Source of the DNA: a virus
Lineage: Duplodnaviria; Heunggongvirae; Uroviricota; Caudoviricetes
Strand: one strand, 5' to 3'
DNA length: 64,000 nucleotides
Virus record (IMG/VR): IMGVR_UViG_2541047715_000004
Part shown: positions 1 to 64,000 of the stretch, one piece after another
Numbering within the stretch: the first letter of the stretch is position 1
How the letters are laid out: each line of letters starts with the position of its first letter
The notes under the pieces: generated by a model
Seen by the model: the letters and a program-made list of their open reading frames with translations, nothing else
Told to the model about the DNA's origin: nothing
Databases searched by the model: none
Position numbers and translations under genes: made by a program

Positions 1-1
1 G

Positions 2-649
2 AGCACCACAACAAAAGACCTGATGACGCTGAAATGGGATGCGCTAAATATTCTGGTAAATGCCGTCATTAATGGCAGTCTTGGAGTTGGTACGACGAAT
101 GCGTTAGGTGGTAGCTCTATTGTTCTTGGTGATAATGACACCGGATTCAAACAGAATGGTGATGGTATTCTGGATGTTTACGCTAATAGTCAGCGAGTAT
201 TCCGCTTTCAGAATGGAGTTGCTATTGCTTTTAAAAACATTCAGGCTGGTGATAGTAAAAAGTTCTCGCTATCCAGCTCCAACACCTCCACAAAGAATGC
301 AACGTTTAATTTATGGGGTGCTTCAACCCGTCCAGTAGTTGCAGAGTTAGGCGATGAGGCAGGATGGCATTTCTATAGCCAGCGAAATACAGATAACTCG
401 GTAATATTTTCTGTTAACGGTCAGATACAGCCCAACAACTGGGGGAATTTTGATTCACGCTATGTAAAAGATGTTCGCCTGGGTACGCGAGTTGTTCAAT
501 TGATGGCGCGTGGTGGTCGTTATGAAAAAGCCGGACACGCAATTACCGGATTAAGAATCATTGGTGAAGTAGATGGCGATGATGAAGCCATCTTCAGGCC
601 AATACAAAAATACATCAATGGCACATGGTATAACGTCGCACAGGTGTAA
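2..649 (+). CDS. tail fiber protein, C-terminal part (gene starts upstream of window)
   Basis: Reading frame open to window start; Gly/Ser/Asn/Thr-rich sequence; immediately followed by a Tfa-type chaperone gene. Confidence 0.55.
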   Translation, partial: STTTKDLMTLKWDALNILVNAVINGSLGVGTTNALGGSSIVLGDNDTGFKQNGDGILDVYANSQRVFRFQNGVAIAFKNIQAGDSKKFSLSSSNTSTKNATFNLWGASTRPVVAELGDEAGWHFYSQRNTDNSVIFSVNGQIQPNNWGNFDSRYVKDVRLGTRVVQLMARGGRYEKAGHAITGLRIIGEVDGDDEAIFRPIQKYINGTWYNVAQV

Positions 650-1180
650 ATGATGCAGCATTTAAAAAATATTAAGTCTGGAAATCCTAAAACGAAAGAA
701 CAATATCAGCTAACAAAGAATTTTGATGTTATCTGGTTATGGTCCGAAGACGGAAAAAACTGGTATGAGGAAGTGAAGAACTTTCAGCCAGACACAATAA
801 AGATTGTTTACGATGCAAATAATATTATTGTCGCCATCACCAAAGATGCCTCCACGCTTAACCCTGAAGGTTATAGCGTCGTTGAGGTTCCAGATATTAC
901 AGCCAACCGCCGCGCTGATGATTCCGGTAAGTGGATGTTTAGGGACGGAGCTGTGGTTAAACGGATTTATACGGCAGACGAGCAACAACAACAGGCCGAA
1001 TCACAAAAGGCCGCGTTGCTTTCTGAAGCTGAAAGCGTTATTCAGCCACTGGAACGCGCTGTCAGGCTGAATATGGCGACGGATGAGGAGCGTACACGAC
1101 TGGAGTCATGGGAACGCTACAGCGTTCTGGTCAACCGTGTGGATACAGCAAAGCCCGAATGGCCACAAAAGCCTGAATAA
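650..1180 (+). CDS. tfa: tail fiber assembly protein (Tfa-like chaperone)
   Basis: 176 aa; start abuts stop of fiber gene; N-terminal region typical of Tfa/gpU/gpG family chaperones. Confidence 0.65.
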
Positions 1181-1342
1181 AAATTAAGGCCCGCTATCGG
1201 GCCTTGTCTCATTCATCATATTCAGCAATTGACCAAAAGGGTTGAGGAGCTTGAAACGAAGTTAAATTCACCTAAAGAATAAACAACTTCAATCGGGGCT
1301 GGAGCTAAACCAGCCCCTGCTTAAAAGTATAAGGATATATTT

Positions 1343-1597
1343 ATGAGCTATGGTGCACAGGTTTGGTCGCCATCAAGACAGGAGATGGTCAATGCGTTGG
1401 CCCCTGTTTATTACCTCGATTATTTTACTCCCTCTGGTTCAGGAAGTAGAACATATGAGGTTGAGGCGGGATTGGGAATCGACTATTACATAATGGACGT
1501 AACCAATGGAAAGTACACAAGTCTTACGGTTTCTGGAAATACCATTTCGTGGTCTGGAGCTAGTGGTAATTTAAACATATTGGTTTTTCAAAAATAA
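1343..1597 (+). CDS. hypothetical protein, paralog of 59078..59359
   Basis: 84 aa; shares ...FxPxxxDxFTxSGSxxTY...ISWSG... pattern with ORF 59078..59359. Confidence 0.45.
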   Translation: MSYGAQVWSPSRQEMVNALAPVYYLDYFTPSGSGSRTYEVEAGLGIDYYIMDVTNGKYTSLTVSGNTISWSGASGNLNILVFQK

Positions 1598-1690
1598 TGT
1601 ACGGAAGCAAGATATATCGATCTGACGGGAAGGTCTGGATGTCTCCTTCTTTGTCTCCTATCGTTTTTTCAGAGAAAGCAGGTTGTTTCT

Positions 1691-2206
1691 TTGTCCGGCG
1701 GAACAGAGTTTAACACCAAAATATCTCCAGATCGTTCACCGATTATTTTTGTTGCCTATTCGAAAGCTGTTTCATTAATAGCCAACAGAATAGTGCGTAA
1801 CAACCAGGTGATTTACAGTTTCGGAGGTCAGGGTAGCGACTCTAGTGCCACGATATACGTATTTTCGAAAGGTATAGCCAAAAAAGAAACTTGGGGCATG
1901 AGTTTTTTCAATGCACAAGGGGAGGAAATCTATAATACGGCAAATATCCCACTTTCATTTACCTTTCTTAATAATACGGAGTGGAACAGCTCTGGAGGGC
2001 ATGTTTTTGATTACCCTCCAGCGATAATCCCAACATATGCGAATGTGTTCGCTGTTCCAGTACCGGGCGGAGCCATGACAATGGTTTATGGATATGCGGC
2101 ATATGGAAATACTGTTAGCTCGATATTCGTAAACCAACTTAATGGCGGCCATAGTTTTAGCGTAAATGGCAGAGTACCGGTAATAAATAGAAATCTGTAT
2201 AACTGA
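1691..2206 (+). CDS. hypothetical protein, paralog of 59362..59976; 5-prime end ambiguous
   Basis: ORF begins at TTG; an ATG at 1597 in another frame encodes the paralog-like N-terminus (SDGKVWMSP...CFFV) and stops after about 38 codons. Confidence 0.4.
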   Translation: MSGGTEFNTKISPDRSPIIFVAYSKAVSLIANRIVRNNQVIYSFGGQGSDSSATIYVFSKGIAKKETWGMSFFNAQGEEIYNTANIPLSFTFLNNTEWNSSGGHVFDYPPAIIPTYANVFAVPVPGGAMTMVYGYAAYGNTVSSIFVNQLNGGHSFSVNGRVPVINRNLYN

Positions 2207-2213
2207 TGAGTAA

Positions 2214-2447
2214 ATGATGAAAAGATTATTTCTAACAATAGCTGTTGTTCTCTCTCTTACTGGCTGCCAGAAATTGCCGACACCTATATGTTATGGTGAA
2301 GCTATCATTGGTGGACAGGAGACAGTCATACCCATATATGCTGTTAAAAAAGTGAACGACTATACCTTATACAAAGCGGGTAGCATCTATAACTGGCGAT
2401 GGGTTGGAGTAGGTGCTTTCTCATCAATCGGTTGCAATGCTGAATGA
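2214..2447 (+). CDS. small lipoprotein (candidate superinfection-exclusion / receptor-blocking protein)
   Basis: 77 aa; signal peptide with lipobox LTGC; three Cys; lies between fiber genes and lysis genes. Confidence 0.55.
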   Translation: MMKRLFLTIAVVLSLTGCQKLPTPICYGEAIIGGQETVIPIYAVKKVNDYTLYKAGSIYNWRWVGVGAFSSIGCNAE

Positions 2448-2516
2448 TAGGTAAGTACACACCTACAACAAAAGGGTGAAATGTGATATAAATCCGCCAT
2501 CCCGATTTGACTTTTC

Positions 2517-2852
2517 ATGGAGGAAAACATGTCGAACGAGATGGCGGGCGTTACAACAGAGCAAGTTGAGCGTATTGCCGCGATCGTTGCTCGGGAGGTT
2601 GTTGGCAAATTAGGTAAAGAACTACGTGAAGAAATTGGCCAGGAGGTCAATGATCAGCTGAAAACCTACTTTGGTGATATGACCCCGGCGCAACATAGTA
2701 TTCAACACTCCAATCTGGACAAACTCCTTAACCGGTTAGATTCCATCTCAAGTGGGTTCTTTGGCGGCATTGTTTCTAAAATAACGTCGTTCATTATTAC
2801 CGCACTGCTTTTGGGGTTAGCCGCGTATGGCGTAAAAAGTGGACTGCAATAA
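2517..2852 (+). CDS. membrane protein with C-terminal TM helix (possible holin/antiholin)
   Basis: 111 aa; hydrophobic C-terminus ITSFIITALLLGLAAYGV; first gene of a lysis-like cluster. Confidence 0.3.
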   Translation: MEENMSNEMAGVTTEQVERIAAIVAREVVGKLGKELREEIGQEVNDQLKTYFGDMTPAQHSIQHSNLDKLLNRLDSISSGFFGGIVSKITSFIITALLLGLAAYGVKSGLQ

Positions 2853-2865
2853 CAGGAGATCAAGG

Positions 2866-3558
2866 ATGAAGACTCCGAGAGGCATTCGTAATAATAACCC
2901 CGGTAATCTTGATAAAGGATCACCGTGGCAAGGTCTGGTTGCGAATCCAGACGAACCGCGCTTTTGCACGTTTAAAGACCCTGTTTGGGGGATTCGTGCG
3001 CTGGCGGTGACTCTAATTACCTACCACGACAAACGTCGCGCAAAAGACGGCTCAAGTATCGATACCATTCGTGAAGTTATTGAACGTTGGGCACCGCCGA
3101 ATGAAAACAATACTGACGCCTACATTAATGAGGTGTCTAAAGCCGTTGGTGTAACCGCAGACATGATCATCGATCTGCATGATTACGACATCCTTCGACC
3201 TTTGGTTGAGGCAATCATTCGCCACGAGAATGGCCGAGGCCCGCTAAAAACGCTGAACACCTGGTATGCGGCAGAAGTTATTGAGGAAGGTCTGCGTCGA
3301 GCTGGCGTTGTTAAGCCGGTGAAAACCGTGAAGGCTGTTCCTGTAACTAAAGAAACCGCAGGCGCAACTGTTACAGCAGGTATTGGTCTGGCGCAGCTGG
3401 CCGATGTTATGCCGCAGGTTTCCGCTGCTATGGATAAAGCACAAGGTCATATCTCTAGCGGGGATACAGTACGCATCATCTTCGGTATTGCCACTATTGT
3501 TGTGGCAGGATTCATTGCCTGGTCGCAGGTAAGAAAACACCAGAAAGGGATGGTCTAA
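2866..3558 (+). CDS. putative lysis protein / endolysin-like with C-terminal membrane anchor
   Basis: Start moved to ATG 2866 after AGGAG; conserved GIRNNNPGNL motif; C-terminal TM helix; followed directly by spanin genes. Confidence 0.35.
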   Translation: MKTPRGIRNNNPGNLDKGSPWQGLVANPDEPRFCTFKDPVWGIRALAVTLITYHDKRRAKDGSSIDTIREVIERWAPPNENNTDAYINEVSKAVGVTADMIIDLHDYDILRPLVEAIIRHENGRGPLKTLNTWYAAEVIEEGLRRAGVVKPVKTVKAVPVTKETAGATVTAGIGLAQLADVMPQVSAAMDKAQGHISSGDTVRIIFGIATIVVAGFIAWSQVRKHQKGMV

Positions 3559-3559
3559 T

Positions 3560-3811
3560 ATGCTAGGCAGCCTGATGACAAAGCTAAAAGTTGCTTTGAT
3601 TACGCTGGCTGCCGTTCTTTTCGTTCTTGTCGGCGCTTACACGATGGGCGGGAATGCGGCGCGACGAGCAATGGAAGAGAAGGCAAAACAGGAAGACAGA
3701 AAACGACTTCAAAGCACAGTGGATGTCAAAAATGAAACGGTTAATGAAGTGCGGCAAAAAGATGCCTCTGGTGTTCATCGCGAGCTGTTTGATAAATGGG
3801 TGCGTGATTAA
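3560..3811 (+). CDS. i-spanin (Rz-like)
   Basis: 83 aa; N-terminal TM helix then charged coiled-coil-like region; partner lipoprotein ORF overlaps its 3-prime end in another frame. Confidence 0.55.
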   Translation: MLGSLMTKLKVALITLAAVLFVLVGAYTMGGNAARRAMEEKAKQEDRKRLQSTVDVKNETVNEVRQKDASGVHRELFDKWVRD

Positions 3812-3959
3812 GACGCAGGCTCCAGGCGTGCTATTCTGCGATGCTGCAAATCCTATTTATGTGAGTAGAGAGGATTTTATGACTGAGGAAACGGAGCGAC
3901 AGTTGCTTATCCACAATACGATAGGTGAAAGGCTGTGTGAGTGGGGGCACCTGAACTGA
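3732..3959 (+). CDS. o-spanin (Rz1-like lipoprotein), overlapping Rz 3-prime end
   Basis: Internal ATG of ORF 3627..3959; MKRLMKCGKKMPLVFIASCLINGC signal/lipobox-like N-terminus. Confidence 0.45.
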   Translation: MKRLMKCGKKMPLVFIASCLINGCVIKTQAPGVLFCDAANPIYVSREDFMTEETERQLLIHNTIGERLCEWGHLN

Positions 3960-4183
3960 GTCGATGATTGATGAGTGGTCTCAGTTTACCTTTTATCCTA
4001 AAGATGGCATCTTCACTCATATACACGCCTGTTCACTCAAGCTCATGTTGAATCATTTAGTAATTTGATGTAGATTTATTAGGCATCCACGTAAGTGGGC
4101 ACATACAGGCTACGCATCCTCGTAGCCTTCAACCCCGAGAGGGGTGCCGCAATGACACTTGTGTTAACGGCTAAGGTGGACAC

Positions 4184-4567
4184 ATGCTGAACGAGAAACG
4201 TTCTATACAAACTATTCGCGATTGCACGAGTATTATCGAGACTCATGTGCTGAATCAGCACAAGCTTGAAGTACGTAAGCTCAATAATGACGCTATTGAA
4301 CCGGAAGACTCACGCTTCATCGTTACCTTCAAAGACGATGTTGAGCGCGCTGGTGCAAGCGTGAAGCCATTAGCTGAAGCAATTTACCTGAATGGTCGTG
4401 TTCGTTTTGTAGTCAAGCCAGCTAAACAGTACCCTGAGCTGTCTCGTTTTATCGAGGCTTTTTCGGAGGTTATTGAACATTCTATTCGCCGCTTCTTACG
4501 CAATCATGGTAGCATTGTCAGCACGGTTAAGGCTGATGATTCTGCTACAAAATGGCTCCTACACTAG
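4184..4567 (+). CDS. hypothetical protein (first gene of two-gene cassette)
   Basis: 127 aa ORF; overlaps next ORF by 16 nt. Confidence 0.45.
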   Translation: MLNEKRSIQTIRDCTSIIETHVLNQHKLEVRKLNNDAIEPEDSRFIVTFKDDVERAGASVKPLAEAIYLNGRVRFVVKPAKQYPELSRFIEAFSEVIEHSIRRFLRNHGSIVSTVKADDSATKWLLH

Positions 4568-5304
4568 ATAGCGCATATTCAAAAGATCTAAGCGAGTTTC
4601 CTCATAAAGGGGAGACTCGTGTTGTTCGTTTTGGCTTTCTTATCAATGAAGCCTCCCTCTATAAAATCTCAGAAATTGAAATCATTGAACCAGAAGATGA
4701 CATTTGCCTGTATGTCTCTATGGAACTTGTAGGTGCGCGCGACCAAGGCGACCTGAGCGAATTCATCTTAGATCGAGCGGATGAAGATGCCCCTGAAGAA
4801 GAGATTATCAAAGAGGTGCTCCAGTCCGGGCTTCTGGACGAAAACAAAAATACGATCGCTGGTAGGATAGCTCTGCGTGAATATAGTTTTGTTGAAGACG
4901 GCAATGAGATCGAATGTTACCAGGTAGCCGGTGTCGAAACTGTCAGAGAGCGTCGTCAGCGAGGATTGTGTCACCGTACCTATCTCTTTCTTCTTCATTG
5001 GTATGAGCATTTAGTCTGCGACGATACACAAACCATTCCTGGTGCTAAGATCTGGGCAGGGCCTCTCATGCGAACCGGCGATGTGCGTATATACAATGCC
5101 AAAACAGAAACGTTCGAGGATGTGTTAGGTGAGTACGGGATGGGGAAAGAAACCGGATTTTTGCCGTGGAACAGAGGATTGTTGCTTGATGCAGAGTTAA
5201 GCTCTTGGCTCCCAAACAAAGTGCAAGTTAACGTTCAGAAATTTATCGTACTTATCATCTCCCGCAAAACAAGAACTCCAGTAGGTTTATACCTAAAAGA
5301 TTAA
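4552..5304 (+). CDS. hypothetical protein (second gene of cassette)
   Basis: 250 aa ORF followed by strong intrinsic terminator. Confidence 0.45.
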   Translation: MAPTLDSAYSKDLSEFPHKGETRVVRFGFLINEASLYKISEIEIIEPEDDICLYVSMELVGARDQGDLSEFILDRADEDAPEEEIIKEVLQSGLLDENKNTIAGRIALREYSFVEDGNEIECYQVAGVETVRERRQRGLCHRTYLFLLHWYEHLVCDDTQTIPGAKIWAGPLMRTGDVRIYNAKTETFEDVLGEYGMGKETGFLPWNRGLLLDAELSSWLPNKVQVNVQKFIVLIISRKTRTPVGLYLKD

Positions 5305-5309
5305 AAATC

Positions 5310-5334
5310 AGGCGACTTTGGTCGCCTTTTTTGT
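5310..5334 (+). terminator. rho-independent terminator
   Basis: AGGCGAC-TTTG-GTCGCCT hairpin followed by TTTTTT. Confidence 0.75.
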
Positions 5335-5480
5335 TAACAGCCATTGATTCTCGCCTAAAAATTCTAAGGCAGCACCTACCATTTAACCTTTACACCACAG
5401 CCGTAGGCATTTAGGCTATATCACATATAAGAAAACAAGTTGTTTCAGACGATAATTATATACGCAAAGGGAACTCTCCA

Positions 5481-6149
5481 ATGACCAAGATCTTTGTGGT
5501 TGGCGGCACAAAGGGCGGGCCTGGCAAATCCACCGTTGCCCAGCAAATTGCCGTTTGCCTGAAAGTCAAAAAGAAGAAGAAGGTTTATATCACTGATATA
5601 GATATTCAGCGCACGACAACAAGCTGGTGTGAAGACCGTCGACAGAACGAAGACCTTGAGCTGATTCCTTTTGCATACGTTCAGGATGACATCATTAAGC
5701 ACCTAAAATCGCTTCAGGGTAGAGCTGAGTTTGTAGTGGTAGATGCTGGTGGCTTCGACTCCGAAATTCAGCGACAAGCGATGCTGATGGCTGACGTTAT
5801 CATTATCCCGCTGCGTCCTAAGCGTCGTGATTTGAAATCTTTACGTGACATCGATCCTATTATCGACAATGTTCGCAATGTAAACGATAAAGTGAAGGTC
5901 CGCGCGGTCATGAACCAGTGCCCGGCTTTGCCATCACAAGTGTCTCGCATTCTGGCGGCTAAAGAGATTGTTGAGACGTTTGGCATCGAGTCTGCGCCAG
6001 TCAATCTATATAACCGCAACGTCTATGATGATGCGGAAGAGTCTGGTCGTTCTATCTTTGAAATGACCGGTAGCGAGCGCGACAAAAAGGCGGAAGCCGA
6101 GTTTGAAGAATTTGTAGATTATCTGTTGAGTCTGGAGGAAGAAGAATAA
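5481..6149 (+). CDS. parA: ParA-family partition ATPase
   Basis: Deviant Walker A GGTKGGPGKST near N-terminus; 222 aa; followed by small RHH-like partner. Confidence 0.85.
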   Translation: MTKIFVVGGTKGGPGKSTVAQQIAVCLKVKKKKKVYITDIDIQRTTTSWCEDRRQNEDLELIPFAYVQDDIIKHLKSLQGRAEFVVVDAGGFDSEIQRQAMLMADVIIIPLRPKRRDLKSLRDIDPIIDNVRNVNDKVKVRAVMNQCPALPSQVSRILAAKEIVETFGIESAPVNLYNRNVYDDAEESGRSIFEMTGSERDKKAEAEFEEFVDYLLSLEEEE

Positions 6150-6508
6150 TGTCCATGAAAATGGGTGACCTAGCAAAGCGCAAAGAGCCTGATGCACCGG
6201 CTAAGAACACAACTCCTTTGCGCCAACCAGTCAGACCACAGGGACGCCCGACTCGTGGCAAAGAGAAAATTAAAAGCCGCACAATGTCACTGGAGGACGA
6301 ATACTTCGAACTGCTGGAGATGATGAAGTTCATCCCTCGCTTCGAGAAGTTCACTCGTTCTGACGTGATTCGAGCAGCCATTTTCCATCTGGCAGAGAAG
6401 TCACCGCAGGAAATCGAGGACATCGTGAAATTGAATGAGGCGATCACCGCTGCCGATGTCACGATGCGTACCGATGAAATTAAACGCGAGTTAATGAAGA
6501 AAGGTTGA
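6149..6508 (+). CDS. small partition DNA-binding protein (ParG/RHH-like)
   Basis: 119 aa; basic N-terminus then RHH-like segment; start overlaps parA stop. Confidence 0.5.
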   Translation: MSMKMGDLAKRKEPDAPAKNTTPLRQPVRPQGRPTRGKEKIKSRTMSLEDEYFELLEMMKFIPRFEKFTRSDVIRAAIFHLAEKSPQEIEDIVKLNEAITAADVTMRTDEIKRELMKKG

Positions 6509-6517
6509 TATAAATCT

Positions 6518-6547
6518 CTAAGGCTGGTCTGCATTGGACAGCCTTAG
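6518..6547. terminator. bidirectional hairpin between convergent genes
   Basis: CTAAGGCTG...CAGCCTTAG inverted repeat between 6508 and 6569. Confidence 0.5.
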
Positions 6548-6568
6548 AAATATTTCGTTCTATGAAAG

Positions 6569-7642
6569 CTATTCGTAGTTAAGCTCACCGAACAGACTGA
6601 ACATCAAGTCACCATCCAAAATTTCAAAGGGCAACTCGACATACTCATCCTTATGTCTCGGAATTGCGTTGCCGTCGTTAGGGGCATTCTTGGTATAACC
6701 TTTTACATGTTTACCGTTTTCTTTTGTATACGGCAGCACGACAATTCGACCGTGATTTTTTGAAATGATAGTTCCTTCTTTCCAGAGCGTATTGCCTCTT
6801 GAGGTGGTTTCGCTTTCGCTAGCAACTTTAACACTCCAACCTACCTGATTTTTGTCCTCAAACCAGAAAACAAAGTTGCCAACAACCAGTACCTTTTGCC
6901 CATTCCTGAGAGCTTCATCCAGCATTCTTTTTACGCTGGCGAGTTGCAGTAACCGGTTAGCACGCGGCAGAAGCATTGAGCGAATAGTCGCTTTTGTTTT
7001 TCCCCAATGTGCAGCACCTGATAAACCAAAACCTCTGGCTATGCGTTCTTGGTAGCAGATCTTCGCTGTCTTAGCTTTGTTGTTATATGAACATTCCCAA
7101 GTGTTAGGAGCAACGAGTTGAAGTGAAACTTGGAATTTGGGAAGAAAAACAAAATGTAAGTAAGGCATCTCGCTTAGCACGTCAAAAAGGGGTTGACGCA
7201 AAGTTTCGTAATCTGGGTTAATTATTAACTCATTTAATGTCACTCGCGGATCGTTGGCGTGTGCCTTAATTGCTTCGTTGAGCATTATATGCTCTTCATC
7301 CATGAGACGTGATTTGGCTTTGAGTGCTTTGTCAACTTTCAAACGCAATGACTTCTTTTGAAACATAGATAGAGGAAGTTTTTCAATGTCAAAGCTCACG
7401 TTTTTATTCAGCTCTAATGCCGCTTTTCTTGCTTCAGGATAGTTATCGTAGTCGTCATCAAAAGCGTGGTTTGGCATACCACGATCAACATATCGCCGAT
7501 ACCAAGCAAGGGTTCCATCATTACGGAGTTTCAGACAGAACATCGACCATTTATTCCGTTCATATTTAGGCTGAGGCCAAAAAGCCAGTTCGGGAAGGCC
7601 ATATCCTGGAAGTCTATTCATGCGCATGGTGACAATATCCAC
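6569..7642 (-). CDS. hypothetical protein (lone minus-strand gene)
   Basis: 357 aa ORF with no motif I recognise; opposite orientation to flanking operons. Confidence 0.5.
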   Translation of the reverse strand: MDIVTMRMNRLPGYGLPELAFWPQPKYERNKWSMFCLKLRNDGTLAWYRRYVDRGMPNHAFDDDYDNYPEARKAALELNKNVSFDIEKLPLSMFQKKSLRLKVDKALKAKSRLMDEEHIMLNEAIKAHANDPRVTLNELIINPDYETLRQPLFDVLSEMPYLHFVFLPKFQVSLQLVAPNTWECSYNNKAKTAKICYQERIARGFGLSGAAHWGKTKATIRSMLLPRANRLLQLASVKRMLDEALRNGQKVLVVGNFVFWFEDKNQVGWSVKVASESETTSRGNTLWKEGTIISKNHGRIVVLPYTKENGKHVKGYTKNAPNDGNAIPRHKDEYVELPFEILDGDLMFSLFGELNYE

Positions 7643-7744
7643 GAGGCTAAAACACTGATTCTAACATGATCTCCCTTGATAAATCTGTCAATGACATAGC
7701 ATCTGGGGTTGGAGTCAAATTATGTTGTTCTTGGTATCCATTAG

Positions 7745-7803
7745 GAGCCTGTTTCTGTATATAAATAATAAGTAACTTATTAAATATATACGGAAGCAGG
7801 TCT
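7745..7803. repeat. long GC-stem / AT-loop hairpin element, copy 1
   Basis: GCCTGTTTCTGTATATA...TATATACGGAAGCAGGTC inverted repeat with TATAAATA-containing loop; second copy at 55221..55281. Confidence 0.6.
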
Positions 7804-7907
7804 TTTAAAAGACACCACCAGAACAACTCCCTTCCGTTTTCACTTCCAAAAACTGCCACCAGTCGCTATCATCCGCTCATTGTGATAAGTAAGTAACTAC
7901 CTACCGG

Positions 7908-8657
7908 GTGAGCCACATGAGCCAAATCTTTTTCGATACCATCGACAACGACCAGTACGACTTCATGACAGAGTGGAATACCGCTGTTATGGACAAGTGG
8001 GTCGCTGAAAACATTGGTTTGTCGCGCTGTAAAGATGAGGCTGAACTCTTCGAGACGAAGTGGTTTGATTACCGCGACATGCATCCTCTTATGGCCACCT
8101 GTCTGTTTACGGAGGCATACAAACGTCAGTACTCAAATATCATGCTGACGCACGGTCGCGAACACTTTGAAACAGCTCCGTTCACCACCGGGTTAAAACG
8201 CCTGCCTTATCAGGAGTTGTCGACTGCCAATAAAACGTCTCTATGGAAAGCACGCCAGTTTGCTGACCGCTATTGCTGCTCATACGACTACTTTATCTCC
8301 ACCGTTCTTTCCGCAGCTGCACGACGGCTGTGGGACAAGCTGCCGCGCCCACAGCATTTATGGCAGCCAGAACTGATTGAGATATTTGAAGAGAAATTAG
8401 CCAGACGCGCAACAACCCGTCTGGATGACTCTCTGGTTAGCTTTAAGTATATGGGAGACATGCAGTTCAACCCGATTCAGGAAAGCTATTTTGAGTGGAT
8501 TCTGGAGCGTTTGCGCACCATCCCTCGCAGTAAGCGCATACGCGCAATTTTCTCCGCTATCTGGCTAATGGAAATCGTTCCAGAGCGCCTTATTTCCGCC
8601 CACTTTCCAGAAGAACTGGAAGAAGCACGGCGGTTTATTGATCCCCTATCTAATTAA
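7908..8657 (+). CDS. hypothetical protein
   Basis: 249 aa ORF upstream of helicase gene. Confidence 0.5.
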   Translation: MSHMSQIFFDTIDNDQYDFMTEWNTAVMDKWVAENIGLSRCKDEAELFETKWFDYRDMHPLMATCLFTEAYKRQYSNIMLTHGREHFETAPFTTGLKRLPYQELSTANKTSLWKARQFADRYCCSYDYFISTVLSAAARRLWDKLPRPQHLWQPELIEIFEEKLARRATTRLDDSLVSFKYMGDMQFNPIQESYFEWILERLRTIPRSKRIRAIFSAIWLMEIVPERLISAHFPEELEEARRFIDPLSN

Positions 8658-8700
8658 CTAATACTAGAAAACAATTTGTTTAAAAAACAAAGGAAAGCAC

Positions 8701-10041
8701 ATGACCGAACTTTGCCATACAGGACGCGGGCTGTCCGAAGAGTTTGATGAAGATTTCCAGAACAGACTGACGGCATATTTTTGTCGTGATCACGAGTTTC
8801 TTACTCGTGCGGGAGATCTGGTTGTGCCTAGCCAGTTTGCCAATGCGGCCAATGCCATATTGGTTAATATGGTTTCGGGCTATTACCGTATGTACAAGAG
8901 CGCGCCCTCTTCATCTGCAATTCTGGATATGCTTAAGCGTGCGAAACGCGATAAGACTATCCGTGAGGAACTATTCGCCGATGTTGTTGCTGCGTTTAAG
9001 CGCATTCTTGCAGAAAAATTGTCCGATACCTCGTACATGGTTGACCAGGTATCAACCTTCGCAAAAAGTGTAGCGTTTGATGATGCTCTGATTAAGGCTG
9101 CTGAACTGAAAGAGAAAGGCGACTTTCAGGGGGCGATGGCAATCATGGCCAAGGTTCAGCAGATTGGATCGAACGAAGCGACCGGAATCTATGACTACTA
9201 CACCTCCGCAAGTGAGCGATTGAAAGCGCGTGAATATGAGGCTTCAGAGGAGTATGTACCAAACAGTATTACAACTGGACTCCCTCTTCTCGATAGGTTG
9301 CTGTACCAAAAAGGCTGGGCAAAGCGCGAAATGGTGCTCTTCATGGGGTTCGCTAAATCCGGTAAATCGACCGCAATGGGTGAGTTTTCCATAAACGCAA
9401 CGCTTGCTGGCTACAATGTTCTGTATCTCTCGCTGGAGGTTCACACCACCATTTTATCCGACCGTTTTGATGCAAGATTGTCGGAGACAGAAATGTCCAA
9501 GCTGGTGGAACGGCGCGATGAGGTTCATCGTAAGTTGGCAGAGTTGGGAGCCACGAAGGGGATTGGTAGTTTGTGGGTGGTTGAGCGTCCGTCAGGAAGT
9601 ATGTCACCGGCAGATCTGGACCGTATGCTTAACAGCATGAAAGCCAACGGCATGGTACCTGACATGGTTGTTGTCGACTACGCAGATTTGATGCGTGCCA
9701 GTTATGACCTTCGTGATGATCGCGCCAACATTCGTAGTATCTACACCGATTTACGTGCTCTTTATGACAAGCATAACGTTGCTGGGATCACGGCATCGCA
9801 GACAAACCGTGAAGGTGGCGCGTCAGAAGTTGCCACAATGATGCACGCTGCCGACAACATCGAAAAAGTACGTATTGCTGACCTGGTAATAACGATCAAC
9901 AAAACCGAAGAAGAAGAAGCGAAAGGAGAGGCTCGTCTCTACTTTGCCGGTTCACGTAACCAGCAGGGAGGGATCAGCATTCGCGTTAAACAAAACCTCG
10001 AACAAATGCGCTTCATTGAGCGAATCTTAGACGTTACCTAA
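8701..10041 (+). CDS. DnaB-like replicative DNA helicase
   Basis: Walker A GFAKSGKST, Walker B-like VVVDYADLM, RecA-fold C-terminal domain; 446 aa. Confidence 0.8.
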   Translation: MTELCHTGRGLSEEFDEDFQNRLTAYFCRDHEFLTRAGDLVVPSQFANAANAILVNMVSGYYRMYKSAPSSSAILDMLKRAKRDKTIREELFADVVAAFKRILAEKLSDTSYMVDQVSTFAKSVAFDDALIKAAELKEKGDFQGAMAIMAKVQQIGSNEATGIYDYYTSASERLKAREYEASEEYVPNSITTGLPLLDRLLYQKGWAKREMVLFMGFAKSGKSTAMGEFSINATLAGYNVLYLSLEVHTTILSDRFDARLSETEMSKLVERRDEVHRKLAELGATKGIGSLWVVERPSGSMSPADLDRMLNSMKANGMVPDMVVVDYADLMRASYDLRDDRANIRSIYTDLRALYDKHNVAGITASQTNREGGASEVATMMHAADNIEKVRIADLVITINKTEEEEAKGEARLYFAGSRNQQGGISIRVKQNLEQMRFIERILDVT

Positions 10042-10122
10042 AAAATAAGCGTGGAGAACACCTCCACGCTTGATTCATTGGTGAAACAACTTTTCTTTTG
10101 CCAAACCACAAAAGAAAAACAC

Positions 10123-11304
10123 ATGAGCCTTTATGTTATATCAACATTTAGGTTGGTCACAATATTGCCTGTTAAAAGTGGAATTATCGTGAGCGAGCTG
10201 AAAGAGCTAATTACCGAATTAGATTTTGAACAATGGTTGGATACTGAAGGTATCGTTTATCGACGTGGAGGCGTGAGTACTCGCGGTCGTGAAGTGAATA
10301 TCAAGGAGTGTCCGGTATGCGGCAGCTCCAACTGGAAGGTATATTTCAATCTGACCAGTGGCGTCGGTAAATGCTTCGCTGGTGATCATCCCGAAGAGAT
10401 TCAGTTCAATAAGCTGGTCTTCCTCAAGCACTACAGCGGCAAATCACGACGACAGTTCGAGGAATATGTGCAGAACGCCCTTCTTTCCCAGGGGTGGGCA
10501 CCAAAGAAAGAAGAGCTAGTGCTTGCAAGCACAGTCGAGTTAGAGGAGCCAGTTGCACTCCCTCGTCATTACGAGCTTCCTATAGATGGCCGTCTTCCAG
10601 ACTATCTGGTTGAACGAAACATATCGCCTGAAATGGCAAAGTATTTTGACCTACGATACTGCGTCGAAGGCAAGCACGCCTATGTAGATCCGTATACAGA
10701 TCAGGTTAAAGGACAGATATTCGATATGCGAATACTGATACCGGTTTACGATCTGGATGGGGTAATGAAGACATTTCAGGGACGAGACATTACCGGTACA
10801 GCAGAACGCCGCTACCTCTTTCCTATGCAACTTCCAGCTTCAGGTAAGTTTCTCTACAACGGCCATAATGCAGTCGGCAAACAGACTGTAGTTGTCTGTG
10901 AGGGGGCGTTCGATGTTATGGGGGTTAAACGAGCTATTTTTGACGAAGAAACATTACGTGATTACGTGGAACCAATAGGAACGTTCGGGATGCATCTATC
11001 TGGTAACACCACTCAGGATGCAGAAGATCAGTTAGGCGCGTTCCTGACGCTCAAGGCGCGTGGATTACGTAATGTGATCATGATGTGGGATAGTGAAAAG
11101 CAAGCTATACGCAACACGATGGCCGCAGCCAGGCGACTGACCAGTATCGGTCTTAATGTCAAAGTTGCGTGTTTGGGTGAGGAAGGACTCGACCCGGGCG
11201 GTGCAACGCCAGAACAAATTATCAAAGCCTATTATCGGGCAAAACCGTATACCAAACAGTTGGAGTTGCAAAGCAAGGTTTTGGGCATTAAGGCTCTATC
11301 ATAA
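10123..11304 (+). CDS. DNA primase (zinc-ribbon + TOPRIM-like)
   Basis: CPVCGSSNWKV...KC zinc ribbon; VVVCEGAFDVMG TOPRIM-like motif; start set at ATG 10123 with conserved aaagaaaaacacATG context, downstream of hairpin 10047..10071. Confidence 0.6.
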   Translation: MSLYVISTFRLVTILPVKSGIIVSELKELITELDFEQWLDTEGIVYRRGGVSTRGREVNIKECPVCGSSNWKVYFNLTSGVGKCFAGDHPEEIQFNKLVFLKHYSGKSRRQFEEYVQNALLSQGWAPKKEELVLASTVELEEPVALPRHYELPIDGRLPDYLVERNISPEMAKYFDLRYCVEGKHAYVDPYTDQVKGQIFDMRILIPVYDLDGVMKTFQGRDITGTAERRYLFPMQLPASGKFLYNGHNAVGKQTVVVCEGAFDVMGVKRAIFDEETLRDYVEPIGTFGMHLSGNTTQDAEDQLGAFLTLKARGLRNVIMMWDSEKQAIRNTMAAARRLTSIGLNVKVACLGEEGLDPGGATPEQIIKAYYRAKPYTKQLELQSKVLGIKALS

Positions 11305-11379
11305 CAATCACCTTTAAAATAAGTAGATGATTACTTATCTTTCTGTGAGAATACTTTCATCTGTTAGCTAGGAGTTGGT

Positions 11380-12156
11380 ATGAAAGACGAAATTCAGAAA
11401 TTAGCCTGCGACATCATTGATAAAACTGGTTTAGAAATCAGCGAGAGCAATCGACTAGACATCATTGAAAAAGCGGTAAAAACAGCAATGGATCATATCG
11501 CCACTCGTTTGGTCGAGATCCCGCTACCGGGGCTACCTTATCTGAAGGTTAAGTTACACGTATGGGGTGAACCTTCTTGTGCACGACGTTCTGCATTAGT
11601 TGTTTTTATTAGCAAAGAAAACCCGCTCAGTCTTAAAGTGCAGGTTGGAGCATGGCTTGATGGCAGAGTGATCTACACAAATACCGTTTTTTGTCTTTCA
11701 AACGACGAAACTATTGAAGCGGCCATTCAAGAAGCAGTTCTAGCAATGCGCAGCAGCGGTTTGATGAAGAATAACTACGAAGAGTACTTGCGTTCGATAA
11801 GTGGTGAAAAGACATTATCTCTGAAAGCAGATTTCGTTACCCCGAAAAATCTGTTGGAAGTCTTGCTTAATAAAGGGGCTAATGATGCCGTAAATGTAAT
11901 CAGAGAGAGTGAGTATGCGTCTCTTTGCGACATGTGCAAAAGCCAGTTGGATCTGGTGCATATCGTTATTGATGCTGGGAAGGCATGTGATGGCGTAATG
12001 GCGGAATTTGCTTGGAAGGTGGTCAGGATTGCTAACGAATTACCGATGATAGAGCAAGAGGCTAAATCATACGCCACCAATCATATCACAGAGCTTCTTG
12101 CCCCCTATCGCTTAGAAAGCAATCAGCGCAAGATGATTAGCTGGGGAAGTTGGTAA
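11380..12156 (+). CDS. hypothetical protein
   Basis: 258 aa ORF. Confidence 0.45.
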   Translation: MKDEIQKLACDIIDKTGLEISESNRLDIIEKAVKTAMDHIATRLVEIPLPGLPYLKVKLHVWGEPSCARRSALVVFISKENPLSLKVQVGAWLDGRVIYTNTVFCLSNDETIEAAIQEAVLAMRSSGLMKNNYEEYLRSISGEKTLSLKADFVTPKNLLEVLLNKGANDAVNVIRESEYASLCDMCKSQLDLVHIVIDAGKACDGVMAEFAWKVVRIANELPMIEQEAKSYATNHITELLAPYRLESNQRKMISWGSW

Positions 12157-12211
12157 TCTCTCCGCGCGTCGTTTTTTACGCAAATAACGATAGGTAAGTA
12201 CAAGATTATTT

Positions 12212-12694
12212 ATGGCGGTAGTTGTGAAAGCTGATTTGTCAAAAATCCCCTCTATTTCAGGAAATAATGGTTATTCACTTCGTTGTGAGGAAGTAAAGAT
12301 AAACGGTGAGTCGGCATATTGCAGCTACTCCGTTTGCCAGCACACCATTCTTGCCTTCAAAGAAAACCGTCTTCCTCGAACTTCATTCCAGTCGTGCGCA
12401 ACCGCTATCAAAGCAGGCAAATGCAAGGCGTTAAAAATGATGGTTGAAGAGATTCGTAAAGGAGAATCTCTGTATTTCGAAGATATGACCGTGCTCATTA
12501 AGGAGGTTGAAGAACGGAATAAACAAGCCAGAACTTTAAAACGAAAACGTGACAGTGTAACGATTAATAGCATGGTTAAGAAGAGCACCACATCACAAAC
12601 AGCGATCACTGACGTGTATGCGGCGTTGCTTGAAGAAACAACAAAAGAAACACATGAGCAAATCGATCAACATATGGAGGTAAAACAACAATGA
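12212..12694 (+). CDS. hypothetical protein
   Basis: 160 aa ORF, Cys-containing N-terminal half, basic C-terminal half. Confidence 0.45.
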   Translation: MAVVVKADLSKIPSISGNNGYSLRCEEVKINGESAYCSYSVCQHTILAFKENRLPRTSFQSCATAIKAGKCKALKMMVEEIRKGESLYFEDMTVLIKEVEERNKQARTLKRKRDSVTINSMVKKSTTSQTAITDVYAALLEETTKETHEQIDQHMEVKQQ

Positions 12695-14013
12695 AAAAGT
12701 TGATCGCACTTAAGCATAAGCTGGACGAAATGAAAGCTATGGGAACCAATGCAAAAAAAGAGGCATTGGCCAACATGGATGACTTCGAGCAAAGCATGGT
12801 TTCATTGATGCTCAACCCTTTCATCCGTTTTGGGGTAAAGAAATACAAAGTGGCAGAGCCGCTTAGTGAGTCCATCCCAAGTGACGAAAAAGCCATTGAT
12901 GTACTGAATAAGCTGGCCTCTCGCGAGCTAACGGGGAACGCAGCAATAGCAGCTGTTGAGTCTATCGTGGCGTCAATGTGCGCCGATGGGCAGGACGTGT
13001 TCCGTCGTTTCCTCTTAAAAGACCCGAAAGCAGGTGTTGGGATTAGCCTATGCAACAAGGTTTTTGAAAATCCCATTCCGAAATTCGAGGTGCAGCTGGC
13101 GTCACCGTATAAAGAAAAAGGCGACAAATACCCCTTCAAGCCAAATCCTAAAGCAAAATGGCCGATGATTGGCAGTCTTAAGCTCGATGGTTTGCGAGTA
13201 ATTTGCGAGGTTATTGTTGACGAGGAAGAGGTTAACTTCCTTTCTCGTACTGGTAATCCAATCACGTCTCTCGATCACCTAAAGCCAGCAATGCTCGAAT
13301 TAGGCAAACTTTCAGGCCACAAACACATCTTCTTCGATGGTGAAGGAACTGCCGGTTCATTTAACCAGTCCGTATCTGCATTGCGCAAAAAGAACGTGCA
13401 GGCAATTGGCGCTATTTATCATGTTTTCGACTTCTTCCTACCGGAATGGCGAGCACAGGCTAAATCCAAAGAGTATGCAAAGACAGGTATGAAGCTGAAA
13501 GAGCGCCTGGCTATGCTGGTGGCGTTGTTCAAAAACGATCGCAGTGAAGGCTACACACAAGACATTCACCTGCATCCGTTCTATATCATCCATAGCCACG
13601 AAGACTTCATCGAACGCTTCATGAAACGCCTGGACGATAACGAAGAAGGGGAGATGGGCAAAGATCCGAACTCTGTTTACGAGTTTAAACGTACCCGCAG
13701 CTGGTGGAAGTTAAAAGACGAAGATTCAGAAGATGGTGAAATTATCGACTTTGAGCCGGGCGACCCGGACTCTGGTTTTGCCAACACACTTGGAAAAATT
13801 GTTATTCGTCTTGAAAACGGCGTCATCGTTCGTGCGAGCGGCATTAAGCATAAATATCTGGATGAGATCTGGAACAACAAAGAGAAGTACCGTGGTCGTA
13901 TTGTCGAGGTTCATTGTCACGAGAAAACACCGGACGGCAGCTTACGCCACCCACGACTGAAATGGCCGCGTTGCTTACGCGATACAGAAGATCGAATCGG
14001 AGATAAAGAATGA
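12691..14013 (+). CDS. ATP-dependent DNA ligase
   Basis: KxDG adenylation motif (SLKLDGLRV); 440 aa. Confidence 0.8.
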   Translation: MKKLIALKHKLDEMKAMGTNAKKEALANMDDFEQSMVSLMLNPFIRFGVKKYKVAEPLSESIPSDEKAIDVLNKLASRELTGNAAIAAVESIVASMCADGQDVFRRFLLKDPKAGVGISLCNKVFENPIPKFEVQLASPYKEKGDKYPFKPNPKAKWPMIGSLKLDGLRVICEVIVDEEEVNFLSRTGNPITSLDHLKPAMLELGKLSGHKHIFFDGEGTAGSFNQSVSALRKKNVQAIGAIYHVFDFFLPEWRAQAKSKEYAKTGMKLKERLAMLVALFKNDRSEGYTQDIHLHPFYIIHSHEDFIERFMKRLDDNEEGEMGKDPNSVYEFKRTRSWWKLKDEDSEDGEIIDFEPGDPDSGFANTLGKIVIRLENGVIVRASGIKHKYLDEIWNNKEKYRGRIVEVHCHEKTPDGSLRHPRLKWPRCLRDTEDRIGDKE

Positions 14014-14172
14014 TGCTCGGCTGGATGATTGCATTTTTAGCAGTTGGTTTTTTCATAGGTATTGTGGTGATGTCCAGTTGCATCAATGACTACATTAAAA
14101 GCGGTGTTATAGAAAGACGCGGTCGTATTTATCGCATTGTAGAAATAACCAACACCCTGAAGGAGATTAAGG

Positions 14173-14388
14173 ATGATCGTATTAAGTAAACGGGAGAAGG
14201 AAACGCTTCATGAAATCAGTAAGTGGCCGGAGTTCCCTGAGTACTGGAAGCCTAAAACGCGAGCTAAGTTAGAGCGTTTAGGGTTGGTTGCAAACGTTTC
14301 TGAAACGTGGTGTTCGGCCAACTACCAGTTAACTGATAAAGGGAAAGTATTGCTACAGCAATTAGTAGAATCAGGAGTGTTAAAATGA
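14173..14388 (+). CDS. hypothetical protein
   Basis: 71 aa ORF. Confidence 0.35.
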   Translation: MIVLSKREKETLHEISKWPEFPEYWKPKTRAKLERLGLVANVSETWCSANYQLTDKGKVLLQQLVESGVLK

Positions 14389-14533
14389 TTCCATACATCT
14401 AATTAGCTTTTATGGGTGGCTTCCTTATCGGCTTCGGCATCTGTCGTGATTTAATTAAGCAGGAACTTAAAACCAAAACACTGTGCATCGGAAAGCGTGT
14501 GTATCGGGTAGTTCATGAAACAAAGGTGAAAAA

Positions 14534-14824
14534 ATGAGCAATTTAACTTCTTGGGAATGGTGGTTGGCCACCTATTTCTTAGCGGCCGGAGTCGCATTCG
14601 CCTTTTACGTAGGTCAGTTAGTCGTAAAACTGTTGCTGATTAAATTTGCTAGTCATAAACGTATCGATGATGGTCTGTGGCGTCTTGGCACCCTAGTGGA
14701 AACTCGCTACGGGCAACTTAAGGAGAACGAAACCATTACTATCCAAGCGAAACGATTCACTGCCACCATTACAAGAACACCTAGTCGTAGAGTGGCCTTG
14801 ATCAAAAAAGTCACAACCGAATAA
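14534..14824 (+). CDS. small membrane protein
   Basis: 96 aa; N-terminal TM helix; two shorter unlisted ORFs (about 14009..14188 and 14412..14537) have similar hydrophobic N-termini and RxYRxVE-like tails. Confidence 0.35.
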   Translation: MSNLTSWEWWLATYFLAAGVAFAFYVGQLVVKLLLIKFASHKRIDDGLWRLGTLVETRYGQLKENETITIQAKRFTATITRTPSRRVALIKKVTTE

Positions 14825-15602
14825 AAACATATTGATAAGTATTTACTTACTTATCTTTTGTGTATAAGATGACTTTGTTTTCGTTGAGACGCGACTGTTT
14901 GAACTTAAATACAAGTGCAAACGAAGAAGTCTATCTGGCAGTAGCCTAATAAGCCAAACACCAGCGAGGTCAGTTTCCAGCCTCGTTACCGAAATGGGAC
15001 ACACTGAGCGAGTGTGATTGCAGAACGCAGGAGGGAACATTCATGTTCCCTCCGATGAAGTAACAGAATGGGCGGTTGGTATATTTTCAACTCCATATGA
15101 CTCCCGGATTCTTAGCCACTGACCGCCCATCCTGTTACGTCATTTTGTTCAATTATGTCGTTTATACTGGGTTAAAAAGCGGCGACGTAGCCCGGCTGGT
15201 ATGGTTAGCCAGCACACAACGTTGAGGCCATTACATTTTTATCAATTCTAAGGTTCTATTCACAGAGATACCGGCGAGCGTTGATATGTAACATGTTGGG
15301 CAAACATTCAATCGGAGTAGTGGCCTCAACGTTGTGAAGACGGGATTGTTGTGTAGGTTTAACCACTGTTGCCATTGGTGCCTGTTTTCACAACAAATGA
15401 TTCCATACATCACATTGTATAAATTACAAAGTAGGTGCTGTCCTCAGAAACATCATCTACTTAAAGATTTTGCCTTCTACTATTGAGCGAAGTCGAAAGC
15501 GTCTGGCACTAACGAAAAGTGCAAGTAGCGGTGCGTTTCCTGGCAGAAACTAAACCGTCGCGATTGGCACTGTTGAGTAATAAATACTGGCAGTGCTGAA
15601 TT

Positions 15603-15677
15603 GATGGTGTAGCTCAGCGGTAGAGCAGTTGGCTGTTAACCAACTGGTCGGTGGTTCGAATCCACCCACCATCGCCA
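15603..15677 (+). tRNA. tRNA-Asn (GTT)
   Basis: Cloverleaf by eye: acceptor GATGGTG/CACCATC, D stem GCTC/GAGC, anticodon loop CTGTTAA, T loop TTCGAAT, CCA end. Confidence 0.8.
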
Positions 15678-15682
15678 ATTTA

Positions 15683-15769
15683 GGGGAGTTAGTCCGTAGA
15701 GGTAGCGGTGTAGACTGTAAATCTACTGTCATTGCGACTCGGGTGGTTCGACTCCATCACTCCCCACCA
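15683..15769 (+). tRNA. tRNA-Tyr (GTA), long variable arm
   Basis: Acceptor GGGGAGT/ACTCCCC, anticodon stem GTAGA/TCTAC with loop CTGTAAA, T loop TTCGACT, CCA end; D arm atypical. Confidence 0.65.
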
Positions 15770-15773
15770 AATT

Positions 15774-15849
15774 GCCGGTTTAGCTCAGTTGGTAGAGCGC
15801 CTGCCTTGTAAGCAGGATGTCAGCGGTTCGAGTCCGTTAACCGGCACCA
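15774..15849 (+). tRNA. tRNA-Thr (TGT)
   Basis: Acceptor GCCGGTT/AACCGGC, D stem GCTC/GAGC, anticodon stem CCTGC/GCAGG with loop CTTGTAA, T loop TTCGAGT, CCA end. Confidence 0.8.
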
Positions 15850-16076
15850 ACACAACAGGAAAGAGCATTGAAAACCGCCGAGACTGCCCTGTTTTAAGCG
15901 TAAGTCCGTGCAAACGTCATACAGTGCTCTTTTCGTTGTGGTTGATGCGCAGACTGATGCGCGGAAAGAAATGCCCCAGCGACACACGAGGCGAGTTCAC
16001 ACACTGCAATGCAGTCAGTAGCCGGGGTCGCTAAGCCGGAGATCAGTACCGGTAACCACAACAATTGGAGAGTAGG

Positions 16077-16163
16077 GAGCATGGTGCTCAAGCGGTCTTG
16101 AAAACCGTCCCATTGCGCAAGCGATGATGGTTCGATTCCATTACTCTCCGCCAGACACAGCGT
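16077..16163 (+). tRNA. tRNA-Ser (TGA), long variable arm
   Basis: Acceptor GGAGAGT/ACTCTCC, anticodon stem GCGGT/ACCGT with loop CTTGAAA, T loop TTCGATT, CCA end. Confidence 0.6.
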
Positions 16164-16307
16164 TGAGCGGTTTGGCCTTTTAATCACCCAGATTAAGACT
16201 CCGCTAACATAAACCAGACCGCTCAACGCTGTGATAGACAATTACGGCAGACGTTCTTAACCATAGCTTGCTAACATCCTAGCAACACTTTTTTCAGCGC
16301 AAAATTC

Positions 16308-16330
16308 AAAGGGGCTTCGGCCCCTTTTTT
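16308..16330 (+). terminator. rho-independent terminator after tRNA cluster
   Basis: GGGGC-TTCG-GCCCC hairpin followed by TTTTTT. Confidence 0.8.
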
Positions 16331-16457
16331 ACTGGGTTGACTCCAGAATATTTCCAGGTATGGTTTTACCACTTTTGGGTCTTCATTTAGCAACGGCAGC
16401 ATTAGACTGCCTGCATGTGGGTGACAGGATGTGGCAGAAAAACATGGAGATAAGCCA

Positions 16458-17012
16458 ATGAATAAGCGCAACCTCAATATTCTTGCCTCTCTGGTAATCA
16501 TGCTCGCTCTGACGGGATGTAACGAATCGGAGATCGACAAAATTACCTTAATAGGTAGAGATAAAAGCGATCTTGCACAGAACTATAAAGCCCAGTTCCA
16601 AGAGCAAACACCCAGTATTGAGGTATTCGCTCTTCAAGATAAAAATGCACCGAATGAACAGGAACCACATACGCATGGAAATCTCATTGATGGAAAGGTT
16701 GAATCGTCTTTAACGACAAATGTCGGTAAGTATACGTTCATGCAGATCGGTGAAATGATGACAAGGGAGTACGGAAAACCGGTAGCAACGAAAGACAGAA
16801 TTTTCGACCAAGAAGCTATCTCAGGTATGGACTGTATTGAGACAAAGACCTGTGGTGCAGGCAAGTATTATGAAGTCTATCGAGGGAAGGATCGTTTAGT
16901 AATGGTGATTAACGGTGCAGGCTTTGTGAACGAAAAAGAGGGTGTAACATTGCTTTCTATCACCGATAAGATGATTAAAGTTTCACGCTTGAAAGAAGAC
17001 AAACGCAAATAG
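16458..17012 (+). CDS. lipoprotein of unknown function
   Basis: Start set at MNKRN; signal peptide with lipobox LTGC; about 184 aa. Confidence 0.55.
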   Translation: MNKRNLNILASLVIMLALTGCNESEIDKITLIGRDKSDLAQNYKAQFQEQTPSIEVFALQDKNAPNEQEPHTHGNLIDGKVESSLTTNVGKYTFMQIGEMMTREYGKPVATKDRIFDQEAISGMDCIETKTCGAGKYYEVYRGKDRLVMVINGAGFVNEKEGVTLLSITDKMIKVSRLKEDKRK

Positions 17013-17019
17013 CCATAGA

Positions 17020-17832
17020 TTGTTTAACACTGCGAGGTTAAATGTGAGTAACAGAGATGATTTTTCCCCATCGGTGAAGCGAACACTAGCCGAACGCGTA
17101 GGCTGGAAGTGCTCTTATCCTGGCTGCAACCAGACAACTGTAGGTCCAGATAGCAGTGATACAAACAGCAGGATTAATAATGGTATTGCGGCACATATTA
17201 CAGCAGCAGCGCCAGGTGGACCGAGATATGATCCTAGCTTAACCCCAGAACAGCGAAGCTCGATTGATAACGGTATATGGATGTGTCGTTCACATGGCGC
17301 ACTCATTGACTCTGACTACACTATCTATTCCGTTGAGCAATTGAAAAACTGGAAGCAGCTGGCCGAAACTCAACAATCTCTTCTGCTACAGATGACGCAC
17401 CAGGTGAGTCAGAACAATTACTCAGAAAGAGACGTCGGTGTTTTAAAAGCCATTACTGATATTTTTAATTACAACTACCTCCAAATGCTGAAGAGCGAAC
17501 AGTTCCGGGCAAAAGTTAGCACCGACATTACCGACCCTCTCTACGCATTTGATAATATTGCCCATAACCCCTTTTACAGCTTCAATGATGTTGTTTTAGA
17601 AACAATCCGTATGGAGTTGGTCGGGAAAGTGAACAACTTTTGGGCGCTGTTCAGAGAACATTCTGCTGGAGGGCTTGGGTATTATGATTATATCGATATC
17701 CCCCATATCAGACGTTTTTATCCTGATCAGGTTGAGCGCTATTACGGAATCATTAACCAAACACAAGATCTGGCGTATGAAATCAGCATAACGGCACAGA
17801 AATTACTCGAAATTAGAGCAAAACTGCCGTGA
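17020..17832 (+). CDS. HNH-motif nuclease-like protein
   Basis: CSYPGC ... AAHITAAAPGGPRYD ... NGIWMCRSHGALID arrangement typical of HNH zinc-finger nucleases; 270 aa with extra C-terminal domain. Confidence 0.55.
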   Translation: MFNTARLNVSNRDDFSPSVKRTLAERVGWKCSYPGCNQTTVGPDSSDTNSRINNGIAAHITAAAPGGPRYDPSLTPEQRSSIDNGIWMCRSHGALIDSDYTIYSVEQLKNWKQLAETQQSLLLQMTHQVSQNNYSERDVGVLKAITDIFNYNYLQMLKSEQFRAKVSTDITDPLYAFDNIAHNPFYSFNDVVLETIRMELVGKVNNFWALFREHSAGGLGYYDYIDIPHIRRFYPDQVERYYGIINQTQDLAYEISITAQKLLEIRAKLP

Positions 17833-18069
17833 GTCATGACGATATCCCTCTACATAGTAGAGGGATAATGCACAAATAATAGGTAATGACTTACCTATTA
17901 TTTGTCGGTATAGTTCTTTCATTATTCACTTAAAAGGACTCAATATGGGAAACAAACGTAAACAGGCGCGTCGCGCAGCTCATCAGGCACTGAAGTCAAA
18001 ACCATGTATCCACTACTGCGAAATTGGCACAATCATCGTTAATGAACAGCAGTTGCACGAGGTGAAGTG

Positions 18070-18315
18070 ATGAAAGTCGTTATCTACGGACGAGATAACT
18101 GTTCATACTGCAAACGTGCGGTCGAGCTGGCGAAGCAACTAAAGGGACATGGCTACGGTGATTATGAGTACATCGACATCACCACTGCCGGTATCGACAA
18201 GGAAAAACTTAGTGAAATTGTTGGTAAACCGGTAGAGACTATCCCCCAGGTACTGATCAATGGCCAACCGATTGGCGGATACACAGAACTGGCTGCATAC
18301 GTCAGCACCCTCTGA
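18070..18315 (+). CDS. glutaredoxin (NrdH/NrdC-like redoxin)
   Basis: CSYC active site near N-terminus; about 81 aa. Confidence 0.8.
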   Translation: MKVVIYGRDNCSYCKRAVELAKQLKGHGYGDYEYIDITTAGIDKEKLSEIVGKPVETIPQVLINGQPIGGYTELAAYVSTL

Positions 18316-18317
18316 TT

Positions 18318-18344
18318 TAAACGGCTCACAAGAGCCGTTTTTAT
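18318..18344 (+). terminator. rho-independent terminator
   Basis: AACGGCTC-ACAA-GAGCCGTT hairpin followed by TTTTATT. Confidence 0.7.
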
Positions 18345-18395
18345 TCCCACCAAACTCACTCCTGTTTCCCTTAAAATTCAAAAAACAACGTCTAA

Positions 18396-29111: not shown

Positions 29112-29171
29112 AGTTTTCCTTTGAAGATAGTTGGACAGTTTCTGCAAAAGGCGGCTAATGCCGCCTTGAAA

Positions 29172-29396
29172 TCATTTACAACGATCAACCATTCGTTTGA
29201 TCTGTTTGGCATGGTTTTCGGGATTACCCGGAGTCGACCATACGCTCATTTGGTGAGTTTTGTGTTCACCTTCTGGATTACCGCATCGCAGTCTGCAAAA
29301 ACAATGTGCAGCACCACCAGCTGCTACCCAGATCCAGCCTTTACTTAATGCATAGTCAATGGCTGCTTGAATATGCTTATTCGGATGTTGCTTCAT
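29172..29396 (-). CDS. small Cys/His-rich hypothetical protein
   Basis: 74 aa ORF directly upstream of the AlpA-like gene on the same strand. Confidence 0.35.
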   Translation of the reverse strand: MKQHPNKHIQAAIDYALSKGWIWVAAGGAAHCFCRLRCGNPEGEHKTHQMSVWSTPGNPENHAKQIKRMVDRCK

Positions 29397-29650
29397 TCGC
29401 CTCCGATAATAGTATTCTATTCACAGTGTTGACATCTGTCAACGGCGACTGAATTTCATCCGTTCATGCCACACCCCCATCCATCTCATGTATGTGACCT
29501 AAAGATGGTCAGCACAGCTTACCAAAATAAGACAACTAATTATCTTCGGTGATCTCAATATTTTCCCCTGAACAAAGTTGACATGACGCCATAAACCCGT
29601 TCTCTGTTTGATATAATTGATACAGATTTTATAAGTAGGAACCTATTAGA

Positions 29651-30082
29651 GTGAACACTGATATTTTTTCTAAAATCATGGCCGATCTGGAGTTCGACCG
29701 CGACAACCTTGAGGAAGTATGGCGTAAACAGCCACGGCTTTTAATGGAGTATGGGTCAAAACTAGCGCAGGCAGATCGAGATGTCGCAGAGGCAAAACTT
29801 AACCTTGAAGCTGTTGAAGCAAAGCTATACGACACAGAGCGTAAGAACTTGAGTATGAACGGCATTAAGTTCAACGAGTCTGTACTGGACGCTAAGGTTA
29901 AAACAAACCCACAGTATCTGTCTAAACGGCAGAAGTTGGATGAAGCACGGCACATCGCAGACATATACAAACATGCTGTCGCCGCCTTTTCGCATCGCCG
30001 AGACATGATCGTTCAGGCGTCAAAGATGGCCATCGTTGAATTAGAGCGATTAGGCTCTGAACGCTTTATTACTCCCCGTTGA
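29651..30082 (+). CDS. hypothetical coiled-coil protein
   Basis: 143 aa, charged, helical-looking. Confidence 0.4.
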   Translation: MNTDIFSKIMADLEFDRDNLEEVWRKQPRLLMEYGSKLAQADRDVAEAKLNLEAVEAKLYDTERKNLSMNGIKFNESVLDAKVKTNPQYLSKRQKLDEARHIADIYKHAVAAFSHRRDMIVQASKMAIVELERLGSERFITPR

Positions 30083-30199
30083 TTTTTGATAGATAATAAG
30101 TAAGTACTGATCTATCATTTAACAGCTCGAAAGAGCCACGAATGAACGAAAGCCCAACGCGCATAGCGCCATCGGCCAAATCACAACAAGGAGAAACAC

Positions 30200-31228
30200 A
30201 TGTCTAAGACATTACTTGATTTGCTTAACAAAACTCGTGAAGACATTGCCGCCAAACGTGGCAACAACGTTGATCTGACTCGCTTAAAAGACGGCGTCAA
30301 CTATATCCGCATCTTCCCGAATAAAGACGACCCAAACGGTAAGTTCTTCCAGACTTTCGGTATGCACTACGTTAAGTATCAGAACGAGGAAGGTAAAGAA
30401 GCAACCAACGCTTATATTTGTGAGCAACATACTCACGGTCGCGCTTGTCAGCTATGCGAAATGGTGATGGAAGGTCGCGCTCGTCACAAGGGTAACAAAG
30501 CAATGGAAGAACGCATCGGTCAAATGCGTGCCACTCCTCGCTACCTGGTCAACGGCATTCTTTCTGCTCGTGAGGATTTCGCAGATGCTGAGAAATGCCA
30601 GTTAATCGAGCTGCCGTCTACTGTATTCGATGATATCTGCAAAGCAATCACCGAAGACATCGCTGATGATATCGGCAATCCACTGAGCAAAGAGGAAGGC
30701 TACGCATTCCTGATTAAACGTACTGGCTCTGGTCGCGATACCAAATATGACGTCTCGCCTAAGCGTAAAGTCTACAAAGGCGATATCGAAGATAAATTCT
30801 GGAACACCCAGCATGATCTGATCGCATACGCAAATCAGGCTGATGAAACTCGTCTTCTGTCGACAGTTCGCACTATGGGTCGTCTGATTGGCATCGCTGC
30901 ACCAACTGCCGCAGCATCTGCACCAGCAATTTCCTCAACCGCGAAAACATCGGCTGCGGCACTACCTGGATTTGGCTCTGTCACTGGTCATACAGAAGGA
31001 GCGACGGCTGTAGCAACCGCGCACACACCGGCTTCTGAACCAACCAGTCTGGTTGATGAAGAAATCCTCCGTGCCGTTGAAACTGAATTTAAACCAGAGG
31101 CAAGTTCCGCTGCCGTTGCCGTATCAGTCAAAGAGTCTGAAGCAGTCGCAGCGACATCTGTAGCAACCGCATCTGCGACGGAAGATGAAGGTCTGGATGA
31201 CCTACTGAGAGAGCTGGACTCTCTGTAA
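30200..31228 (+). CDS. single-stranded DNA-binding protein, T4 gp32-like
   Basis: IRIFPNKDD...CEQHTHGRACQLC zinc-site-like H/C cluster; Ala/Ser/Thr-rich linker and acidic C-terminal tail EDEGLDDLLRELDSL. Confidence 0.65.
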   Translation: MSKTLLDLLNKTREDIAAKRGNNVDLTRLKDGVNYIRIFPNKDDPNGKFFQTFGMHYVKYQNEEGKEATNAYICEQHTHGRACQLCEMVMEGRARHKGNKAMEERIGQMRATPRYLVNGILSAREDFADAEKCQLIELPSTVFDDICKAITEDIADDIGNPLSKEEGYAFLIKRTGSGRDTKYDVSPKRKVYKGDIEDKFWNTQHDLIAYANQADETRLLSTVRTMGRLIGIAAPTAAASAPAISSTAKTSAAALPGFGSVTGHTEGATAVATAHTPASEPTSLVDEEILRAVETEFKPEASSAAVAVSVKESEAVAATSVATASATEDEGLDDLLRELDSL

Positions 31229-31244
31229 TCCCATTACGTGACCA

Positions 31245-31275
31245 GTAAGGCGTCTACGGACGCCTTACTTTTTGG
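31245..31275 (+). terminator. rho-independent terminator after ssb
   Basis: AAGGCGTC-TACG-GACGCCTT hairpin followed by ACTTTTT. Confidence 0.65.
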
Positions 31276-31288
31276 AAGGAATGTACCG

Positions 31289-32233
31289 GTGAATTATCTC
31301 TTCGTAGATGGCAATAGCCTGGGTTATTACCACCAACAATCTGACAAATTGCACAACGGCGAAATGGAAGTACAGGCTGCTTTCGGCTTTGTTAAGAACG
31401 TCCGTCGTTATGCCTCCATCCTCCATGCCCGACCTATGATTCTTTGGGATGGATTTAGTGACAAGCGTCGCGACTTTTACCCGGACTACAAAGCAAATCG
31501 CGACGACGATCCTGATATGAAAAAGATGAAGGAAGGCTTTGCTATCCAGAAGCCATACATCCTCAAAATGATGACCGCGCTTGGAGTTACCCAACTCATT
31601 GCAAAAGATGCAGAAGCGGATGATCTGGCCGGGCTGCTGGTATCCCGCATGGCACCGCAGCCAACCGTTGAACACATCTATCTGTTAACAGGCGATAGCG
31701 ACTGGCTTCAGTTAGTTCGTGAAAACGTAAGCTGGGTAAGCCTGCGTGAAGACGCCAAAAACAAGCAGGTTAATTTTGAGCAATTTGCGGAGCTGACAGG
31801 ATTCGCTACTCCTCGCGCATTTTTGGAAGCAAAAGCATTACAAGGCGATAAATCGGACAACATTAGCGGTGTTGGTGGCATTGGTGCTGGCGGTGCGAAA
31901 GAGCTGCTGCATGAATGGGGAAGTGTCGCAACGATGGTACGCGGCATCAACGACGGCTCAATCGTGGTTGACAAAGGACGCCATAAGACCGCCTTCAACA
32001 AACTAGCGAAGAATGCCTTCAACGAGAAAACAGGCTGTCGAATGCTCGAAGCGTTCAAGAGAAACATCACGCTAATGAACCTGATTGAGACGAAGTTTCC
32101 GCCTACCGAAATCGAAACAATCAAAGGCAATCGTGACGTGAAAGCATTCGAGCAACTGTGCTACGAGCTGAATTTCCGTTCGTTCCTTGAAGACCTTGAA
32201 GTGTTTGTTCTTCCATTCGAAAGGTATTGCTAA
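31289..32233 (+). CDS. 5-prime-3-prime exonuclease / flap endonuclease (FEN family)
   Basis: YLFVDGNSLGYY N-terminal motif and acidic-residue pattern of Pol I 5-prime nuclease / T4 RNase H family; start placed at GTG 31289 downstream of terminator hairpin (table ORF starts 31238). Confidence 0.75.
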   Translation: MNYLFVDGNSLGYYHQQSDKLHNGEMEVQAAFGFVKNVRRYASILHARPMILWDGFSDKRRDFYPDYKANRDDDPDMKKMKEGFAIQKPYILKMMTALGVTQLIAKDAEADDLAGLLVSRMAPQPTVEHIYLLTGDSDWLQLVRENVSWVSLREDAKNKQVNFEQFAELTGFATPRAFLEAKALQGDKSDNISGVGGIGAGGAKELLHEWGSVATMVRGINDGSIVVDKGRHKTAFNKLAKNAFNEKTGCRMLEAFKRNITLMNLIETKFPPTEIETIKGNRDVKAFEQLCYELNFRSFLEDLEVFVLPFERYC

Positions 32234-32499
32234 TGCTTAAATCGATTATTAATGGCGCTACAACCACCCCCACCCAACTGGCAAAAGAGATTGTCTTTTA
32301 TCACGGTGAGTACGCTGTCATCGCACTGCCGTCAATTCTAGGCGCTGCCGGAATGAAAGCGACAGATCGCGAGTTTGGATTAGTCAGCGAGCAGGTCGTA
32401 AAAATCCTCGCTCGTGTATCCAGACTCCTTAATCACGATGCGATTGTATTCGACGAATCCGCCGCTTTAAAACGAATCAACGAAACAAAAGGAGCCTGA
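32227..32499 (+). CDS. hypothetical protein
   Basis: 90 aa ORF immediately upstream of recombinase. Confidence 0.4.
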   Translation: MLMLKSIINGATTTPTQLAKEIVFYHGEYAVIALPSILGAAGMKATDREFGLVSEQVVKILARVSRLLNHDAIVFDESAALKRINETKGA

Positions 32500-32501
32500 T
32501 C

Positions 32502-34841
32502 ATGGCAAAAGGAAAATCCGCACTGGCACTTGCTCTGAAAAAGAAAATCGGTAGCAACGACGAAATTCAGAAAGTAACTCATTGGATTGACACAGGCTTT
32601 CCTCCGTTAAACAAAGCTATTTCCGGTCGTTACGATGGCGGTTTCCCATGTGGTCGTATCGTAGAAGTATTCGGGCCACCAAGCGCGGGGAAATGTGTTA
32701 CCGCAGACACCATGCTGCTGACGGAGCGTGGAATGGTAACAGTGAAAGAGTTGTTTGAGATTGAAGGGTACAAAGCGACATGCACTACTCGCGATGTAGA
32801 GCATAACGTTGGACTCATCAATGAAAATGGCGTGATAGAGAAGACCTCACACCTGACATGGAACAACCGTCGCAAATTCAAGCGTATTAAGCTGGCATCA
32901 GGCGGTTATATCGAGGCTACGTTCCGTCACCCAATCCGTGTGGTTGACGACTTAGGTAATGTCGTCTGGCGACATGCTGAAAAAATCAGTGTAGGCGACA
33001 CGATTCCTTCAATGGTTGGCACACATCAATTCGGCGATCAGCACCTGGATGCCAATATCGCAAAACTGATGGGCTATTTAATTGCTGACGGATACGTGGC
33101 CTCTGAAAATTCAGTGAATTTTTCTAACACAGATCCTTTCATCAAGGATGAGTACTACCGCCTCATTTCGCTGGTATCAGACAAGATGCCAGTTACGAGA
33201 AAACATAACGGCTCGGAAGACCATGTGCTGTTTAGCAAAGAGGTGCGTTCGCTGCTTTTTAAAGAATATGGTCTGGAGTATGAGAAAGCTGCTGGCAAGC
33301 AGGTTCCGTTGAGTGTGCGTCGCGCCAATAGCGAGGCTCAAATTGCATTCCTTCGCGGCTACTTTGAGCTGGAATGCCACGTCAATGATGGTCGCTGCAT
33401 TGAGGTTGTGAGCGCGAGTGGGCTGCTGCTACAGCAAATTCGCCTCATGCTCCTGAATCTGGGGATTACGTCAACTATCTCTGAAAAACACGTCGCGGGT
33501 TATGAAAATACATATTACCGGCTGTCATTCAGTGGCTCTAATTACGACCTTTTTCTGTCAACGATTGGTTTCGAATCTCCGGCACGTTTATCAGTGGCAA
33601 CCAAACGGGACATTGGTTTTGACCGCACTTACTCAGGCTATGTTCCGCACATCAGCGGCTTAGTGAAATCACTCTACGAGTCGCTCACCAAGACCACCCG
33701 TGAAGACTACGCTCTGGTAGACCACGTTATTGGCCGCGGCGATCGTGTCGGAATAGACAAACTGCGAGAAATCTATGTCTCCTTCATTGGCAGAAAGAAT
33801 CGTTTTAACGAGCATCTGTTTGCACAACTGGCAGCGGTAATTGGCTCTAACTTGTTCTACGACGAAGTCGTGGCTATTGAGGAAGGTGAAGCACCAACGT
33901 TCGACGTAGCGATGCCGGAAACACACTCTTTCTGGTCTAACGGGATTATCAGCCACAACACATTCCTTGCAACAGCAGCGATGATCTCCGCTCAAAAACA
34001 AGATGGTCTGGCGGTATTCCTCGATCATGAAAACAGTTTTGACGTTGGCCTGGCTGTAGCCAATGGCCTGAACGCAGATGAGGATGACGGTCAGTGGGTA
34101 TACAAGCAGCCAGATACCTTCGAAGACTCTGTAGAGTTGATCGGCACAATACTTAAATTGGTTCGTGATGAAGAGCTTATCCCCGAATCAGCACCTATCT
34201 GTATCGTGGCTGACTCTCTTGCGTCTATGGTTCCGAACTCCAAAGCCGAGAAGTTCGAAAAGATGGCTGAAGGCACAGCCAAAGACAAAGATCAGCTAAA
34301 CATGAACGACAATACGGCACTGGCTCGTGCGACGAGTGCGAACTTCCCTACTCTGGCTTTGTGGGCACGCAAATACAACGCCTGCATCATCTTCTTGAAT
34401 CAGGTTCGCACAAAAATCGGTGTAATGTTTGGCGACCCTACTACGTCGCCAGGTGGAGATTCACCGAAGTTCTACGCTTCTGTACGTATCCGTCTTGGTG
34501 CATCGGTGATGAAGGATGGTAAAGAGAAGATCGGCCAGGACGTAGGCGCAGAATGCATCAAAAACAAAGTTGCACCACCGTATGGCAAATGCACCTGGAA
34601 ATTCTACTTCGATCCTACTCGTGGCCTCGACGTTATCGAATCGCTCGTCGAGTACATGCTGGAAGAAGGATACCTGCCAAAGAACGCCAGCGGGCGAGTT
34701 GAAATTGGTGACAAGAAATACACCAAATCGCAGATCGTCGAGATGTATCGGGAGAAGCCACTGGCTGAAATCATTGCGGCTTTGCAGGCAATCGACGACC
34801 GAAGAGCAAAAGACAACCCCACCGAGCCAGTAGAAGAGTAA
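32502..34841 (+). CDS. RecA/UvsX-like recombinase containing an intein
   Basis: Exteins (64 + 293 aa) rejoin to GPPSAGK-TFLATAAM Walker A; RecA-like C-terminal region. Confidence 0.8.
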   Translation: MAKGKSALALALKKKIGSNDEIQKVTHWIDTGFPPLNKAISGRYDGGFPCGRIVEVFGPPSAGKCVTADTMLLTERGMVTVKELFEIEGYKATCTTRDVEHNVGLINENGVIEKTSHLTWNNRRKFKRIKLASGGYIEATFRHPIRVVDDLGNVVWRHAEKISVGDTIPSMVGTHQFGDQHLDANIAKLMGYLIADGYVASENSVNFSNTDPFIKDEYYRLISLVSDKMPVTRKHNGSEDHVLFSKEVRSLLFKEYGLEYEKAAGKQVPLSVRRANSEAQIAFLRGYFELECHVNDGRCIEVVSASGLLLQQIRLMLLNLGITSTISEKHVAGYENTYYRLSFSGSNYDLFLSTIGFESPARLSVATKRDIGFDRTYSGYVPHISGLVKSLYESLTKTTREDYALVDHVIGRGDRVGIDKLREIYVSFIGRKNRFNEHLFAQLAAVIGSNLFYDEVVAIEEGEAPTFDVAMPETHSFWSNGIISHNTFLATAAMISAQKQDGLAVFLDHENSFDVGLAVANGLNADEDDGQWVYKQPDTFEDSVELIGTILKLVRDEELIPESAPICIVADSLASMVPNSKAEKFEKMAEGTAKDKDQLNMNDNTALARATSANFPTLALWARKYNACIIFLNQVRTKIGVMFGDPTTSPGGDSPKFYASVRIRLGASVMKDGKEKIGQDVGAECIKNKVAPPYGKCTWKFYFDPTRGLDVIESLVEYMLEEGYLPKNASGRVEIGDKKYTKSQIVEMYREKPLAEIIAALQAIDDRRAKDNPTEPVEE
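32694..33959 (+). mobile_element. intein with LAGLIDADG homing-endonuclease domain
   Basis: Starts with Cys (CVTADTML), TFRH block B, LMGYLIADGYV and FLRGYFELECHV motifs, ends ...GIISHN followed by Thr. Confidence 0.75.
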
Positions 34842-34844
34842 ACA

Positions 34845-34872
34845 CAAGGCGTCCTGTGGACGCCTTTTTATC
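34845..34872 (+). terminator. rho-independent terminator
   Basis: GGCGTCC-TGT-GGACGCC hairpin followed by TTTTTA. Confidence 0.7.
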
Positions 34873-34932
34873 TCTTGAAAATATATAAGTACTTACTTAT
34901 TATTTTCGCATAAAAACCACATAGGAAAACAC

Positions 34933-35133
34933 ATGATCAAAATCTATCTATTGGCAGTAGCCACAGGCCTTTCAGTGGCTCTCATCTACGGTTTACTGGT
35001 TCCGTCGCTGATTTCTACCAAGAGTGATTTAGCCGTCATGTTTGGAGTTGTCGTTGGTTTTGGTGCTCCTGTAATCGGTCTTATTGCTGGTCGTAAGTTT
35101 ATCAACTCATTAATCAAAGCAAAGGGGAAATAA
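34933..35133 (+). CDS. small two-TM membrane protein
   Basis: 66 aa, two hydrophobic helices; 4 nt upstream of SPFH gene. Confidence 0.45.
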   Translation: MIKIYLLAVATGLSVALIYGLLVPSLISTKSDLAVMFGVVVGFGAPVIGLIAGRKFINSLIKAKGK

Positions 35134-35136
35134 GTA

Positions 35137-35967
35137 ATGAAGAAAGGTTTACTTGCAGTTGCTCTGGCGGCTATTTGCACAATGGGTCTTACTGGCTGTG
35201 ATCGCGTGGAGCCTGGATACGTTGGCATCAAAGTAAACAAATTAGGTGAAGACAAAGGGATTGGTGAAGTGGTTGGCGTTGGTCGCCAATGGACAGGTCT
35301 TAACACCGAACTTTACGTATTCCCGACCTTCAAACAAATGAAGACCTACGACGAGCCGTTCACATTCCAGATGAGTGACGGTACTGCTATTGGTCACAAA
35401 ATTGGCGTTGCGTATCTGGTTAATCGTGACAAGGTAACGACGGTGTTCCAGACCTATCGCAAAGGCGTAGACGATATCACCGAATCAGATCTGCGTCAGA
35501 AAATTGCCGACTCTCTAAACCGTTTGGCCAGCCGTATGACCACTGACTCATTTATCGACGGTGGTAAGGCACAATTGCTGGACAACGCACTGAAAGATAT
35601 TCAGAAAGAGATGTCTCCGGTTGGTATTGAGGTACTGAGCCTGTCATGGGTTGGAAAGCCTGATTACCCAAAAACTGTCATTGAATCTATTAACGCCAAA
35701 GTAACGGCTAACCAGCGTACTCTGCAACGTCAGCAGGAAGTTGAACAACGTAAAGCTGAGGCGAATATGCTACGTGAACAGGCTAATGGTGAAGCTGATG
35801 CTATCCGTGCTCGTGCGCAAGCAGAAGCAGACGCCATTCGTCTGCGCGGTGAAGCTCTGCGTCAAAACCCGAACGTTATGGAACTGGAAGCCATCAATAA
35901 ATGGAATGGCCAGTTACCGCAGTACATGACTCAAGGGGCTAACACTCCTTTCATTACAGTGAAATAA
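35137..35967 (+). CDS. SPFH/band-7 domain lipoprotein
   Basis: Signal peptide with lipobox LTGC; SPFH-like core; Ala/Glu/Arg/Gln-rich coiled-coil C-terminal region. Confidence 0.65.
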   Translation: MKKGLLAVALAAICTMGLTGCDRVEPGYVGIKVNKLGEDKGIGEVVGVGRQWTGLNTELYVFPTFKQMKTYDEPFTFQMSDGTAIGHKIGVAYLVNRDKVTTVFQTYRKGVDDITESDLRQKIADSLNRLASRMTTDSFIDGGKAQLLDNALKDIQKEMSPVGIEVLSLSWVGKPDYPKTVIESINAKVTANQRTLQRQQEVEQRKAEANMLREQANGEADAIRARAQAEADAIRLRGEALRQNPNVMELEAINKWNGQLPQYMTQGANTPFITVK

Positions 35968-35982
35968 CTCCCCTAAAAAGTT

Positions 35983-36009
35983 CAGGCGTCCAGTTGGACG
36001 CCTTTTTTA
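35983..36009 (+). terminator. rho-independent terminator
   Basis: AGGCGTCC-AGTT-GGACGCCT hairpin followed by TTTTT. Confidence 0.75.
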
Positions 36010-36058
36010 TCGCAATTATCTTATTAAGAAAACAATTTGTTTAAAAGGATAAGAAAAC

Positions 36059-36484
36059 ATGGCAGCTATTAAGAAACTCTACGATGCCGCAAACGTGGCT
36101 CTGGATGTTATTGATGATGAAGTAGCAAAAGGCTTTCCTGAACCTGATTGGGCGCATCAGCTACGAAACGCTATCGCAGAAATGACCCCACCAGATCCAA
36201 CCCCCGACGAGACAGACTGGCAGCGATTCATCCGTATGTACGCTCAGGAAATAGGTCCAACGCCAACGGCAGAGCAGGCAATGCTGCTGAAATACTTCAA
36301 AGAGGCGGGAGAGGATTTACCAATTGATGACTCAGCATATTGGTTCCACTGCGCATGGCGTAAGTATGACGTGATATTCACACAAGGCATGGGAAGCAAA
36401 GATATGGTTGTGTGGCATCTACTCCATATAGACACAGCCGTTGACAGAGTTATTGAACAGTTTTTCCCTAAACAAGAAGATTGA
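36059..36484 (+). CDS. hypothetical protein
   Basis: 141 aa ORF preceded by AAACAATTTGTTT upstream motif. Confidence 0.45.
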   Translation: MAAIKKLYDAANVALDVIDDEVAKGFPEPDWAHQLRNAIAEMTPPDPTPDETDWQRFIRMYAQEIGPTPTAEQAMLLKYFKEAGEDLPIDDSAYWFHCAWRKYDVIFTQGMGSKDMVVWHLLHIDTAVDRVIEQFFPKQED

Positions 36485-36539
36485 TCGCCTATTCATAACT
36501 AACAAAATAAGTAAACACTAACCACAAAAGGAAAAACAC

Positions 36540-36815
36540 ATGAGAGTTTTAGTTCGAATCGTTACCAGCACTGTCTATGACGTGTTTCCGCTTTTTATGG
36601 TCAAAGCCGATGGCCTTAACGACGAAGAAACTGACGCGCTGATCCAGCGTATTCTCGTTGAATATACAGGTCATGACGCTGATTCAGTGATGGTTGATGA
36701 TGATGGTGTTTGTTGGCATAACGGCAACTGTTGGTACGTAGAAGAGACTCAACAAATCAGTGATGAAGATGCCGAACATCTTGAGCGTATTTTAAGCATC
36801 AGCACTTTTGAGTGA
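36540..36815 (+). CDS. hypothetical acidic protein
   Basis: 91 aa ORF. Confidence 0.4.
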   Translation: MRVLVRIVTSTVYDVFPLFMVKADGLNDEETDALIQRILVEYTGHDADSVMVDDDGVCWHNGNCWYVEETQQISDEDAEHLERILSISTFE

Positions 36816-37030
36816 GTTTACAGTAAAATTTATATAAGTTAGTATCTACCTATCATGAAGATTTTTATTGAATACTTGTTACTCATCGTTTCAATAGCTT
36901 TTGTCATCGACTGCATTTTCACTGGTGTCATTCGTAAAGTCTTTTCCCCGGTGCACGACGTAGTCATAAACGCTTTGGCTATCGTGCTCGTATTTAATTC
37001 AGCATTTGATGTAATCAAAGAGGTGGCAGC

Positions 37031-37366
37031 ATGAAGGCCATCCCATTCGCGCTGTTGTTCCTTTCTTCGATCGTTGTGGCCGACACCACTGTTTATCAGT
37101 GTGAAATGTCTGTAGCCGACGTTAAGAATGGCGCTCTTACCGACGTCATAAAAGCACCATATGGAGCGATGGTCGTAGACAGCGGCGACCAGTTCTATGT
37201 TGTGCGTGACGATCGAGTGTTGTCATCCCCATATCTCACAAATCGTAATGGCAAATTAACCGGCGTCGGAGAAGACCACTTCGTATACAACAAATACAAG
37301 GGCTTCTATGGCGTTCACGCTTCTCAGCAAAGCTACCTTTTCGATGACTGCAAGGAGGTTGGATAA
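37031..37366 (+). CDS. secreted hypothetical protein
   Basis: N-terminal signal peptide MKAIPFALLFLSSIVVA; preceded by unlisted 59-aa membrane ORF (about 36855..37034) overlapping its start. Confidence 0.45.
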   Translation: MKAIPFALLFLSSIVVADTTVYQCEMSVADVKNGALTDVIKAPYGAMVVDSGDQFYVVRDDRVLSSPYLTNRNGKLTGVGEDHFVYNKYKGFYGVHASQQSYLFDDCKEVG

Positions 37367-37578
37367 TGGCATTAACACTGGCAGGTCTGGAAATCGAGAA
37401 AACAAGCGGATACTGGCGTGCTAAGGGTTTCAAGCAGCCTGGCATTCTTGAGCGTCTGGAACGTGAAGATGGGTATATCGTCCACCAGCGGCGTGAATGG
37501 CGTATGTACGATCCAGAAACAGGAAAACTGACTACAAAAGCCGGAACACTTTGGGGTCTGTTGAAGAAAATACACTAA
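37366..37578 (+). CDS. hypothetical protein
   Basis: 70 aa ORF; hairpin GACTGCGG...CCGCAGTC downstream. Confidence 0.35.
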   Translation: MALTLAGLEIEKTSGYWRAKGFKQPGILERLEREDGYIVHQRREWRMYDPETGKLTTKAGTLWGLLKKIH

Positions 37579-37624
37579 ATGCAAACTGACTGCGGCACGT
37601 TCCGCAGTCATATTTCATAGTCGT

Positions 37625-38157
37625 CACCGCTGACAGCATACACAATCAACTGCCGCTGATAGCATATCGAGAGTCTATCTCACCGCTCACAGCATACTTT
37701 ACTCGATTTTTTACCGCTGACAGCATACTTAAGACATTGCATGAATAATGTGTACCGGTATGGGTATAACCAGAACAAAATTACCGCTGGCAGCATACGA
37801 AGGTCTGACATATGCCATTAATTACCGCTGATAGCATATCCAAACAAAAATTCCTCAATAAAACACCGCTGACAGCATACGTTCTATCAGGGAGCAGCAG
37901 GCAATAAATACCTTTCACTACAAGTAATCAGCGCAATGGGAATAGAATGTTAGTGAGCGCAAACCTATATGGAATGCACTCTTCGAGGTTAGTAACCACT
38001 GGGGAGGTATAAAAGAGCATTGAGTGGTGATAGATGATTTACCGCTCACAGCATACGTTTATCTCACTATACCGCTGGTAGCATATCTTTAACCGTTCAC
38101 AGCATACTTTTCAGAAAAATAGCCGCTGATAGCATACATTTCACCGCTGACAGCATA
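37625..38157. repeat. iteron array (about 12 direct repeats), incA-like control locus downstream of rep
   Basis: Repeats of CCGCTGACAGCATA and close variants (CTGATAGCATA, CTCACAGCATA, CTGGCAGCATA) spaced 20-50 bp, with a repeat-free gap 37880..38040. Confidence 0.8.
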
Positions 38158-39252
38158 TCAAAGCAGTTTGAGACTATTGGAAAGGATCTCAATCATCTTG
38201 ATATTTTCAGGCGTCAAATTCTGCGAAAGTTCGGTTATCTTATTGATAATGTTCTGTTTGGCATCAATTTCCCCGGCTTTCTCATCTGGTTTTTTGGGTT
38301 CGATGTCTTCAGGTTTTGGCGGTGCGACTTTGAGTTTTGGATTGCGGCTGTGAATCTGGATATAGATCGACCGCCCACGCTTAATCTCGCTGTATTCGAG
38401 ATAGCCCAAATCTTGGAGAGCTTTTAAGCCGTTACGTATAGTCTGATTCTGCGAGCTGACATTCCTGCTACTCAAATTGAGTCGCGCACGCAATCGAGCA
38501 AGCGATACCGGCGCAGGCTTGGTTGGAAGACTTTCGATGAAGGTGTACAGAGCCTGTGCTGTTTCTTTGCGTGGTAGCTTATTGATAACCTTTAACTGCA
38601 AAAGAACCTTATGGTCAAAGCGATATAGTTCGGCCAGCTTCGGTTCTGCATAGAACACCACCGTATCTTTCTGCTCGTTGTAGTCCACGCTATTGATGAG
38701 GTGCACCATCAGAAGCGAGATCTTGTTAGAGCCGTCGACGTTCTTTTCTTCATACGTTCTCTGGAAAGACAGAGTTGTACGCATGATCTTCAAAAGACTG
38801 TTTGTAAGCCGGTCGCGGAGTGTTTTGCGGATCTGTGACGATGGATAGCCACAAAACTTCGCAAATTTCGTGATGCTTAACTCGACACGACCATTAGGTT
38901 CGCCGTATTCTGCCAGCGAACGCACAACGCCCACCCACGTTTTGAAATCATGATCCATGTCCAGGCGAGGACCGGTTATCTTGATATCGGAATAGCCTTC
39001 AGAACGGGCTACTTCGAGCTGGACAAGCTCCTTTGAAGCATCGATCTCATTTGGCTTGTTACGTTTACTGTATTTTGTTCCCTTAAGCGTGGGGACGAAC
39101 AACCCCAGTCGCATCAACGCAATTGGTTGGACTGTATTGTTGCTATTAGGGACAAGTTCCCCTGTGTACAATTCAAGGGAACCTTCTTCAAAGTTGTCGA
39201 TGTTATCTTCTACTTCTTTGTTATTTTTACCTTTTTTATTTTTTGTGGACAT
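38158..39252 (-). CDS. repA: iteron-binding plasmid replication initiator (RepA-like)
   Basis: Gene flanked on both sides by direct iterons; start set at MSTKN (ORF extends to 39372 into iterons); no sequence motif recognised, call is from architecture. Confidence 0.65.
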   Translation of the reverse strand: MSTKNKKGKNNKEVEDNIDNFEEGSLELYTGELVPNSNNTVQPIALMRLGLFVPTLKGTKYSKRNKPNEIDASKELVQLEVARSEGYSDIKITGPRLDMDHDFKTWVGVVRSLAEYGEPNGRVELSITKFAKFCGYPSSQIRKTLRDRLTNSLLKIMRTTLSFQRTYEEKNVDGSNKISLLMVHLINSVDYNEQKDTVVFYAEPKLAELYRFDHKVLLQLKVINKLPRKETAQALYTFIESLPTKPAPVSLARLRARLNLSSRNVSSQNQTIRNGLKALQDLGYLEYSEIKRGRSIYIQIHSRNPKLKVAPPKPEDIEPKKPDEKAGEIDAKQNIINKITELSQNLTPENIKMIEILSNSLKLL

Positions 39253-39270
39253 GTGGACACCTTTGTCATT

Positions 39271-39375
39271 CAACCGCTGACAGCATACTTGATTTGCCGC
39301 TGACAGAATACTAAAAACAGTTGGCAGCATACGGTGAACCGCTGACAGACTATCAATTACCGCTGACAGCATACA
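39271..39375. repeat. iteron array (about 5 repeats) upstream of rep, origin-proximal
   Basis: CCGCTGACAGCATA, CCGCTGACAGAATA, GGCAGCATA, CCGCTGACAGACTA, CCGCTGACAGCATA. Confidence 0.8.
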
Positions 39376-39409
39376 TGAACATGACTTCAGACCAGTCGTG
39401 GCGCGGCTT

Positions 39410-39495
39410 ACAGCGATCGGGGATCTTATTTGATCTATATAAGGATCTATCTATGGATCTCTTTATTAGGATCTATCCTGTGGATATGTGAATAA
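39410..39495. promoter_or_regulatory. putative origin elements: GATC cluster and DnaA-box-like site
   Basis: Six GATC sites within about 60 bp in GGATCTAT-type repeats, then CTGTGGATATG (DnaA-box-like). Confidence 0.5.
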
Positions 39496-39573
39496 TTAAA
39501 ACAGGCATTTACTACCTTCGGCGCACCTGGTGGGTTATCGTTGCCTCGGCTAACAATCACAGAAAAATGACAT

Positions 39574-40218
39574 ATGGATCTAAAACGCACGCGCTGGGTT
39601 CGTCGTCTTGAAGACGGCTCCTACACTATCGAATCAAATTCCAACCTGAATAAGCAGAAGTTGCTTTGTGACATCTGCGGTATAGCGGCGAAGTGCCCGA
39701 TCTACGAAACCAGAATTAAACTTGATAAGGCTGGTGTGAATTTTCATTTAAACAGTTGCATCAGGTACGTTCCATTACTCGCATTTCGTAAACCGATCAT
39801 CGGATTGGATGCTCCCTACTTCAACACACTCCGTTCAGGTGTGACGTGGCGAGATCGTTTATCACCAGACAAGCTGATTTGCCTCGTATCCGCAGACACA
39901 GGGAAAATCATCCGTTTTGGGAAAGTAGACAAGGTTTACTCAGGCCCAGTAGACGAAATGTTGCGGAAACACAGCCGGTTTAATCATCTCTGTATGGGTG
40001 GTGAGAAAATCGAGAAAGTAGAAGAAGTGATCCGCAAATCCTACGGACACTTTCTGACCAAAGATAGCCTGCTCACCGCAATCTACATCAGACATGTAAA
40101 ACGTGAGTTCGACCTCGAATACCACAGCGAAGAAGAGCTTAACCTTGTTGACCCACGTCCAAAAGCTGGCGTCATAAGCATAAACGCAGCGCGTAAAAAG
40201 CCCACTGACGCGCTGTAA
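39574..40218 (+). CDS. hypothetical protein
   Basis: 214 aa ORF next to origin. Confidence 0.45.
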   Translation: MDLKRTRWVRRLEDGSYTIESNSNLNKQKLLCDICGIAAKCPIYETRIKLDKAGVNFHLNSCIRYVPLLAFRKPIIGLDAPYFNTLRSGVTWRDRLSPDKLICLVSADTGKIIRFGKVDKVYSGPVDEMLRKHSRFNHLCMGGEKIEKVEEVIRKSYGHFLTKDSLLTAIYIRHVKREFDLEYHSEEELNLVDPRPKAGVISINAARKKPTDAL

Positions 40219-40472
40219 CCCTCCAGATCGTATATTGGCGTAGATAGAATCTACGCCCCCTCAAAATAGCTCTCATAGCGTTCTACAGTGATCCTGTCTT
40301 ATTTTTAGTCATACAGACAAGCAAAGTTGCGCCACGATAAATAGGTATATACTTACTTATAAATTTTGTATATTAAGGCGCTCGTTTCATTCCTAATATA
40401 CCGTTATGCATAGTTGTTTACCTCCTCATTGCTCTTAGAATTTGTATCAAAATAACCACAAAGGAAAAATAC

Positions 40473-41558
40473 ATGACTTTGCCATACGGCGTCATTTCTG
40501 ACTGCCACTACCACAAATGGGATGCGTTCTCCACGACGAACGCTGAGGGGCTTAACTCCAGACTTGAAATACAGTTGGAAGCAACGAAAGAAGCAGCCAT
40601 CGCCATGAAGAAGGCCGGTTGTAAGTACATGTTGGTTGCCGGTGATACATTTCACGTCCGAGGAACTGTGTCCCCTTCTGTTTTGCATTACGTAACTGAA
40701 ACGTACAAGTGGATTATCAACGAGCTTGATCTGACAGTAGTAATGCTGGCCGGTAATCACGATCTTGAAACCAACGATTCAGTATATAGCGCCAACGCAG
40801 CAGCATCGCTGAGTTCTATCGGCGTGGTAATCGTATGTGGCAAGCGCCCACACTCAATAAAAATTGGTGATGTGACTGTCCACCTGATTAGCTGGCGTAA
40901 CAATCATGCGGAGCTTATCAGCGATCTGAAAGCATTACGTAAGAGCGTAGAAGGTGATAATCATGACGTTGTTATCCATACATCCATTAACAAAGCCATT
41001 CCAACAATGCCTGACGTCGGTATCGATGCGCAGGAGTTAAAGGATATCGGCTTTCGTCTCGTGCTTAGTGGGCATTACCACAACCACAAAGAGGTCATTC
41101 CTGGAGTTATCAGTGTCGGTGCACTGACTCATCAAAATTGGGGAGATGTTGGATCTCTGGCTGGCTACATGATCGTAAACCCGGACGGCAGTTTCAGTCA
41201 CTACGAAACCAGTGCGCCTAAATTCATTAACCTGGAAGATGATGTTGCTGATGACCAAATTCGCGGCAACTACGTGCGTTTCCGCGCCGTAATTGAGAAC
41301 GATGAAGAAGGCATTAAGTACCAGAACATCCTCAAAACAATGGGTGCAAAAGGTGTCGTGTGCAACTTCATCCGTAAGTCATCAATGATGGAAGGGACAG
41401 CCAGCACAACTGAAACCAGCAAAATCGATAGCCTGGGAGAGTCGGTATCTGCTTATTGCAAGATTGTCCACGATACTGACGGCGGATTTGATCTGAGCAA
41501 ATTGGATATTTTGTGTCAGGAAATCCTCACCGAAGCGGAGAGTTCGGAGGCTGTGTGA
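40473..41558 (+). CDS. sbcD: SbcD/Mre11-like nuclease
   Basis: Calcineurin-like phosphoesterase motifs GDTFHV, GNHD; 361 aa. Confidence 0.75.
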   Translation: MTLPYGVISDCHYHKWDAFSTTNAEGLNSRLEIQLEATKEAAIAMKKAGCKYMLVAGDTFHVRGTVSPSVLHYVTETYKWIINELDLTVVMLAGNHDLETNDSVYSANAAASLSSIGVVIVCGKRPHSIKIGDVTVHLISWRNNHAELISDLKALRKSVEGDNHDVVIHTSINKAIPTMPDVGIDAQELKDIGFRLVLSGHYHNHKEVIPGVISVGALTHQNWGDVGSLAGYMIVNPDGSFSHYETSAPKFINLEDDVADDQIRGNYVRFRAVIENDEEGIKYQNILKTMGAKGVVCNFIRKSSMMEGTASTTETSKIDSLGESVSAYCKIVHDTDGGFDLSKLDILCQEILTEAESSEAV

Positions 41559-41599
41559 AGCAAAGTCGTTATGGGAGCTTTCGAGACTTTGCCATCACG

Positions 41600-41791
41600 A
41601 TGAAAAGACTTGAACGAGGCCAGACGGTGATGTTTCACAAGCCCTACCCGCCACAAGGAAATCCCGTAGCGTTTTATCTTGGAAGGTTAACAAGAAAAGG
41701 CGTATTGAGGCGCAGATCCTTCCCGGCGCATACGGAGTTCAGATTGAAAGAAGGCCAAAAGCTAACACACGGTATCAGAGGTGTTATATGA
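41600..41791 (+). CDS. small basic hypothetical protein between sbcD and sbcC
   Basis: Internal ATG of ORF 41513..41791; stop overlaps sbcC start (ATGA). Confidence 0.3.
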   Translation: MKRLERGQTVMFHKPYPPQGNPVAFYLGRLTRKGVLRRRSFPAHTEFRLKEGQKLTHGIRGVI

Positions 41792-43704
41792 AGTTTTTAA
41801 AGCTCCAGGTTGAGAATTTTATGGCTATCGCCAGCGCGGAGGTCGAGTTAGATCAGCGTGGTTTAGTGCTTATTCAGGGTGTTAATAGTGATGATAGTTC
41901 CGCATCAAGTAATGGCTCAGGAAAGTCAACTCTAATGAATAGCCTGATGTGGTGTCTTTATGGCGAAACAGCTCATGGTGTGAAGGGTGACGATGTGTTG
42001 TCTACCGACCATGAAAAGAACTGTCGTGTTGCAGTAACCATCGAGGATGAAGGCAAGAGATACGCAATCATTCGTCACCGTAAACACAAAGAGTTCAAAA
42101 ATCGTCTTATCGTTCGTGGTGAAGATGGCGATATGACGAAAGGCAAAGATGCGCTGACGCAGGAGTTCGTCGAGCGTCTGATCGGTGCATCTAAAGAGGT
42201 TTTCATGGCTTCCATCTATGCGAGCCAAGAAGCTATGCCAGATTTACCTGGAATGTCCGACAAAAACCTCAAAACCATCGTAGAAGAAGCCGCTGGCGTT
42301 GACAGACTGACACGCGCCTACGCTATTGCTCGTGAGCGAGCTAATGCAGCTGCCGCACGTATGGATGTGGTTAAAACCAAATTGGAGTCGACAATCTCGA
42401 CCATTGAGGCAACACAGTCAGAAATTGAGTCAGCGAAAGCCTCCTCTGAATCATGGGAGCAAGAGCGTTCTAAACGTTATGACGATGCCCTGGCTGGGCT
42501 GGCCAGTGCCGAAGTTGAGTTAACGGAAGTTGAACTTGAGATCCGCACTCTTCCCGAACAGATACGTGATACCGAGAAGGCAATCGAAAGTGAGCGCAAA
42601 AAGTTAGCCTCAAAAGAAGAACATGACGCCAAGTTGCTCAAAGTTCGTGGTGCGATAACTGATATTCGGGCAAGCATCAAAGCTACAGAAAATAGTCAGG
42701 CTGATGCAATGAGCCGCGCGCGCAATTTTAAGACCAAAGCAGAAGAGGTTGGTACTAAAGTAGGATCACCATGCCCTACTTGTGGCAAAGCCTACTGCGA
42801 AGAAGATCTATCAACGGTGAAGGAGAATTTCATTGAACAAGCACGTCAGGAAATTGGTCAGGCGAAGACACTTGCAGAGGCAATGGCTAAACACAAAACG
42901 AATCTTGAGAAAGCGTTAAGCATTGAGTCTGCCCTTGTTAAAACGACACCTGATGTAACGGCTATCATTGCCCGGATTGAAGAGCTTACGAAACAACTCT
43001 CATCTTTGCGTCATCGTGAGAAGGAGGTTGTTGCTATTGAGTCTCTTGTGACTCGTGCTCGTACTGAGGTCGATCGTATATCAAAAGAGATTAATCCGTT
43101 TATTGCTCTTATCGCCAGACACGAAGATAACTTGGTATCCAGTAAGTCTACCTTCAAGTCCTTAAAAGATGAGTTGAAGGCTATTCAGGAACAAACGTTG
43201 CTATTGGAAAAAGCTCGTCAGGTCTACTCTCCTGCCGGGGTGCGTTCTCATATTTTGACGTCTGTTACGCCTTTCCTGAATACACGCACTGCCGAGTATC
43301 TCAATACGTTGTCTGACGGGAATATTACTGCTGAGTGGTCGACGATGGATGTCACTAAAAAAGGTGAGTATCGCGACAAATTCAACATTAGTGTGCAGAA
43401 GAAAGGTTCAAGTAAGTCGTTCCAGACCCTCTCTGGTGGTGAGAAGCGGAAGGTTCGCATTGCGTGTTCTTTGGCATTGCAGGATCTGGTTAGTAACCGG
43501 GCGAGTAAAAACATCGATTTGTTTATCGGCGACGAAATTGACGATGCACTCGATACAGCCGGTCTTGAACGCCTCATGGGTATTCTGGAGTCCAAAGCTC
43601 GCGAGCGAGGTACTGTGCTGATTATCTCCCATAAAGAGATGAAGTCATGGTTCCGGGAAACTATTACGCTGGAAGTTAAAGAGGGGCGCAGCTATGTCGT
43701 TTAA
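41788..43704 (+). CDS. sbcC: SbcC/Rad50-like ATPase
   Basis: N-terminal Walker A NGSGKSTLMN, long coiled coil with CPTCGK zinc hook-like motif, C-terminal signature LSGGEKRK and Walker B LFIGDEIDD. Confidence 0.8.
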   Translation: MKFLKLQVENFMAIASAEVELDQRGLVLIQGVNSDDSSASSNGSGKSTLMNSLMWCLYGETAHGVKGDDVLSTDHEKNCRVAVTIEDEGKRYAIIRHRKHKEFKNRLIVRGEDGDMTKGKDALTQEFVERLIGASKEVFMASIYASQEAMPDLPGMSDKNLKTIVEEAAGVDRLTRAYAIARERANAAAARMDVVKTKLESTISTIEATQSEIESAKASSESWEQERSKRYDDALAGLASAEVELTEVELEIRTLPEQIRDTEKAIESERKKLASKEEHDAKLLKVRGAITDIRASIKATENSQADAMSRARNFKTKAEEVGTKVGSPCPTCGKAYCEEDLSTVKENFIEQARQEIGQAKTLAEAMAKHKTNLEKALSIESALVKTTPDVTAIIARIEELTKQLSSLRHREKEVVAIESLVTRARTEVDRISKEINPFIALIARHEDNLVSSKSTFKSLKDELKAIQEQTLLLEKARQVYSPAGVRSHILTSVTPFLNTRTAEYLNTLSDGNITAEWSTMDVTKKGEYRDKFNISVQKKGSSKSFQTLSGGEKRKVRIACSLALQDLVSNRASKNIDLFIGDEIDDALDTAGLERLMGILESKARERGTVLIISHKEMKSWFRETITLEVKEGRSYVV

Positions 43705-44437
43705 ATTAAGCCGCTCGCAGTTTTTGCAGGTATTTGCAGTGATGCAGTCGATAAAACTGATCAATGGGCATACTTCCAATGGTGCGGCTCCACGTATTCT
43801 GTGGGGCAGCAACAATATTGACGGAGTACAATTCGCCGCGTTGCTTGGTCTAATATCCGAGACGCCATTGATGCAAAGTTTGAAATCACTACCACCTGGA
43901 TGTATTGCGCCGATCCTGATTAATCCTTTTGTTGAGGGGGGATATCTTCCCAACGTCGGGCCTGGGTTTATTGCATCCCATGAAACTGAAGATCTTAACA
44001 TTAATAGCGAAGGGTTCTTTGGGGGAATGGGTGCGCATCACTGTATGGCTTTCACGAACCTTATTCGACTTGCCAATAAGCGGGTGGATAGTTTGGCATC
44101 GCCAGGTGATGCTTTTACTGGTTTCCTTATCCAAAGGAGGGATAAAAAGTACAGTGCGGACAAACTACAGTTTGTTGGTAAGTATGGAGAAATGGTAGAA
44201 ATCGAACTTCAGCTCCCTCATGTTTTAGCAAACGATAGTGCAGACAGTCGGAGGCTATTGGGCATCATGCGTCATTTCATAGCAAGTGGTGTTAAACATG
44301 CCGCAGATAAACGTGTCACGCAGGAAAATGAGTATTCAGACTTTGCAAACTATCCCCAACCAACGTTGCAAACGGCAATAGTAGCCAATTCGTTGGAGGC
44401 GAGATTATTGGAAAACCCTATATGGGGAACATGGTAA
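43694..44437 (+). CDS. hypothetical protein
   Basis: 247 aa ORF. Confidence 0.45.
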   Translation: MSFKLSRSQFLQVFAVMQSIKLINGHTSNGAAPRILWGSNNIDGVQFAALLGLISETPLMQSLKSLPPGCIAPILINPFVEGGYLPNVGPGFIASHETEDLNINSEGFFGGMGAHHCMAFTNLIRLANKRVDSLASPGDAFTGFLIQRRDKKYSADKLQFVGKYGEMVEIELQLPHVLANDSADSRRLLGIMRHFIASGVKHAADKRVTQENEYSDFANYPQPTLQTAIVANSLEARLLENPIWGTW

Positions 44438-44446
44438 GGAGACTAT

Positions 44447-45016
44447 ATGAGTAAAAAAATCAGCGTAGTTGGTGTTGATCCCTCTATGAGCAACTTTGGG
44501 CTTGCTGTGGGCACTTTAGACCTTGAAACGGACGAACTTGAGATTCACGGCCTTACTCTTGTTGAGACTAAAGCGGGGAGTAACAAAAAGACCGTTCGTG
44601 TGAACAGTGACGATCTGCGCCGCGCCAGTGAAATATGGCGTGTTGCGAAGCCAATCATTGATAAGGCAAATATGGTTTTTTGTGAGCTACCGGTTGGGAG
44701 CCAAAACTCTCGTTCGCAGACGTCTTACGGTATTTGTATCGGTGTACTTGCGTGTGTGGATAAGCCATTGATCCAGGTTACTCCAAACGAAATCAAGCAT
44801 TTTGTCGGCAATAAACTTACTACATCGAAAGAAGAGATTATCCAGTGGGCTACGAAAAAACACCCTAAAGCACCGTGGCTGCGTCGTAAGCAATCTGGAC
44901 AGGATGTTCTCGTGAACAAAAACGAACATTTGGCTGATGCGGTGGCTGCCATCCATACCGGTATGCAAACAGATCAGTTCCGCCAGGTGCGCGATGTTCT
45001 TAAGTCTCTCATTTGA
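44447..45016 (+). CDS. RuvC-like Holliday junction resolvase (putative)
   Basis: N-terminal VVGVDPSMSNFGLAV resembles RuvC/YqgF-fold first catalytic motif. Confidence 0.45.
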   Translation: MSKKISVVGVDPSMSNFGLAVGTLDLETDELEIHGLTLVETKAGSNKKTVRVNSDDLRRASEIWRVAKPIIDKANMVFCELPVGSQNSRSQTSYGICIGVLACVDKPLIQVTPNEIKHFVGNKLTTSKEEIIQWATKKHPKAPWLRRKQSGQDVLVNKNEHLADAVAAIHTGMQTDQFRQVRDVLKSLI

Positions 45017-45089
45017 TTTCATTGATAGGTAAGTGCTTATCTATTAACATGGGCCACTATATTTAGTGGCCCTCTTTATTTGGTGATAC

Positions 45090-47405
45090 ATGATAAGCAT
45101 CGTAAAACGTAACGGCCAAACAGAGCCGTTATCCGAAGAAAAATACAACCGCGTCGTAATGTATGGCGTAGAAGGCATTCGTGGTGTAAGCGCATCCGCT
45201 GTAGCAATGGGAGCTGCGGCCAGCATTTTTGATGGGATTACCACCAGCCAGTTGCATGAGGCTTTGGTTAAATCTGCCGCTGATTTGATCTCACCAGAAG
45301 CACCAAATTACTCACAGGTGGCTGCCCGCCTGAACATTTTTAAAATCCGCAAAGATGCCTTCGGTCGTTACGACTATCCGAACTTCTACCAACACATTGT
45401 CAAGAACGTTAACAAGGGCGTTTATGACAAGGATTTGCTGACACATTATTCGTTTGAAGAGATCGAAGAACTCGGCAATTACATTAAGCCGAAACGTGAC
45501 GATCTTTTTGGCTATGCAGCTACGGTGCAGTTGCAAAGCAAATACCTCGTTCAAAACCGTGTTACTGGTGAGATTCACGAAGGCCCGCAACATATCTATA
45601 TGCTGGTGGGCATGTGTCTGTTCCAGAATTGGGAAGACGACTGCGCGGGCAAAACACGTATGGAGATGGTCAAAGGTTTCTATGACGTTACAAGTACGTT
45701 CAAACTGTCTCTGCCCACACCAATCATGGCTGGCGTCCGTACTCCAACCCGTCAGTTCTCCAGTTGTGTGCTGATTGAGTCTGGCGATAGTCTGAAAGGG
45801 ATTAGTGCAGCTTCAGCCGCAATTATCGACTACGTTTCACGTCGTGCTGGAATTGGTATTGGTTTTGGCCGTATCCGTGCGCTGGGCAGTGAGATCCGCA
45901 ATGGTGAAGCCACCCATACCGGAGTTATTCCATTCCTGAAGCATTTCCAGACTGCTGTTAAATCTTGCTCGCAAGGTGGTGTTCGTGGTGGCGCAGCAAC
46001 AGCGTTTTACCCGATCTGGCATCTTGAAGTTGAAAGTCTGCTGGTGGTGAAAAATAACCGTGGTATTGATGAAAACCGCGTTCGCCATCTTGATTACGGC
46101 GTCATGAGTAACCGTCTAATGTACCGTCGACTCGTCAGAAGCGAGAACATCACTCTGTTCAGCCCGCATGATGTGCCTGATATGTACGAAGCCTTCTTCA
46201 CAGACCAGGATCTGTTTGAAAAGCTGTACCATAAATACGAAGCCGATGATTCAATTCGCAAGAAGTCAGTACCTGCCATTGAGCTGTTCTCATCTCTGAT
46301 GCAGGAACGAGCGTCCACGGGCCGAATTTATATTGCGAACGTCGATCATATTAATGAGCATGGCGCTTTCATTCCTGCTCTTGCACCTGTCCGCCAGTCA
46401 AACCTGTGCATGGAGATCACTCTACCCACTCGTCCACTGGCATTTACCGACGACCCGAACGGTGAGATCGCGCTATGCACTTTATCCGCTTTTAACCTCG
46501 GAGCCATCCGTTCACTGGAGTCTCTTAAAGAGGTGGCGTTCTATGCCGTTGCTGCACTGGATTCGTTACTGGATTATCAAGACTATCCGATGGAGGCAGC
46601 CGAAGTGCCTGCCAAAGCTCGTCGTAGCTTGGGAATTGGTGTAACCAACTTTGCTTATTACCTGGCAAAGAATGGCGTTCGTTATTCTGATACCGCTGGC
46701 AATAAACTGGTGCATGAAACGTTCGAAGCTATCCAGTATTACCTTCTTGATGCCAGCTGCCGACTTGCTGAAGCAAAAGGTGAGTGTGACTGGTTTGAGC
46801 AGACCAAGTACGCAATTGGTCAGTTGCCGATCGACCATTACCGTTCTTCATTAGACGAAAGTGGCGAAACCAACTTTGAGTTAAAGATGCCGTGGGAAGA
46901 ACTGCGTGAACGTATTGCAAAATACGGCCTTCGCAACTCCACACTGACGGCACAAATGCCATGCGAGACTTCCAGCCAGATCACTAATTCCACCAACGGC
47001 ATCGAACCGCCTCGTGGCCCGGTGTCGGTGAAATCTTCTAAGGACGGCATCGTTAAGATGGTCGTGCCTGAGTTTGAAAAACTGAAGGAACAGTATGAAT
47101 ACCTGTGGGATATGCCGGACAACCGCGGCTATCTGACAAAGGTGGCGATCATCCAGAAGTTCTTTGACCAGGCTATTTCAGCCAATACCAACTATGACCC
47201 TTCTCGCTTTGAAGGCGATAAAGTCCCAATGATGACGCTACTGTCAGATTTGCTTCTCGCCTACAAGATGGGAGTTAAAACGCTTTACTACCACAACACC
47301 AGAGATGGGGCAGGAAAGCGTGATGACGACGAACCGCAGAATCCACTGACGCAAGCTGTAGCCGTCGAGCCAGAAGATGAGTGCGACGGAGCCTGCAAAA
47401 TCTGA
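45090..47405 (+). CDS. nrdA: ribonucleotide reductase class Ia large subunit
   Basis: 771 aa; N-terminal ATP-cone-like segment (VKRNGQTEPL); C-terminal Cys-x2-Cys-containing tail; followed by nrdB. Confidence 0.85.
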   Translation: MISIVKRNGQTEPLSEEKYNRVVMYGVEGIRGVSASAVAMGAAASIFDGITTSQLHEALVKSAADLISPEAPNYSQVAARLNIFKIRKDAFGRYDYPNFYQHIVKNVNKGVYDKDLLTHYSFEEIEELGNYIKPKRDDLFGYAATVQLQSKYLVQNRVTGEIHEGPQHIYMLVGMCLFQNWEDDCAGKTRMEMVKGFYDVTSTFKLSLPTPIMAGVRTPTRQFSSCVLIESGDSLKGISAASAAIIDYVSRRAGIGIGFGRIRALGSEIRNGEATHTGVIPFLKHFQTAVKSCSQGGVRGGAATAFYPIWHLEVESLLVVKNNRGIDENRVRHLDYGVMSNRLMYRRLVRSENITLFSPHDVPDMYEAFFTDQDLFEKLYHKYEADDSIRKKSVPAIELFSSLMQERASTGRIYIANVDHINEHGAFIPALAPVRQSNLCMEITLPTRPLAFTDDPNGEIALCTLSAFNLGAIRSLESLKEVAFYAVAALDSLLDYQDYPMEAAEVPAKARRSLGIGVTNFAYYLAKNGVRYSDTAGNKLVHETFEAIQYYLLDASCRLAEAKGECDWFEQTKYAIGQLPIDHYRSSLDESGETNFELKMPWEELRERIAKYGLRNSTLTAQMPCETSSQITNSTNGIEPPRGPVSVKSSKDGIVKMVVPEFEKLKEQYEYLWDMPDNRGYLTKVAIIQKFFDQAISANTNYDPSRFEGDKVPMMTLLSDLLLAYKMGVKTLYYHNTRDGAGKRDDDEPQNPLTQAVAVEPEDECDGACKI

Positions 47406-47511
47406 CATATGGTGGGGGATATCCCCACCTTCTCTTTGATTTGTAAGCCTTGTTTAAACACATAAGATAACAACTTGTTTAAACGCACCAAAAAAGAAAA
47501 AGGAAAAACAC

Positions 47512-48654
47512 ATGTCATATTCAACGTTCCGTTTGGGTGCTAATGATGCAACCAAAGAGCCTATGTTCCTCGGACAATCTGTCAACGTGGCACGTTACGA
47601 TCAGCAAAAATACCGTGATTTTGAAAAGTTGATTGAACGTCAATTGTCTTTCTTCTGGCGGCCGGAAGAAGTTGATATTTCGAGTGATCGTATCGACTTC
47701 AACACGAAGCTGCGGGACCACGAACGTCACATTTTTCTGAGCAATCTCCGTTATCAAACGTTACTCGATTCAGTTCAGGGACGTAGCCCAAATGCAACGC
47801 TTCTGCCGCTTATCTCTATTCCTGAACTGGAAACGTGGGTTGAAACATGGTCTTTCTCTGAGACTATCCATAGCCGCAGCTACACCCACATTATTCGTGG
47901 CATGGTGGACGATCCGAGTATTGTTTTTGACGGTATTGTTACGGATGAAGAAATCATCAACCGAGCGATCAGTATCTCTGCTGAATATGACAGGCTTTAT
48001 GGGATGACCTGCGAGCGCCAGTCGTTAGGTGAGAAAGAGTTTGAACGTCTGTACGTAAATGAATATGGCTGGGAGCCATACCCTTTGCACCGTCAGCTTT
48101 TCCGCACGTTGGTGTCCATTAATGCGCTTGAGGCGATCCGTTTCTATGTAAGTTTTGCATGTACGTTTGCCTTTGGCGAACGGAAGTTGCTTGAGGGTAA
48201 CACCAAAATTATGCGCTTTATTGCCCGTGATGAAGCTCTGCATTGCGAAGGAACTGAACGCATGATCCGCTTCATGCGTACCGGTCGCGAAGGCTTATTG
48301 TGGAAAGAGATTGCTGCTGATGAAGAAAACGTCATTTACGACACCATGAAATCAGTCGCCGAACAAGAAATGAACTGGGCAGACTATCTCTTCAAAGACG
48401 GTTCGATGATTGGTTTAAACGCGGATATTCTGAAGACCTATGTAAAATACCGCACCAATCTGGCTATGAATCGTCTTGGCCTGAAGGCTTTATTTCCAGA
48501 AGTTACCACAGATCCGCTGGTCTGGATGAACAAGTGGTTGTTAACCGACACACTGCAAATTGCACCACAAGAGGCAGAGCAAAGCACATATCTGGTAGGT
48601 CAGATCGATTCTACCGTGGATAAGGCTTCTCTAAGCCAGTTTGCAGACCTGTAA
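47512..48654 (+). CDS. nrdB: ribonucleotide reductase class Ia small subunit
   Basis: 380 aa; position and size immediately downstream of nrdA, consistent with a di-iron/tyrosyl-radical R2 subunit. Confidence 0.85.
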
Positions 48655-48731
48655 ACCGATACAAAGCATTATGTGGCCTGGCAACGCTGGGCCACAATGG
48701 ATCACAAGAATTAAGAAGGAACAAAACTAGT

Positions 48732-49601
48732 ATGAACTTTACCAAACTGACTGACCACCTGAAACTTGCCACCGATCGACTCATTGGATTTAAGCCAGAA
48801 CCATATGAGTTGCATGAAGGCCATGGTGTAGCCACTGAAAGTATTTACAAGATGGTCGATCAGTTTCATGAACTCTTCCAGCATCCGAGACGCGTTATGC
48901 CGACACCAGAGCTGCTTCGTCTCCGTGCAAGCCTGATTCATGAAGAAGCTGTAGTGGAAGGTATTCCAGCCGCAATGAATGGGGATATTGAGCAACTGCT
49001 GGATGCAATGGCCGACTTTTTATACGTTGGTGTTGGTACGATGGTCGCCATCAAAGGTGGTATTTCTACCGGCATGACCTATTACACGCAGGAACAGAGC
49101 ATTGATCGCTTTATGCAGACAATTTTTGTGCCCGGTAACACTGTTTTCGATGATATGGCAATGCCATTTCAGGAAGCTCGTGAGGCGTCATGTATGCTCG
49201 AAGAGCTGGCAGATAAACTTGAGAACAAGACTGTTAAGGATTCTGAGCTGATTCAGGAACTGCGCCGTGTCATGAACAAAATCTATGTGGCGTGCATGAT
49301 GACCTATCGACTGGCTGATTTCCTCGGTATCAATGTAGTCGAGCTGGTTGGCGAAATTCATCGGTCTAACATGACAAAATTATGGCCTGCTGATGTAGAG
49401 GAACGTCGCCAGGCTGTGGCCAACTGCAAATACGACTCTTCAGACCTGGGATTTCGCCATGCTGATGGTACCGATAAGATGATCGGTTTTCGAATTTCCG
49501 ATGGAAAGATTCTGAAGTCTCCAACCTATAGTGATGTCGATTTATCCTCCTTTGTTGAGCAAGCTAAAGCCTCAGCAATGTACGGAATGATCAAAAAATA
49601 A
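48732..49601 (+). CDS. hypothetical protein, possibly MazG-like nucleotide pyrophosphohydrolase
   Basis: Helical, Glu-rich repeats; position in nucleotide-metabolism block; no firm motif. Confidence 0.3.
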   Translation: MNFTKLTDHLKLATDRLIGFKPEPYELHEGHGVATESIYKMVDQFHELFQHPRRVMPTPELLRLRASLIHEEAVVEGIPAAMNGDIEQLLDAMADFLYVGVGTMVAIKGGISTGMTYYTQEQSIDRFMQTIFVPGNTVFDDMAMPFQEAREASCMLEELADKLENKTVKDSELIQELRRVMNKIYVACMMTYRLADFLGINVVELVGEIHRSNMTKLWPADVEERRQAVANCKYDSSDLGFRHADGTDKMIGFRISDGKILKSPTYSDVDLSSFVEQAKASAMYGMIKK

Positions 49602-49771
49602 TTGTAGGTAGTTATCTATCTGTGTATATTTAACATGCGTAATAAAACTCTGGAATGACTATTCGTTTTGGTGGCCTATGGCCACCATTTTTTTATCTGT
49701 CTGGTCTTGTTCTCTCAATGAATGTAAACTCACACGATGAATAAGTAATTACTTATATTTGTGAGGTTTTT

Positions 49772-50875
49772 GTGTCACTCCTTTTGAATCGAGAGCATAC
49801 GAACGGTCAGGTAACAAACGCATCGTATGCAAAAGTTATTGAGACGGTGCTTAAAAGCGGCGTGCAGGCTGATGATCGCACAGGCACTGGTACTTTAAGC
49901 ACCTGCTACGTTCCCTCTTACTACATGCTTACTGGTGGGACTGTGCCGCTTATTTCTGGAAAGGCGGTAAATCTTAAGCCACTACTTGTCGAACTTGAGT
50001 GGTATCTGAAAGGCACGGGCAACATCCAATTTCTCAAGGATAACGGCGTTAAGATTTGGGATGCATGGGCCGATGAGAATGGCGATTTGGGGCCGGTTTA
50101 CGGTAAGCAGTGGCGTCGATGGGAAGATACCCGCATCGTGAGCCATAGTGAATATCTGAGCAAGATCGCTACTTTCCGTGAACGCGGGTACAAAGTCGAG
50201 GGATACCTGGGTATCAGTGAAGATCGCGTAGTGCTGTCCCGTGAAATCGATCAGCTACAGCGTATTGTCGATACACTGCGCACGAACCCTACCGATCGTC
50301 GCATCATGCTTAACGCATGGAACGTAGGCGAGCTTGAGGATATGAAACTGCCACCTTGCCACTTTGTCTTCTCTTTGTGGAGTCGTGAGCTGGATTTTGA
50401 AACCCGTTTAACGATGGCAACTGACATTGGTCTTCAACACAGTCGCCTCGGTTACGAGTCTATCTACACCAAGATGCTATACGATCTGGAGATGGACGGC
50501 AGTGTTACTGAAGCTGAACTGGATGAACTTGGAATCCCCAAACGCATCCTCAACTCCTGCCTCGTACAGCGTAGCGTAGACACTTTTGTTGGTATGCCAT
50601 TCAATATTGCTGGCTATGGCATTCTCACTCATTTTCTCGCGAAGATTACGGGTCACATGGCCGGTGCATTTGTGCATTTTGGCTTTGACGTGCATTTGTA
50701 CAACAACCACATGGAAGGTGTGTGTGAGCTAATGAAACGACAGGCTCCAGAGCATTCAGATCCGGTCGTTATTTTCCCTCATGAATGGTCAGAGTTGGAT
50801 GATTTCAAATGGGACGAGGTTTTAATTCTTGGCTATGACCCTCTACCGTGGATCAAGGTTCCAGTGGCGGTGTGA
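49772..50875 (+). CDS. thyA: thymidylate synthase (ThyA-type) with two insertions
   Basis: DRTGTGT, WADENGDLGPVYGKQWR and active-site LPPCH motifs match ThyA; 367 aa (about 100 aa longer than typical bacterial ThyA); GTG start. Confidence 0.8.
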   Translation: MSLLLNREHTNGQVTNASYAKVIETVLKSGVQADDRTGTGTLSTCYVPSYYMLTGGTVPLISGKAVNLKPLLVELEWYLKGTGNIQFLKDNGVKIWDAWADENGDLGPVYGKQWRRWEDTRIVSHSEYLSKIATFRERGYKVEGYLGISEDRVVLSREIDQLQRIVDTLRTNPTDRRIMLNAWNVGELEDMKLPPCHFVFSLWSRELDFETRLTMATDIGLQHSRLGYESIYTKMLYDLEMDGSVTEAELDELGIPKRILNSCLVQRSVDTFVGMPFNIAGYGILTHFLAKITGHMAGAFVHFGFDVHLYNNHMEGVCELMKRQAPEHSDPVVIFPHEWSELDDFKWDEVLILGYDPLPWIKVPVAV

Positions 50876-50876
50876 T

Positions 50877-51290
50877 ATGGCAAGAGGTATGTATGTCTTA
50901 TGCGAAATTGAAGGTGTGCTGGCAAATGCCAGCCATCGTAAATCAGTATCTGACGCGGATGCAGGCCAGCTCATTGCCGGTGATGAACTCATTTTCCCCA
51001 CCAGCCGTATGTTGCGTGGTTTTGCTCGCTCAGGGGCTGAAGTGGTGCTTATCAGTAGCCGCTCTGAAACTCTTGAAGCGCCAACTAAACGATGGCTGAA
51101 AGATTTTGGCGTTGATTATGACTGGCTTCATCTTGTACCGAATGGCACCAGTTATGAGAAGCATATTAAGCGCACATTAGCGGAGCATAAAGGCGATCTG
51201 CTTATCGCTGCGCTGGTGCACGATCCTCGACTCCGTGCCGCTTTAGCCGACTCTCACCATCGACCGGTCATCTATGAGGTGAGCAAATGA
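50877..51290 (+). CDS. hypothetical protein (possible degenerate HAD-like fold)
   Basis: Start overlaps thyA stop; YVLCEIEGVL resembles HAD motif I without the Asp pair. Confidence 0.3.
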   Translation: MARGMYVLCEIEGVLANASHRKSVSDADAGQLIAGDELIFPTSRMLRGFARSGAEVVLISSRSETLEAPTKRWLKDFGVDYDWLHLVPNGTSYEKHIKRTLAEHKGDLLIAALVHDPRLRAALADSHHRPVIYEVSK

Positions 51291-51763
51291 AGATGATCGC
51301 TGCTGTTGGCCGTAACTATGAGATCGGCATAGCGAATGAACTCCCCTGGCGTTGTTCTACCGATCTGAAGCTATTTAAGAGACTCACCAAAAACGCCACT
51401 GTCGTTATGGGGCGTAAAACGATGGAAAGTCTCAAACGCCCTCTTCCAGAGCGTCATAACCTCGTTTTGACGCGCTCTCATGGCTTTGTACCAAATGGAT
51501 TCTACCCTGCTGGTGTGGATGATGTGTTGCGATTACCAGAGCCTGTGTGGGTGATTGGCGGGGAACAAATTTACTCGCTATTCATGCCGCATGTTGAAGA
51601 GATTTGGCTCTCCCACATCGGCGTTGATGTACCAAACGCCGATGCATTCTTCCCGGCAAGCATGATGCGTAACTTAGGCTTTGTGCCTGTTGAAACAGCT
51701 TATACCCAACGAGCCAGCGAGGAAGAGCCTGGCTTTTCGCAGATCGTATACAGAAGGTCGTAA
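51287..51763 (+). CDS. folA: dihydrofolate reductase
   Basis: MIAAVGRNYEIGIANELPW N-terminal motif and GRKT segment; 158 aa. Confidence 0.85.
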   Translation: MKMIAAVGRNYEIGIANELPWRCSTDLKLFKRLTKNATVVMGRKTMESLKRPLPERHNLVLTRSHGFVPNGFYPAGVDDVLRLPEPVWVIGGEQIYSLFMPHVEEIWLSHIGVDVPNADAFFPASMMRNLGFVPVETAYTQRASEEEPGFSQIVYRRS

Positions 51764-52407
51764 TGGATTACCGGATTGGGATCACTGGTGCTCAGGGCAG
51801 TGGGAAAACAACCCTGGCAAAATATATCGACAAACATTACGGAATCCCTTACGTGGATGCTGGTGTCGGAAGTTTGATGAGCCGCCTCGGTGTTCGAGTA
51901 GGTGAGTCTATGCCTCTATATGAGCGGCTTCAGATTCAAATGGAAATAGCAAAGCATATAGAGCTACTTACGCGTGGTGTTGAAGGCTTTGTTATCGATC
52001 GCACACCTGCTGATGTTATGGCCTACACGTTGGATTTGGTCGGCCATACCAATGAAGATCGATGTATTGAGTTAGCCCTCGATATCGAAAAGTTTTGCCA
52101 CAAAACTGCTATTTCAAACTTTAACGCCATTGCTGGCTTACGCCCGGGAGTCGCTCTCTCAGAGCGAGATTACTTGCGATCACAACGAGCATCATTAGAC
52201 CGTCTGTATGTCGCTCGTATTGATGCGTTGATGTGCGGGGAACTGACAAAAATTCACCTGCATCCGCAAAGGGGGGATCTGCAAACCTTCGTCGTTTCCA
52301 ACCGATATCGCACGGTTGAAGCAAGAGCCAGATCAGTGATGAGAATGCTAGATAACGCTGTAGAAAAGATAGAAAACCGGTTCTGTGGCCGAGTGACCGT
52401 TCATTAG
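51763..52407 (+). CDS. P-loop NTPase (putative nucleotide kinase)
   Basis: Walker A GAQGSGKTT near N-terminus; 214 aa. Confidence 0.45.
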   Translation: MDYRIGITGAQGSGKTTLAKYIDKHYGIPYVDAGVGSLMSRLGVRVGESMPLYERLQIQMEIAKHIELLTRGVEGFVIDRTPADVMAYTLDLVGHTNEDRCIELALDIEKFCHKTAISNFNAIAGLRPGVALSERDYLRSQRASLDRLYVARIDALMCGELTKIHLHPQRGDLQTFVVSNRYRTVEARARSVMRMLDNAVEKIENRFCGRVTVH

Positions 52408-52468
52408 AAATTGTTCGCCTCTTCGACATTGCGACAATAAAACTCTCAAAATGGGTTAAGGATAAAAA

Positions 52469-52888
52469 ATGTTTAGTGAAATGTTGCTTGAAGATGAACT
52501 GGATCGGAAAACAACAGAGGCTTTGATTCGTGTAGCGGACGAACATTCCCGGTCGCTTATGAGCGATCGAGAGGCTCGTCTGGCTATTCGTGCCATATTC
52601 GAAACTGCGCAGGGGCTTGTTGGCGCACAAGTAGGTGAAGCCATTAACATCGCCATGTCTCAGTTCAGTGAAGACAGTAAAAAGCCTCTGTTTCCTATGC
52701 ATTTGATGCTGGCTGGTGGCACGGTGCTTTATATCTCTGTTTGTCTGGATAGCAACCAAATCAATATTCTCAACACTGCGTCAGGTAAGTGGAAAGATCC
52801 GATTGTCTGTGAAACCAGTGAAGAAACTTTGAAAAAAGCGGCTCAATTTGTACGTAGCGCACTACTTAAGGGCGCTAAGAAGTTGTAA
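52469..52888 (+). CDS. hypothetical protein
   Basis: 139 aa ORF. Confidence 0.4.
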   Translation: MFSEMLLEDELDRKTTEALIRVADEHSRSLMSDREARLAIRAIFETAQGLVGAQVGEAINIAMSQFSEDSKKPLFPMHLMLAGGTVLYISVCLDSNQINILNTASGKWKDPIVCETSEETLKKAAQFVRSALLKGAKKL

Positions 52889-52897
52889 GGAGTTCTG

Positions 52898-53455
52898 ATG
52901 ACAACGATTGTTGCAGGCATCGATATCGAGTCTACGGGACTGGATTTCCTTGCTGGTCATAAAATTATTGAAATCGCAATTACCCGCTATGAACTGGAGA
53001 CACAGAGACATATTGATAGTCTGGAGATGCGTTTTAACCCTCGCAGAAACATAGATCCGAAAGCTCAAGCCGTTCATGGCATTTCATTAGAACAGCTCGC
53101 AGCTGAACCTTTGTTGTCAAATCATGCCAGCGAAATTGGCGCTTATATGGGGGCATGTAGTGCGTGGATTGCTCATAACGGCGAAGCGTTTGATATACCA
53201 TTTATTCGACACGAGTTTTCAGGGTATGGAGTAAGACTGCCAGACGTTCCCGTTATAGATACTATGTTATCGGGATTGTGGGCCACAGAAGACGGTAAAC
53301 GTCCTCGCCTTGAAGAGTTGGCCTTCTCTCTTGGCTTTATATACGATCATGCCAAAGCACATAGTGCCTTATATGACACAAACTTAATGATGCAATGCTT
53401 CTTTAAGGCACGTAATAAGTACGGATTTTTTAAATTACCCTCTGAAATTGTGTAA
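52898..53455 (+). CDS. DnaQ-like 3-prime-5-prime exonuclease (DEDDh)
   Basis: Exo motifs IDIESTGLD, HNGEAFDIPF, HSALYD; 185 aa. Confidence 0.8.
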   Translation: MTTIVAGIDIESTGLDFLAGHKIIEIAITRYELETQRHIDSLEMRFNPRRNIDPKAQAVHGISLEQLAAEPLLSNHASEIGAYMGACSAWIAHNGEAFDIPFIRHEFSGYGVRLPDVPVIDTMLSGLWATEDGKRPRLEELAFSLGFIYDHAKAHSALYDTNLMMQCFFKARNKYGFFKLPSEIV

Positions 53456-53460
53456 AACAA

Positions 53461-53497
53461 AAGCCTACTTTAAAGAGAGTTTAAAGTAGGCTTTCTT
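53461..53497 (+). terminator. intrinsic terminator hairpin
   Basis: AAGCCTACTTTAAA...TTTAAAGTAGGCTT followed by T-rich tract. Confidence 0.65.
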
Positions 53498-53615
53498 TTA
53501 AAGAACAGCCGCCTTTCAATCATTTCCTGCCTGTATTTAATACTTTTCCGCCTGATAGGTTTAGTCAAAATGTAGCTATCGAAACGCAAATGTAACCAAG
53601 CAGAAGGAGACTTAC

Positions 53616-54425
53616 ATGAGTTCGGTTGAAAATGTAATGACAAATGATGATCTGGACGAGCTGACAGCCATGTTGCAATCACTTGATGAACCAGTAAAAA
53701 AAGCCGCACAGGTTGAAAATACTGATGATATTGACGATCTGCTGCTCGGCCTCGATGCTGGCGTAGCCATGAGTTCTGATGATGTTGCCGAAGAACTGTT
53801 CAATGAAGAAAAAGCAGGTGATTTCAGCTCTGCTTTAAATGAGTTGGAGTTAGCGCATGAGCCTATAAACGTAATTAACGCTGAAAGTGTTGAATCTGCC
53901 GAAAACGAGCCAGAACAATTGGGATTGATTGAGGTTGAAGAGTGTGTTGATGTTAATGATGAATTAAAAGTTCAACAGTCAAATGATAGCAACACAAATA
54001 AAAAAGCGCGTACTGCAAGAGGTCCTCGTTTTACTTTAAGTGATAAAGATGATTCGTTTTTCAATAAAGCAGGCTTAGAAACAGATATTTTCTTAGACGC
54101 TTACGAAAACGCGCCTGTCAAAGCAAAGGATAAGATATTAAACCTTCTTAATTGGTTTAGCGGAGGTCCAGATATTAGTGTTTACACGGTAATTTCCATG
54201 AGACACCTTCTCACAGAAAAGAAGGCTACAAGTAATAGTATTAAGATTGCTTTAATGAGCAATCCAGAAAAACCGTATCCGCTTAACACTGCGTCAACTC
54301 AGGCTGGGCAAATGATGGCTGTATTTCCAGCGACAGGAATTGCCGTTAGAGACGGTGGAAATCTAACATTGAACGAAGAATCACCGATCGTTAAGAAGTT
54401 TGTAGCGGAGTACACTATTGGATGA
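53616..54425 (+). CDS. hypothetical protein with strongly acidic N-terminal half
   Basis: About 30 percent Asp/Glu in first 115 residues; followed by terminator hairpin 54505..54545. Confidence 0.45.
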   Translation: MSSVENVMTNDDLDELTAMLQSLDEPVKKAAQVENTDDIDDLLLGLDAGVAMSSDDVAEELFNEEKAGDFSSALNELELAHEPINVINAESVESAENEPEQLGLIEVEECVDVNDELKVQQSNDSNTNKKARTARGPRFTLSDKDDSFFNKAGLETDIFLDAYENAPVKAKDKILNLLNWFSGGPDISVYTVISMRHLLTEKKATSNSIKIALMSNPEKPYPLNTASTQAGQMMAVFPATGIAVRDGGNLTLNEESPIVKKFVAEYTIG

Positions 54426-54608
54426 CGTCCCCCTACTGAAAATAAAGCCCATAGAGAGCTTTATAGTGCTGGGTAAGCCAATCACATATCCAGCACCACA
54501 AAAACGCGCCAGAGAGCTTCTCGTTTGCATTTCTGGCGCGTTTTATTTGATTGCCAGACATAAAATCAAATGCAAAAATAGGTAATCACTTACCTATCGA
54601 GAAAGACG

Positions 54609-55202
54609 ATGATTGCAGCCGAAAAAATCAAACAGCGAAAGCGCGACAACTCTCTTCGTGACCTCTGGAGAACACCTGACTGGCTGTTTTCTGCCATTCA
54701 ACGTTATCTTGGAGTGACATTTGATGTTGACGTTGCCTGCAACAAGGACAATGCGAAGCTGCCTAATTTCATAGGCGTTGAGCGTGATGCTTTGAAATCT
54801 GAATGGGGACAGCCAGGTACAATTGCCTTCCTCAATCCACCCTACTCCAAAATCTCCCCCTGGATTGATGCGGCTATACGTGAGCAGGCTCGCGGAGTTA
54901 CAACAGTGATGCTAATTCCTCAATCCCTCGATACAAAGTGGTATGAGCGTGCAACAGAGTGTGCGAATGAGACGATTATTCTGTCTGGTGGCCGCGTAGC
55001 GTTTGTCGAGCCTGACGTCAATTTGGGTCAGGTAGAAGTAAACATCAACCCCGGTGGCAGTATGCTCGTTGTTTTTCGAGGATTCTGTCAGGACGCTGGG
55101 CACTCTATAAGCAAGATCCCTTTGGACGTCATGAAAAGTCTGGGAGGGTATGATCCTGCGAATGTGATCAGGAAAAAAAGACAATCAAAGAAGGCTGCTT
55201 AG
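54609..55202 (+). CDS. DNA N6-adenine methyltransferase, orphan phage Dam type
   Basis: Catalytic NPPY motif (FLNPPYSKISPW); 197 aa; no adjacent nuclease gene. Confidence 0.7.
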   Translation: MIAAEKIKQRKRDNSLRDLWRTPDWLFSAIQRYLGVTFDVDVACNKDNAKLPNFIGVERDALKSEWGQPGTIAFLNPPYSKISPWIDAAIREQARGVTTVMLIPQSLDTKWYERATECANETIILSGGRVAFVEPDVNLGQVEVNINPGGSMLVVFRGFCQDAGHSISKIPLDVMKSLGGYDPANVIRKKRQSKKAA

Positions 55203-55220
55203 TTTGTTCTGGCGTCTGTA

Positions 55221-55281
55221 ATTAGCCTGCTTCTGTATATATAAATAACTACATATTAATTATTAATATACGGAAGCAGGC
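55221..55281. repeat. long GC-stem / AT-loop hairpin element, copy 2
   Basis: GCCTGCTTCTGTATATATAAATA...TATACGGAAGCAGGC; near-identical arms to copy at 7745..7803. Confidence 0.6.
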
Positions 55282-55364
55282 TGTTTTATATCAGAGACTC
55301 CCAGACCTGAACACCACTACAGAATCCACTAGAACCCCTTCCCAGACGCTTTAAAATCGATTTT

Positions 55365-55619
55365 ATGAACCACTTTAAGGAAACCAACATGTCATACCCG
55401 ACTAATGTCGTTGCGCTCGTAGAGAGCGATTTTCTGGCCCAGGCTCGTGAAATGATGAAAGATCGTGAGCAGGCTTTCAACTTGTACGAATGGGCAATTA
55501 AGTGCTTGCATCTTGGGGAGCATCGCGAACTTGTTGAACAGCTTTTAGGTGAGTTGATCAACGAGGTGTTTGCCTTGAATGTTCAACTACATGGTCGAAA
55601 AAATAATCAATCGAAATGA
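55365..55619 (+). CDS. hypothetical protein
   Basis: 84 aa ORF. Confidence 0.35.
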   Translation: MNHFKETNMSYPTNVVALVESDFLAQAREMMKDREQAFNLYEWAIKCLHLGEHRELVEQLLGELINEVFALNVQLHGRKNNQSK

Positions 55620-56205
55620 TAGATAAGTACAAACTATTCATAAAGTGAATTGTAAGTGCTAAGATCTGATAGTTTCCAGTCGTAGACTGGAGGCTCGACC
55701 TGATGGGTGGGGGTAAGCGTCACTGGCGTCAGGTTTAAAAAAGCTCACTACCAGCGTAGAACCGGCACCGTTTAGGGGTTGGGGAAGGGGGAACCAAAGT
55801 GAGCAGAGACAAGGGTCACTTTATGATTGTCGAGTCTGGGGTGTTTCGAGAGGTTGAATCCAGTACTCCCCTTCATAAAGTGTGGGAAGATCTCGGTTCT
55901 GGGGTGCTGTCATCCATAACTTCCCAAGCCTAAGCTGGCAGTAGACTTAGGTCATAACTTTTCAGGTTATGAAACGACCAGGTTGGTGAGGAAATTTTGT
56001 ACTCACCTCCCTGGGAGAGTATTACCTGAAAAGACAACCTCTCACTTCGTTCGAGGTGAACTTCACTCACTTCGTTCGTTCAGTTCAGGTTTATAAAAAC
56101 CTGTTCTGGGAAGTAATTTGTTTATTTTAATAATTATTAACACGCACGCGTGTGCGCACGCGCGAGGAAAAAAAAATCGGCGCGGCGCTTGATTCAGGAG
56201 TTTAT

Positions 56206-56796
56206 ATGACGACGAAGACACCAGCCCGATCGCAAGCAAAAACTCGCAAAAATGACAAAAACAAAAATTCTCCCCGCACCAATTCCACAACGCCTGTCGT
56301 AGAGTTCAATCCCCAGCTTAAAACCGTGAAAATCTTCAGTGATGGCTCTTGCCTTAAAAATCCGGGTGGCCCGGGCGGTTACGGTATAGTTCTCCAGTAT
56401 GGTGGTGAGGAACGCGAGTTCTCAGATGGTTTTCATAGCACCACCAATAACCGCATGGAGATGATGGGGGCACTTATCGGGCTGGAGCGTTTGAAATATC
56501 CATGCAACGTTATTTTGTACTCTGATAGCCAGTATCTGAAAAACGGCATGACACAGTGGATGAAATGGTGGAAACGCAATGGATGGATGACTTCTGACAA
56601 AAAACCGGTAAAGAATGTTGATCTGTGGAAGCGTCTGGATGAGGCCGCAAGTCGACATAATGTTCGCTGGAAGTGGGTTAAAGGTCACGCCGGGCATCGT
56701 GAAAATGAAATATGTGATCGACTCGCGAAGATCGCAGCTTTTTCAGCAGCAGATATGCCTCACAAGAAAGATATTGGTTTTGTTTATAACAAGTAG
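56206..56796 (+). CDS. rnhA: ribonuclease HI with basic N-terminal extension
   Basis: KIFSDGSC...GGPGGYG and C-terminal HAGHxxNExxDxLA RNase HI motifs; about 40-aa Lys/Thr/Asn-rich N-terminal extension; start ambiguous (table ORF from 56152). Confidence 0.8.
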
Positions 56797-56944
56797 TAAG
56801 TAAGTGTTTACCTATCATTTTAAATCATGTATCTTATCAGCGTCAGGATGACAATGTGTCGGTAAGACACAGTTCCAGGATGGAACGAGAAAGGCGGCTG
56901 GCGATCGCCAGCCGCAACTCTTTCTGACACTGGATGGAGTCCAC

Positions 56945-57439
56945 ATGGCACGTCAAACCTATTTCACTTCTGCAACTAAACGTCCTCGTTCTTTACGTCA
57001 AATTTTGGCCGAATTGTTTAGCGGTCGTGTTATGTCACGTCTTGATGAACTAGAGACTACCGTTCGGTTGCTGAATGAACGTTTAGATAATCAAGCGTCA
57101 GTTGTTGCGAACGTGGGGGCGATTGTTGCCTCTGGTTCTTCACGCGAAGCGAAAAGTACACGGCCTTTAGTGAAGGAGAAAAACAACAAGGACAGTTCGA
57201 ATGGAAAATTTTCAAAGAAAGAGGCTGAAACCAATGGCCTACGTTCTCATTATAGTTTCACTGGCGACGGTAGCCGTTCCAGCCGGCCAGAGCCTTTTGA
57301 TGCCGGGTTCATCCATCACCACACCTCCGTCGACGACAATTACCACCACTCCAGTAGAGCGTCCTGTCACTCTGGATGGGATGACGGTGGATGCGATACC
57401 TCAAGTTCATCCAGTTACTCAGGATCATGTTGTGACTAA
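56945..57439 (+). CDS. hypothetical protein (model uncertain; overlaps alternative-frame ORF 57201..57452)
   Basis: 164 aa ORF; C-terminal half low-complexity Ser/His-rich; alternative frame encodes signal-peptide-like Thr/Pro-rich protein. Confidence 0.3.
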   Translation: MARQTYFTSATKRPRSLRQILAELFSGRVMSRLDELETTVRLLNERLDNQASVVANVGAIVASGSSREAKSTRPLVKEKNNKDSSNGKFSKKEAETNGLRSHYSFTGDGSRSSRPEPFDAGFIHHHTSVDDNYHHSSRASCHSGWDDGGCDTSSSSSYSGSCCD

Positions 57440-57448
57440 GGTGGTTGT

Positions 57449-57637
57449 ATGAACTGGCTTTCAAATCACTTTGGGAAAATTTGGCTGGCAATTCTGGCTC
57501 TCATGGCCGCCGGTTGGGTATCCAACATTATAAAACTCGTTTGCTCAGGTGATCTCCAGTTTCAGGCTGGCATGACCTTGGCTCGTGTAGTTGGGATTTT
57601 TATTTTTCCAGTCGGTTCGGTACTTGGTTATTTCTGA
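57449..57637 (+). CDS. small membrane protein
   Basis: 62 aa, two hydrophobic segments. Confidence 0.35.
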   Translation: MNWLSNHFGKIWLAILALMAAGWVSNIIKLVCSGDLQFQAGMTLARVVGIFIFPVGSVLGYF

Positions 57638-57730
57638 CGGTTGTTAGTGCATATGCATTGACCGTCTTTGCGTAAGCAATTTATGTAACCAGAAAACAAT
57701 TTGTTTTGACAAATAGCAAAAGGAAAACAC

Positions 57731-58156
57731 ATGTTAGGTTTCTTCAAAAAGAAAACTCGTAAAGCTGTTATCGAAGTCAAAAAAATGGAGAACCGTGATG
57801 CGGTTGAAGCCACCGTGTGGGGCGGGTACATGATCTCCTATGCCAACGGTACATGCGATGCAAAAGAAATTTCCATTCTTGAGAAAACAATTGCAGCTCT
57901 GCCTGCATTTTCTCCTTTTGCTGGTGAGATTGCCCAGATGAGCGCCAATATCCGCGCTCAATACGAAGCCTCACCGCGCCGTGCTAATGCCCAGGCTTTA
58001 CGTGAGCTGGCGGATGTGGCCGGGACTGATGATGCAGTAGATGTACTGTGTCTGTGCCTTGATATTGCCGACCAGGACGGCATTGATGAACCAGAAGAGC
58101 AGGCGCTGAAAAAGATCGCCCAGGCGCTTCAGTTGTCACTGGATGCTTATCTCTAA
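57731..58156 (+). CDS. TerB-like domain protein (putative)
   Basis: Helical pattern with acidic cluster DQDGIDEPEEQAL reminiscent of TerB family; an unlisted 52-aa membrane ORF (about 58156..58314) overlaps its stop. Confidence 0.4.
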   Translation: MLGFFKKKTRKAVIEVKKMENRDAVEATVWGGYMISYANGTCDAKEISILEKTIAALPAFSPFAGEIAQMSANIRAQYEASPRRANAQALRELADVAGTDDAVDVLCLCLDIADQDGIDEPEEQALKKIAQALQLSLDAYL

Positions 58157-58323
58157 TGCTTGAGAGATTCCGGCTTGTGACCGTCATTGCTCTTCTGGTG
58201 ATAGCGGTGTTGGTGGATTTTACGGGAAAGATGATGTCTGTCATTTCTGATGGCGTCCTCATTGGTCTGGCGATCTACTTCGCTTATCCGCTAGTCCGTA
58301 AAGCAACGTGTTAATGACAAGGG

Positions 58324-58352
58324 CCAAATGGCCCTTGTGTTTCGTTGACCGA
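58324..58352 (+). terminator. intrinsic terminator hairpin
   Basis: CAAGGGCC-AAAT-GGCCCTTG followed by TGTTTCGTT. Confidence 0.65.
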
Positions 58353-58453
58353 AATAGAGAGTTTGCACCTTTACGTTTAGCTTGCTCCCCTTTTATGCCA
58401 CATCACAATAAAGCCAATAAGAAAACAACTTGTTTAAGCATTAGGAAAAACAC

Positions 58454-59023
58454 ATGTGCAAGAAATGCAAAGCGATAGCTGATGAACAAAACGCCTTATT
58501 CGAAGAAATGGATGCTAATGAACTGGTCAAAATGTTAGCCATTCTTCGAGGAATAGAAGACGTTTCCATATTTGAGAGAGTGGTTACAGCACTTAATTTT
58601 GAGTCCACCTTTGAAGAGCCAACTCAGGTTGTAGCTTTAGCACATCATTTCGGTGTTCATTATCTTGCTGAAAAAGAGCGCGCTGATAAGTTGCAGGCGA
58701 CTTTGGATATGGTGAGCGAGACTCAACGAACTGATGACACTAACAAGAGTGAGGCGATTATTGCCAGCAAAGATCGTGAAATTGCTGGGCTTAAATCCTC
58801 TCTAACGATGTTGATGTCTGCGTTCAATCTTATGTCTTCTCAGGCGGGTTATAAAATGCCATCACTAAACAGCGATGATCCGATGGCCGTTCGTCAGCTT
58901 TTGGGAGCAATGGCCGACCAACTCGACGACACAAAGAGTCGCCTTGAAGACATGATGCGTGAGTTAAGCCATCGACATAACCTCGCAACACAACCACACA
59001 AAGTCTTTCAAAGCTCTAATTGA
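58454..59023 (+). CDS. hypothetical coiled-coil protein
   Basis: 189 aa ORF; preceded by AAACAACTTGTTT upstream motif. Confidence 0.45.
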   Translation: MCKKCKAIADEQNALFEEMDANELVKMLAILRGIEDVSIFERVVTALNFESTFEEPTQVVALAHHFGVHYLAEKERADKLQATLDMVSETQRTDDTNKSEAIIASKDREIAGLKSSLTMLMSAFNLMSSQAGYKMPSLNSDDPMAVRQLLGAMADQLDDTKSRLEDMMRELSHRHNLATQPHKVFQSSN

Positions 59024-59077
59024 TCTGATATGGCCGCATGATCGGCCATATTGTGTTGATAAAAACAAGGGTGAAAA

Positions 59078-59359
59078 ATGGCATACGGTACAGGGATTTA
59101 CAACAATAAAGGAATTAACGTTACTGGCTTCCTTACACCTATTTTTTTTCTTGATCGATTTACGGCGTCATCAGGCTCTAAGACGTACTCTAATCCGCCA
59201 CCGGGTAAATCACTACATGCCGTGTGGTCATTAATGCCTCTTAACAACGACAACTACATCAATTTACCTGTTCCAAATGTTACTATTAATGGAAATACGG
59301 TTAGTTGGTCAAATTTATATACGGGGCTTGGTTCTTACATATACACATACTGGGGATAA
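59078..59359 (+). CDS. hypothetical protein, paralog of 1343..1597
   Basis: 93 aa; shared FLDxFTxSxGSKTY...TVSWS pattern. Confidence 0.45.
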   Translation: MAYGTGIYNNKGINVTGFLTPIFFLDRFTASSGSKTYSNPPPGKSLHAVWSLMPLNNDNYINLPVPNVTINGNTVSWSNLYTGLGSYIYTYWG

Positions 59360-59361
59360 TT

Positions 59362-59976
59362 ATGTTCGGGATGTCAATTACTCAATCAGATGGAAGTTTG
59401 TGGATGAGTCCTGAATTTACTCCGCAAAATCTGATTAATAAAGGGACAATGTCTACATCTAAAGGTTCTGTTTTTCAAACATCAATCCCATCAAACAAAT
59501 CATGCTTTTTCTTCATAAAAAGCAGCAATAAGGCGAACATGATGTTTATTCATGAACATAGTAACGGATACAATGCTCTCAGATTGCATCAGGTAAATGG
59601 TAGCCCCGGAACAATAACAGTTTATGCTTTTTCTGATATGGTGTTACCACATTCTGGCTATGGCATTGCCATGTATAACAGCGCAGGCGCAATGGTGTAT
59701 CACGGTGAGATGATGCCCCTTGATGCAAAACTTATCACTATTACTGACCCACAATTTACAATAGATATGGGGTATCCGTGCGCAGTAATGCCTGCTATGG
59801 TTGGGGTTTATAACTATAGACGAACCGATTACGACAGACCTGTCTATGTAACTATGACCGGTGCAACTGGAAACCAAGTATATAACGGTCAATGGTATTC
59901 CGGTAATGTCACATGGGATATTAAGAAGATTTATACAAACAAAATCCTGGTTATAAATACCTCAAAGTATGATTAG
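59362..59976 (+). CDS. hypothetical protein, paralog of 1691..2206
   Basis: Start at ATG overlapping upstream stop (TAATTATG); shared SDGxxWMSP...CFF N-terminal pattern with region 1597..1715. Confidence 0.45.
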   Translation: MFGMSITQSDGSLWMSPEFTPQNLINKGTMSTSKGSVFQTSIPSNKSCFFFIKSSNKANMMFIHEHSNGYNALRLHQVNGSPGTITVYAFSDMVLPHSGYGIAMYNSAGAMVYHGEMMPLDAKLITITDPQFTIDMGYPCAVMPAMVGVYNYRRTDYDRPVYVTMTGATGNQVYNGQWYSGNVTWDIKKIYTNKILVINTSKYD

Positions 59977-60079
59977 CAAATACCTTTATTTAAAGGATTG
60001 CCTGTTAATTTCTATTTAGCACCTTTTCATTTTTGAAATAATTGCACTATTAAACAAATCTTTTCTTAATGGTGCAATT

Positions 60080-60556
60080 ATGAATACAGCTCTTTCCATC
60101 ATCGACGATACCAACTCAAACACTGCTATCGATTATCGTCAGGAAATGAACGTCATCCACGAAATCGTAGCCGAGTGCGAGAAAGAGATCGCCTTCATGT
60201 ATCAGGTTCACGACTTCGTTTATGGCGACGAACGCCACAACATGATTAATCGCCTGCTGCAACTGAACCATCGACCAGATGAAGAACGCTCACGTTTGAA
60301 TCGAGCTTGGCTGGATAAAGTCGATCTGGAATGGGTGAAACAGAATATTTGGGCCGAGTACTGGAGGAAGGTCACGGATATGACTAACGTTTTGCTGATC
60401 ATGCCAGCTTCCCGTCGCGACGAGTGGCGTGAGCAGTTTATAGAGGGCAAACAGGAAGTCATCAAAACTGACAGAACCGGCTACCAGATGAAGGTTAAAG
60501 AGTTCGTTGGTGTACCTGAGTTCAAAGTGGATACAAACATCCCTACGATGGTTTGA
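60080..60556 (+). CDS. hypothetical protein convergent with hsdR
   Basis: 158 aa ORF. Confidence 0.4.
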   Translation: MNTALSIIDDTNSNTAIDYRQEMNVIHEIVAECEKEIAFMYQVHDFVYGDERHNMINRLLQLNHRPDEERSRLNRAWLDKVDLEWVKQNIWAEYWRKVTDMTNVLLIMPASRRDEWREQFIEGKQEVIKTDRTGYQMKVKEFVGVPEFKVDTNIPTMV

Positions 60557-60614
60557 TCTGACAGCTATCTGCAATTTGCACAGATGTCTGCCAGATCTGG
60601 TTCAGATTAATACA

Positions 60615-63600
60615 CTATATCTGCCCACCTACTCCTTTGAACTTTTCAATAAACGTGACGATTTTCTGGAAAACGGTCTGTTTTTTCGTTTTATATTGCG
60701 GGTTTAACGGACTAAGTTTTGGTAATGTCTCGTTTAATTCTGTGCCATTTTCGGTGGCGTATTCGCGTTTTAAAGACGTGCGAATATAGCGTTTCGCCGC
60801 CTCTTCATTGAGATTTTCTTCTTTTATCAATGCTTCTGCTTCACGTTGCTGTTCGCGTTGAGCAAACGTAAAGAATGCCTCAATGATACTGGCTTTGTCT
60901 GGTAAATCATCCAGGTTCGTTTGCTGAATAAAATCGACCACCAGGCCCTCTTTCGCCCGGTTCCCCAGGCTTGAACGAATTAAGCGTTTGACCTCTTCGA
61001 TCATTTCGCCCTTGCCTTTATTTTGTCTGTTGTGTTCGAAAATCAGTCCAAGGATATAATCCAGGTTTATTTCCTGAGACTTCAGCAAATCGACCTCAAA
61101 AACTACGTCATCCCAGTCAGTGGTTGATTTCTCTTTTTTCTCAGCTTCTTTCTCACGGCGCTGCCAGTCGCGAATATCGTTATAGGCAGAACGATAATCC
61201 TGAATCTTGCGTTCAGCAGGGAGACGAATTGTTTGCAATTCAGCGAACTTTTCATCATCCACATAATGTTCTGCTTTGAATTTTTCTACCGCAACAGGAT
61301 CGCTAAGATCGATTTGTTGCAGGGCTTTCAGCGTGGCAAATTCATCATAGTTTTGCAGGATGTTCTCGGCACGCAGGTATTCACCAAACAGTTTTACGAA
61401 GTCTTTCTTCTCTTTTTCACTTTCAATACTGGCAGGGTCAGGGAACCGTTGTTCCAGTTCTGAAACTACTGCCATAAAGCCGCGTTTAGCTTCACCAGTG
61501 GCAGCATCTGTAAAGCCTTCCATATACTCAGCATAACTCTTTTCTAACACCACATTTTTAGTATTTTTATCACCAAACAGCGTTATGGCATCAATGGTTG
61601 AGCGTTCCAGATCCCGAAAAGTGACGATGTTACCGAAGGTTTTAGTAGCGTCATAAATGCGGTTGGTACGGGAGAATGCCTGCATCAGGCCGTGAAAACG
61701 CAAGTTTTTATCGACGAATAGCGTGTTCAATGTTGGAGCGTCGAAGCCGGTTAAAAACATCCCAACGACAATTAACAGATCGATATCCTGATTTTTAACC
61801 CGTTGGGCTAAATCACGATAGTAGTTCTGAAAACCGTTACTGTCGGTGCTGAAGTTAGTTTTAAAATAGCTGTTATACTCACGAATTGCAGCGTCAAGAA
61901 ACTCTTTAGCACTGCTGTCCATTGCGCTGGTATCAAAAGTTTCATCGGAAATTTCACCAATGGCATTTTGTTCTTCATTGGCGGCAAAGGAGAAGATTGT
62001 TGCAACACGCAGCGGTTTATAGGTAGCCGATTTATTAGCTGCTTCCTCTTGTAACCGTTTAAACGTCGCGTAATAGGCTTTCGCGGCATCCACGCTACTC
62101 ACTGCCAGCATGGCATTAAAGCCTTTGGAACCTGGGAAAGTACGGTGGGTCTTCTGGCGGAAGTTATTCAGAATATATTGCGTAATTTCCTGTATACGCA
62201 TGGGATGAAGAAATGCCTGCTGATTTTCAGCCGCACTCAGTTTTTTCTCGTCGGTTTCTGTCTCTAAAGATTTAAACTGTGGCCGCACATCGTTGTAGTC
62301 CACCTTGAATTTGAGCACTTTTTCATCACGAATCGCATCGGTAATTACATACGAATGCAATTCACGACCAAATACGCTGGCGGTCGTTTCTGAGCCTAAG
62401 GCGTTTTCCGGGAAAATAGGTGTGCCGGTAAAACCAAACTGATAATAGCGTTTGAATTTCTTCTTCAGGTTTTTCTGCGCTTCTCCAAACTGGCTGCGGT
62501 GACATTCATCAAATATAAACACCACTTGCTGATTGTATACAGGCAGGTCGCTTTCTGCTTTCATCAGGTTATTAAGTTTCTGAATAGTGGTGACGATAAT
62601 TTTGTTATCGTCCTTATCCAGATTGCGTTTAAGACCTGCGGTATTTTCCGAGCCGTTGACGCTGTCTGGCGAAAAACGCTTATATTCATTCATGGTCTGG
62701 TAATCGAGGTCTTTCCTGTCGACCACGAAGAAGACTTTATCAATAAAGTCCAGCTCTGTTGCCAGACGCGCGGCTTTAAAGCTGGTGAGGGTTTTACCTG
62801 AACCGGTAGTGTGCCAGATATACCCACCGCTTTCCGGTTTTGACCAGTTCTTCGCTGTAAAGGAACTCTTAATTTTCCACAGAATGCGCTCAGTGGCGGC
62901 AATCTGGTACGGTCGCATCACCAGTAGCGTTTGGCTAACATCGAATACGCTGTAGTTCACTAAGACATTAAGCAGGGTATGTTTCTGGAAAAAGGTGGCG
63001 GTAAAGTCTTTGAGGTCTTTAATCAGCGTGTTGTCTGATTTCGCCCAATTCATGGTGAAGTCAAAACTGTTTTTATCGCGCTTTGTCGTGTTGGCAAAGT
63101 AACGGGTATCGGTGCCGTTGGAAATGACAAACAGTTGCAGATACTTAAACAGAGAATTTTCGCTGTTAAAACTCTCTTTGCTGTAACGATGTATCTGGTT
63201 AAAGGCCTCACGAATCGCCACGCCGCGCTTTTTCAGTTCGATTTGTACCAGCGGTAAGCCATTAACCAGGATCGTGACGTCATAACGGTTAGCATGAGAA
63301 CCCGTCTGTTCAAACTGCTGGATAATCTGCACCTTGTTGCGCATGAGATTCTTTTTATCTATCAAATAGATGTTCTCAAGACGCTCGTCATCAAAAATAA
63401 AGTCGCAAATATAGTCGATATGGATTTTACGGGTCTTATCCAGGATGCCATCGCTCGGGTTATCCAGATACTGCTCCGTGAAACGCCGCCATTCGCTGTC
63501 ATTAAACACCACACCATTGAGGTTCTGAAGCTGTTCCCGAACGTTGGCCAGCATCGCCGACTGAGATTTTACGGAAATAAATTCATAGCCCTGATTCCGC

Positions 63601-63731
63601 AGATCCTGAATCAGTTCACGTTCCAGGTCCGATTCGCTCTGGTAGCTGTCGCCTGTTTGCTCGGCTTTGATGTACTTATCAAGAACGATAAAGTTATTGG
63701 ATTCAGCAATGGTGTGTGTCTGATGAGTCAT
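60615..63731 (-). CDS. hsdR: type I restriction enzyme R subunit (HsdR)
   Basis: 1038 aa; N-terminal PD-(D/E)xK-like nuclease segment ([19 protein letters not shown]), helicase motif I TTGSGKT, motif II FDECHRS. Confidence 0.85.
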
Positions 63732-63852
63732 AGCGCATCCTTTGTGCCGTCTGGCAAGGGCCGGAAGGGCTTTAAGGGCGACTTCCGGCGTGTAAAAAAT
63801 AGTCTCTATATAGACCGGATGTTAAGGTGATCCGGTCGGTAGCAATGGTCAA

Positions 63853-64000
63853 TTAGTTACTGATAGTTTCAGGTTTGGGAAAACTGAACAGTAAATCACG
63901 ATAGTACTCGTATTGTTTCTGGCGCAACTCGATTTCACGCGGAAGACCTTCGGTGATGGAATTGGTCAAAGCATCAAATTTATCCAGTAATTTCACTATT
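63853..64000 (-). CDS. hsdS: type I restriction specificity subunit (HsdS), 3-prime end only
   Basis: Minus-strand translation of window end gives ...[44 protein letters not shown]-stop, typical HsdS C-terminal helix; gene continues beyond window. Confidence 0.65.

Follow-up and report, generated by a model that had tools for sequence, protein, structure and literature searches.

Comparison of a 64-kb viral DNA window with the SSU5-supergroup phage-plasmids of Escherichia coli

Phage-plasmids of the SSU5 supergroup are divided into types, among them 'pSLy3' of E. coli and SSU5_pHCM2 of Salmonella (PMC12977533, Table 1). Tyrosine recombinases are persistent in the supergroup, its variable shell includes restriction-modification (R-M) systems and PapC/PapD (PMC7969092), and such P-P types were found solely in an extrachromosomal form (PMC9600943). 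Cyrano (pLF82) is reportedly a plasmid present at ~5.5 copies per cell that yields siphovirus particles (PMC9928086), and pECOH89 was described as a phage-like plasmid, with a RepA sharing 48% identity with the pLF82 protein (PMC3999498).

Relationship to known phage-plasmids

Here we analyse a whole stretch of 64,000 nucleotides, referred to below as the window. The top matches in the whole-window comparison were circular, non-mobilizable plasmids of E. coli and Shigella of ~110 kb, with 98-99.9% identity. Plasmid pHH12_P1, which is also circular and non-mobilizable (109,732 bp), covers 62,001 of the 64,000 window bases at 93-99.5% identity, and the part of it that lies beyond the equivalent of the window encodes portal, capsid, tape measure and terminase. 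The nearest named phage is the phage-plasmid Cyrano/pLF82 (97.9-98.7% DNA identity); SSU5 is collinear with the window at 78-80% DNA identity and, at the protein level, has homologues in the same order for 55 of the 67 window genes. A 25-kb search of E. coli genomes returned 77 genomes with a match spanning at least 80% of the query, and among the matches listed all 30 were replicons of 106-156 kb.

Judged by these sequence matches, the window is from a known and ordinary kind of E. coli phage-plasmid, a low-copy plasmid related to pECOH89, pLF82/Cyrano and SSU5. Considering everything together, it very probably represents ~58% of a temperate SSU5-supergroup phage-plasmid that is about 110 kb long and, among those of E. 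coli, of the same kind as pECOH89 and pLF82 (Cyrano). What is seen directly is its gene content, its collinearity with SSU5, its near-identity to circular plasmids and the location solely on plasmids. An earlier sequence-only reading had proposed a phage-plasmid in which plasmid-maintenance, phage and defense modules reside together. The co-residence holds, each module having been checked separately, and the whole-window comparison supports the phage-plasmid lifestyle, while the label 'lytic' did not survive: the element is temperate instead. The proposed SSU5/pHCM2 family is correct at the level of the supergroup but probably not for SSU5_pHCM2 itself: the host and the closest relatives make the E. 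coli 'pSLy3' type a more likely assignment than that Salmonella type.

The plasmid replicon occupies positions 37587-39495 on the minus strand. It extends from a border hairpin (37587-37610) through 12 iterons downstream of rep (37626-38157), rep itself (38158-39252, probable start ATG at 39252) and 5 iterons upstream of it (39273-39373) to six GATC sites (39410-39476) and two DnaA-box-like 9-mers (39479-39495). The iteron replicon claimed earlier is confirmed by 19 matches to the iteron core ACCGCTGACAGCATA at three or fewer mismatches, against 1.17 expected (17 of the 19 flank rep), and by the match of the Rep protein to Pfam Rep3_N (8.6e-9). Rep is just 49-50% identical to the RepA proteins of Cyrano and SSU5, the two RepA proteins sharing 91% with each other, and the iterons likewise have another sequence; the replicon allele is 99% identical to that of pECOH89, and 122 plasmids carry it with an identity of at least 95%. 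Compared with Cyrano and SSU5, the pECOH89-type allele counts as cargo. By analogy with known families, replication during lysogeny would proceed from a P1-oriR-like origin, where Rep would bind the 5 iterons beside the DnaA boxes and GATC repeats and the 12 downstream iterons would limit copy number.

The partition pair (5481-6508, plus strand) consists of a ParA ATPase (5481-6149) and a 119-aa partner (6149-6508) whose gene overlaps the parA stop codon; both are 91-100% identical to their SSU5 and Cyrano counterparts. ParA, for which the earlier claim stands, matches MipZ/AAA_31/CbiA and carries GGTKGGPGKST as a deviant Walker A motif; its match to NCBIfam ParA_partition (1.9e-33) is below the cutoff of this model. 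The claim is less secure for the partner, which had no match in the Pfam search and looks ribbon-helix-helix-like by eye alone. A search for centromere repeats found none in the window. A Walker-type ParA together with a small predicted DNA-binding partner would, as in known families, segregate the element.

Phage functions and variable cargo

The genes for replication and recombination are arranged in several plus-strand blocks. The first (8701-14013) encodes a DnaB-like helicase (8701-10041), a primase (10051-11304), two ORFs and an ATP-dependent DNA ligase (12691-14013), with Pfam matches to DnaB_C, Toprim_2/DNAG_N and DNA_ligase_A_M; helicase, primase and ligase are 86-94% identical to those of SSU5, the two ORFs 41.5% and 69.9%. 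The second (20573-27699) encodes a CobT-like protein (20573-22681), an AAA_5/CobS-like protein (22777-24012) and Pol III alpha (24193-27699). The third (29651-34841) encodes a UvsY-like protein (a weak match), a gp32-like SSB (1.7e-66), a 5'-3' (FEN) exonuclease and a RecA with an intein (32502-34841); the SSU5 recombinase does not have the 1,275-nt insert found here at 32694-33968. An SbcD-like gene (40473-41558), an SbcC-like gene (41788-43704), one ORF and a gene for a RuvC-like resolvase (44447-45016) make up the block at 40473-45016, followed at 45090-56796 by genes for NrdA, NrdB, a MazG-like protein, ThyA, DHFR, an AAA ATPase, a DnaQ-like exonuclease, Dam methylase and RNase H. Both the T4-like replication/recombination set and, with the addition of glutaredoxin (Grx), the nucleotide-metabolism set had been recognized correctly in the earlier reading. 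Upon induction, the element's own helicase, primase, Pol III alpha, gp32/UvsY/RecA, SbcCD and nucleotide-synthesis enzymes may drive recombination-dependent replication, and siphovirus particles, the genes of which lie beyond the window, would be freed by an endolysin-spanin cassette. The virion genes of this element are located beyond the window, and particle production is read from its relatives.

The window starts with a plus-strand cassette (1-1214) in which the C-terminal tip of a tail fibre (2-649) is followed by a tail-fibre assembly gene (650-1180), with a terminator hairpin at 1186-1205; Caudo_TAP (2.7e-37) and tail-fibre PHROGs verify both genes, a tail fibre having been proposed earlier. 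The cassette is 96% identical to the P2-like phages Citrobacter phage Shae_phiSM and P88-4B11 and 92% identical to P2 genes H/G. Cyrano shows no DNA match to it, the tip has a partial protein match in SSU5 (28% of its length), and Tfa has a protein match in neither. On this comparison it is a swapped host-range cassette with a P2-like tail-fibre tip and counts as cargo. Two genes for small membrane/outer-membrane proteins (1343-2206, plus strand; phrog_557 and phrog_425) are homologues of SSU5_023 and SSU5_024 with 68-74% protein identity and have no DNA match in Cyrano. The lysis cassette (2517-3811, plus strand) contains a holin candidate (2517-2852), an endolysin (2839-3558; phrog_873, 6.4e-89) and an Rz spanin (3560-3811; 5.7e-25), the proteins being 82-95% identical to those of SSU5 and 89-99% to those of Cyrano. 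Of the lysis genes read earlier, profiles support endolysin and spanin; the holin candidate has no profile match and takes its name from the SSU5 and Cyrano annotations alone.

It is conceivable, though rather unlikely, that the element is a phage-like plasmid which, through domestication, has lost the production of infectious particles. One pSLy3-type element (strain 166F4) was not induced by mitomycin C and gave no virion DNA after this treatment (PMC9600943, PMC12977533), the virion output of Cyrano is low (PMC9928086), and one backbone gene in the window is truncated: a DUF4942/DNA-methyltransferase gene of 561 codons in SSU5 and Cyrano is reduced here to a 5' part of 158 codons (60080-60556, plus strand), homology to SSU5_095 and CYRAN_90 ending at 60553. 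However, the lysis, replication and tail-fibre genes in the window are all undisrupted, the near-identical pHH12_P1 has a complete morphogenesis set, and the recent exchange of the tail-fibre tip suggests selection on adsorption.

Apart from the tail-fibre cassette and the replicon allele, the cargo relative to Cyrano and SSU5 includes three small cassettes, a cspA-like gene and a type I R-M cassette. The cassette at 3940-5373 (plus strand) has two ORFs (4184-4567 and 4552-5304; phrog_2594 and phrog_3307) and a closing hairpin (5310-5327). It has no DNA match in Cyrano, which carries a KacT toxin-antitoxin pair at its place, or in SSU5; its ORFs show 33-37% protein identity to SSU5_031/032 and have no Pfam or PADLOC hit. 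The cassette at 6511-7739 (minus strand), bordered by an inverted repeat (6514-6551), contains one ORF of 357 aa (6569-7642; phrog_22329 is the sole match) and is absent from Cyrano and SSU5 at both the DNA and the protein level. The segment at 27666-29651 (minus strand), which differs in pHH12_P1, contains a cspA-like cold-shock gene with its thermoregulator leader (27978-28396; Pfam CSD, 4.1e-33; Rfam cspA thermoregulator, 185.7 bits) and two ORFs (28548-29147 and about 29172-29396) that are annotated in Cyrano as HicB/HicA. The HicB-like ORF matches PADLOC PDC-M06B (1.6e-32); the 'HicA' ORF has no Pfam hit, and its name is unbacked by any profile. The type I R-M cargo (60615-64000, minus strand) consists of hsdR (60615-63731), which is complete, with five HsdR Pfam domains and a PADLOC REase_I score of 1611.9 bits, and the 3' end of hsdS (63856-64000), the last 48 codons of which reach the window end; in pHH12_P1 hsdM lies beyond the window limit. 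With 95% identity to the type I R-M of the P1-like phage vB_EcoM-673R5, it is a cassette that the element has in common with P1-like phages.

The restriction locus named in the earlier reading is thus borne out by a complete HsdR and C-terminal HsdS codons, and the view that this locus and several cassettes are cargo by the comparison with Cyrano and SSU5. The description of the cassettes as terminator-bounded fared less well: three 20-kb stretches contain 20, 27 and 28 terminator-like sites, with ~18 expected, although strong hairpins are present at seven cargo borders. Cargo is located at a few fixed places, where conserved flanks would permit exchange with other phages and phage-plasmids. 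All items on the cargo list relative to Cyrano and SSU5 have already been described.

Recombinase, palindrome and dispersed motif

The tyrosine recombinase gene int (18526-19629, plus strand; Phage_integrase 2.9e-10, phrog_1 4.8e-47) encodes a P4-like protein with the C-terminal motif YDRHDY, for which a sequence search for a relative of solved structure gave none; int is missing from SSU5 and present in pMT1, pHCM2 and pKPHS1. At 18395-18427, 98 nt upstream, there is a palindrome of 13-nt perfect inverted arms and a 7-nt spacer, AATGATTCCATAC-CTACTAT-GTATGGAATCATT, which folds as single-stranded DNA with z = -6.96; the recombinase and lox-like site of the earlier reading are both real. Of the 69 IMG/VR loci with the site, 66 have the same arms and three differ in the outer bases of the arms; the spacer has seven variants, and in distant relatives a palindrome with changed arms occupies the same position. 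Among 5,426 complete E. coli genomes the palindrome was found in 252, in plasmid records in all 252 and at 0 places on chromosomes. Four tRNA genes (Asn, Tyr, Thr and Ser; 15603-16153, plus strand) were found by ARAGORN, three of them confirmed by Rfam; Cyrano has three and SSU5 one.

A P4-like integrase with tRNA genes nearby might indicate a prophage integrated in the chromosome. The chance of this is minute: the palindrome is never chromosomal in those genomes, all near-full matches among those listed are records of 106-156 kb, and the window has its own iteron replicon and ParA. The match to an integrated prophage that would have spoken against a phage-plasmid did not occur, and at the family level integration is refuted by plasmid-only records and the element's own replicon.

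By comparison with Cyrano and SSU5, the stretch between the tRNA genes and int is cargo, and the DNA left of the palindrome is an accessory-gene hotspot, with at least 17 distinct left flanks among 69 related loci. Here it holds (16331-18376, plus strand) a lipoprotein-like ORF (16431-17012), a nuclease-like ORF (17020-17832), the N-terminus of which matches PADLOC PDC-M68A (8.3e-25) as well as CBASS endonuclease effectors and SduA, and the glutaredoxin gene grx (18067-18315), which alone has a DNA match in Cyrano; in pMT1 the hotspot holds the caf1 operon. Int and the palindrome might work as a module for integration or cassette capture, through which cargo enters the hotspot, since, besides the variety of left flanks, many loci have their break in homology between lineages right at the palindrome's left edge (18393-18395), the caf1 region of pMT1 comes within 3 nt of the palindrome without the usual A/T-rich motif, and the cargo of relatives includes AbiGi, toxins and fimbrial operons. 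We consider this doubtful: none of the loci carries a second full site, or hybrid sites on the two sides of a cassette, no inversions occur among 71 loci, the site has no chromosomal copy in E. coli, and ordinary homologous exchange between conserved flanks, with a functional site beside a variable region, gives an identical breakpoint pattern. The preferred function, drawn from known families, is the probable resolution of plasmid multimers by Int at the 13-7-13 palindrome, comparable to the action of Cre on loxP.

The palindrome-arm 13-mer has exactly 5 occurrences where 0.0 are expected, and the rest of the 110-kb genome contains no further copy. Outside the palindrome it is part of a 16-nt motif, AATGATTCCATACATC, with three copies: copy A (14384-14399, plus strand) overlaps the start codon of a 50-aa ORF; copy B (15396-15411, plus strand) is intergenic, upstream of the tRNA genes; copy D (24443-24458, minus strand) is antisense in dnaE codons 85-89. 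In 27 distinct sequences copy B is an invariant block in otherwise unconserved DNA, and the copy D block is invariant over five codons including wobble bases, while flanking codons vary at third positions. The papers that could be searched contain no description of either the hotspot left of the palindrome or the recurrence of its arm at three other invariant places. The Cre/lox-like model does not account for these three places.

It is possible, but on balance not favoured, that a DNA-binding regulator uses the palindrome and the dispersed 16-mers as its operators, in place of or besides a role as a recombination site. The regulator could be Int or the adjacent XRE-type HTH protein (19624-20010, minus strand; phrog_8 1.3e-11, HTH_19 7.8e-4, below cutoff), which is 100% identical to CYRAN_45, annotated in Cyrano as a putative repressor. 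Such a role would fit the exact recurrence of the 13-mer, the invariant footprints at A, B and D, that of D even at wobble positions, and a weakly conserved A/T-rich, -10-like motif ~10 nt left of the palindrome. In Cyrano, moreover, the minus-strand gene directly left of the palindrome, CYRAN_43, is the top-expressed lysogeny gene, at 723 times the local background (PMC9928086, Table 1). On the other hand, a half-site of 13 nt beside a spacer of 7 nt has the dimensions typical of the core site of a tyrosine recombinase and is long for a single HTH, the copies are bunched within 10 kb and not ahead of the main lytic operons, and a search found no shared promoter geometry for A, B and D. The conserved motif of 13-16 bases linked to the recombinase is the sole unexplained feature of the element. 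Phage P1 has asymmetric C1 operators scattered over its genome, some of them paired, and the palindrome and its dispersed copies, if they were operators, would resemble them.

Identity of the element and its relatives

Comparison of the whole window supports the sequence-only reading that the element is a phage-plasmid, on three grounds: its near-identity to circular plasmids of ~110 kb, its match to Escherichia phage Cyrano (plasmid pLF82), which is the best among phage records (97.9-98.7% identity), and its collinearity with Salmonella phage SSU5. Non-mobilizable ~110-kb plasmids of E. coli, Shigella and E. fergusonii match all three parts of the window at 98-99.9% identity. One of them, the circular pHH12_P1 (CP058914.1; 109,732 bp), covers 62,001 of the 64,000 bases at 93-99.5%, and the sole segment in which the two differ is 27666-29651. 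SSU5 comes next to Cyrano among phage records, with 78-80% DNA identity over 42.7 kb that are collinear throughout, and in a protein comparison it has homologues for 55 of the 67 genes of the window, in the same order.

The phage-plasmid criteria are those defined in PMC7969092 and PMC12977533. Phage functions inside the window are represented by tail-fibre, endolysin and spanin genes, and plasmid functions by a Rep3-type initiator with its 17 iterons and by ParA, whose Walker A motif is deviant. Portal, capsid, tape measure and terminase are encoded in pHH12_P1; the virion genes of the copy studied here lie outside the window. Virion production has been reported for a relative, Cyrano, which is maintained as a plasmid at ~5.5 copies per cell and yields siphovirus particles (PMC9928086).

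An integrated prophage as the best match was the outcome that would have spoken against this reading, and it was not what the searches returned. When a 25-kb query was compared with 5,426 complete E. coli genomes, 77 of them matched it over 80% or more of its length, and among the matches listed all 30 records were replicons of 106-156 kb. The lox-like palindrome that lies upstream of the integrase gene is present in 252 of the same 5,426 genomes (4.6%); each record has a single copy, and none of the copies is chromosomal. On these two results the integrated prophage was rejected, and the absence of the palindrome from chromosomes makes chromosomal integration at a matching site unlikely. At family level the element is extrachromosomal: the matches listed come from records of circular plasmids, and the palindrome resides on plasmids in 252 of 252 genomes. 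Only extrachromosomal occurrence was likewise found for these phage-plasmids in earlier work (PMC9600943).

The SSU5 supergroup comprises the SSU5_pHCM2, pKpn, pSLy3 and pMT1 groups; its persistent genes are phage and recombination genes, tyrosine recombinases among them, and R-M systems and PapC/PapD belong to its variable shell (PMC7969092). In the published typing scheme pSLy3 is the E. coli type and SSU5_pHCM2 is the Salmonella type; SSU5 and pHCM2, which have Salmonella hosts, are assigned there to another type than pSLy3, and the profiles of the two types cross-match (PMC12977533). The sequence-only reading had named the SSU5/pHCM2 family; the E. coli host and the nearest relatives, pLF82 and pECOH89, point to pSLy3 rather than SSU5_pHCM2 as the likely subgroup. 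The plasmid pECOH89 itself was reported as a phage-like plasmid akin to pLF82, pHCM2 and SSU5 (PMC3999498). The reading is supported, the type of element has already been described, and the main finding is not new. Phage-plasmids of the SSU5 type have been thoroughly catalogued and are known to carry genes for resistance, defence and virulence; what has practical value is a map of backbone and cargo of this particular copy at base level.

Replication, partition, backbone and cargo

The iteron core ACCGCTGACAGCATA has 19 matches in the window against 1.17 expected, and 17 of them are found at the rep gene, all in one orientation, 12 downstream of the gene and five upstream. The product of rep has a Rep3 WH1 domain (Pfam Rep3_N at 8.6e-9); a Rep3 initiator with flanking iterons confirms the iteron replicon recognized at first reading, in a layout like that of P1 oriR or IncFIB. 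Past the upstream array of five, an A/T-rich stretch at 39410-39495 contains, as read from the sequence, six GATC sites and two DnaA-box-like 9-mers. The rep ORF, 38158-39372(-), is annotated in pHH12_P1 as 404 aa long and at that length spans the five origin iterons upstream of the gene; translation therefore more probably starts at the in-frame ATG at 39252, which gives 364 aa.

Compared with its counterparts in Cyrano and SSU5, the Rep protein shows 49-50% identity, and the iterons differ too. The replicon of the window is the pECOH89 allele, which a threshold of 95% identity recovers from 122 plasmids. A replicon swap was considered as a novel finding and rejected, because the divergence between the RepA proteins of pECOH89 and pLF82 (48% identity) has been in print since 2014 (PMC3999498) and the allele is common.

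The partition pair that had been proposed, compared here with type Ib ParA/ParG-like systems, is upheld in part. Its ParA (222 aa) is recognized by the deviant Walker A motif GGTKGGPGKST and by partition profiles, with ParA_partition at 1.9e-33 and 115.7 bits, against a cutoff of 180. Its partner is a 119-aa ORF that overlaps the parA stop codon and has a pattern resembling ribbon-helix-helix (RHH) proteins by eye; this part of the claim lacks profile support, as the ORF has no Pfam match and matches aCcr1 (RHH) weakly, at 2.3e-4. No direct repeats that could serve as a centromere were found beside the par operon, in 5250-5520 or just downstream.

Pfam or PHROG profiles bear out the phage, replication, recombination and nucleotide-metabolism genes with two exceptions, the holin and "HicA", whose names come solely from the annotations of relatives. 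Several backbone genes have features of their own. The RecA/UvsX-like recombinase gene, 32502-34841, carries an intein of ~425 aa (a 1,275-nt insert at 32694-33968), which the RefSeq annotations of relatives describe as an N-terminal splicing region with a LAGLIDADG endonuclease; Cyrano and pHH12_P1 have this intein, whereas SSU5, pMT1 and pHCM2 lack it. The thymidylate synthase, 49772-50875, is of the ThyA type (Pfam Thymidylat_synt, 2.2e-78), and its 100%-identical homologue in Cyrano is labelled ThyX. Just downstream of dnaE there is a cspA-like cold-shock gene with a cspA thermoregulator leader, 27978-28396(-) (Rfam, 185.7 bits); it falls within the stretch where pHH12_P1 departs from the window, and no CDS is annotated at this place in Cyrano. 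An additional tRNA-Tyr gene, 15683-15769, brings the tRNAs of the window to four, against three in Cyrano, two reported in pECOH89 and one in SSU5.

DNA homology to Cyrano is missing from 1-2445, 3940-5373, 6511-7739, 15864-16054 and 16331-18050 (both in the tRNA-int interval), 37596-39385 (the replicon) and 60554-64000 (the type I R-M cassette). Bases 1-1214 of the window hold a tail-fibre tip and an assembly gene with 96% identity to P2-like phages, at the place where the fibre of Cyrano has a P1 S-like end; a host-range module has been exchanged here, up to a bidirectional hairpin at 1186-1205. At the second of these places Cyrano has a KacT toxin-antitoxin pair where the window has ORFs 4184-5304, and at the third it has CYRAN_30 where the window has ORF 6569-7642. 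No PADLOC, Pfam or NCBIfam match was obtained for the cargo ORFs 4184-5304, 6569-7642 and 16431-17012.

The restriction locus had been taken for variable cargo, and it is absent from both Cyrano and SSU5. Its HsdR is complete, with HSDR_N, SWI2_SNF2/ResIII, T1R_D3-like and EcoR124_C domains and a PADLOC REase_I score of 1611.9 bits; of hsdS the window holds only the last 48 codons, at its end, and hsdM is annotated past this end in pHH12_P1. The cassette cuts a DUF4942 methyltransferase gene after codon 158 and is 95% identical to one in a P1-like Punavirus. This type I R-M cassette (window 60080-64000; 6001-11409 in the related locus L080) is an instance of cargo common to two phage-plasmid families. 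As for the suggestion that cassettes are bounded by terminators, strong hairpins do stand at seven cargo borders, but the overall enrichment of terminator-like hairpins is weak (20, 27 and 28 per 20 kb against ~18 expected).

The palindrome at int, its dispersed arm and the accessory-gene hotspot

The motif copies and the hotspot described in this section are side observations beside the main finding, which is already known. The lox-like site, AATGATTCCATAC-CTACTAT-GTATGGAATCATT (18395-18427), is located 98 nt upstream of int (18526-19629), and its 13-7-13 structure, together with the Phage_integrase domain and the catalytic motifs of Int, bears out the original assignment of a tyrosine recombinase with a lox-like site. 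The motifs read in the translation are R (ARRPDE), K, LRRT, NHS and Y (RVYDRHDY); the first His of HxxR is Arg. The best profile for Int is the P4-like integrase domain PRK09692 (1.3e-8), and a sequence comparison with PDB chains, Cre included, gave none at E <= 1. In pKPHS1 of K. pneumoniae (locus L083, 4088-6125) a retA reverse transcriptase gene, 4554-6038, is found between the palindrome and int, outside the hotspot; it may be a group II intron or a retron-type insertion.

The palindrome is present in 69 of 71 related IMG/VR loci. Its arms are the same in 66 of the 69, with the outer bases alone differing in the other three, and the 7-nt spacer occurs in seven forms, one of which is the reverse complement of another. 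Two plasmids that are more remotely related (K. pneumoniae subsp. ozaenae and Moellerella) have, in the same place, a palindrome with a 7-nt spacer and altered arms. This pattern of arms and spacers fits the core site of a tyrosine recombinase in co-evolution with the enzyme. Multimer resolution is, we infer, the most likely role of Int and the palindrome.

The 13-mer arm also occurs exactly at 14384(+), 15396(+) and 24446(-), which makes five copies in the window against 0.0 expected; it was found nowhere else in the 110-kb pHH12_P1. The outlying copies extend to (A/G)ATGATTCCATAC-ATC, and every copy points towards the palindrome. The element of 13-16 nt is invariant at three outlying places within 10 kb: one copy lies on a start codon, one before the tRNA genes and one antisense inside dnaE. 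In comparisons of 27 distinct sequences each, copy B (15396-15411(+)) is an invariant block amid unconserved intergenic DNA, and copy D (24443-24458(-)), which is antisense to dnaE codons 85-89, does not vary even at wobble positions, while the neighbouring codons do. The copies are unchanged across lineages with flanking DNA only 72-76% identical, and the Salmonella, Klebsiella and Yersinia lineages have an extra copy within int.

Neither constraint on coding nor a mini-ORF common to the copies (MIPYI) was accepted as an explanation: frames and strands differ, most copies have no ribosome-binding site, and stops are not conserved. An inversion switch between copies A (14384-14399(+)) and D was likewise rejected, as no inverted arrangement was seen in 71 loci and the bases after the arm at A and D do not co-vary. 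A shared promoter geometry was not found at the motif copies either. SSU5, which has no int, retains copies A, B and D. We do not accept this retention as evidence that Int is not the binder, because the SSU5 flanks at the three copies are nearly identical to those of L047, a lineage that carries int; the loss of int therefore looks recent, and the SSU5 copies say little about the binder. No paper in the searchable literature mentions the motif.

When lineages are compared, homology is often lost where the palindrome begins on its left side, at 18393-18395. The 69 loci show 17 or more distinct left flanks, and the interval between copy B and the palindrome varies from 1.6 to 5.7 kb (window 15412-18394; loci L007-L076 and L081-L084). 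In the window this interval contains a nuclease-like ORF, which matches PADLOC PDC-M68A at 8.3e-25, beside an ORF of lipoprotein-like character. Relatives have an AbiGi homologue (5.3e-47), a toxin-antitoxin-like pair, a YafO toxin, or chaperone-usher/fimbrial operons; pHCM2 has PhoH and Gp49, and in pMT1 of Y. pestis caf1R-caf1M-caf1A-caf1 directly abuts the palindrome (in locus L081 caf1 ends at 5292 and the palindrome is at 5921-5953). Capture of cassettes that leaves duplicated sites was rejected, as no cassette with duplicated flanking sites was seen; the simplest explanation is therefore still ordinary homologous exchange through the conserved DNA on either side.

We consider it possible, though somewhat doubtful, that the arm sequence belongs to an undescribed network of sites in which the palindrome is the fixed border of an accessory-gene hotspot, whose content over the SSU5 supergroup comprises defence genes, toxins, fimbrial operons and, in pMT1, the caf1 operon. 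Such a network might regulate genes locally, or its members might be recombinase sites that influence which cargo is gained. If true, it would offer an experimental handle on the role of a conserved "integrase" in an element that never integrates, and on the gathering of cargo at one position, the plague F1 capsule operon of pMT1 included.

Comparison with named systems

The replicon allele is shared with the E. coli phage-like plasmids pECOH89 (NC_023916 / HG530657) and p09EL50, at 99.0% over rep and the iterons. pECOH89 differs in having an ISEcp1-blaCTX-M-15 cassette and two reported tRNAs (PMC3999498), whereas no resistance gene is present in the window, which carries a type I R-M cassette and four tRNAs. 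Cyrano (pLF82; OV696614) shares the gene order and is 97.9-98.7% identical over 51.6 of the 64 kb, and has int, the neighbouring XRE regulator gene (19624-20010), the palindrome and the RecA intein in common with the window. Its replicon allele is a different one (Rep 50% identical, iterons unlike those of the window), its tail fibre is P1 S-like instead of having a P2-like tip, its hotspot content differs, and its DUF4942 gene is intact, without type I R-M.

SSU5 (JQ965645) has a collinear backbone in which most enzymes are 80-95% identical and some conserved ORFs only ~30-75%; it is devoid of int, the XRE gene, grx, the palindrome, the RecA intein and type I R-M. S. Typhi pHCM2 shares the int-XRE-cobT-cobS-dnaE block and the palindrome with the window. 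Y. pestis pMT1/pFra shares the same block, the palindrome arms and the motif copy in dnaE, but to the left of its palindrome it has the caf1R-caf1M-caf1A-caf1 F1 capsule operon where the window has tRNAs and small cargo genes.

The likeness to the plasmid prophage of phage P1, with its oriR/RepA, Cre-loxP and dispersed C1 operators, includes a tyrosine recombinase gene beside a 13-N-13 palindrome, and the type I R-M cassette also occurs in a P1-like phage. The spacer is, however, 8 nt in P1 and 7 nt in the window, Int and Cre have no detectable sequence relationship, the P1 virion is that of a myovirus and not of a siphovirus, and P1 partition relies on ParA/ParB, whereas the window encodes a small ParA and a small partner. 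The order of elements at the origin of the window (DnaA boxes, GATC repeats, five iterons, rep and the downstream array) matches the P1 arrangement of oriR, incC and incA.

Follow-up and report, generated by a model that had tools for sequence, protein, structure and literature searches.

The window analyzed here, a 64,000-nt stretch of DNA from a virus of the Caudoviricetes (IMG/VR record IMGVR_UViG_2541047715_000004), begins with the 3' part of a tail fiber gene (23..649, + strand; ORF of 208 aa) that matches phrog_454 (E = 2e-66) and phrog_5454 (E = 6e-43), and whose equivalent CDS in plasmid NZ_CP116406 is annotated as a tail fiber protein. This is followed by a gene for a tail fiber assembly protein resembling the P1 U' chaperone (650..1180, +; Pfam Caudo_TAP, E = 2.7e-37; phrog_136, E = 8e-82); the 35 nt after it (1181..1215) match the 3' end of P1/P7 U' exactly. 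Just downstream of these tail genes lies a cassette of three genes, all on the + strand: A1, encoding a small subunit of 84 aa (1343..1597; phrog_557, E = 2.4e-24); B1, encoding a large subunit that is a putative receptor-binding protein and is frameshifted in this sequence (1597..2206; phrog_425, E = 5.3e-40); and an intact cor gene (2214..2447). The cor product matches NCBIfam NF047972, "phage exclusion lipoprotein Cor", with a score of 80.1 bits, where the cut-off is 31, and phrog_1119 with E = 8e-30, and its N terminus, MMKRLFLTIAVVLSLTGC, contains a visible lipobox, LSLTGC, as befits a superinfection-exclusion lipoprotein. Some 57 kb from the first cassette, surrounded by accessory genes, is a second one. 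It lies outside the tail-gene cluster, an unusual location for a gene whose product belongs to the virion. It consists of A2 (59078..59359, +; 93 aa; phrog_557, E = 6.1e-29) and an intact B2, again a putative receptor-binding large subunit (59362..59976, +; 204 aa; phrog_425, E = 2.2e-72). In cassette 1 the native start of B1 is the ATG at 1597, which overlaps the stop codon of A1 in a TAATG junction, and in cassette 2 the stop of A2 at 59359 is followed by the start of B2 at 59362. No lipoprotein ORF was found between 59976 and a DUF4942 gene fragment at 60080, so that cassette 2 has no cor at this position.

The original prediction held the two gene pairs to be diverged paralogs of the same order and orientation. 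An ORF check returned the same boundaries for both pairs, and the pairwise alignments bear the prediction out, as does the fact that both pairs have the same gene order and fall into the same two PHROG families (phrog_557 and phrog_425). A1 and A2 are 34% identical over 79 aa (E = 3e-11), the main frame of B1 is 23% identical to B2 over 132 aa (E = 1e-8), and the 38-aa ORF at the N-terminal end of the B1 gene matches the N terminus of B2 at 11 of 21 positions (E = 8e-8). Judged by these E values, the similarity lies far above chance. Overall, B1 and B2 are 23-27% identical, and each cassette has far closer relatives in other phages than in its counterpart within the window. The pairs are homologous as predicted, but their description as a "duplicated module" is misleading, because at ~27% identity between B1 and B2, with each closer to the genes of other phages, the two cassettes appear to be separately acquired members of one family; at only ~27-34% identity a recent duplication within this genome was rejected. 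The cassette genes are under purifying selection (dN/dS ≤0.14 where computable). Searches of A1, A2, B1 and B2 against Pfam, NCBIfam and PADLOC returned nothing at E ≤ 0.1 except a chance match to CAS_C, and no relative came up in PDB sequence searches with B2, A2, a fused homolog or a B profile built from 52 sequences.

B1 is interrupted by a single added nucleotide. In the window the gene begins as a 38-codon ORF (1597..1713) starting with MYGSKIYRSDGKVWMSP, of which only the first 24 residues are native, and continues in the +1 frame; from 1625 on, that frame is open, and it contains a 171-codon ORF with a TTG start (1691..2206). The lesion is a T6 homopolymer at 1664..1669 (+), which is T5 in an alignment with two relatives. 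Deletion of one T restores a 202-aa B1 that is 100% identical to the protein of NZ_CP061757, and this intact 202-aa form (cluster representative P0024) stands for 247 member sequences. A survey with a 61-nt probe of the E. coli genome records and PLSDB plasmids that carry the B1 gene placed all 68 complete genome records and all 73 plasmids in the 95-99% identity band, and none at 100%; in all 24 matches listed the probe alignment spans 60 nt, one base fewer than the window. By this survey the extra T is private to the window sequence, with no relative sharing it. The frame break in copy 1 was therefore correctly predicted, and of the options offered for it the one that fits is a frameshift, "decaying or sequencing error"; its position, given as 1680..1715, was placed ~20-40 nt too far downstream. 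The residues CFFV, which had been taken for part of a paralog-like N terminus, are translated from out-of-frame sequence, and their resemblance to CFFF in B2 is coincidental.

The two other options originally offered, a TTG start and a programmed frameshift, did not survive this comparison. Production of B1 in spite of the break, whether by programmed +1 frameshifting, by slippage during transcription of the T-run or, in the form of a shorter product, from the TTG at 1691, is highly improbable. It is true that homopolymers, such as the one in which the break sits, can cause RNA polymerase or ribosomes to slip, and that the TTG is preceded, at a distance of 8-9 nt, by a weak sequence containing AGG. 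However, a recoding site should be conserved, and the extra base is absent from all 68 genome records and all 73 plasmids, the relatives having a plain ORF. The shift needed is also +1 (from codon starts in the phase of 1597, 1 mod 3, to that of 1691, 2 mod 3), whereas slippage by -1 at U UUU UUC would move reading into the third frame, and six T are few for transcriptional slippage to be efficient. A product from the TTG would lack the conserved N terminus, comprising 31 residues of which eight are invariant (M1, G3, I6, G11, W14, S16, P17 and P21). The lack of conservation and the wrong direction of the shift led us to reject programmed frameshifting and the TTG start.

The added T is thus either a mutation that a prophage resident on a plasmid has acquired very recently, or one wrongly called base. 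That the break is purely an error of base calling or assembly at a homopolymer, and that B1 is intact in the actual molecule, is a serious possibility, although not the one we lean toward: one added base in a T5 run is the commonest type of sequencing error, T6 was found in none of the other sequences surveyed, and the remainder of B1 is 100% identical to its intact relatives. A generally error-prone assembly can be discounted, as only four single-base indels separate ~59 kb of the window from the nearest plasmid, NZ_CP116406. The T6 is the sole indel across 25 kb of this comparison, and each of the three others, found in the other 34 kb, falls between genes; such a pattern is better explained by real variation on which selection has acted than by random error. 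In addition, a related plasmid lineage of the AH04 type carries an independent frameshift in B1, one that does not lie in any homopolymer, which indicates that inactivation of B1 does occur in nature.

The arrangement of cassette 1 is not new. A tail-tip cassette of phrog_557 and phrog_425 genes, with or without cor, is already known from phages T1, N15 and SSU5, and the window holds two further copies of it. In T1 the gene order is J, ST32, ST31 and Cor, and in N15 the corresponding genes are gp21-gp24, the cassette being gp22-gp23-gp24; in both phages the genes belong to PHROG families 557, 425 and 1119 and stand, A then B, directly after the central tail fiber gene J (T1 ST31 falls in phrog_425 with E = 9e-68). 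As in copy 1 of the window, cor adjoins the cassette in T1 and N15; copy 2, in contrast, lacks cor and does not lie beside tail genes. The B proteins of T1 and N15 are longer than those of the window (225-229 aa versus ~203 aa) and are 21-26% identical to B1 and B2, with pairwise E values from 0.1 to 4e-7. A1 and A2 likewise align with T1 ST32, N15 gp22, SSU5_023, JenP2 gp22 and atuna gp16. A three-gene cor cassette has been described in FhuA-dependent phages including HK022, phi80 and ES18 (PMC13164509).

The closest counterpart of cassette 1 is found in Salmonella phage SSU5, where genes SSU5_020-026 encode in order a tail protein, a fiber, an adhesin, A, B, Cor and a holin, and where the cassette is thus placed as copy 1 is in the window. 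SSU5_023 and SSU5_024, both annotated merely as hypothetical, are 68% and 76% identical to A1 and B1, respectively, and A1-B1-Cor is the ortholog of SSU5_023/SSU5_024/SSU5_025. The SSU5 B gene is without the 1-nt insertion private to the window. SSU5 yielded one match only, suggesting that it has no second, B2-type cassette.

Cassette 2 has its closest relatives in the gene pairs of JenP-type and Stx phages. B2 is 82% identical to a Nonagvirus protein and A2 76% identical to JenP2 gp22 (the gp22-gp21 pairs of JenP1, JenP2 and BRET), while identities to the Stx-phage pairs (C21-C22 of Stx2 phage II; phi24B) are 61% for B2 and 67% for A2 (A2 measured against C21). The JenP2 and Stx2 II pairs have the same two-gene order as copy 2 and are likewise without cor, and an adjacent cor therefore defines only a cor-linked subtype of the family. 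The relatives differ from copy 2 in location. In JenP2 and atuna the pair adjoins J, on the strand opposite to J, and in Stx2 II it is located after the tail fiber, whereas in the window and in phage Cyrano it is surrounded by accessory genes, at a great distance from the tail genes. The neighbors of copy 2 in the window encode a TerB/TciA-like protein, a DUF3927 protein, a 189-aa protein of unknown function and a DUF4942 fragment. Copy 2 had been described as standing next to the restriction locus, but this adjacency is a coincidence: the DUF4942 gene, which in Cyrano follows copy 2 intact, is interrupted here by the hsd genes, and a functional link between copy 2 and the restriction locus was discarded for this reason.

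In other phages, A and B occur as a single chain. The fused A-B relatives are 307-326 aa in length, compared with the two polypeptides of 84-93 aa and 202-204 aa encoded in the window. One fused protein (P0081) matches phrog_557 at residues 1-80 and phrog_425 at residues 99-307, tblastn of this protein is collinear over both genes in E. coli phages, and the A-family profile aligns with the N termini of the fused proteins with an hhalign probability of 97% (E = 1e-10). In Pantoea phage Vid5 a single A-B gene of 326 aa directly follows J on the same strand. These alignments indicate that what forms the N-terminal domain in single-chain A-B proteins stands detached as the small subunit A, and the A and B genes are therefore to be treated as one functional unit. 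A motif of Y/W-G, three residues, a hydrophobic residue, G and P recurs at the start of A, at the start of B and in mid-B. The idea that A and the N- and C-terminal halves of B are repeats of one domain was set aside, and no three-repeat structure is claimed here, because hhalign gives it a probability of only 7% (E = 0.005, 21 columns).

Each cassette most likely encodes a split receptor-binding protein. Models of the A and B proteins are soluble beta-sandwiches (pLDDT 89.8 for B2; for A2, a small beta-sandwich modeled with AF2, pLDDT 80), and the B fold is shared with the solved receptor-binding protein of phage Oekolampad (PDB 9rpt chain C), with weak Foldseek similarity. Oekolampad and phage Rtp, whose Rtp44 protein is accompanied by the exclusion lipoprotein Rtp45, represent small siphophages that target LptD, and their proteins belong to phrog_1265 rather than to families 425 and 557. 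B2 matches phrog_1265 partially (E = 3.4e-6, residues 40-156) and B1 does not match it, and the B profile aligns with Rtp44 at an hhalign probability of 54% (E = 1.3e-4); the B family is thus, by profile comparison, a distant sister of the Rtp44 family and not a member of it. The Oekolampad protein and Rtp44 are single chains of ~310 aa, in contrast to the two genes of each window cassette, and LptD is the demonstrated receptor of their family. The fold of B is that of the only solved receptor-binding protein from such a locus, and it links FhuA-associated and LptD-associated families that were treated as unrelated in a recent preprint.

Genomic position is consistent with this assignment. Receptor specificity has been mapped to the locus downstream of gpJ (PMC8594841; preprint 10.64898/2026.04.02.716166), and members of the family sit at this receptor-specificity locus, beside tail-tip or fiber genes, in T1, N15, SSU5, JenP2, atuna, Vid5 and Stx2 phage II. 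Phage T5 follows the same logic with pb5 and Llp, a separate receptor-binding protein and a small lipoprotein that, acting from the periplasm, blocks the receptor of that protein. FhuA is reportedly dispensable for warwickviruses that have B-family genes, and the B family is therefore not FhuA-specific. The original suggestion of "fiber-associated" or "adhesin-like" proteins was close in respect of locus and fold. As to virions, the proteome of Vid5 (11 proteins) does not mention the fused homolog gp23, the distal tip is not resolved in the T1 cryo-EM map, and the Cyrano paper contains no virion proteomics.

Alternatively, A and B could be accessory "moron" proteins of the membrane or outer membrane that are made in the cell, are not carried on the virion, and act with Cor in superinfection exclusion. 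The genes do adjoin cor in T1, N15, SSU5 and copy 1, the authors of PMC13164509 assume an exclusion-related role for the cassette proteins, cassette 2 lies among accessory genes rather than tail genes, and the pairs of JenP2 and atuna are opposite in strand to J. We nevertheless consider this unlikely. In A1, A2, B1, B2, T1 ST31/32 and N15 gp22/23, no signal peptide, lipobox or membrane helix was found, the N termini are polar and the maximum Kyte-Doolittle mean over 19 residues is 0.54-1.38, whereas the lipobox of Cor is clear. The sole strong structural match of B is to a receptor-binding protein, the fused gene of Vid5 follows J directly and on its strand, and cassette 2 is entirely without cor. 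The genes listed as expressed in the LF82 lysogen also do not include Cyrano genes 88 and 89, which correspond to cassette 2. The membrane labels of these proteins go back to early annotations, and "outer membrane protein", "membrane associated protein" and the RefSeq label "cysteine peptidase family C39" are all unsupported by sequence or model.

Taken with the anatomy of the two loci, the split receptor-binding reading leads to the account we consider probable, in which the window derives from an SSU5/Cyrano-like E. coli phage-plasmid with two separately acquired split receptor-binding cassettes, in one of which B1 is broken by a private T. Here A (84-93 aa) and the all-beta B (~203 aa) would together correspond to the one single-chain protein of ~310-325 aa of other phages, with A, the N-terminal domain, presumably forming the tail-proximal part, and B, the body, presumably binding a host outer-membrane protein. 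The Cor protein of cassette 1 would act in cells in which the phage is already present, by blocking the cognate receptor; the receptor of Cor in the systems studied is FhuA. Cassette 1 is the SSU5-type copy at the end of the tail fiber genes, and cassette 2, of the JenP/Stx-phage type, is the one shared by the E. coli members of this plasmid group. The T added to the T5 run inactivates B1 in this sequence and is not a recoding signal.

The finding is real but ordinary, consisting of old, diverged copies of a known cassette, one of which has a one-base lesion private to the window; because the cassette is known in T1, N15, SSU5 and Stx phages and the lesion is private, it is of little significance by itself. 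The corrected labels, the fold link and the view of A and B as one unit may help annotators and researchers of phage receptors. Among E. coli SSU5-like plasmids, separate searches found copy 1 in 66-68 and copy 2 in ~150, which suggests that up to ~45% carry both cassettes, the window and NZ_CP116406 being the only two in which the combination was observed directly. It is conceivable, if rather doubtful, that SSU5-like E. coli phage-plasmids routinely carry two different split receptor-binding proteins, the first from a cor-linked cassette within the tail operon and the second from a core cassette 57 kb distant from the tail genes, so that their virions use or switch between two terminal receptors and the loss of one cassette by homopolymer slippage, as in the window, amounts to retargeting rather than mere decay. 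Because up to ~45% of its members may have both cassettes, this plasmid group is well suited to testing whether two such binders can coexist in one siphophage.

The window is E. coli phage-plasmid DNA of SSU5/Cyrano-like type, and the duplicated module reported in the original prediction is a correct observation of ordinary meaning: two tail-tip cassettes of known type in one phage-plasmid, one of them privately frameshifted. All of the ORFs were found where they had been placed, on the plus strand. Cassette 1 comprises A1 (1343..1597, 84 aa), a 38-codon ORF (1597..1713) whose ATG overlaps the A1 stop codon (TAATG), and a 171-codon ORF with a TTG start (1691..2206) in the +1 frame (open from 1625 onwards); cassette 2 comprises A2 (59078..59359, 93 aa) and B2 (59362..59976, 204 aa). 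By BLASTP, A1 and A2 are 34% identical (E=3e-11), the main frame of B1 is 23% identical to B2 over 132 aa (E=1e-8), and the 38-aa ORF is 52% identical to B2 residues 1-21 (E=8e-8). Because of these E-values and the common membership of A1 and A2 in phrog_557 and of B1 and B2 in phrog_425 (E-values from 2e-24 to 2e-72), the claimed paralogy of the pairs is real and well beyond chance, and confidence in the anatomy of the cassettes is high. RefSeq/PGAP annotation starts B1 at an internal ATG at 1639, yielding 188 aa and omitting window 1597..1639 (2917..2959 in the related segment L001). In an alignment of 13 members, the 14 residues preceding this ATG are kept in the family (M1, G3, I6, G11, W14), which places the true start of B1 at 1597, on the ATG that overlaps the A1 stop codon. 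A short motif, made up of Y/W-G, three residues, a hydrophobic residue, three further residues, G, and P 5-9 residues on, recurs at the N terminus of A (1343..1410 and 59078..59145), at the N terminus of B (1597..1665 and 59362..59430) and in the middle of B (~1886..1950 and ~59660..59725). T1 ST31/ST32 and N15 gp22/gp23 contain it too, and it was not significant by profile comparison (probability 7%, E=0.005).

At the frame break, alignment with two related plasmids shows that the window reads CGTTTTTTCAG, with a T6 run at 1664..1669, and the plasmids read CGTTTTTCAG, with T5, as the sole difference there. In the T5 version B1 is unbroken from the ATG at 1597 to 2206, and removal of one T from the window produces a protein of 202 aa with the same sequence as its NZ_CP061757 counterpart (100% identity); this intact protein represents a cluster of 247 sequences. 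A 61-nt probe over the T-run matched 68 complete E. coli genome records and 73 PLSDB plasmids, all in the 95-99% identity band with each listed row covering 60 nt, and none of these records or plasmids matched at 100%. Among the explanations previously offered for copy 1, that of a frameshifted gene is borne out, as the window has one extra T relative to its T5 relatives. A programmed event is not credible, since the site is not conserved in relatives and the shift required is +1, not −1, and a TTG-started product was rejected as lacking the eight invariant N-terminal positions. With high confidence, the break is a single-base frameshift private to this sequence. As T5 restores the frame, the 38-aa ORF is native only up to residue 24; the description of this ORF as the paralog-like N terminus of the second gene holds for residues 1-24, but its "CFFV", which had been matched to "CFFF" of B2, is out of frame.

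The extra T may be a single homopolymer sequencing error. Against the nearest relative, pHH107-1 (NZ_CP116406), the first 25 kb of the window contains 126 substitutions and exactly one indel, the extra T. The remaining 34 kb aligned to it (99.4% identity) contains three single-base indels, all intergenic, one in the terminator T-tail after the ORF at 32502..34841 and two upstream of hsdR. Real variation, and not random base-calling noise, would be expected to give this pattern, and an AH04-type plasmid of another lineage carries an independent B1 frameshift outside any homopolymer. For these two reasons we slightly favour a real inactivating mutation of very recent origin. In the strain AH04 plasmid (NZ_CP081707), a C is inserted in GGAG-TGG at ~3301, corresponding to window ~1981, truncating B1 near residue 128; AH02 and CT01 gave the same match statistics as AH04 in database searches. 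The cor gene is still intact in the AH04 plasmid, though absent from its annotation table.

The gene order around cassette 1 is that of Salmonella phage SSU5: tail protein, tail fibre, adhesin/assembly protein, A (SSU5_023, 68% identical to A1), B (SSU5_024, 76% identical to B1), Cor-like lipoprotein (SSU5_025) and holin. The third gene of the cassette (2214..2447, plus strand) scores 80 bits against NF047972 (cut-off 31) and encodes a lipobox, and its predicted product is clearly the Cor exclusion lipoprotein. The lysis genes lie directly 3' of cor (2517..3811; holin ~2528..2852, endolysin ~2865..3558, Rz spanin 3560..3811) and match Cyrano CYRAN_22-24; in relatives, a GNAT toxin and DUF1778 antitoxin pair is located downstream of them. 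On the other side, 35 nt 3' of the tail fibre assembly gene (1181..1215) include a GC-rich hairpin, AAGGCCCGCTATCGGGCCTT. Phages P1, P7 and RCS47 have this stretch, at 100% identity, at the 3' end of their U' tail-fibre chaperone region, the match of many related plasmids to the window begins only at 1208, and by sequence it looks like a recombination joint between the fibre modules and the A1-B1-cor cassette.

Equivalent cassettes follow the central tail fibre gene J directly in T1 (ST32, ST31, then Cor) and N15 (gp22, gp23 and gp24, the last being Cor); the A-B pair adjoins J in Nonagvirus JenP2 and Warwickvirus atuna, and follows the tail fibre in Stx2 phage II. A three-gene "cor cassette" was described in T1-like phages in 2026 (PMC13164509), where, citing earlier work, it is placed in T1, HK022, N15, ES18 and phi80, all FhuA-dependent; the two proteins upstream of Cor had no structural match there, and a role in exclusion was guessed. 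In small siphophages, independent studies map receptor specificity to this very locus downstream of gpJ, which encodes a receptor-binding protein together with accessory and exclusion proteins (PMC8594841; preprint 10.64898/2026.04.02.716166). In phages without cor, small unannotated genes flank A-B or a fused A-B (atuna gp15, segment L007 3451..3720; Vid5 gp24, segment L014 5989..6207), and these may encode exclusion proteins, so far unrecognised, that act on other receptors.

The two pairs are of the same families, but the term "duplicated" does not extend to a recent event within this genome: B1 and B2 are only ~27% identical, and each has closer relatives elsewhere, B2 in JenP1/JenP2/BRET (82% identity) and in Stx phages, phi24B included (61%), and B1 in SSU5 (SSU5_024, 76%). 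The T1/N15 proteins form a third, more distant branch. Cyrano has copy 2 but neither copy 1 nor the assembly protein nor cor, its holin directly following the fibre gene; SSU5 has copy 1, and its single B-family match suggests that it has no B2-type copy. Copy 2 occurs in 150 of 5426 complete E. coli genomes, on plasmids of ~101-121 kb and at 899 nt in each listed full-length row, and copy 1 in 66-68. Given these counts and the Cyrano/SSU5 distribution, copy 2 is the common element in the E. coli lineage, with copy 1 a variable cassette moving with the fibre region. Compared with relatives, both cassettes are under strong purifying selection: synonymous sites are saturated, there are 0.10-0.24 non-synonymous differences per site, and dN/dS is <=0.14 where computable.

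A B profile searched against 1.84 billion representative proteins found 168 relatives, mostly of 200-230 aa; in about eight, of 309-323 aa, the match to B begins only at residue ~95-110. The N-terminal 95-100 residues of these long relatives share homology with the A family (by hhalign, probability 97% and E=1e-10, columns 1-81 vs 1-81), and one fused relative matches phrog_557 at residues 1-80 and phrog_425 at 99-307. By tblastn, the fused protein spans the A and then the B genes collinearly in E. coli phages, and in Pantoea phage Vid5 it covers one 326-aa gene starting at the stop codon of a J-like gene on the same strand. Rtp44 and the Oekolampad receptor-binding protein (PDB 9rpt chain C), single-chain binders of LptD-targeting small siphophages, are also ~310 aa, and the tail-proximal part of the latter is poorly ordered in the solved complex. 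Most simply, A would be a detached N-terminal, tail-proximal domain and B the receptor-facing body, the two acting as one unit.

No signal peptide, lipobox or hydrophobic segment was found in A1, A2, B1, B2, T1 ST31/ST32 or N15 gp22/gp23, so the membrane labels of A and B are unsupported. Sequence searches of Pfam, NCBIfam, PADLOC and PDB detected no relative. A confident AlphaFold2 model of B2 from a 13-sequence alignment (pLDDT 89.8, pTM 0.84) is all-beta, with the N-terminal 20 residues at lower confidence. Foldseek ranked the Oekolampad chain second, at a top probability of 0.95 with a weak E-value and TM-score, which is probably why the authors of PMC13164509 reported no match; the A2 model alone had no significant structural match. 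B2 also matches phrog_1265 (E=3.4e-6), the family of the LptD-type binder Rtp44 (E=9e-98), and hhalign aligned the central motif of the B profile with Rtp44 (E=1.3e-4), a faint but consistent link at sequence level. In many RefSeq plasmids (e.g., NZ_CP103659, segment L015 1785..2399) the product name given to B2 (WP_000467663.1) is "cysteine peptidase family C39 domain-containing protein"; a Pfam scan at E <=0.1 yielded no C39 match, the model is an all-beta sandwich, and the name looks wrong.

In the proposed mechanism, B would bind the terminal receptor, an outer-membrane protein of the host, and Cor, made in the infected or lysogenic cell, would block that receptor from the periplasmic side, as has been shown for T5 Llp and the exclusion lipoprotein Rtp45. 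We regard this receptor-binding mechanism as somewhat favoured. The linkage to Cor suggests FhuA as a candidate receptor for copy 1; Warwickviruses with B-family genes are reported to be FhuA-independent. The Cyrano equivalents of copy 2 are absent from the genes listed as expressed in an LF82 lysogen, so a role in the lytic cycle fits better than that of an accessory gene. Against receptor binding stand only negative findings: the Vid5 virion proteome does not mention the fused protein, the T1 map leaves the distal tip unresolved, and the A2 model alone matched no structure significantly. Use of two alternative split receptor-binding proteins by these phage-plasmids seems unlikely.

Following copy 2, a 158-aa ORF (60080..60556) represents just the N-terminal portion of a DUF4942/methyltransferase-like gene, matching positions 1-150 of the 548 in phrog_6263; the full-length Cyrano gene, CYRAN_90, encodes 561 aa. 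The ORF ends abruptly at an inserted type I restriction-modification locus (60615..63731; hsdR 1038 aa, minus strand), and the fragment is a pseudogene in RefSeq in a related plasmid. The region 25001..29672 is mosaic relative to NZ_CP116406, which is elsewhere 99.4-99.5% identical to the window: ~27657..29671 has no match within the compared NZ_CP116406 segment, and 25001..27656 is only 93% identical.

Follow-up and report, generated by a model that had tools for sequence, protein, structure and literature searches.

A predicted Cor-family superinfection-exclusion lipoprotein in an SSU5-like phage-plasmid of Escherichia coli

What does a 77-aa lipoprotein gene do between the tail-fibre and lysis genes of a tailed phage and, if its product keeps other phages out of the cell, which receptor does it act upon? 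This question is posed by a 64,000-nt stretch of viral DNA, referred to here as the window. From position 2446 onward, the DNA identity is 96% to Cyrano, an E. coli phage-plasmid, and 83.5% to SSU5, a phage of Salmonella, and region 1181..2520 of the window shares 99.9% identity with ~110 kb plasmids of E. coli, E. fergusonii and Shigella. These identities indicate that the window comes from an SSU5-like phage-plasmid of Escherichia. The gene, cor, is found in the following neighbourhood:

1..649, + strand, side tail-fibre gene, C-terminal part with a P2 H-like tip (PHROG 454 and related families)
650..1180, + strand, tail fibre assembly protein, P2 G-like Tfa (PHROG 136, E 8e-82)
1343..1597, + strand, N15 gp22-like gene, 84 aa, cassette gene 1 (PHROG 557, E 2.4e-24; 68% identical to SSU5_023)
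1597..2206, + strand, N15 gp23-like gene, cassette gene 2, 202 aa when intact (PHROG 425, E 5.8e-49; the intact copy covers 3-223 of 224)
2214..2447, + strand, cor, phage exclusion lipoprotein Cor precursor, 77 aa (ORF, NF047972, PHROG 1119, identity to WP_000977749.1)
2529..2852, + strand, holin-like gene, first of the lysis cassette (PHROG 5093; holin in the Cyrano and SSU5 annotations; PGAP coordinates mapped)
2866..3558, + strand, endolysin (PHROG 873, E 6e-89)
3560..3811, + strand, Rz-like i-spanin (PHROG 1026 / PHROG 1275 for the spanin pair)
~3744..3959, + strand, Rz1-like o-spanin, out of frame and partly overlapping Rz (PHROG 1026 / PHROG 1275 for the spanin pair)

The cor gene starts 7 nt past the gp23-like stop and ends ~80 nt ahead of the holin gene. 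The first-pass annotation had located it after the tail fibre and Tfa genes and before the lysis cassette, and this holds. The two intervening ORFs, which it had taken for fibre paralogs, are instead homologs of gp22 and gp23 of N15, phi80 and T1.

The lipoprotein and its family

The precursor has the sequence MMKRLFLTIAVVLSLTGCQKLPTPICYGEAIIGGQETVIPIYAVKKVNDYTLYKAGSIYNWRWVGVGAFSSIGCNAE; translation could equally well begin at the second ATG, at 2217. It had been described as a 77-aa lipoprotein with a signal peptide, an LTGC lipobox, a mature part of about 60 residues and two further Cys, and all of these elements can be read in the ORF:

2214..2264, + strand, type II (lipoprotein) signal peptide, residues 1-17 (direct reading and lipobox regular expression)
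2256..2267, + strand, lipobox L15-T16-G17-C18 (regular-expression match; the sole lipobox in the ORF)
2265..2444, + strand, predicted mature lipoprotein, 60 residues from the acylated Cys18 (sequence reading)
2289..2291, + strand, Cys26 (sequence reading)
2433..2435, + strand, Cys74 (sequence reading)

The signal peptide combines a basic n-region (KR) with a hydrophobic core, and the highest 15-residue Kyte-Doolittle window (1.94) spans residues 5-19. Cys residues are present at positions 18, 26 and 74 only, and Cys26 and Cys74 probably form a disulfide. The mature Cor fold is a small beta-sheet. Residue +2 of the mature protein is Gln, not Asp. By the sorting rule of E. coli, lipoproteins with a residue other than Asp at +2 go to the outer membrane, which would thus be the destination of Cor.

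Cor proteins are small phage products that inactivate FhuA, a receptor in the outer membrane, and so shut out other phages; cor counts as a textbook gene of superinfection exclusion and lysogenic conversion. The window protein scores 80.1 bits against the NCBIfam equivalog NF047972 (cutoff 31), with residues 2-75 on profile positions 1-77 of 78, and matches PHROG 1119, 'Cor superinfection exclusion protein', over its full length at E 7.8e-30. In calibration, NF047972 gave 140.9 bits for phi80 Cor, 77.5 for SSU5_025, 55.8 for T1 Cor and no match for T5 Llp, whereas T5 Llp also falls into PHROG 1119 at E 1e-19. This means that PHROG 1119 lumps Cor and Llp together, while NF047972 separates the two. 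On the NF047972 score, the window protein is placed inside Cor proper, above the experimentally studied T1 Cor. It is 100% identical to RefSeq WP_000977749.1, for which the PGAP name is 'cor: phage exclusion lipoprotein Cor', so that the gene is of a known kind and already annotated in public databases.

Its identity amounts to 57-59% with SSU5_025, 43% with the Cor proteins of phi80 and N15 and 28% with T1 Cor; phi80 Cor and T1 Cor are 38% identical to each other. Across 83 homologs, the Cys of the lipobox never varies and neither do the other two, and the motifs GGQET, YxAG and WRWV are common to the window Cor and known Cor proteins. The Cor proteins of phi80, N15, HK022, mEp167 and T1 resemble it in belonging to the NF047972 / PHROG 1119 family, in their length of 75-78 aa and in having a lipobox and two Cys. 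They differ from it in that the identity of known Cor proteins to the window protein is only 28-43%, and in that the host element here is an SSU5-like phage-plasmid. SSU5_025 ('putative phage superinfection exclusion protein Cor-like protein') of Salmonella phage SSU5 is an ortholog at the same position. The two are different alleles, the window gene belonging to an element of E. coli and SSU5_025 to one of Salmonella. In GenBank, SSU5_025 has been called 'Cor-like' from the time the SSU5 genome was deposited. The literature searched contained no experimental test of SSU5_025 or of the window Cor.

Taken together, the NF047972 score, the lipobox with a compatible +2 residue, the Cys pair and the gp22/gp23-like neighbours assign the window gene to Cor and not to Llp. 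In Pfam, the only match was to LPAM_1, weak and below the cutoff; with this sub-threshold hit to a lipoprotein signal alone, Pfam has no Cor family model. Searches of a protein collection returned 4 matches with the single sequence as query (word index) and 207 with a profile of six Cor proteins. The identical RefSeq protein, the conserved DNA in 68 genomes and the strong family matches argue that cor is a real gene rather than a chance ORF. The original proposal of a receptor-blocking superinfection-exclusion lipoprotein gains support from homology, namely NF047972, PHROG 1119 and the T1/N15/phi80 cassette. Its remark that there was no sequence basis for homology has to be divided: clear homology to Cor exists, and a significant sequence match to Llp was indeed absent.

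By tblastn, Cor homologs also turned up under the labels Campylobacter phage (A13a and others) and Pseudomonas phage Motto. The records concerned resemble genomes of T1-like coliphages, and their host labels are probably due to contamination or mislabelling.

The three-gene cassette and the predicted target

T1, N15 and phi80 are classical FhuA-dependent phages. In all three, a gp22-like and a gp23-like gene followed by cor stand directly downstream of the J-like tail-tip gene, and the gp22-like/gp23-like/cor cassette after the tail-tip region thus has the same make-up as in the window. In the window, the cassette follows the side fibre and Tfa and immediately precedes the lysis genes, whereas in phi80, N15 and T1 it comes directly after J. 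SSU5 shares the gene order of the window: J, side fibre, Tfa, 84-aa gene, 188-aa gene, Cor-like gene, holin. PHROG 557 and PHROG 425 also contain gp22/gp23 of phi80, gp22/gp23 of N15 and ST32/ST31 of T1, respectively. BLASTP gave no match between the window's gp22-like and gp23-like proteins and phi80 gp22/gp23 at E 1e-3, so that the PHROG profiles alone link them. Neither a signal peptide nor a lipobox nor a Cys was found in the gp22-like and gp23-like proteins. Their sole hydrophobic stretch, residues 48-62 of the gp23-like protein (KD 1.70), is broken by a Lys.

The literature is split on gp22/gp23-type proteins, which are seen either as receptor-binding proteins or as exclusion accessories. 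In the BASEL study, loci downstream of gpJ were read as encoding dedicated receptor-binding proteins and cognate exclusion proteins, and the allele at these loci predicts the terminal receptor (PMC8594841). According to a 2026 paper, ten BASEL phages carry the complete cor cassette and all ten use FhuA, while Cor-like genes with a partial cassette or none occur in BtuB-using and T5-like phages (PMC13164509).

The gp23-like gene of the window is interrupted. A T-run at 1664..1669 holds six T here and five in NZ_CP061757.1 and the other closest plasmids, and the extra T splits the gene into a 38-aa ORF and a 171-aa ORF. In line with this, the cassette region counts 1340 bases in the window and 1339 in all closest plasmids. 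Removal of one T restores a 202-aa protein identical to the plasmid version. The extra T would thus be either a sequencing error in a homopolymer or a sign that the gene became a pseudogene very recently. The gp23-like ATG overlaps the gp22-like stop in a TAATG at 1595..1599, as in phi80, N15 and T1, and this ATG, giving 202 aa, is most likely the start. GenBank/PGAP sets the start 42 nt downstream, for a 188-aa product that covers only 17-224 of PHROG 425, and this annotated version looks too short. The 202-aa frame was also placed in two retrieved pieces of DNA, at 14417..15025 of L004 and 8381..8989 of L001 (in the numbering of those pieces).

We propose that the window gene encodes a superinfection-exclusion lipoprotein of the Cor family in an SSU5-like phage-plasmid of E. 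coli and that its target is FhuA, a reading that we consider probable. FhuA is the most likely target because cor ends a three-gene cassette whose presence goes along with FhuA use in other siphophages; both the completeness of the cassette and the family score favour it, and we hold this part of the proposal with good though not full confidence. In this model, the lipid anchor would hold Cor in the outer membrane's inner leaflet, where its disulfide-stabilised domain would bind FhuA, a TonB-dependent transporter, on the periplasmic face. The receptor would then be changed, as solved for T5 Llp, so that FhuA could no longer be used for phage binding or DNA entry. FhuA-dependent phages of the T1, T5, phi80 and N15 types would be kept out, and side effects on other FhuA ligands would be expected.

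Could the same mechanism be directed at another outer-membrane protein, such as BtuB or another TonB-dependent transporter? At 28-43% identity, the clade of the window Cor is divergent from those Cor proteins that have been tested, and its gp22/gp23-like partners are tied to those of phi80 by profiles only. Moreover, phages that use BtuB are reported to have Cor-like proteins (PMC13164509), and one proposal has Llp-type lipoproteins acting on many TonB-dependent transporters (PMC9586334). However, the BtuB cases are reported without a complete cassette, whereas all three genes are present at the window locus. The complete cassette goes with FhuA in every BASEL phage that carries it, and the window Cor outscores the FhuA-directed T1 Cor on the equivalog model. 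Another target therefore seems unlikely.

Two further readings give Cor no part in exclusion, and both fare worse. If the cassette were decaying, Cor might be unmade or ineffective: the adjoining gp23-like gene is frameshifted in the window, a polar effect across the 7-nt gap is conceivable as cor has no promoter-like site, and most SSU5-like plasmids are missing the cassette. The cor ORF itself, however, is intact, the same as the copy in plasmids with an intact cassette, and conserved in its key residues, while the frameshift is a single-base homopolymer change confined to this copy when compared with the closest plasmids and may be a sequencing error. An inactive remnant is thus very unlikely. 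The idea of a lysis-related lipoprotein, either an o-spanin or a lysis accessory, draws on position alone, cor ending just ahead of the holin gene, and its probability is close to negligible. An o-spanin identity was rejected because a separate Rz/Rz1 pair is present at 3560..3959, no spanin family was matched and the matches obtained were to Cor. In addition, the homologs in T1, N15 and phi80 are not beside lysis genes, and cor-negative relatives retain the full lysis cassette.

If Cor acts on FhuA, as we favour, FhuA is possibly also the terminal receptor of this phage. For the SSU5 group, the LPS core, to which the side fibre binds, is the sole receptor on record (PMC12312913, citing Kim 2014); no terminal protein receptor of SSU5 is reported in the literature searched. 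With the LPS core as the only reported receptor, Cor may mainly exclude other FhuA-dependent phages, and exclusion of these would be a safer prediction than self-exclusion. The C-terminus of J was considered as an indicator of the receptor and set aside. Over the last 204 residues it shares 39.5% identity with phi80 J, which says nothing about FhuA since this segment is conserved in >2000 phages of Vibrio, Burkholderia, Klebsiella and Pseudomonas.

Relation to T5 Llp and timing of expression

Cor and Llp have been reported to share ~20% identity including the disulfide, as well as a predicted architecture and probably a mechanism (PMC9586334; bioRxiv 10.64898/2026.03.26.714494; PMC13164509). 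In our searches with a Cor profile against PDB sequences, T5 Llp (PDB 8A60, 7QJF) was the best match as 8a60_B, at an E of only 0.18 and over the N-terminus only. Similarly, hhalign of Llp against Cor gave 86.7% probability over the N-terminal 42 columns only. Significant sequence similarity of the window Cor to Llp was thus found neither by profile search nor by hhalign nor with NF047972.

An AlphaFold2 model of Cor, built on the 83-sequence alignment, reached a mean pLDDT of 87.5. The first-pass annotation had proposed to compare a predicted structure with T5 Llp. The best PDB match of the model is T5 Llp in complex with FhuA; Foldseek against the PDB yielded nothing significant. In BFVD, the top matches of the model are a Dhillonvirus exclusion protein and lipoproteins of T5-like phages. 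On the basis of the model, Cor shares its fold with the solved Llp structure, and the proposed analogy between Cor and Llp is probably one of distant homology.

The gene contexts differ as well. T5 llp is divergent from the oad (pb5) gene and is annotated with its own promoters, whereas the window cor has PHROG 557/425 neighbours and a 7-nt gap; a pb5-type neighbour and an early promoter of its own were not found at the window cor. Rtp45 of phage Rtp is a further exclusion protein that is encoded in the receptor-binding locus of a small siphophage and alters the conformation of a receptor (PMC12685063). Its target is LptD (LptDE), unlike the FhuA proposed for Cor, and the likeness between the two is one of role.

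Since cor starts only 7 nt past the gp23-like stop, co-transcription with the cassette is probable. The gap before cor ranges from 7 to 11 nt across SSU5 and the window, compared with 111 nt in phi80 and N15, and cor of T1 is on the opposite strand, whereas the window cor is on the same strand as its cassette. The short gap and the strand point to an expression arrangement that differs from those of phi80, N15 and T1. A promoter and terminator scan found fewer sites than in shuffled controls and none near cor, and so offers no evidence about expression. The short gap without a promoter-like site nearby suggests that cor is expressed with the cassette, possibly late, in a tail-to-lysis transcription unit. 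Cor might be made in the plasmid-prophage state, which would amount to lysogenic conversion. In the alternative scenario, it would be made during lytic growth only, and the infected cell and the progeny would be protected as by Llp. Late expression would resemble Llp in lytic growth more than classical lysogenic conversion.

An optional cassette and its surroundings

Among 5426 complete E. coli genomes, 238 contain the SSU5-type lysis module and 68 (~1.3%) this cor allele, always on plasmids. The cassette is thus present in 68 of the 238 SSU5-like plasmids (~29%), and the cor DNA is 95-100% conserved among the 68 genomes. In the cor-negative relatives Cyrano and pMTY18780-3, the fibre gene stands directly ahead of the holin gene and the lysis cassette is whole. 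The J protein of Cyrano is 97.7% identical to J of a cor-positive plasmid. With such similar J proteins in the presence and absence of the cassette, the cassette is not needed for building the tail tip; it would be a plug-in that may be present or absent, and no fixed component of the tip. The Cyrano paper reports that virions are produced and gives neither a receptor nor a recipient.

A broader model would be that SSU5-like plasmid-prophages, which are common in clinical E. coli, use FhuA as terminal receptor via the gp22/gp23-like proteins, and that hosts of the ~29% with the cassette become resistant to T1/T5/phi80-type phages by conversion, with altered uptake through FhuA. The cassette would then be a plug-in module of receptor use plus exclusion. 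We put this model forward tentatively and rate its chances somewhat below even. The predicted optional FhuA-type receptor-and-exclusion cassette in SSU5-like phage-plasmids is the only mildly new element of this work; the gene is of a known kind, and its worth lies in annotation and prediction, and little in discovery. For SSU5-like phages, whose terminal protein receptor is still unreported, the cassette provides a prediction that can be tested. Furthermore, the ~1.3% of complete E. coli genomes with this allele may resist FhuA-dependent phages used in typing or therapy.

Further variation was observed around the cassette. In the cor-negative NZ_CP083502.1, a J-like 'tail tip fiber protein' gene occupies 65055..76826 (11.7 kb, ~3920 aa); the protein is ~2.5 times the usual 1575 aa and may have a long C-terminal extension with receptor-binding domains of its own. 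At the start of the window, the fibre tip and Tfa (1..1214) show 92-96% DNA identity to the H/G genes of P2, Wphi and Xuanwuvirus myophages, and the P2-like match stops just past a GC-rich hairpin at 1186..1205. It appears that this fibre-tip and chaperone cassette was recently exchanged between an SSU5-like siphovirus phage-plasmid and a P2-like myovirus. On the other side, between the spanin genes and parA (3960..5400), the window has two + strand ORFs, 4184..4567 (PHROG 2594) and 4552..5304. The same slot in Cyrano and NZ_CP061757.1 holds an opposite-strand pair, a KacT-type GNAT toxin with a DUF1778 antitoxin. Judged from this comparison, the interval between spanins and parA is a second variable slot beside the lysis cassette.

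Follow-up and report, generated by a model that had tools for sequence, protein, structure and literature searches.

The cassette described here lies in a window of 64,000 nucleotides (the whole stretch of DNA that was analysed), whose source element is an SSU5-like phage-plasmid of E. coli, and comprises two overlapping genes, hereafter designated A and B, with the flanking features listed in Table 1. Both open reading frames were found in the sequence where a previous sequence-only reading had placed them, sharing the 16-nt overlap ATGGCNCCNNCNNTAR, and the pair follows the spanin genes and ends at a terminator, as that reading had also stated. This hairpin begins 6 nt after the stop codon of B; in most other alleles and contexts, a hairpin with a T-run is found 1-20 nt after B. 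Matches to PHROG HMMs assigned A to phrog_2594 (E=8e-46) and B to phrog_3307 (E=8e-98), both annotated as 'unknown function' in PHROG. Dozens of homologues were found for A and dozens for B, and comparison with a Klebsiella allele revealed purifying selection on A (dN/dS 0.14/1.03) and on B (dN/dS 0.08/1.27). Thus, A and B are genuine genes and not chance open reading frames.

Table 1 Features of the A-B cassette (positions in the window)
Feature	Position	Strand	Details
Putative σ70-type promoter	4048..4076	+	-35 TTGAAT 4048-4053, 17-nt spacer, -10 TAGATT 4071-4076; from sequence
Structured 5' leader	4084..4183	+	~100 nt; from conservation, folds and covariance model
Leader hairpin P1	~4086-4099	+	Variable hairpin, CCAC/GTGG
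Leader hairpin P2	4108-4127	+	GGCTACG-CATCCT-CGTAGCC
Leader hairpin P3	4132-4145	+	(A)CCCC-GAGA-GGGG(T)
Leader hairpin P4	4146-4171	+	GCCG...CGGC, inner stem TGACAC/GTGTTA
Shine-Dalgarno of A	4173-4179	+	AAGGTGG
Gene A	4184..4567	+	ATG start, 127-aa ORF
Gene B	4552..5304	+	ATG start, 250-aa ORF
A/B overlap	4552..4567	+	16 nt, ATGGCTCCTACACTAG; ATG of B inside the 3' end of A
Intrinsic terminator	5310..5334	+	AGGCGAC-TTTG-GTCGCCT 5310-5327, 7 bp (5 GC), 4-nt loop, then TTTTTT

The 16-nt overlap is kept between allele types with only ~30-38% protein identity, rare junction variants being a 13-nt overlap, a 0-nt TAAATG junction and a 22-nt gap. No good Shine-Dalgarno sequence could be read before the start of B, which fits translational coupling. 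This conserved geometry indicates, in line with the earlier proposal, that translation of B would be coupled to that of A. A -1 frameshift fusion of A and B was rejected in favour of coupling, because TGATGA closes the frame of B 14 nt before its ATG and a canonical slippery heptamer is also absent. Moreover, the two genes were always paired (37/37 loci found via B), the divergence of A tracks that of B across alleles (r=0.95), and the proteins are oppositely charged, with a pI of ~9 for A (8.8 for A of the window) and ~4.8 for B.

The putative promoter and the leader RNA

The last open reading frame upstream, which contains Rz1, stops at 3959 and leaves 224 bp before A. The 220-bp non-coding gap of the sequence-only reading is not empty: a conserved candidate promoter and a structured leader, the latter overlooked by that reading, lie inside it. 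The -10 hexamer sits within the near-invariant GTAGATTT, and TTG of the -35 together with GTA.ATTT at the -10 is kept in 12-28 divergent loci whose contexts are unrelated. Since this candidate scores 8/12, it was passed over by a strict consensus promoter scan; with its σ70-like elements, it may be regarded as the putative promoter of the cassette.

Where dS is saturated and protein identity is down to 32-38%, the core of the leader retains 78-94% identity, so that conservation of the leader exceeds that of both proteins. Four hairpins recurred in independent minimum free energy folds of 17 distinct leaders (z -0.6 to -4.7). A covariance model, R2, matched positions 4104-4186 of the window (83.8 bits, E 2e-21) and the leader in every cassette locus, with two tandem matches in each of two Erwinia loci, and gave no match in a cassette-less locus (L002). 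Paired cells amounted to 82.7% in the leader alignment, as compared with 27-50% for slid controls. Compensatory changes were seen in 4 of the 5 pairs of P3, and the covariation counts for P1, P2 and P4 are understated, because the MAFFT alignments misregister P1, the left arm of P2 and the inner stem of P4. Among the collected loci, the leader motif was in all cases (76/76 occurrences) followed by A, and by B where the locus reaches far enough; in IMG/VR, its occurrences lie in 39 stretches. An Rfam cmscan of 3800-5500 (E<=1) returned nothing over 4048-4183, the sole match being a chance one to PhrS (17 bits, below the gathering score of 37) inside/after B. A tRNA-like leader was rejected, as ARAGORN finds no tRNA.

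P1 is a palindrome directly 3' of the -10, whose sequence varies while its symmetry is kept and whose type does not follow the protein allele type. In the Erwinia and Dickeya alleles, the leader is partly duplicated in tandem. A terminator-like hairpin, judged by eye, precedes A in Dickeya-type leaders.

Conservation beyond that of either protein, four hairpins with covariation and a motif specific to the cassette could mean that the leader RNA is the essential component, for instance by working as antitoxin, decoy or sensor in the manner of a type III system, with A-B being RNA-binding or RNA-modifying. The basic character of A would suit such a role, and the tandem duplication in Erwinia and Dickeya, together with the Dickeya hairpin seen by eye, recalls the attenuation of type III toxin-antitoxin (TA) systems. 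Most alleles, however, have no tandem repeat array, and the leader is not visibly shared by the Acinetobacter homologues. Translational control of a potentially toxic operon would account for the conservation equally well, and RNAalifold also supports, without covariation, a plain anti-Shine-Dalgarno pairing of GUAGCCUCU with AGGUGGA.AC. We consider this role of the RNA decidedly unlikely.

Distribution and allelic diversity

The ~1.3-kb cassette, running from promoter through leader, A and B to terminator, moves as a unit into unrelated contexts, which upholds its earlier description as an independent transcription unit. In all SSU5-like loci, it lies between Rz and ParA, in a slot that adjoins partition genes. 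Elsewhere, it was found next to an integrase gene in a Citrobacter prophage and in E. coli PhiR12 phages, among tra genes in a Pectobacterium integrative and conjugative element (ICE), and, in Dickeya, Erwinia, K. aerogenes and others, inserted on its own between housekeeping genes. In one P2-like prophage (L034), it is located between Phage_GPA and portal/terminase, that is, in the P2 gpA-gpQ site, a hotspot of anti-phage genes such as tin and old (Rousset 2022, PMC9122126). The cassette thus resides in a recognised defence hotspot in this one example; further copies adjoin an integrase gene or belong to an ICE, and many have no defence neighbours. Like the cargo of that site (tin, old and the systems in PMC9122126), the A-B cassette is compact, extends from promoter to terminator and swaps between elements, but it has no homology to any PADLOC-DB v2 model and most of its copies lie elsewhere.

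Homologues of B occur on 362 PLSDB plasmids, with the match covering at least 80% of B on 260 of them. Acinetobacter plasmids, which carry the pair, including within a pdif-bounded segment of pMMD, make up 99 of the 362, and the SSU5-type allele is present in 54 plasmids, mostly from Enterobacter. Every copy is annotated as a 'hypothetical protein'. A scan of species-representative genomes provided only 2 loci, so look-ups of exact proteins are the main basis of the chromosomal distribution given here.

Identity between backbones is 99-100% for ParA and endolysin, but 32-41% for A and 28-35% for B, and where ParA is 100% identical between E. coli backbones, the A-B alleles on them share only 28-41% identity. 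Such allelic hyper-diversity on near-identical backbones is a pattern typical of immunity, addiction or defence loci. Moreover, in phage Cyrano and 143 related plasmids, the Rz/ParA slot holds a GNAT/TacA1 TA pair on the opposite strand. The synteny comparison suggested by the sequence-only reading thus revealed, in the same slot, either divergent alleles or a GNAT/TacA pair. Its view of A-B as accessory cargo at a module junction gains from this replacement, from the allele swaps on identical ParA backbones and from the occurrence of the pair outside phages altogether. Neither gene proved to be a conserved core gene with a virion or lysis role. Collectively, A-B does not belong to the virion or lysis genes, and 4048-5334 constitutes a 'moron' cassette that is self-contained and moves horizontally.

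Diversity of this kind at a fixed locus also resembles heteroimmunity, and A-B might serve temperate elements as a determinant of regulation or immunity, acting, for example, in lysis-lysogeny control, in superinfection immunity or in incompatibility; it would be non-enzymatic and GNAT only in fold, with the leader and the P1 palindrome as its operator. The placement of the palindrome straight after the -10, its symmetry being kept while the sequence varies, would agree with an operator, as would the basic A and the adjoining partition and replication genes. The cassette is, however, also found without any phage or plasmid around, and is dispensable in Cyrano-type elements. Neither A nor B has a DNA-binding domain, the G·U pairs in P1 stems favour an RNA hairpin over a DNA operator, and the P1 type is independent of the protein allele type. 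Such a function therefore appears very improbable.

Predicted structures of B and A

The acidic protein B is predicted to have a GNAT-type acyltransferase fold. Its model contains the mixed α/β arrangement β1-α1-α2-β2-β4-α3-β5-α4-β6-β7, with the core formed by ~residues 20-185 and a β-strand at 233-237; the insert 188-231 is conserved yet unmodelled. Conservation is also seen at the N-terminus (MAPxL...K.L) and at residues including D157, Q160 and Y144. The nearest structural neighbours are the protein Nα/Nε-acetyltransferases Hat1, NatD (Naa40), RimJ and RimL and small-molecule GNATs, for example, AAC(2') and MccE. Identity of B to Hat1, Naa40/NatD, RimJ and RimL is ~6-13%, with no PDB chain matching at the sequence level, and the cassette differs from them in that the function is split over two polypeptides. 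Profile searches with A1, A2 and A3 against PDB sequences gave no relative with a solved structure, and hhalign found no similarity between B and the Cyrano GNAT toxin (probability 0.4%).

B of the window has no Pfam match, and 3 of 26 relatives match Acetyltransf_1 weakly (E 0.07-0.13), co-linearly with the predicted core. Domains of giant proteins are also matched by the B profile, with E from 2e-8 to 1e-3 when the whole library is searched. One of these proteins, P0098, is matched at residues 172-272, which fall together with its Pfam Acetyltransf_1 domain at 162-257 (E 1.7e-9), and P0111 and P0118 carry Acetyltransf_1 domains too (E down to 5.4e-12). These multidomain proteins (P0098, P0111, P0116 and P0118; ~1430-1490 aa) contain repeated GNAT modules with the B signature eY.G[RKQ]G[ILM]...Y..L....L.SD..QT..G..LW...V.vY, but in them multiple copies are fused with a ParB-like nuclease and DUF6934, and an A partner is missing. 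At the site of the acetyl-CoA pyrophosphate-binding motif A (Q/R-x-x-G-x-G/A, between β4 and α3), B has R135-Q-R-G138-L-C140; in the B family, C, M, S or T stands in place of the last G/A, and G138 is missing in about one-third of distant relatives. B is predicted to be a divergent protein of the GNAT superfamily with an acyltransferase fold, and is probably the effector of the cassette.

Protein A is modelled as a small α/β protein, with a β-sheet, a long C-terminal helix (84-108) and a disordered tail (110-127). Foldseek of the model against BFVD returned nothing at E<=0.001, and Pfam revealed no RHH or HTH DNA-binding domain in A. Nor did A or its 35 relatives match TacA1/DUF1778 in Pfam, for which the Cyrano antitoxin scores E 8e-26. 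A is no recognisable duplicate of the N-terminal half of B, as hhalign of A against B detected no similarity. A is the obligate, co-evolving small partner of B and probably a neutraliser, regulator or specificity subunit. The statement of the sequence-only reading that neither protein has a recognisable motif holds for Pfam, NCBIfam and PADLOC matches, but not for B with its predicted GNAT fold and its sequence bridge to Acetyltransf_1. Likewise, the remote homology and structure prediction that it had recommended yielded a GNAT-like fold for B but no Foldseek (BFVD) relative for A and no relative among PDB sequences.

The proximity of the B model to acetyltransferases of basic proteins (Hat1, NatD, RimJ and RimL), as well as to AAC(2') and MccE, and the acidity of B would also suit a non-toxic heteromeric acyltransferase, in which A regulates the enzyme or recognises its substrate. 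The carrier would benefit from the modification of a small molecule or of a protein of host or phage, by way of lysogenic conversion, anti-defence or detoxification, with no addiction or abortive-infection logic. The strict 1:1 coupling of A and B befits a two-subunit enzyme, and fixed chromosomal copies exist in several species. It would, however, be unusual for a plain enzyme to show such extreme diversity between alleles of a single slot whose backbones are identical, to give way there to a TA system, or to reside in a defence hotspot, and substrate-related neighbour genes were found at no locus. We regard this enzyme as a somewhat unlikely explanation.

A possible addiction or anti-phage module

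With its bicistronic operon, in which the small gene leads and translation is coupled, A-B shares its architecture with the GNAT/DUF1778 type II TA systems (TacAT, KacAT, AtaRT and ItaRT), one of which, a TacA1/GNAT pair, fills exactly the A-B slot in sister phage-plasmids. The components differ in several respects. A has an α/β fold in place of RHH/DUF1778, and B is longer than the toxins (250 versus ~175 aa, range ~160-180), with an extra N-terminal β-hairpin and a 50-residue insert. Moreover, the toxins are basic and detectable by Pfam, whereas B is acidic and has no Pfam GNAT match, and these systems do not have the long structured leader of the A-B cassette.

We tentatively favour, at somewhat short of even confidence, a TA-like or abortive-infection module that is GNAT-based and acts by a mechanism not yet described. 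From the features above, we infer a scheme in which B, as a catalytically active GNAT-fold effector, would acylate a cellular or phage target with toxic effect once control by A is lost. The phage-plasmid would then be stabilised by post-segregational killing, or infection by a competing phage would be aborted or excluded. A would neutralise B, regulate it or give it specificity, and the leader RNA may set or sense expression.

This reading draws on the autonomy and mobility of the unit across unrelated contexts, on a slot next to partition genes that can be taken by a GNAT/TacA1 type II TA pair, on the allelic diversity at that fixed slot with correlated A and B, and on the predicted fold of B. 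The small first gene, the coupling, the opposite charges and the disordered C-terminal tail of A point the same way, as does the finding that unknown genes of P2/P4 hotspots usually prove to be functional defences (6 of 8 tested; bioRxiv 10.64898/2026.02.27.708500). Against it, scans of A, B and the SSU5 alleles with Pfam (including its TA families), NCBIfam and PADLOC-DB v2.0 gave nothing significant; in PADLOC-DB v2.0, only a chance-level match of A to PDC-S39 appeared (E 0.013 over 22 residues), and none for B and the SSU5 alleles. A lacks an RHH/HTH domain and does not belong to DUF1778/TacA. B differs by its acidity from the tRNA-binding GNAT toxins, which are basic, and its acetyl-CoA motif A is incomplete, with a Gly that is not invariant in the wider family. 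Furthermore, the P2 hotspot provides a single example, and stable chromosomal copies fit a benign, housekeeping-like enzyme equally well.

A more specific form of the addiction or abortive-infection reading, which we deem unlikely, is a new three-part system of one RNA and two proteins. Here, the partner would restrain a split or heteromeric GNAT-fold acyltransferase, and the four-hairpin leader would be a sensor, switch or bound RNA and not a passive 5' UTR. If true, it would represent a new effector-regulator architecture that competes with classical GNAT/TacA modules for one slot. Whatever the function of A-B, the leader, being conserved to an unusual degree, is a candidate for a new family of cis-regulatory RNA.

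Clinical E. coli, Klebsiella, Enterobacter, Salmonella and Shigella commonly carry SSU5-like phage-plasmids. Should the cassette act in addiction or against phages, the TA and defence repertoire would gain a GNAT-based effector whose partner is not of the RHH type, a cheap, well-defined test object of ~1.3 kb with a natural allelic series would become available, and the persistence of these phage-plasmids and their exclusion of competitors would be explained in part.

Coupling of genes A and B

The window belongs to an Escherichia coli SSU5-like phage-plasmid, and its bases 3900–5500 match plasmid pHH12_P1 (CP058914) at 100% identity and many ~110-kb plasmids of E. coli and Shigella at about 99.9%. 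Both ORFs described in the sequence-only reading, designated A and B, are present with their 16-nt overlap. They match phrog_2594 and phrog_3307, annotated as of unknown function, for A and B, have 33–40 homologous clusters in a 5.8-billion-protein database, and show dN far below dS (e.g., 0.14/1.03 for A and 0.08/1.27 for B), indicating that A and B are genuine genes.

An A homologue lies directly upstream of B in all 37 loci retrieved through B. The 18-nt motif GCTAAGGTGGAMACATGC, comprising the ribosome-binding site and start codon of A, has matches in 39 IMG/VR contig stretches, and its occurrences in the collected loci (76/76) precede A, followed by B where the sequence is long enough. 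The overlap itself, ATGGCNCCNNCNNTAR, is retained across allele types sharing only ~30–38% protein identity, the exceptions being a 13-nt overlap, a TAAATG junction, and one 22-nt gap. Moreover, no clear Shine–Dalgarno (SD) sequence precedes B in the window, and divergence from the window in A correlates with that in B (r = 0.95). Linkage, overlap, SD pattern, and correlated divergence together indicate that A and B are inherited and expressed as one unit.

The deposited start of SSU5_032, the B homologue of Salmonella phage SSU5 (L001, NC_018843; family ORF 5207–5956), appears too short: the annotated start at 5255 yields 233 aa, and the family-matching ORF from 5207 encodes 249 aa (MAPS...), so that it has the N-terminus conserved in the family and overlaps SSU5_031 by the usual 16 nt. 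In all five PhiR12 records, the copy of the pair next to the integrase has a split B, annotated in PhiR12_1 (L079, PV340549; pair at 360–1479) as two ORFs (713–913 and 949–1479), and is probably frameshifted or decaying. A 310-aa database protein, P0081, in which a Rep_3 initiator N-terminus is apparently fused to a B fragment (B profile positions 41–144), is probably a small-plasmid chimera created in assembly or gene calling.

Promoter, structured leader, and terminator

The non-coding gap read upstream of A does exist, extending over 224 bp from the stop of the Rz1-containing frame (3959) to the start of A (4184), but it holds a promoter and a conserved structured leader. Alignment of 200–240 nt upstream of A from 12–28 distinct loci, including SSU5, Dickeya, Erwinia, P2-like prophage, and ICE-type alleles, revealed conserved −35 (TTG...) and −10 (GTAGATTT) elements and a leader with four hairpins, P1–P4, which recur in independent MFE folds of 17 distinct leaders (z, −0.6 to −4.7).

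Features of the cassette and of the compared loci
Feature	Locus	Position	Strand	Description
−35	window	4048–4053		TTGAAT; 17-nt spacer follows; from alignment
−10	window	4071–4076		TAGATT; from alignment
P1	leader			hairpin; sequence freely variable, symmetry kept; G·U pairs in some alleles
P2	leader			GCTACG-CATNCT-CGTAGCC hairpin, near-invariant
P3	leader			CCCC/GGGG hairpin; compensatory changes TCTCCC/GGGAGA, ATCCC/GGGAT, ACC/GGT
P4	leader			GCCG...CGGC; inner stems variable
CGGCTAAGGTGGAMACATGC	leader			invariant, after P4
Gene A	window	4184–4567	+	ORF, 127 aa
Gene B	window	4552–5304	+	ORF, 250 aa; 16-nt overlap with A
Terminator	window	5310–5334		7-bp GC-rich hairpin and T-run
GNAT toxin and TacA1 antitoxin	L002 (Cyrano, OV696614)	4991–5825	−	canonical; toxin Pfam Acetyltransf_7/1; antitoxin E 8e-26
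A (106 aa) and B (244 aa) homologues	L077 (A. baumannii pMMD, NC_019280)	630–1703	−	
pdif sites (XerC/D)	pMMD	2877–2904, 5005–5032, 9504–9531		

A covariance model spanning P2 to the SD matches the leader in each cassette locus (window 4104–4186, 83.8 bits), twice in adjacent positions in each Erwinia locus, and has no match in the rest of the 64-kb window or in the Cyrano locus. Canonical pairs occupy 82.7% of pair cells, against 27–50% with the partners slid; none of 500 shuffles reached the observed covariation score, and four of the five P3 pairs carry compensatory changes. In pairs saturated at synonymous sites, whose proteins are 32–38% identical, the leader core is still 78–94% identical. 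The leader has no Rfam family, and a tRNA-like character was not borne out by search. RNAalifold proposes that the invariant GUAGCCUCU (anti-SD-like CCUC) pairs with the SD region; since these positions never vary, covariation neither supports nor refutes this pairing. That the cassette is an RNA-centred system, with this leader rather than the two proteins as its main element, is distinctly improbable.

Leaders of the Dickeya, Erwinia, and lambdoid alleles (L004, L007, L008, L033) are some 70 nt longer, with a leader region of about 190–200 nt; in the Erwinia and Dickeya-type alleles the inserted stretch resembles a partial tandem duplication, and in the two Erwinia loci the adjacent covariance-model hits are partial copies. 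By eye, the Dickeya-type leaders (L004, L033) also contain a CCGC...GCGG-TTTT terminator-like hairpin between leader and A, which looks like an attenuator.

The terminator read after B was confirmed as a hairpin with a T-run, and an intrinsic terminator lies 1–20 nt past B in most alleles. Together with the promoter and leader, it makes the cassette a complete promoter-to-terminator unit, as expected from the independent transcription unit proposed earlier. A weak Rfam PhrS match over the B end and terminator (5152–5336, plus strand) was judged to be chance, at 17.1 bits (E 0.15) where the gathering score is 37.

Variable sites and genomic homes

In SSU5-like elements, A–B always lies between the spanin gene Rz and ParA. 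In phage Cyrano, identical to the E. coli LF82 plasmid NC_011917 over this slot, and in 143 PLSDB plasmids, the slot is occupied, on the opposite strand, by a GNAT toxin and TacA1 antitoxin; neither Cyrano nor the CMS-2020a phages gave a B match when the phage collection was searched by tblastn. Among window-like backbones (ParA and endolysin 99–100% identical), A/B alleles are 77/80%, 41/34%, or 32/28% identical, and SSU5 matches the window at 91% in ParA and 94% in endolysin, yet at only 37% in A and 33% in B. The cassette thus shares its slot with a classical TA system and is strongly diversified in alleles, and these comparisons mark the slot as a variable site. A 357-aa minus-strand ORF (window 6569–7642), separating the ParB-like gene from the next conserved gene, is found in the otherwise syntenic L003, L016, L022, L026, L041, and L055 and is missing from L015, L017, and L020; this patchiness suggests that cargo also varies at a second slot, immediately downstream of the partition genes.

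In the P2-like prophage L034, A–B is flanked by replication gene A and portal/terminase, that is, at the gpA–gpQ locus, home of tin and old and defined as an anti-phage hotspot (PMC9122126). It adjoins an integrase in a Citrobacter prophage and the E. coli PhiR12 phages, lies among tra genes in a Pectobacterium ICE, and is an isolated insert amid housekeeping genes in Dickeya, Erwinia, Klebsiella aerogenes, and another enterobacterium. Directly upstream of the ICE copy in L082, a gene for a 793-aa protein with a weak HATPase_c_3 match (4935–7316) may be another cargo or defence gene. Acinetobacter plasmids carry distant but clear homologues of both genes in the same order (hhalign probabilities: A, 97%; B, 100%), including the 9.9-kb OXA-24 plasmid pMMD, where they lie within a pdif-bounded segment and the enterobacterial leader is not evident. 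Besides the pair, this ~3.3-kb segment between two pdif sites contains an Arc-family gene and one for an HTH protein, so A and B may be carried in a dif module adjoining the OXA-24 module.

B homologues occur in 362 PLSDB plasmids, although the family is rare overall (46 clusters at 50% identity among 1.84 billion representatives), and every database copy is annotated as "hypothetical protein". The spread over unrelated contexts rules out a virion or lysis core role and supports the earlier view that this junction between modules carries accessory cargo. That the cassette is a regulatory or immunity determinant of phage is very improbable. Collectively, these data show a cassette that is mobile and autonomous, with two translationally coupled genes and a structured leader under constraint.

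Predicted folds and a proposed function

Neither protein had been credited with a recognisable motif. No curated model matches B, in agreement with that reading, but a GNAT fold is predicted, with a sequence bridge to Acetyltransf_1. The AlphaFold2 model of B has a mean pLDDT of 70, with residues 20–150 above 85 and residues 1–10, 161–169, and 188–231 poorly modelled. The B profile detects repeated domains in four giant proteins (~1430–1490 aa), three of which contain Pfam Acetyltransf_1 domains; in P0098, Acetyltransf_1 at 162–257 (E 1.7e-9) covers the same residues as the B profile. B and these domains share the signature ...G[RKQ]G[ILM]...Y..L....L.SD..QT..G..LW...V.vY, and Acetyltransf_1 matches in three B relatives are sub-threshold and co-linear. 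The giant-protein bridge backs the predicted fold. In the representative search, P0098, P0111, P0116, and P0118 (1429–1486 aa) each contain two to three B-like GNAT modules, accompanied in the same proteins by a ParB-like nuclease (ParBc_2), DUF6934, and a DUF3693 "phage related" segment.

Residues Q124, Y144, D157, Q160, W168, and W206 of B are invariant family-wide, and M1, P3, K11, L13, R105, G164, and Y181 nearly so; the acetyl-CoA loop, R-Q-R-G-L-C, is only partly canonical. B is acidic (pI 4.8), unlike tRNA-binding GNAT toxins. Most alleles of A are basic (pI ~9), and the well-scoring A model (pLDDT 80) combines a β-sheet with a long C-terminal helix and a disordered tail; A lacks a DNA-binding domain and shows no detectable similarity to B.

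The closest known systems, GNAT/DUF1778 TA modules, share with the cassette the operon logic, the fold class (predicted for B), and the genomic slot, whereas the antitoxin family differs, A not being RHH, and B is without their canonical toxin sequence features. Tentatively, B would be the effector, an acyltransferase, with A as its neutraliser, regulator, or specificity subunit; together they would act as an addiction and/or abortive-infection module with a leader that tunes or gates translation. A TacT-like mechanism is disfavoured by the acidic B, the non-RHH A, and the incomplete motif A, so that the target may be a basic protein or small molecule rather than an aminoacyl-tRNA. A benign heteromeric acetyltransferase, which would likewise combine a GNAT-fold B with a partner A, is unlikely. 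The earlier finding and its interpretation hold overall as real, the function itself being a proposal. No PADLOC-DB v2 defence model matches the cassette, and no published description of A, B, or the leader was found in the literature; this accessory module is uncharacterised yet widespread, and its RNA leader is unexpectedly well conserved.

Follow-up and report, generated by a model that had tools for sequence, protein, structure and literature searches.

What is a long palindrome doing twice in the intergenic DNA of a single phage genome? The DNA analysed here, a stretch of 64,000 nucleotides that we call the window, had been described in an earlier note as carrying two copies of a hairpin element, with a bidirectional terminator, a promoter framed by a palindrome and a recognition site for DNA processing offered as possible roles. 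Sequence comparison identifies the window as an SSU5-like phage-plasmid of E. coli/Shigella. The window shares 97-99% identity with Escherichia phages Cyrano, PhiR41_1 and CMS-2020a, approximately 80% with Salmonella phage SSU5 and 76-79% with Klebsiella relatives, and the region around the first palindrome is matched by 733 PLSDB plasmids. The genes of SSU5-type phage-plasmids fall into three, mostly co-directional, blocks, with palindromes at the block boundaries. A literature search found no published description of these palindromes.

The two hairpin copies are borne out by the sequence, with the second lying 1-3 nt from the position first given for it (55221-55281). Each is a palindrome of 53-55 bp with arms of the form CCTGCTTCYGTATA around a centre of about 25 nt that is approximately 90% A+T; near-identical arms and A+T-rich centres containing TATAAATA are present in both copies, as had been claimed. 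The parts are as follows.

7747-7801, no strand: copy 1 (site 1), with the core CCTG...CAGG at 7748-7800
7747-7763: left arm of copy 1, GCCTGTTTCTGTATATA
7764-7784: A+T centre of copy 1, with the dyad at TAAGTAACTTA
7785-7801: right arm of copy 1, TATATACGGAAGCAGG(T)
7724-7734, no strand: GTTGTTCTTGG, which pairs with CCAGAACAAC at 7818-7827 as an outer inverted repeat and supplies the left member of the CCAGA motif that faces outward
55224-55282, no strand: copy 2 (site 2), with the core at 55226-55280
55224-55240: left arm of copy 2, AGCCTGCTTCTGTATAT
55241-55265: A+T centre of copy 2
55266-55282: right arm of copy 2, ATATACGGAAGCAGGCT
55206-55212, no strand: GTTCTGG (CCAGAAC in reverse complement), the motif on the left flank of copy 2, at a distance of 13 nt

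When up to three mismatches are allowed, a 17-mer pattern of the arm matches just these four arms in 64 kb, and none of 100 dinucleotide shuffles reached four or more arm matches, in agreement with the earlier view that such a repeat is unlikely by chance. A fuzzy search that allowed three mismatches per arm found no further copy in the window. An inverted-repeat scan reports copy 1 with 26-nt arms (85%) and copy 2 with 17-nt arms (94%). As RNA, the copies fold at -32 kcal/mol (copy 1, z -7.9) and -31.8 kcal/mol (copy 2, z -5.7), so that both form the stable, G+C-containing hairpin of an intrinsic terminator; the corresponding values for single-stranded DNA are -14.1 and -16.6 kcal/mol, with z about -7. 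With the flanks included, the hairpins extend to imperfect structures of about 110 nt at -49 to -55 kcal/mol; around copy 1, GTTGTTCTTGG and CCAGAACAAC form the outer helix of such a structure (-54.8 kcal/mol).

Both palindromes sit at borders between genes.

6569-7642, - strand: 357-aa cargo ORF (phrog_22329, no Pfam family), in a hypervariable slot that ends at copy 1
7917-8657, + strand: first gene of the replication block, encoding a 246-aa protein; downstream neighbour of copy 1
8701-10041: DnaB-type helicase gene, in the replication block after copy 1
10051-11304: primase gene, in the same block
54609-55202, + strand: Dam-type adenine methyltransferase gene (Pfam Dam, 2.4e-38)

Copy 1 does lie between divergent ORFs, 6569-7642 (-) and 7917-8657 (+), and copy 2 does follow the methyltransferase gene, whose stop codon is 22 nt 5' of it, such that the Dam transcript would enter copy 2. 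On the 3' side of copy 2 are small genes of no assigned family, then RNase H. In addition to DnaB and primase, the genome encodes Pol III alpha, gp32-, UvsY-, UvsW- and RecA-like proteins, and SbcCD- and RuvC-like nucleases.

A search for additional copies and for conservation clearly returned both. A third copy (site 3) lies 134 nt upstream of terS in closely related genomes; the corresponding region is beyond the window. It is carried by a plasmid, NZ_CP099775.1, that is identical to the window over 6000-8700 and differs elsewhere. Since this plasmid is not the window's own replicon, we regard the third copy as documented in close relatives. Two scans of IMG/VR yielded 134 real instances, of which 58, 34 and 42 belong to sites 1, 2 and 3, respectively, all of them intergenic. 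The first of these scans, with 15-mers, returned mostly random matches, which were filtered, and the instances were classified by their flanks. No copies were found in the IMG/VR scans outside the SSU5-like contexts; one further divergent relative also has a site-1 copy.

The arms are far better conserved than their surroundings. Relatives with just 63-65% identity in the neighbouring proteins have the same arms, CCTGCTTCYGTATA, around a completely different centre. At 59% identity, a Raoultella plasmid has changes in both arms; the Raoultella and K. oxytoca lineages have the arms CCTGCTCCCCAT. An IMG/VR scan for lineages with variant arms found one true variant, its other matches being due to chance. 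At approximately 48% identity other hairpins stand in place of the palindrome, and in a Morganella relative the site-1 position holds a canonical terminator, GGGAGCA..TGCTCCC followed by a T-run, a replacement that speaks for termination as the role of this site. By comparison, an ordinary terminator at 53455-53499, 1.8 kb 5' of copy 2, is replaced by a wholly different hairpin in SSU5. That the arms are kept at 63-65% identity while an ordinary terminator has been swapped in SSU5 argues that the arms are unusually constrained.

We aligned 49 distinct copies and found 94.9% of stem cells paired and the stem essentially invariant. Covariation in the stem did not rise above controls in these 49 copies (0.104 versus 0.094 in shuffled alignments, with 56 of 500 shuffles as high); given an invariant stem, covariation speaks neither for nor against the structure. 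One Y/R position shows all four combinations (UG 21, CG 15, UA 9, CA 4). The centre variants are lineage-specific and common to the sites within one genome, which points to concerted evolution.

Polar features that bear on termination lie on one side of each of the two copies in the window.

7801-7806, + strand: T-run TCTTTT directly 3' of the right arm of copy 1, a U-tract in the rightward transcript
7807-7890, + strand: C-rich, G-poor, rut-like tract after copy 1, containing CCAGAAC at 7818-7824
55283-55287, + strand: T-run GTTTT, 3' of the copy 2 right arm
55288-55370, + strand: tract rich in C and poor in G that follows copy 2; CCCAGAC occurs in it at 55300-55306 and again at 55341-55347

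The side bias holds across lineages. At site 1, a T-run of at least three is found on the downstream side in 7 of 8 lineage representatives compared to 4 of 18 on the other side; at site 2, the corresponding counts are 4 of 5 and 0 of 4. Copies 1 and 2 therefore each have the U-tract of an intrinsic terminator, though of just 4 U, and a simple terminator scan demanding 5 T in 8 called none of the copies, as a run of that length escapes it. The C/G ratio over 80 nt is 2.66 at site 1 (8 representatives) and 2.17 at site 2, within the top 0.2-4% of genome windows, and so sites 1 and 2 are followed by a rut-like tract, of the kind seen at Rho entry sites. Site 3 has neither U-tract nor C-rich tract in the common lineages; in a divergent lineage, a U5 tract follows the site-3 copy.

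The strongest functional evidence for termination comes from gene expression in a relative. In Cyrano, the co-directional parA partition operon (CYRAN_28-30) ends 24 nt before the copy-1 orthologue, CYRAN_31 begins 117 nt after the palindrome, and the palindrome is the sole hairpin in the 193-bp spacer. RNA-seq of the Cyrano/LF82 lysogen gives log2(FPKM+5) values of 5.2-10.8 for CYRAN_28-30 and of 2.3-4.2 for CYRAN_31, where the floor is 2.32 (PMC9928086, supplementary file 2). RNA thus falls 7- to 230-fold across the copy-1 orthologue (PMC9928086), a figure that compares per-gene values from a relative's replicon and is distinct from 3'-end mapping. Sites 2 and 3 are uninformative in these data because their upstream genes are silent in the lysogen. 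A co-directional upstream gene is present at copy 2 (Dam) and, in Cyrano and SSU5, at copy 1. In the window, the ORF upstream of copy 1 is on the - strand; with the gene 5' of it on the opposite strand, copy 1 has no adjacent transcript to terminate here. Of the proposed bidirectional terminator, then, termination is supported by the fall in RNA in Cyrano, and the bidirectional part does not hold, as the T-run and C-rich tract are on the + side only. We infer that the palindrome itself causes the fall in Cyrano, that copy 2 acts likewise and that Rho provides a back-up.

The copies also mark places where genomes have been joined. Similarity to Cyrano, PhiR41_1 and CMS-2020a begins at the left arm of copy 1 (window 7740-7748), and among relatives site 1 is preceded by at least 10 unrelated left flanks. 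These two observations suggest that the copies behave as module-exchange junctions as well. Repeats of 55 bp at block boundaries lend themselves to recombination, and this would explain both why cargo has been swapped at copy 1 and why the copies evolve in concert. In the slot between the parA operon and copy 1, SSU5 has an unrelated gene for a DUF2971 protein, and Cyrano one for a different hypothetical protein. In a distant relative from K. pneumoniae (JALJUU010000001.1), two copies of another palindrome, TTAATGCTAATGTA..., at L226 2293-2332 and 2836-2877, flank a - strand cargo gene in the slot between the partition and replication genes.

Altogether, the most likely reading, to which we give somewhat better than an even chance, is that the palindromes serve at the borders of gene blocks as strong transcription terminators, or insulators, and at the same time as recombination junctions. 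In the mechanism that we propose, a transcript reaching copy 1 or copy 2 would fold into a hairpin with a G+C-containing base of 16-18 bp and an A/U-rich top, and the U-tract directly after it would cause RNA polymerase to release the transcript. The 80 C-rich, G-poor nucleotides 3' of the hairpin would let Rho halt any read-through. Lytic blocks, one of replication genes following copy 1 and the other following copy 2, would in this way be insulated from operons whose expression has to continue in the plasmid prophage, of which the partition operon would be the clearest case. One may further speculate, from the frozen arms, that a phage-encoded factor also recognises the element, for example to open the gates in lytic growth.

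Several features exceed the needs of a plain terminator. A motif, (CT)CCCAGAC, faces outward on both sides of the palindrome at 11-28 nt from the arms and is otherwise rare in the genome; CCCAGA occurs in 22 of 44 representative flanks compared to 0.29 expected, and a terminator has no need of it. Arm changes without compensation are found at site 2 of SSU5 and Kp4727 (CAGACGCAGG) and in the left arms of Raoultella. Together, the invariant arms, the outward motif and a terS copy without a U-tract mean that a phage factor may recognise the element, at the level of RNA or of DNA. The broader form of this idea, that the palindromes are a cis-acting set for a protein of the SSU5 group, with termination as part of the role, we consider unlikely, though a serious contender. 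The sites would then be either regulated gates, terminating in the plasmid prophage and opened in lytic growth, or cruciform DNA sites that would act as origins or as break or entry points for T4-like recombination-dependent replication.

A version confined to DNA, in which a phage-encoded sequence-specific protein binds the element, is similarly tentative. The arms would be half-sites, the A+T centre a region of melting, bending or cruciform extrusion, and CCCAGAC an auxiliary site; the set could comprise lytic origins, dispersed operators or centromere-like sites of the KorB or ParB type, or cruciform entry points, and the T-runs that follow sites 1 and 2 would be add-ons exploiting an RNA hairpin that forms anyway. 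DNA-level recognition is the best home for what a plain terminator leaves unexplained: arms that stay invariant as loops change freely, arm changes that go uncompensated, all four combinations at the Y/R position, a flank motif that is symmetric and outward-facing, and a U-tract-less copy adjoining terS, downstream of two ParB_N genes. The genome's replication and recombination set, from DnaB to the RuvC-like nuclease, is also in keeping with it. However, no candidate binder emerged among the neighbours: the proteins encoded after copies 1 and 2 and before site 3 have no function assigned in Pfam or PHROGs, and the conserved 246-aa protein (7917-8657) has neither a Foldseek match in the PDB nor a Pfam family, its AlphaFold (AF2) model being all-helical and of good confidence (pLDDT 87.6, pTM 0.86). 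An arm spacing that varies by about 5 bp, and a motif distance ranging over 11-28 nt, would be hard to reconcile with a rigid protein complex. No sign of an origin is seen in the GC skew, though it is uniformly positive and transcription-driven and so uninformative on this point; the plasmid replicon (RepA) is located elsewhere, and the putative repressor has another inverted repeat beside its own gene. Finally, DNA binding alone does not explain why the T-run and C-rich tract are polar with respect to the sense strand.

Alternatively, the hairpins could process or stabilise RNA in place of terminating it, as RNase III-type sites like those of the T7 early region or as protection of 3' ends. 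In favour of this are the long helices of about 25 bp, the extended hairpins of about 110 nt that form with the flanks, the recurrence of similar sequences at intergenic boundaries and the site-3 copy that has no U-tract. Yet RNase III needs little sequence identity, which leaves the invariant arms unexplained, and processing alone would not silence a downstream gene approximately 100-fold. Rfam 15 has no match to the hairpins at the gathering score, and the sub-threshold matches in E-value mode are spurious, miRNA-like ones. We think this role improbable.

Slightly less probable still is that the copies have no function of their own and are linkers for recombination, or a selfish repeat of the MITE type, whose uniformity gene conversion maintains. 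The loops do evolve in concert within genomes, mosaic breakpoints fall at site 1, and in relatives cargo genes are flanked by, or lie beside, palindromes. Against this, there are three copies at fixed positions and none in IMG/VR outside SSU5-like contexts, and the arms are identical in three relatives with entirely different loops, which indicates selection on the arms and not copying of the whole unit.

That the palindrome is a packaging (cos/pac) cleavage site, or part of one, is very doubtful. The idea draws on the linear GenBank records of SSU5 and Cyrano, which open within the site-3 palindrome, 134 nt before terS, but three copies would cut the genome into pieces of about 31, 47 and 30 kb, the starting point of the Cyrano record was probably chosen to agree with SSU5, and the records of other phages begin at other places. 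In assemblies of these replicons, breaks tend to fall at the three 55-bp repeats, and this explains the record openings equally well. The record ends within the palindrome are at L132 26340-26380 plus L133 1-17 for Cyrano and at L135 2955-3000 plus L134 1-18 for SSU5; an assembly break at a repeat, followed later by convention, is a more likely origin for them than a physical end.

Least credible is the suggestion in the earlier note that TATAAATA in the loop is a T4-type late promoter: most copies contain the octamer and the genome has several T4-like DNA-metabolism genes, but the octamer is not enriched (4 occurrences in the window, 8 in the 108-kb Cyrano genome), is not placed ahead of the structural genes, has no + strand occurrence inside the structural block (1-27 kb; the site-3 copy stops shortly before terS), and is followed at copies 1 and 2 by genes that are not late genes; the Cyrano and SSU5 annotations list no late transcription factors of the gp55/gp33 type. 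TATAAATA is also absent from the Cyrano copy-1 orthologue.

Three other identities were considered and set aside. Just single half-sites of a LexA box, CTGT-N8-ACAG, are present (CTGTATAT or ATATACAG), approximately 25 bp apart, and the right arms mostly read CGG, not CAG. The nut or put sites of antitermination do not fit loops that vary freely around a conserved stem base, and no Rfam family was matched. The palindrome is also unlikely to be the operator of the putative prophage repressor because the repressor region carries a different inverted repeat. The putative repressor gene is at 19624-20010 (-), and the adjoining 20011-20261, whose inverted repeat, TCTGGTAAGTGCTTACCGA / TCGATAGGCACTTAAAAGA, bears no relation to the arms of the palindrome, is probably where the immunity operator lies.

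The spacers around the palindromes hold further conserved sequence. The leader between copy 1 and the replication block, 7828-7916, is conserved far above the genome average in Cyrano and SSU5; for example, TCCCTTCCGTTTCCACTTCCAAAAA...CCAGTCGCTAT(C/G)AT...TAAGTAAGTRACTACCTA matches between genomes that are approximately 80% identical overall. Conservation this strong suggests a regulatory leader or a promoter. It contains a weak but conserved promoter-like pair.

7844-7849, + strand: TTCCAA of the promoter-like pair after copy 1
7867-7872, + strand: TATCAT of the same pair, which scores 8 of 12

A promoter scan did not call this pair, about 45 nt 3' of copy 1, and we treat it as a putative promoter. 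The spacer from site 3 to terS contains two copies, approximately 28 nt apart, of a conserved direct repeat, AACAAGTTG(G)TT(T)AG, located in the related plasmid at L004 25555-25640 and in SSU5 at L134 50-125. A canonical hairpin with a T-run follows it, immediately before the terS ribosome-binding site. This repeat region could serve late-operon control or packaging recognition.

Elsewhere in the window, 27978-28396 (-) matches the Rfam cspA thermoregulator over its full length (185.7 bits; gathering score 78) and is a cold-shock 5'UTR of the cspA type, and 15603-15846 (+) holds three adjacent tRNA genes (Rfam 75.5, 41.6 and 74.9 bits), annotated at the matching place in Cyrano as Asn, Thr and Ser. 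Beyond copy 2, a small gene at 55389-55619 is followed by approximately 500 nt with only tiny ORFs (55620-56165), and an alternating purine-pyrimidine tract, ACACGCACGCGTGTGCGCACGCGCG, lies at 56140-56164. The orthologue of the ORF at 55799-55933, CYRAN_81, has a lysogen expression of 117 against a median of 9.8, among the highest of the prophage loci, and such high expression hints at a possible regulatory RNA.

Clinical E. coli, Shigella, Salmonella and Klebsiella commonly carry SSU5-like phage-plasmids, whose regulation is essentially uncharted. The boundary set provides a handle on how partition genes are kept on and adjacent lytic replication genes off in a plasmid prophage, and on where cargo, such as toxin-antitoxin and defence-like genes, gets swapped in. 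Any factor that does recognise the frozen arms would add a new regulator of lysogeny and lysis to the SSU5 group.

Among known systems, the oriS and oriL origins of HSV-1 have an A+T-rich centre, inverted conserved boxes and three intergenic copies per genome; the likeness to the palindromes is purely architectural. The KorB OB sites of RK2 are dispersed palindromic operators, similar to which phage P1 has 11 Lpa-dependent late promoters with 9-bp inverted repeats. As with such operators, a few near-identical palindromes stand at the operon borders of one replicon, and the sequence is conserved, not just the structure. Unlike them, the palindromes have arms 39-42 bp apart centre to centre, at variable spacing, and their cognate protein is only hypothetical. 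The early RNase III sites of phage T7 are likewise several related long hairpins between cistrons on one strand, but they leave downstream genes unsilenced. In T4-type phages, Arbiol, Comeau and Krisch reportedly described in 2010 promoter-early stem-loops (PeSL) as mobile regulatory cassettes that mediate modular shuffling. Our palindromes share with those cassettes repeated stem-loops at block borders beside variable ORFs, mosaic breakpoints and a terminator-like hairpin with a downstream promoter region. They differ in being three fixed-position copies and not dozens, in having a weak candidate promoter in place of a functional early one, and in residing in a temperate siphovirus with a plasmid prophage. 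From intrinsic terminators, with or without a Rho site, they depart in an unusually long hairpin, an A/U-rich top of about 25 nt, a short U-run (4 U), and one stem sequence used at three places and frozen across divergent genomes, with one copy that has no U-run. What they share with such terminators is the hairpin with a U-run directly after it, the position downstream of a gene (at copy 2 and, in Cyrano and SSU5, at copy 1), the collapse of RNA across the copy-1 orthologue in Cyrano and the C-rich tract that follows.
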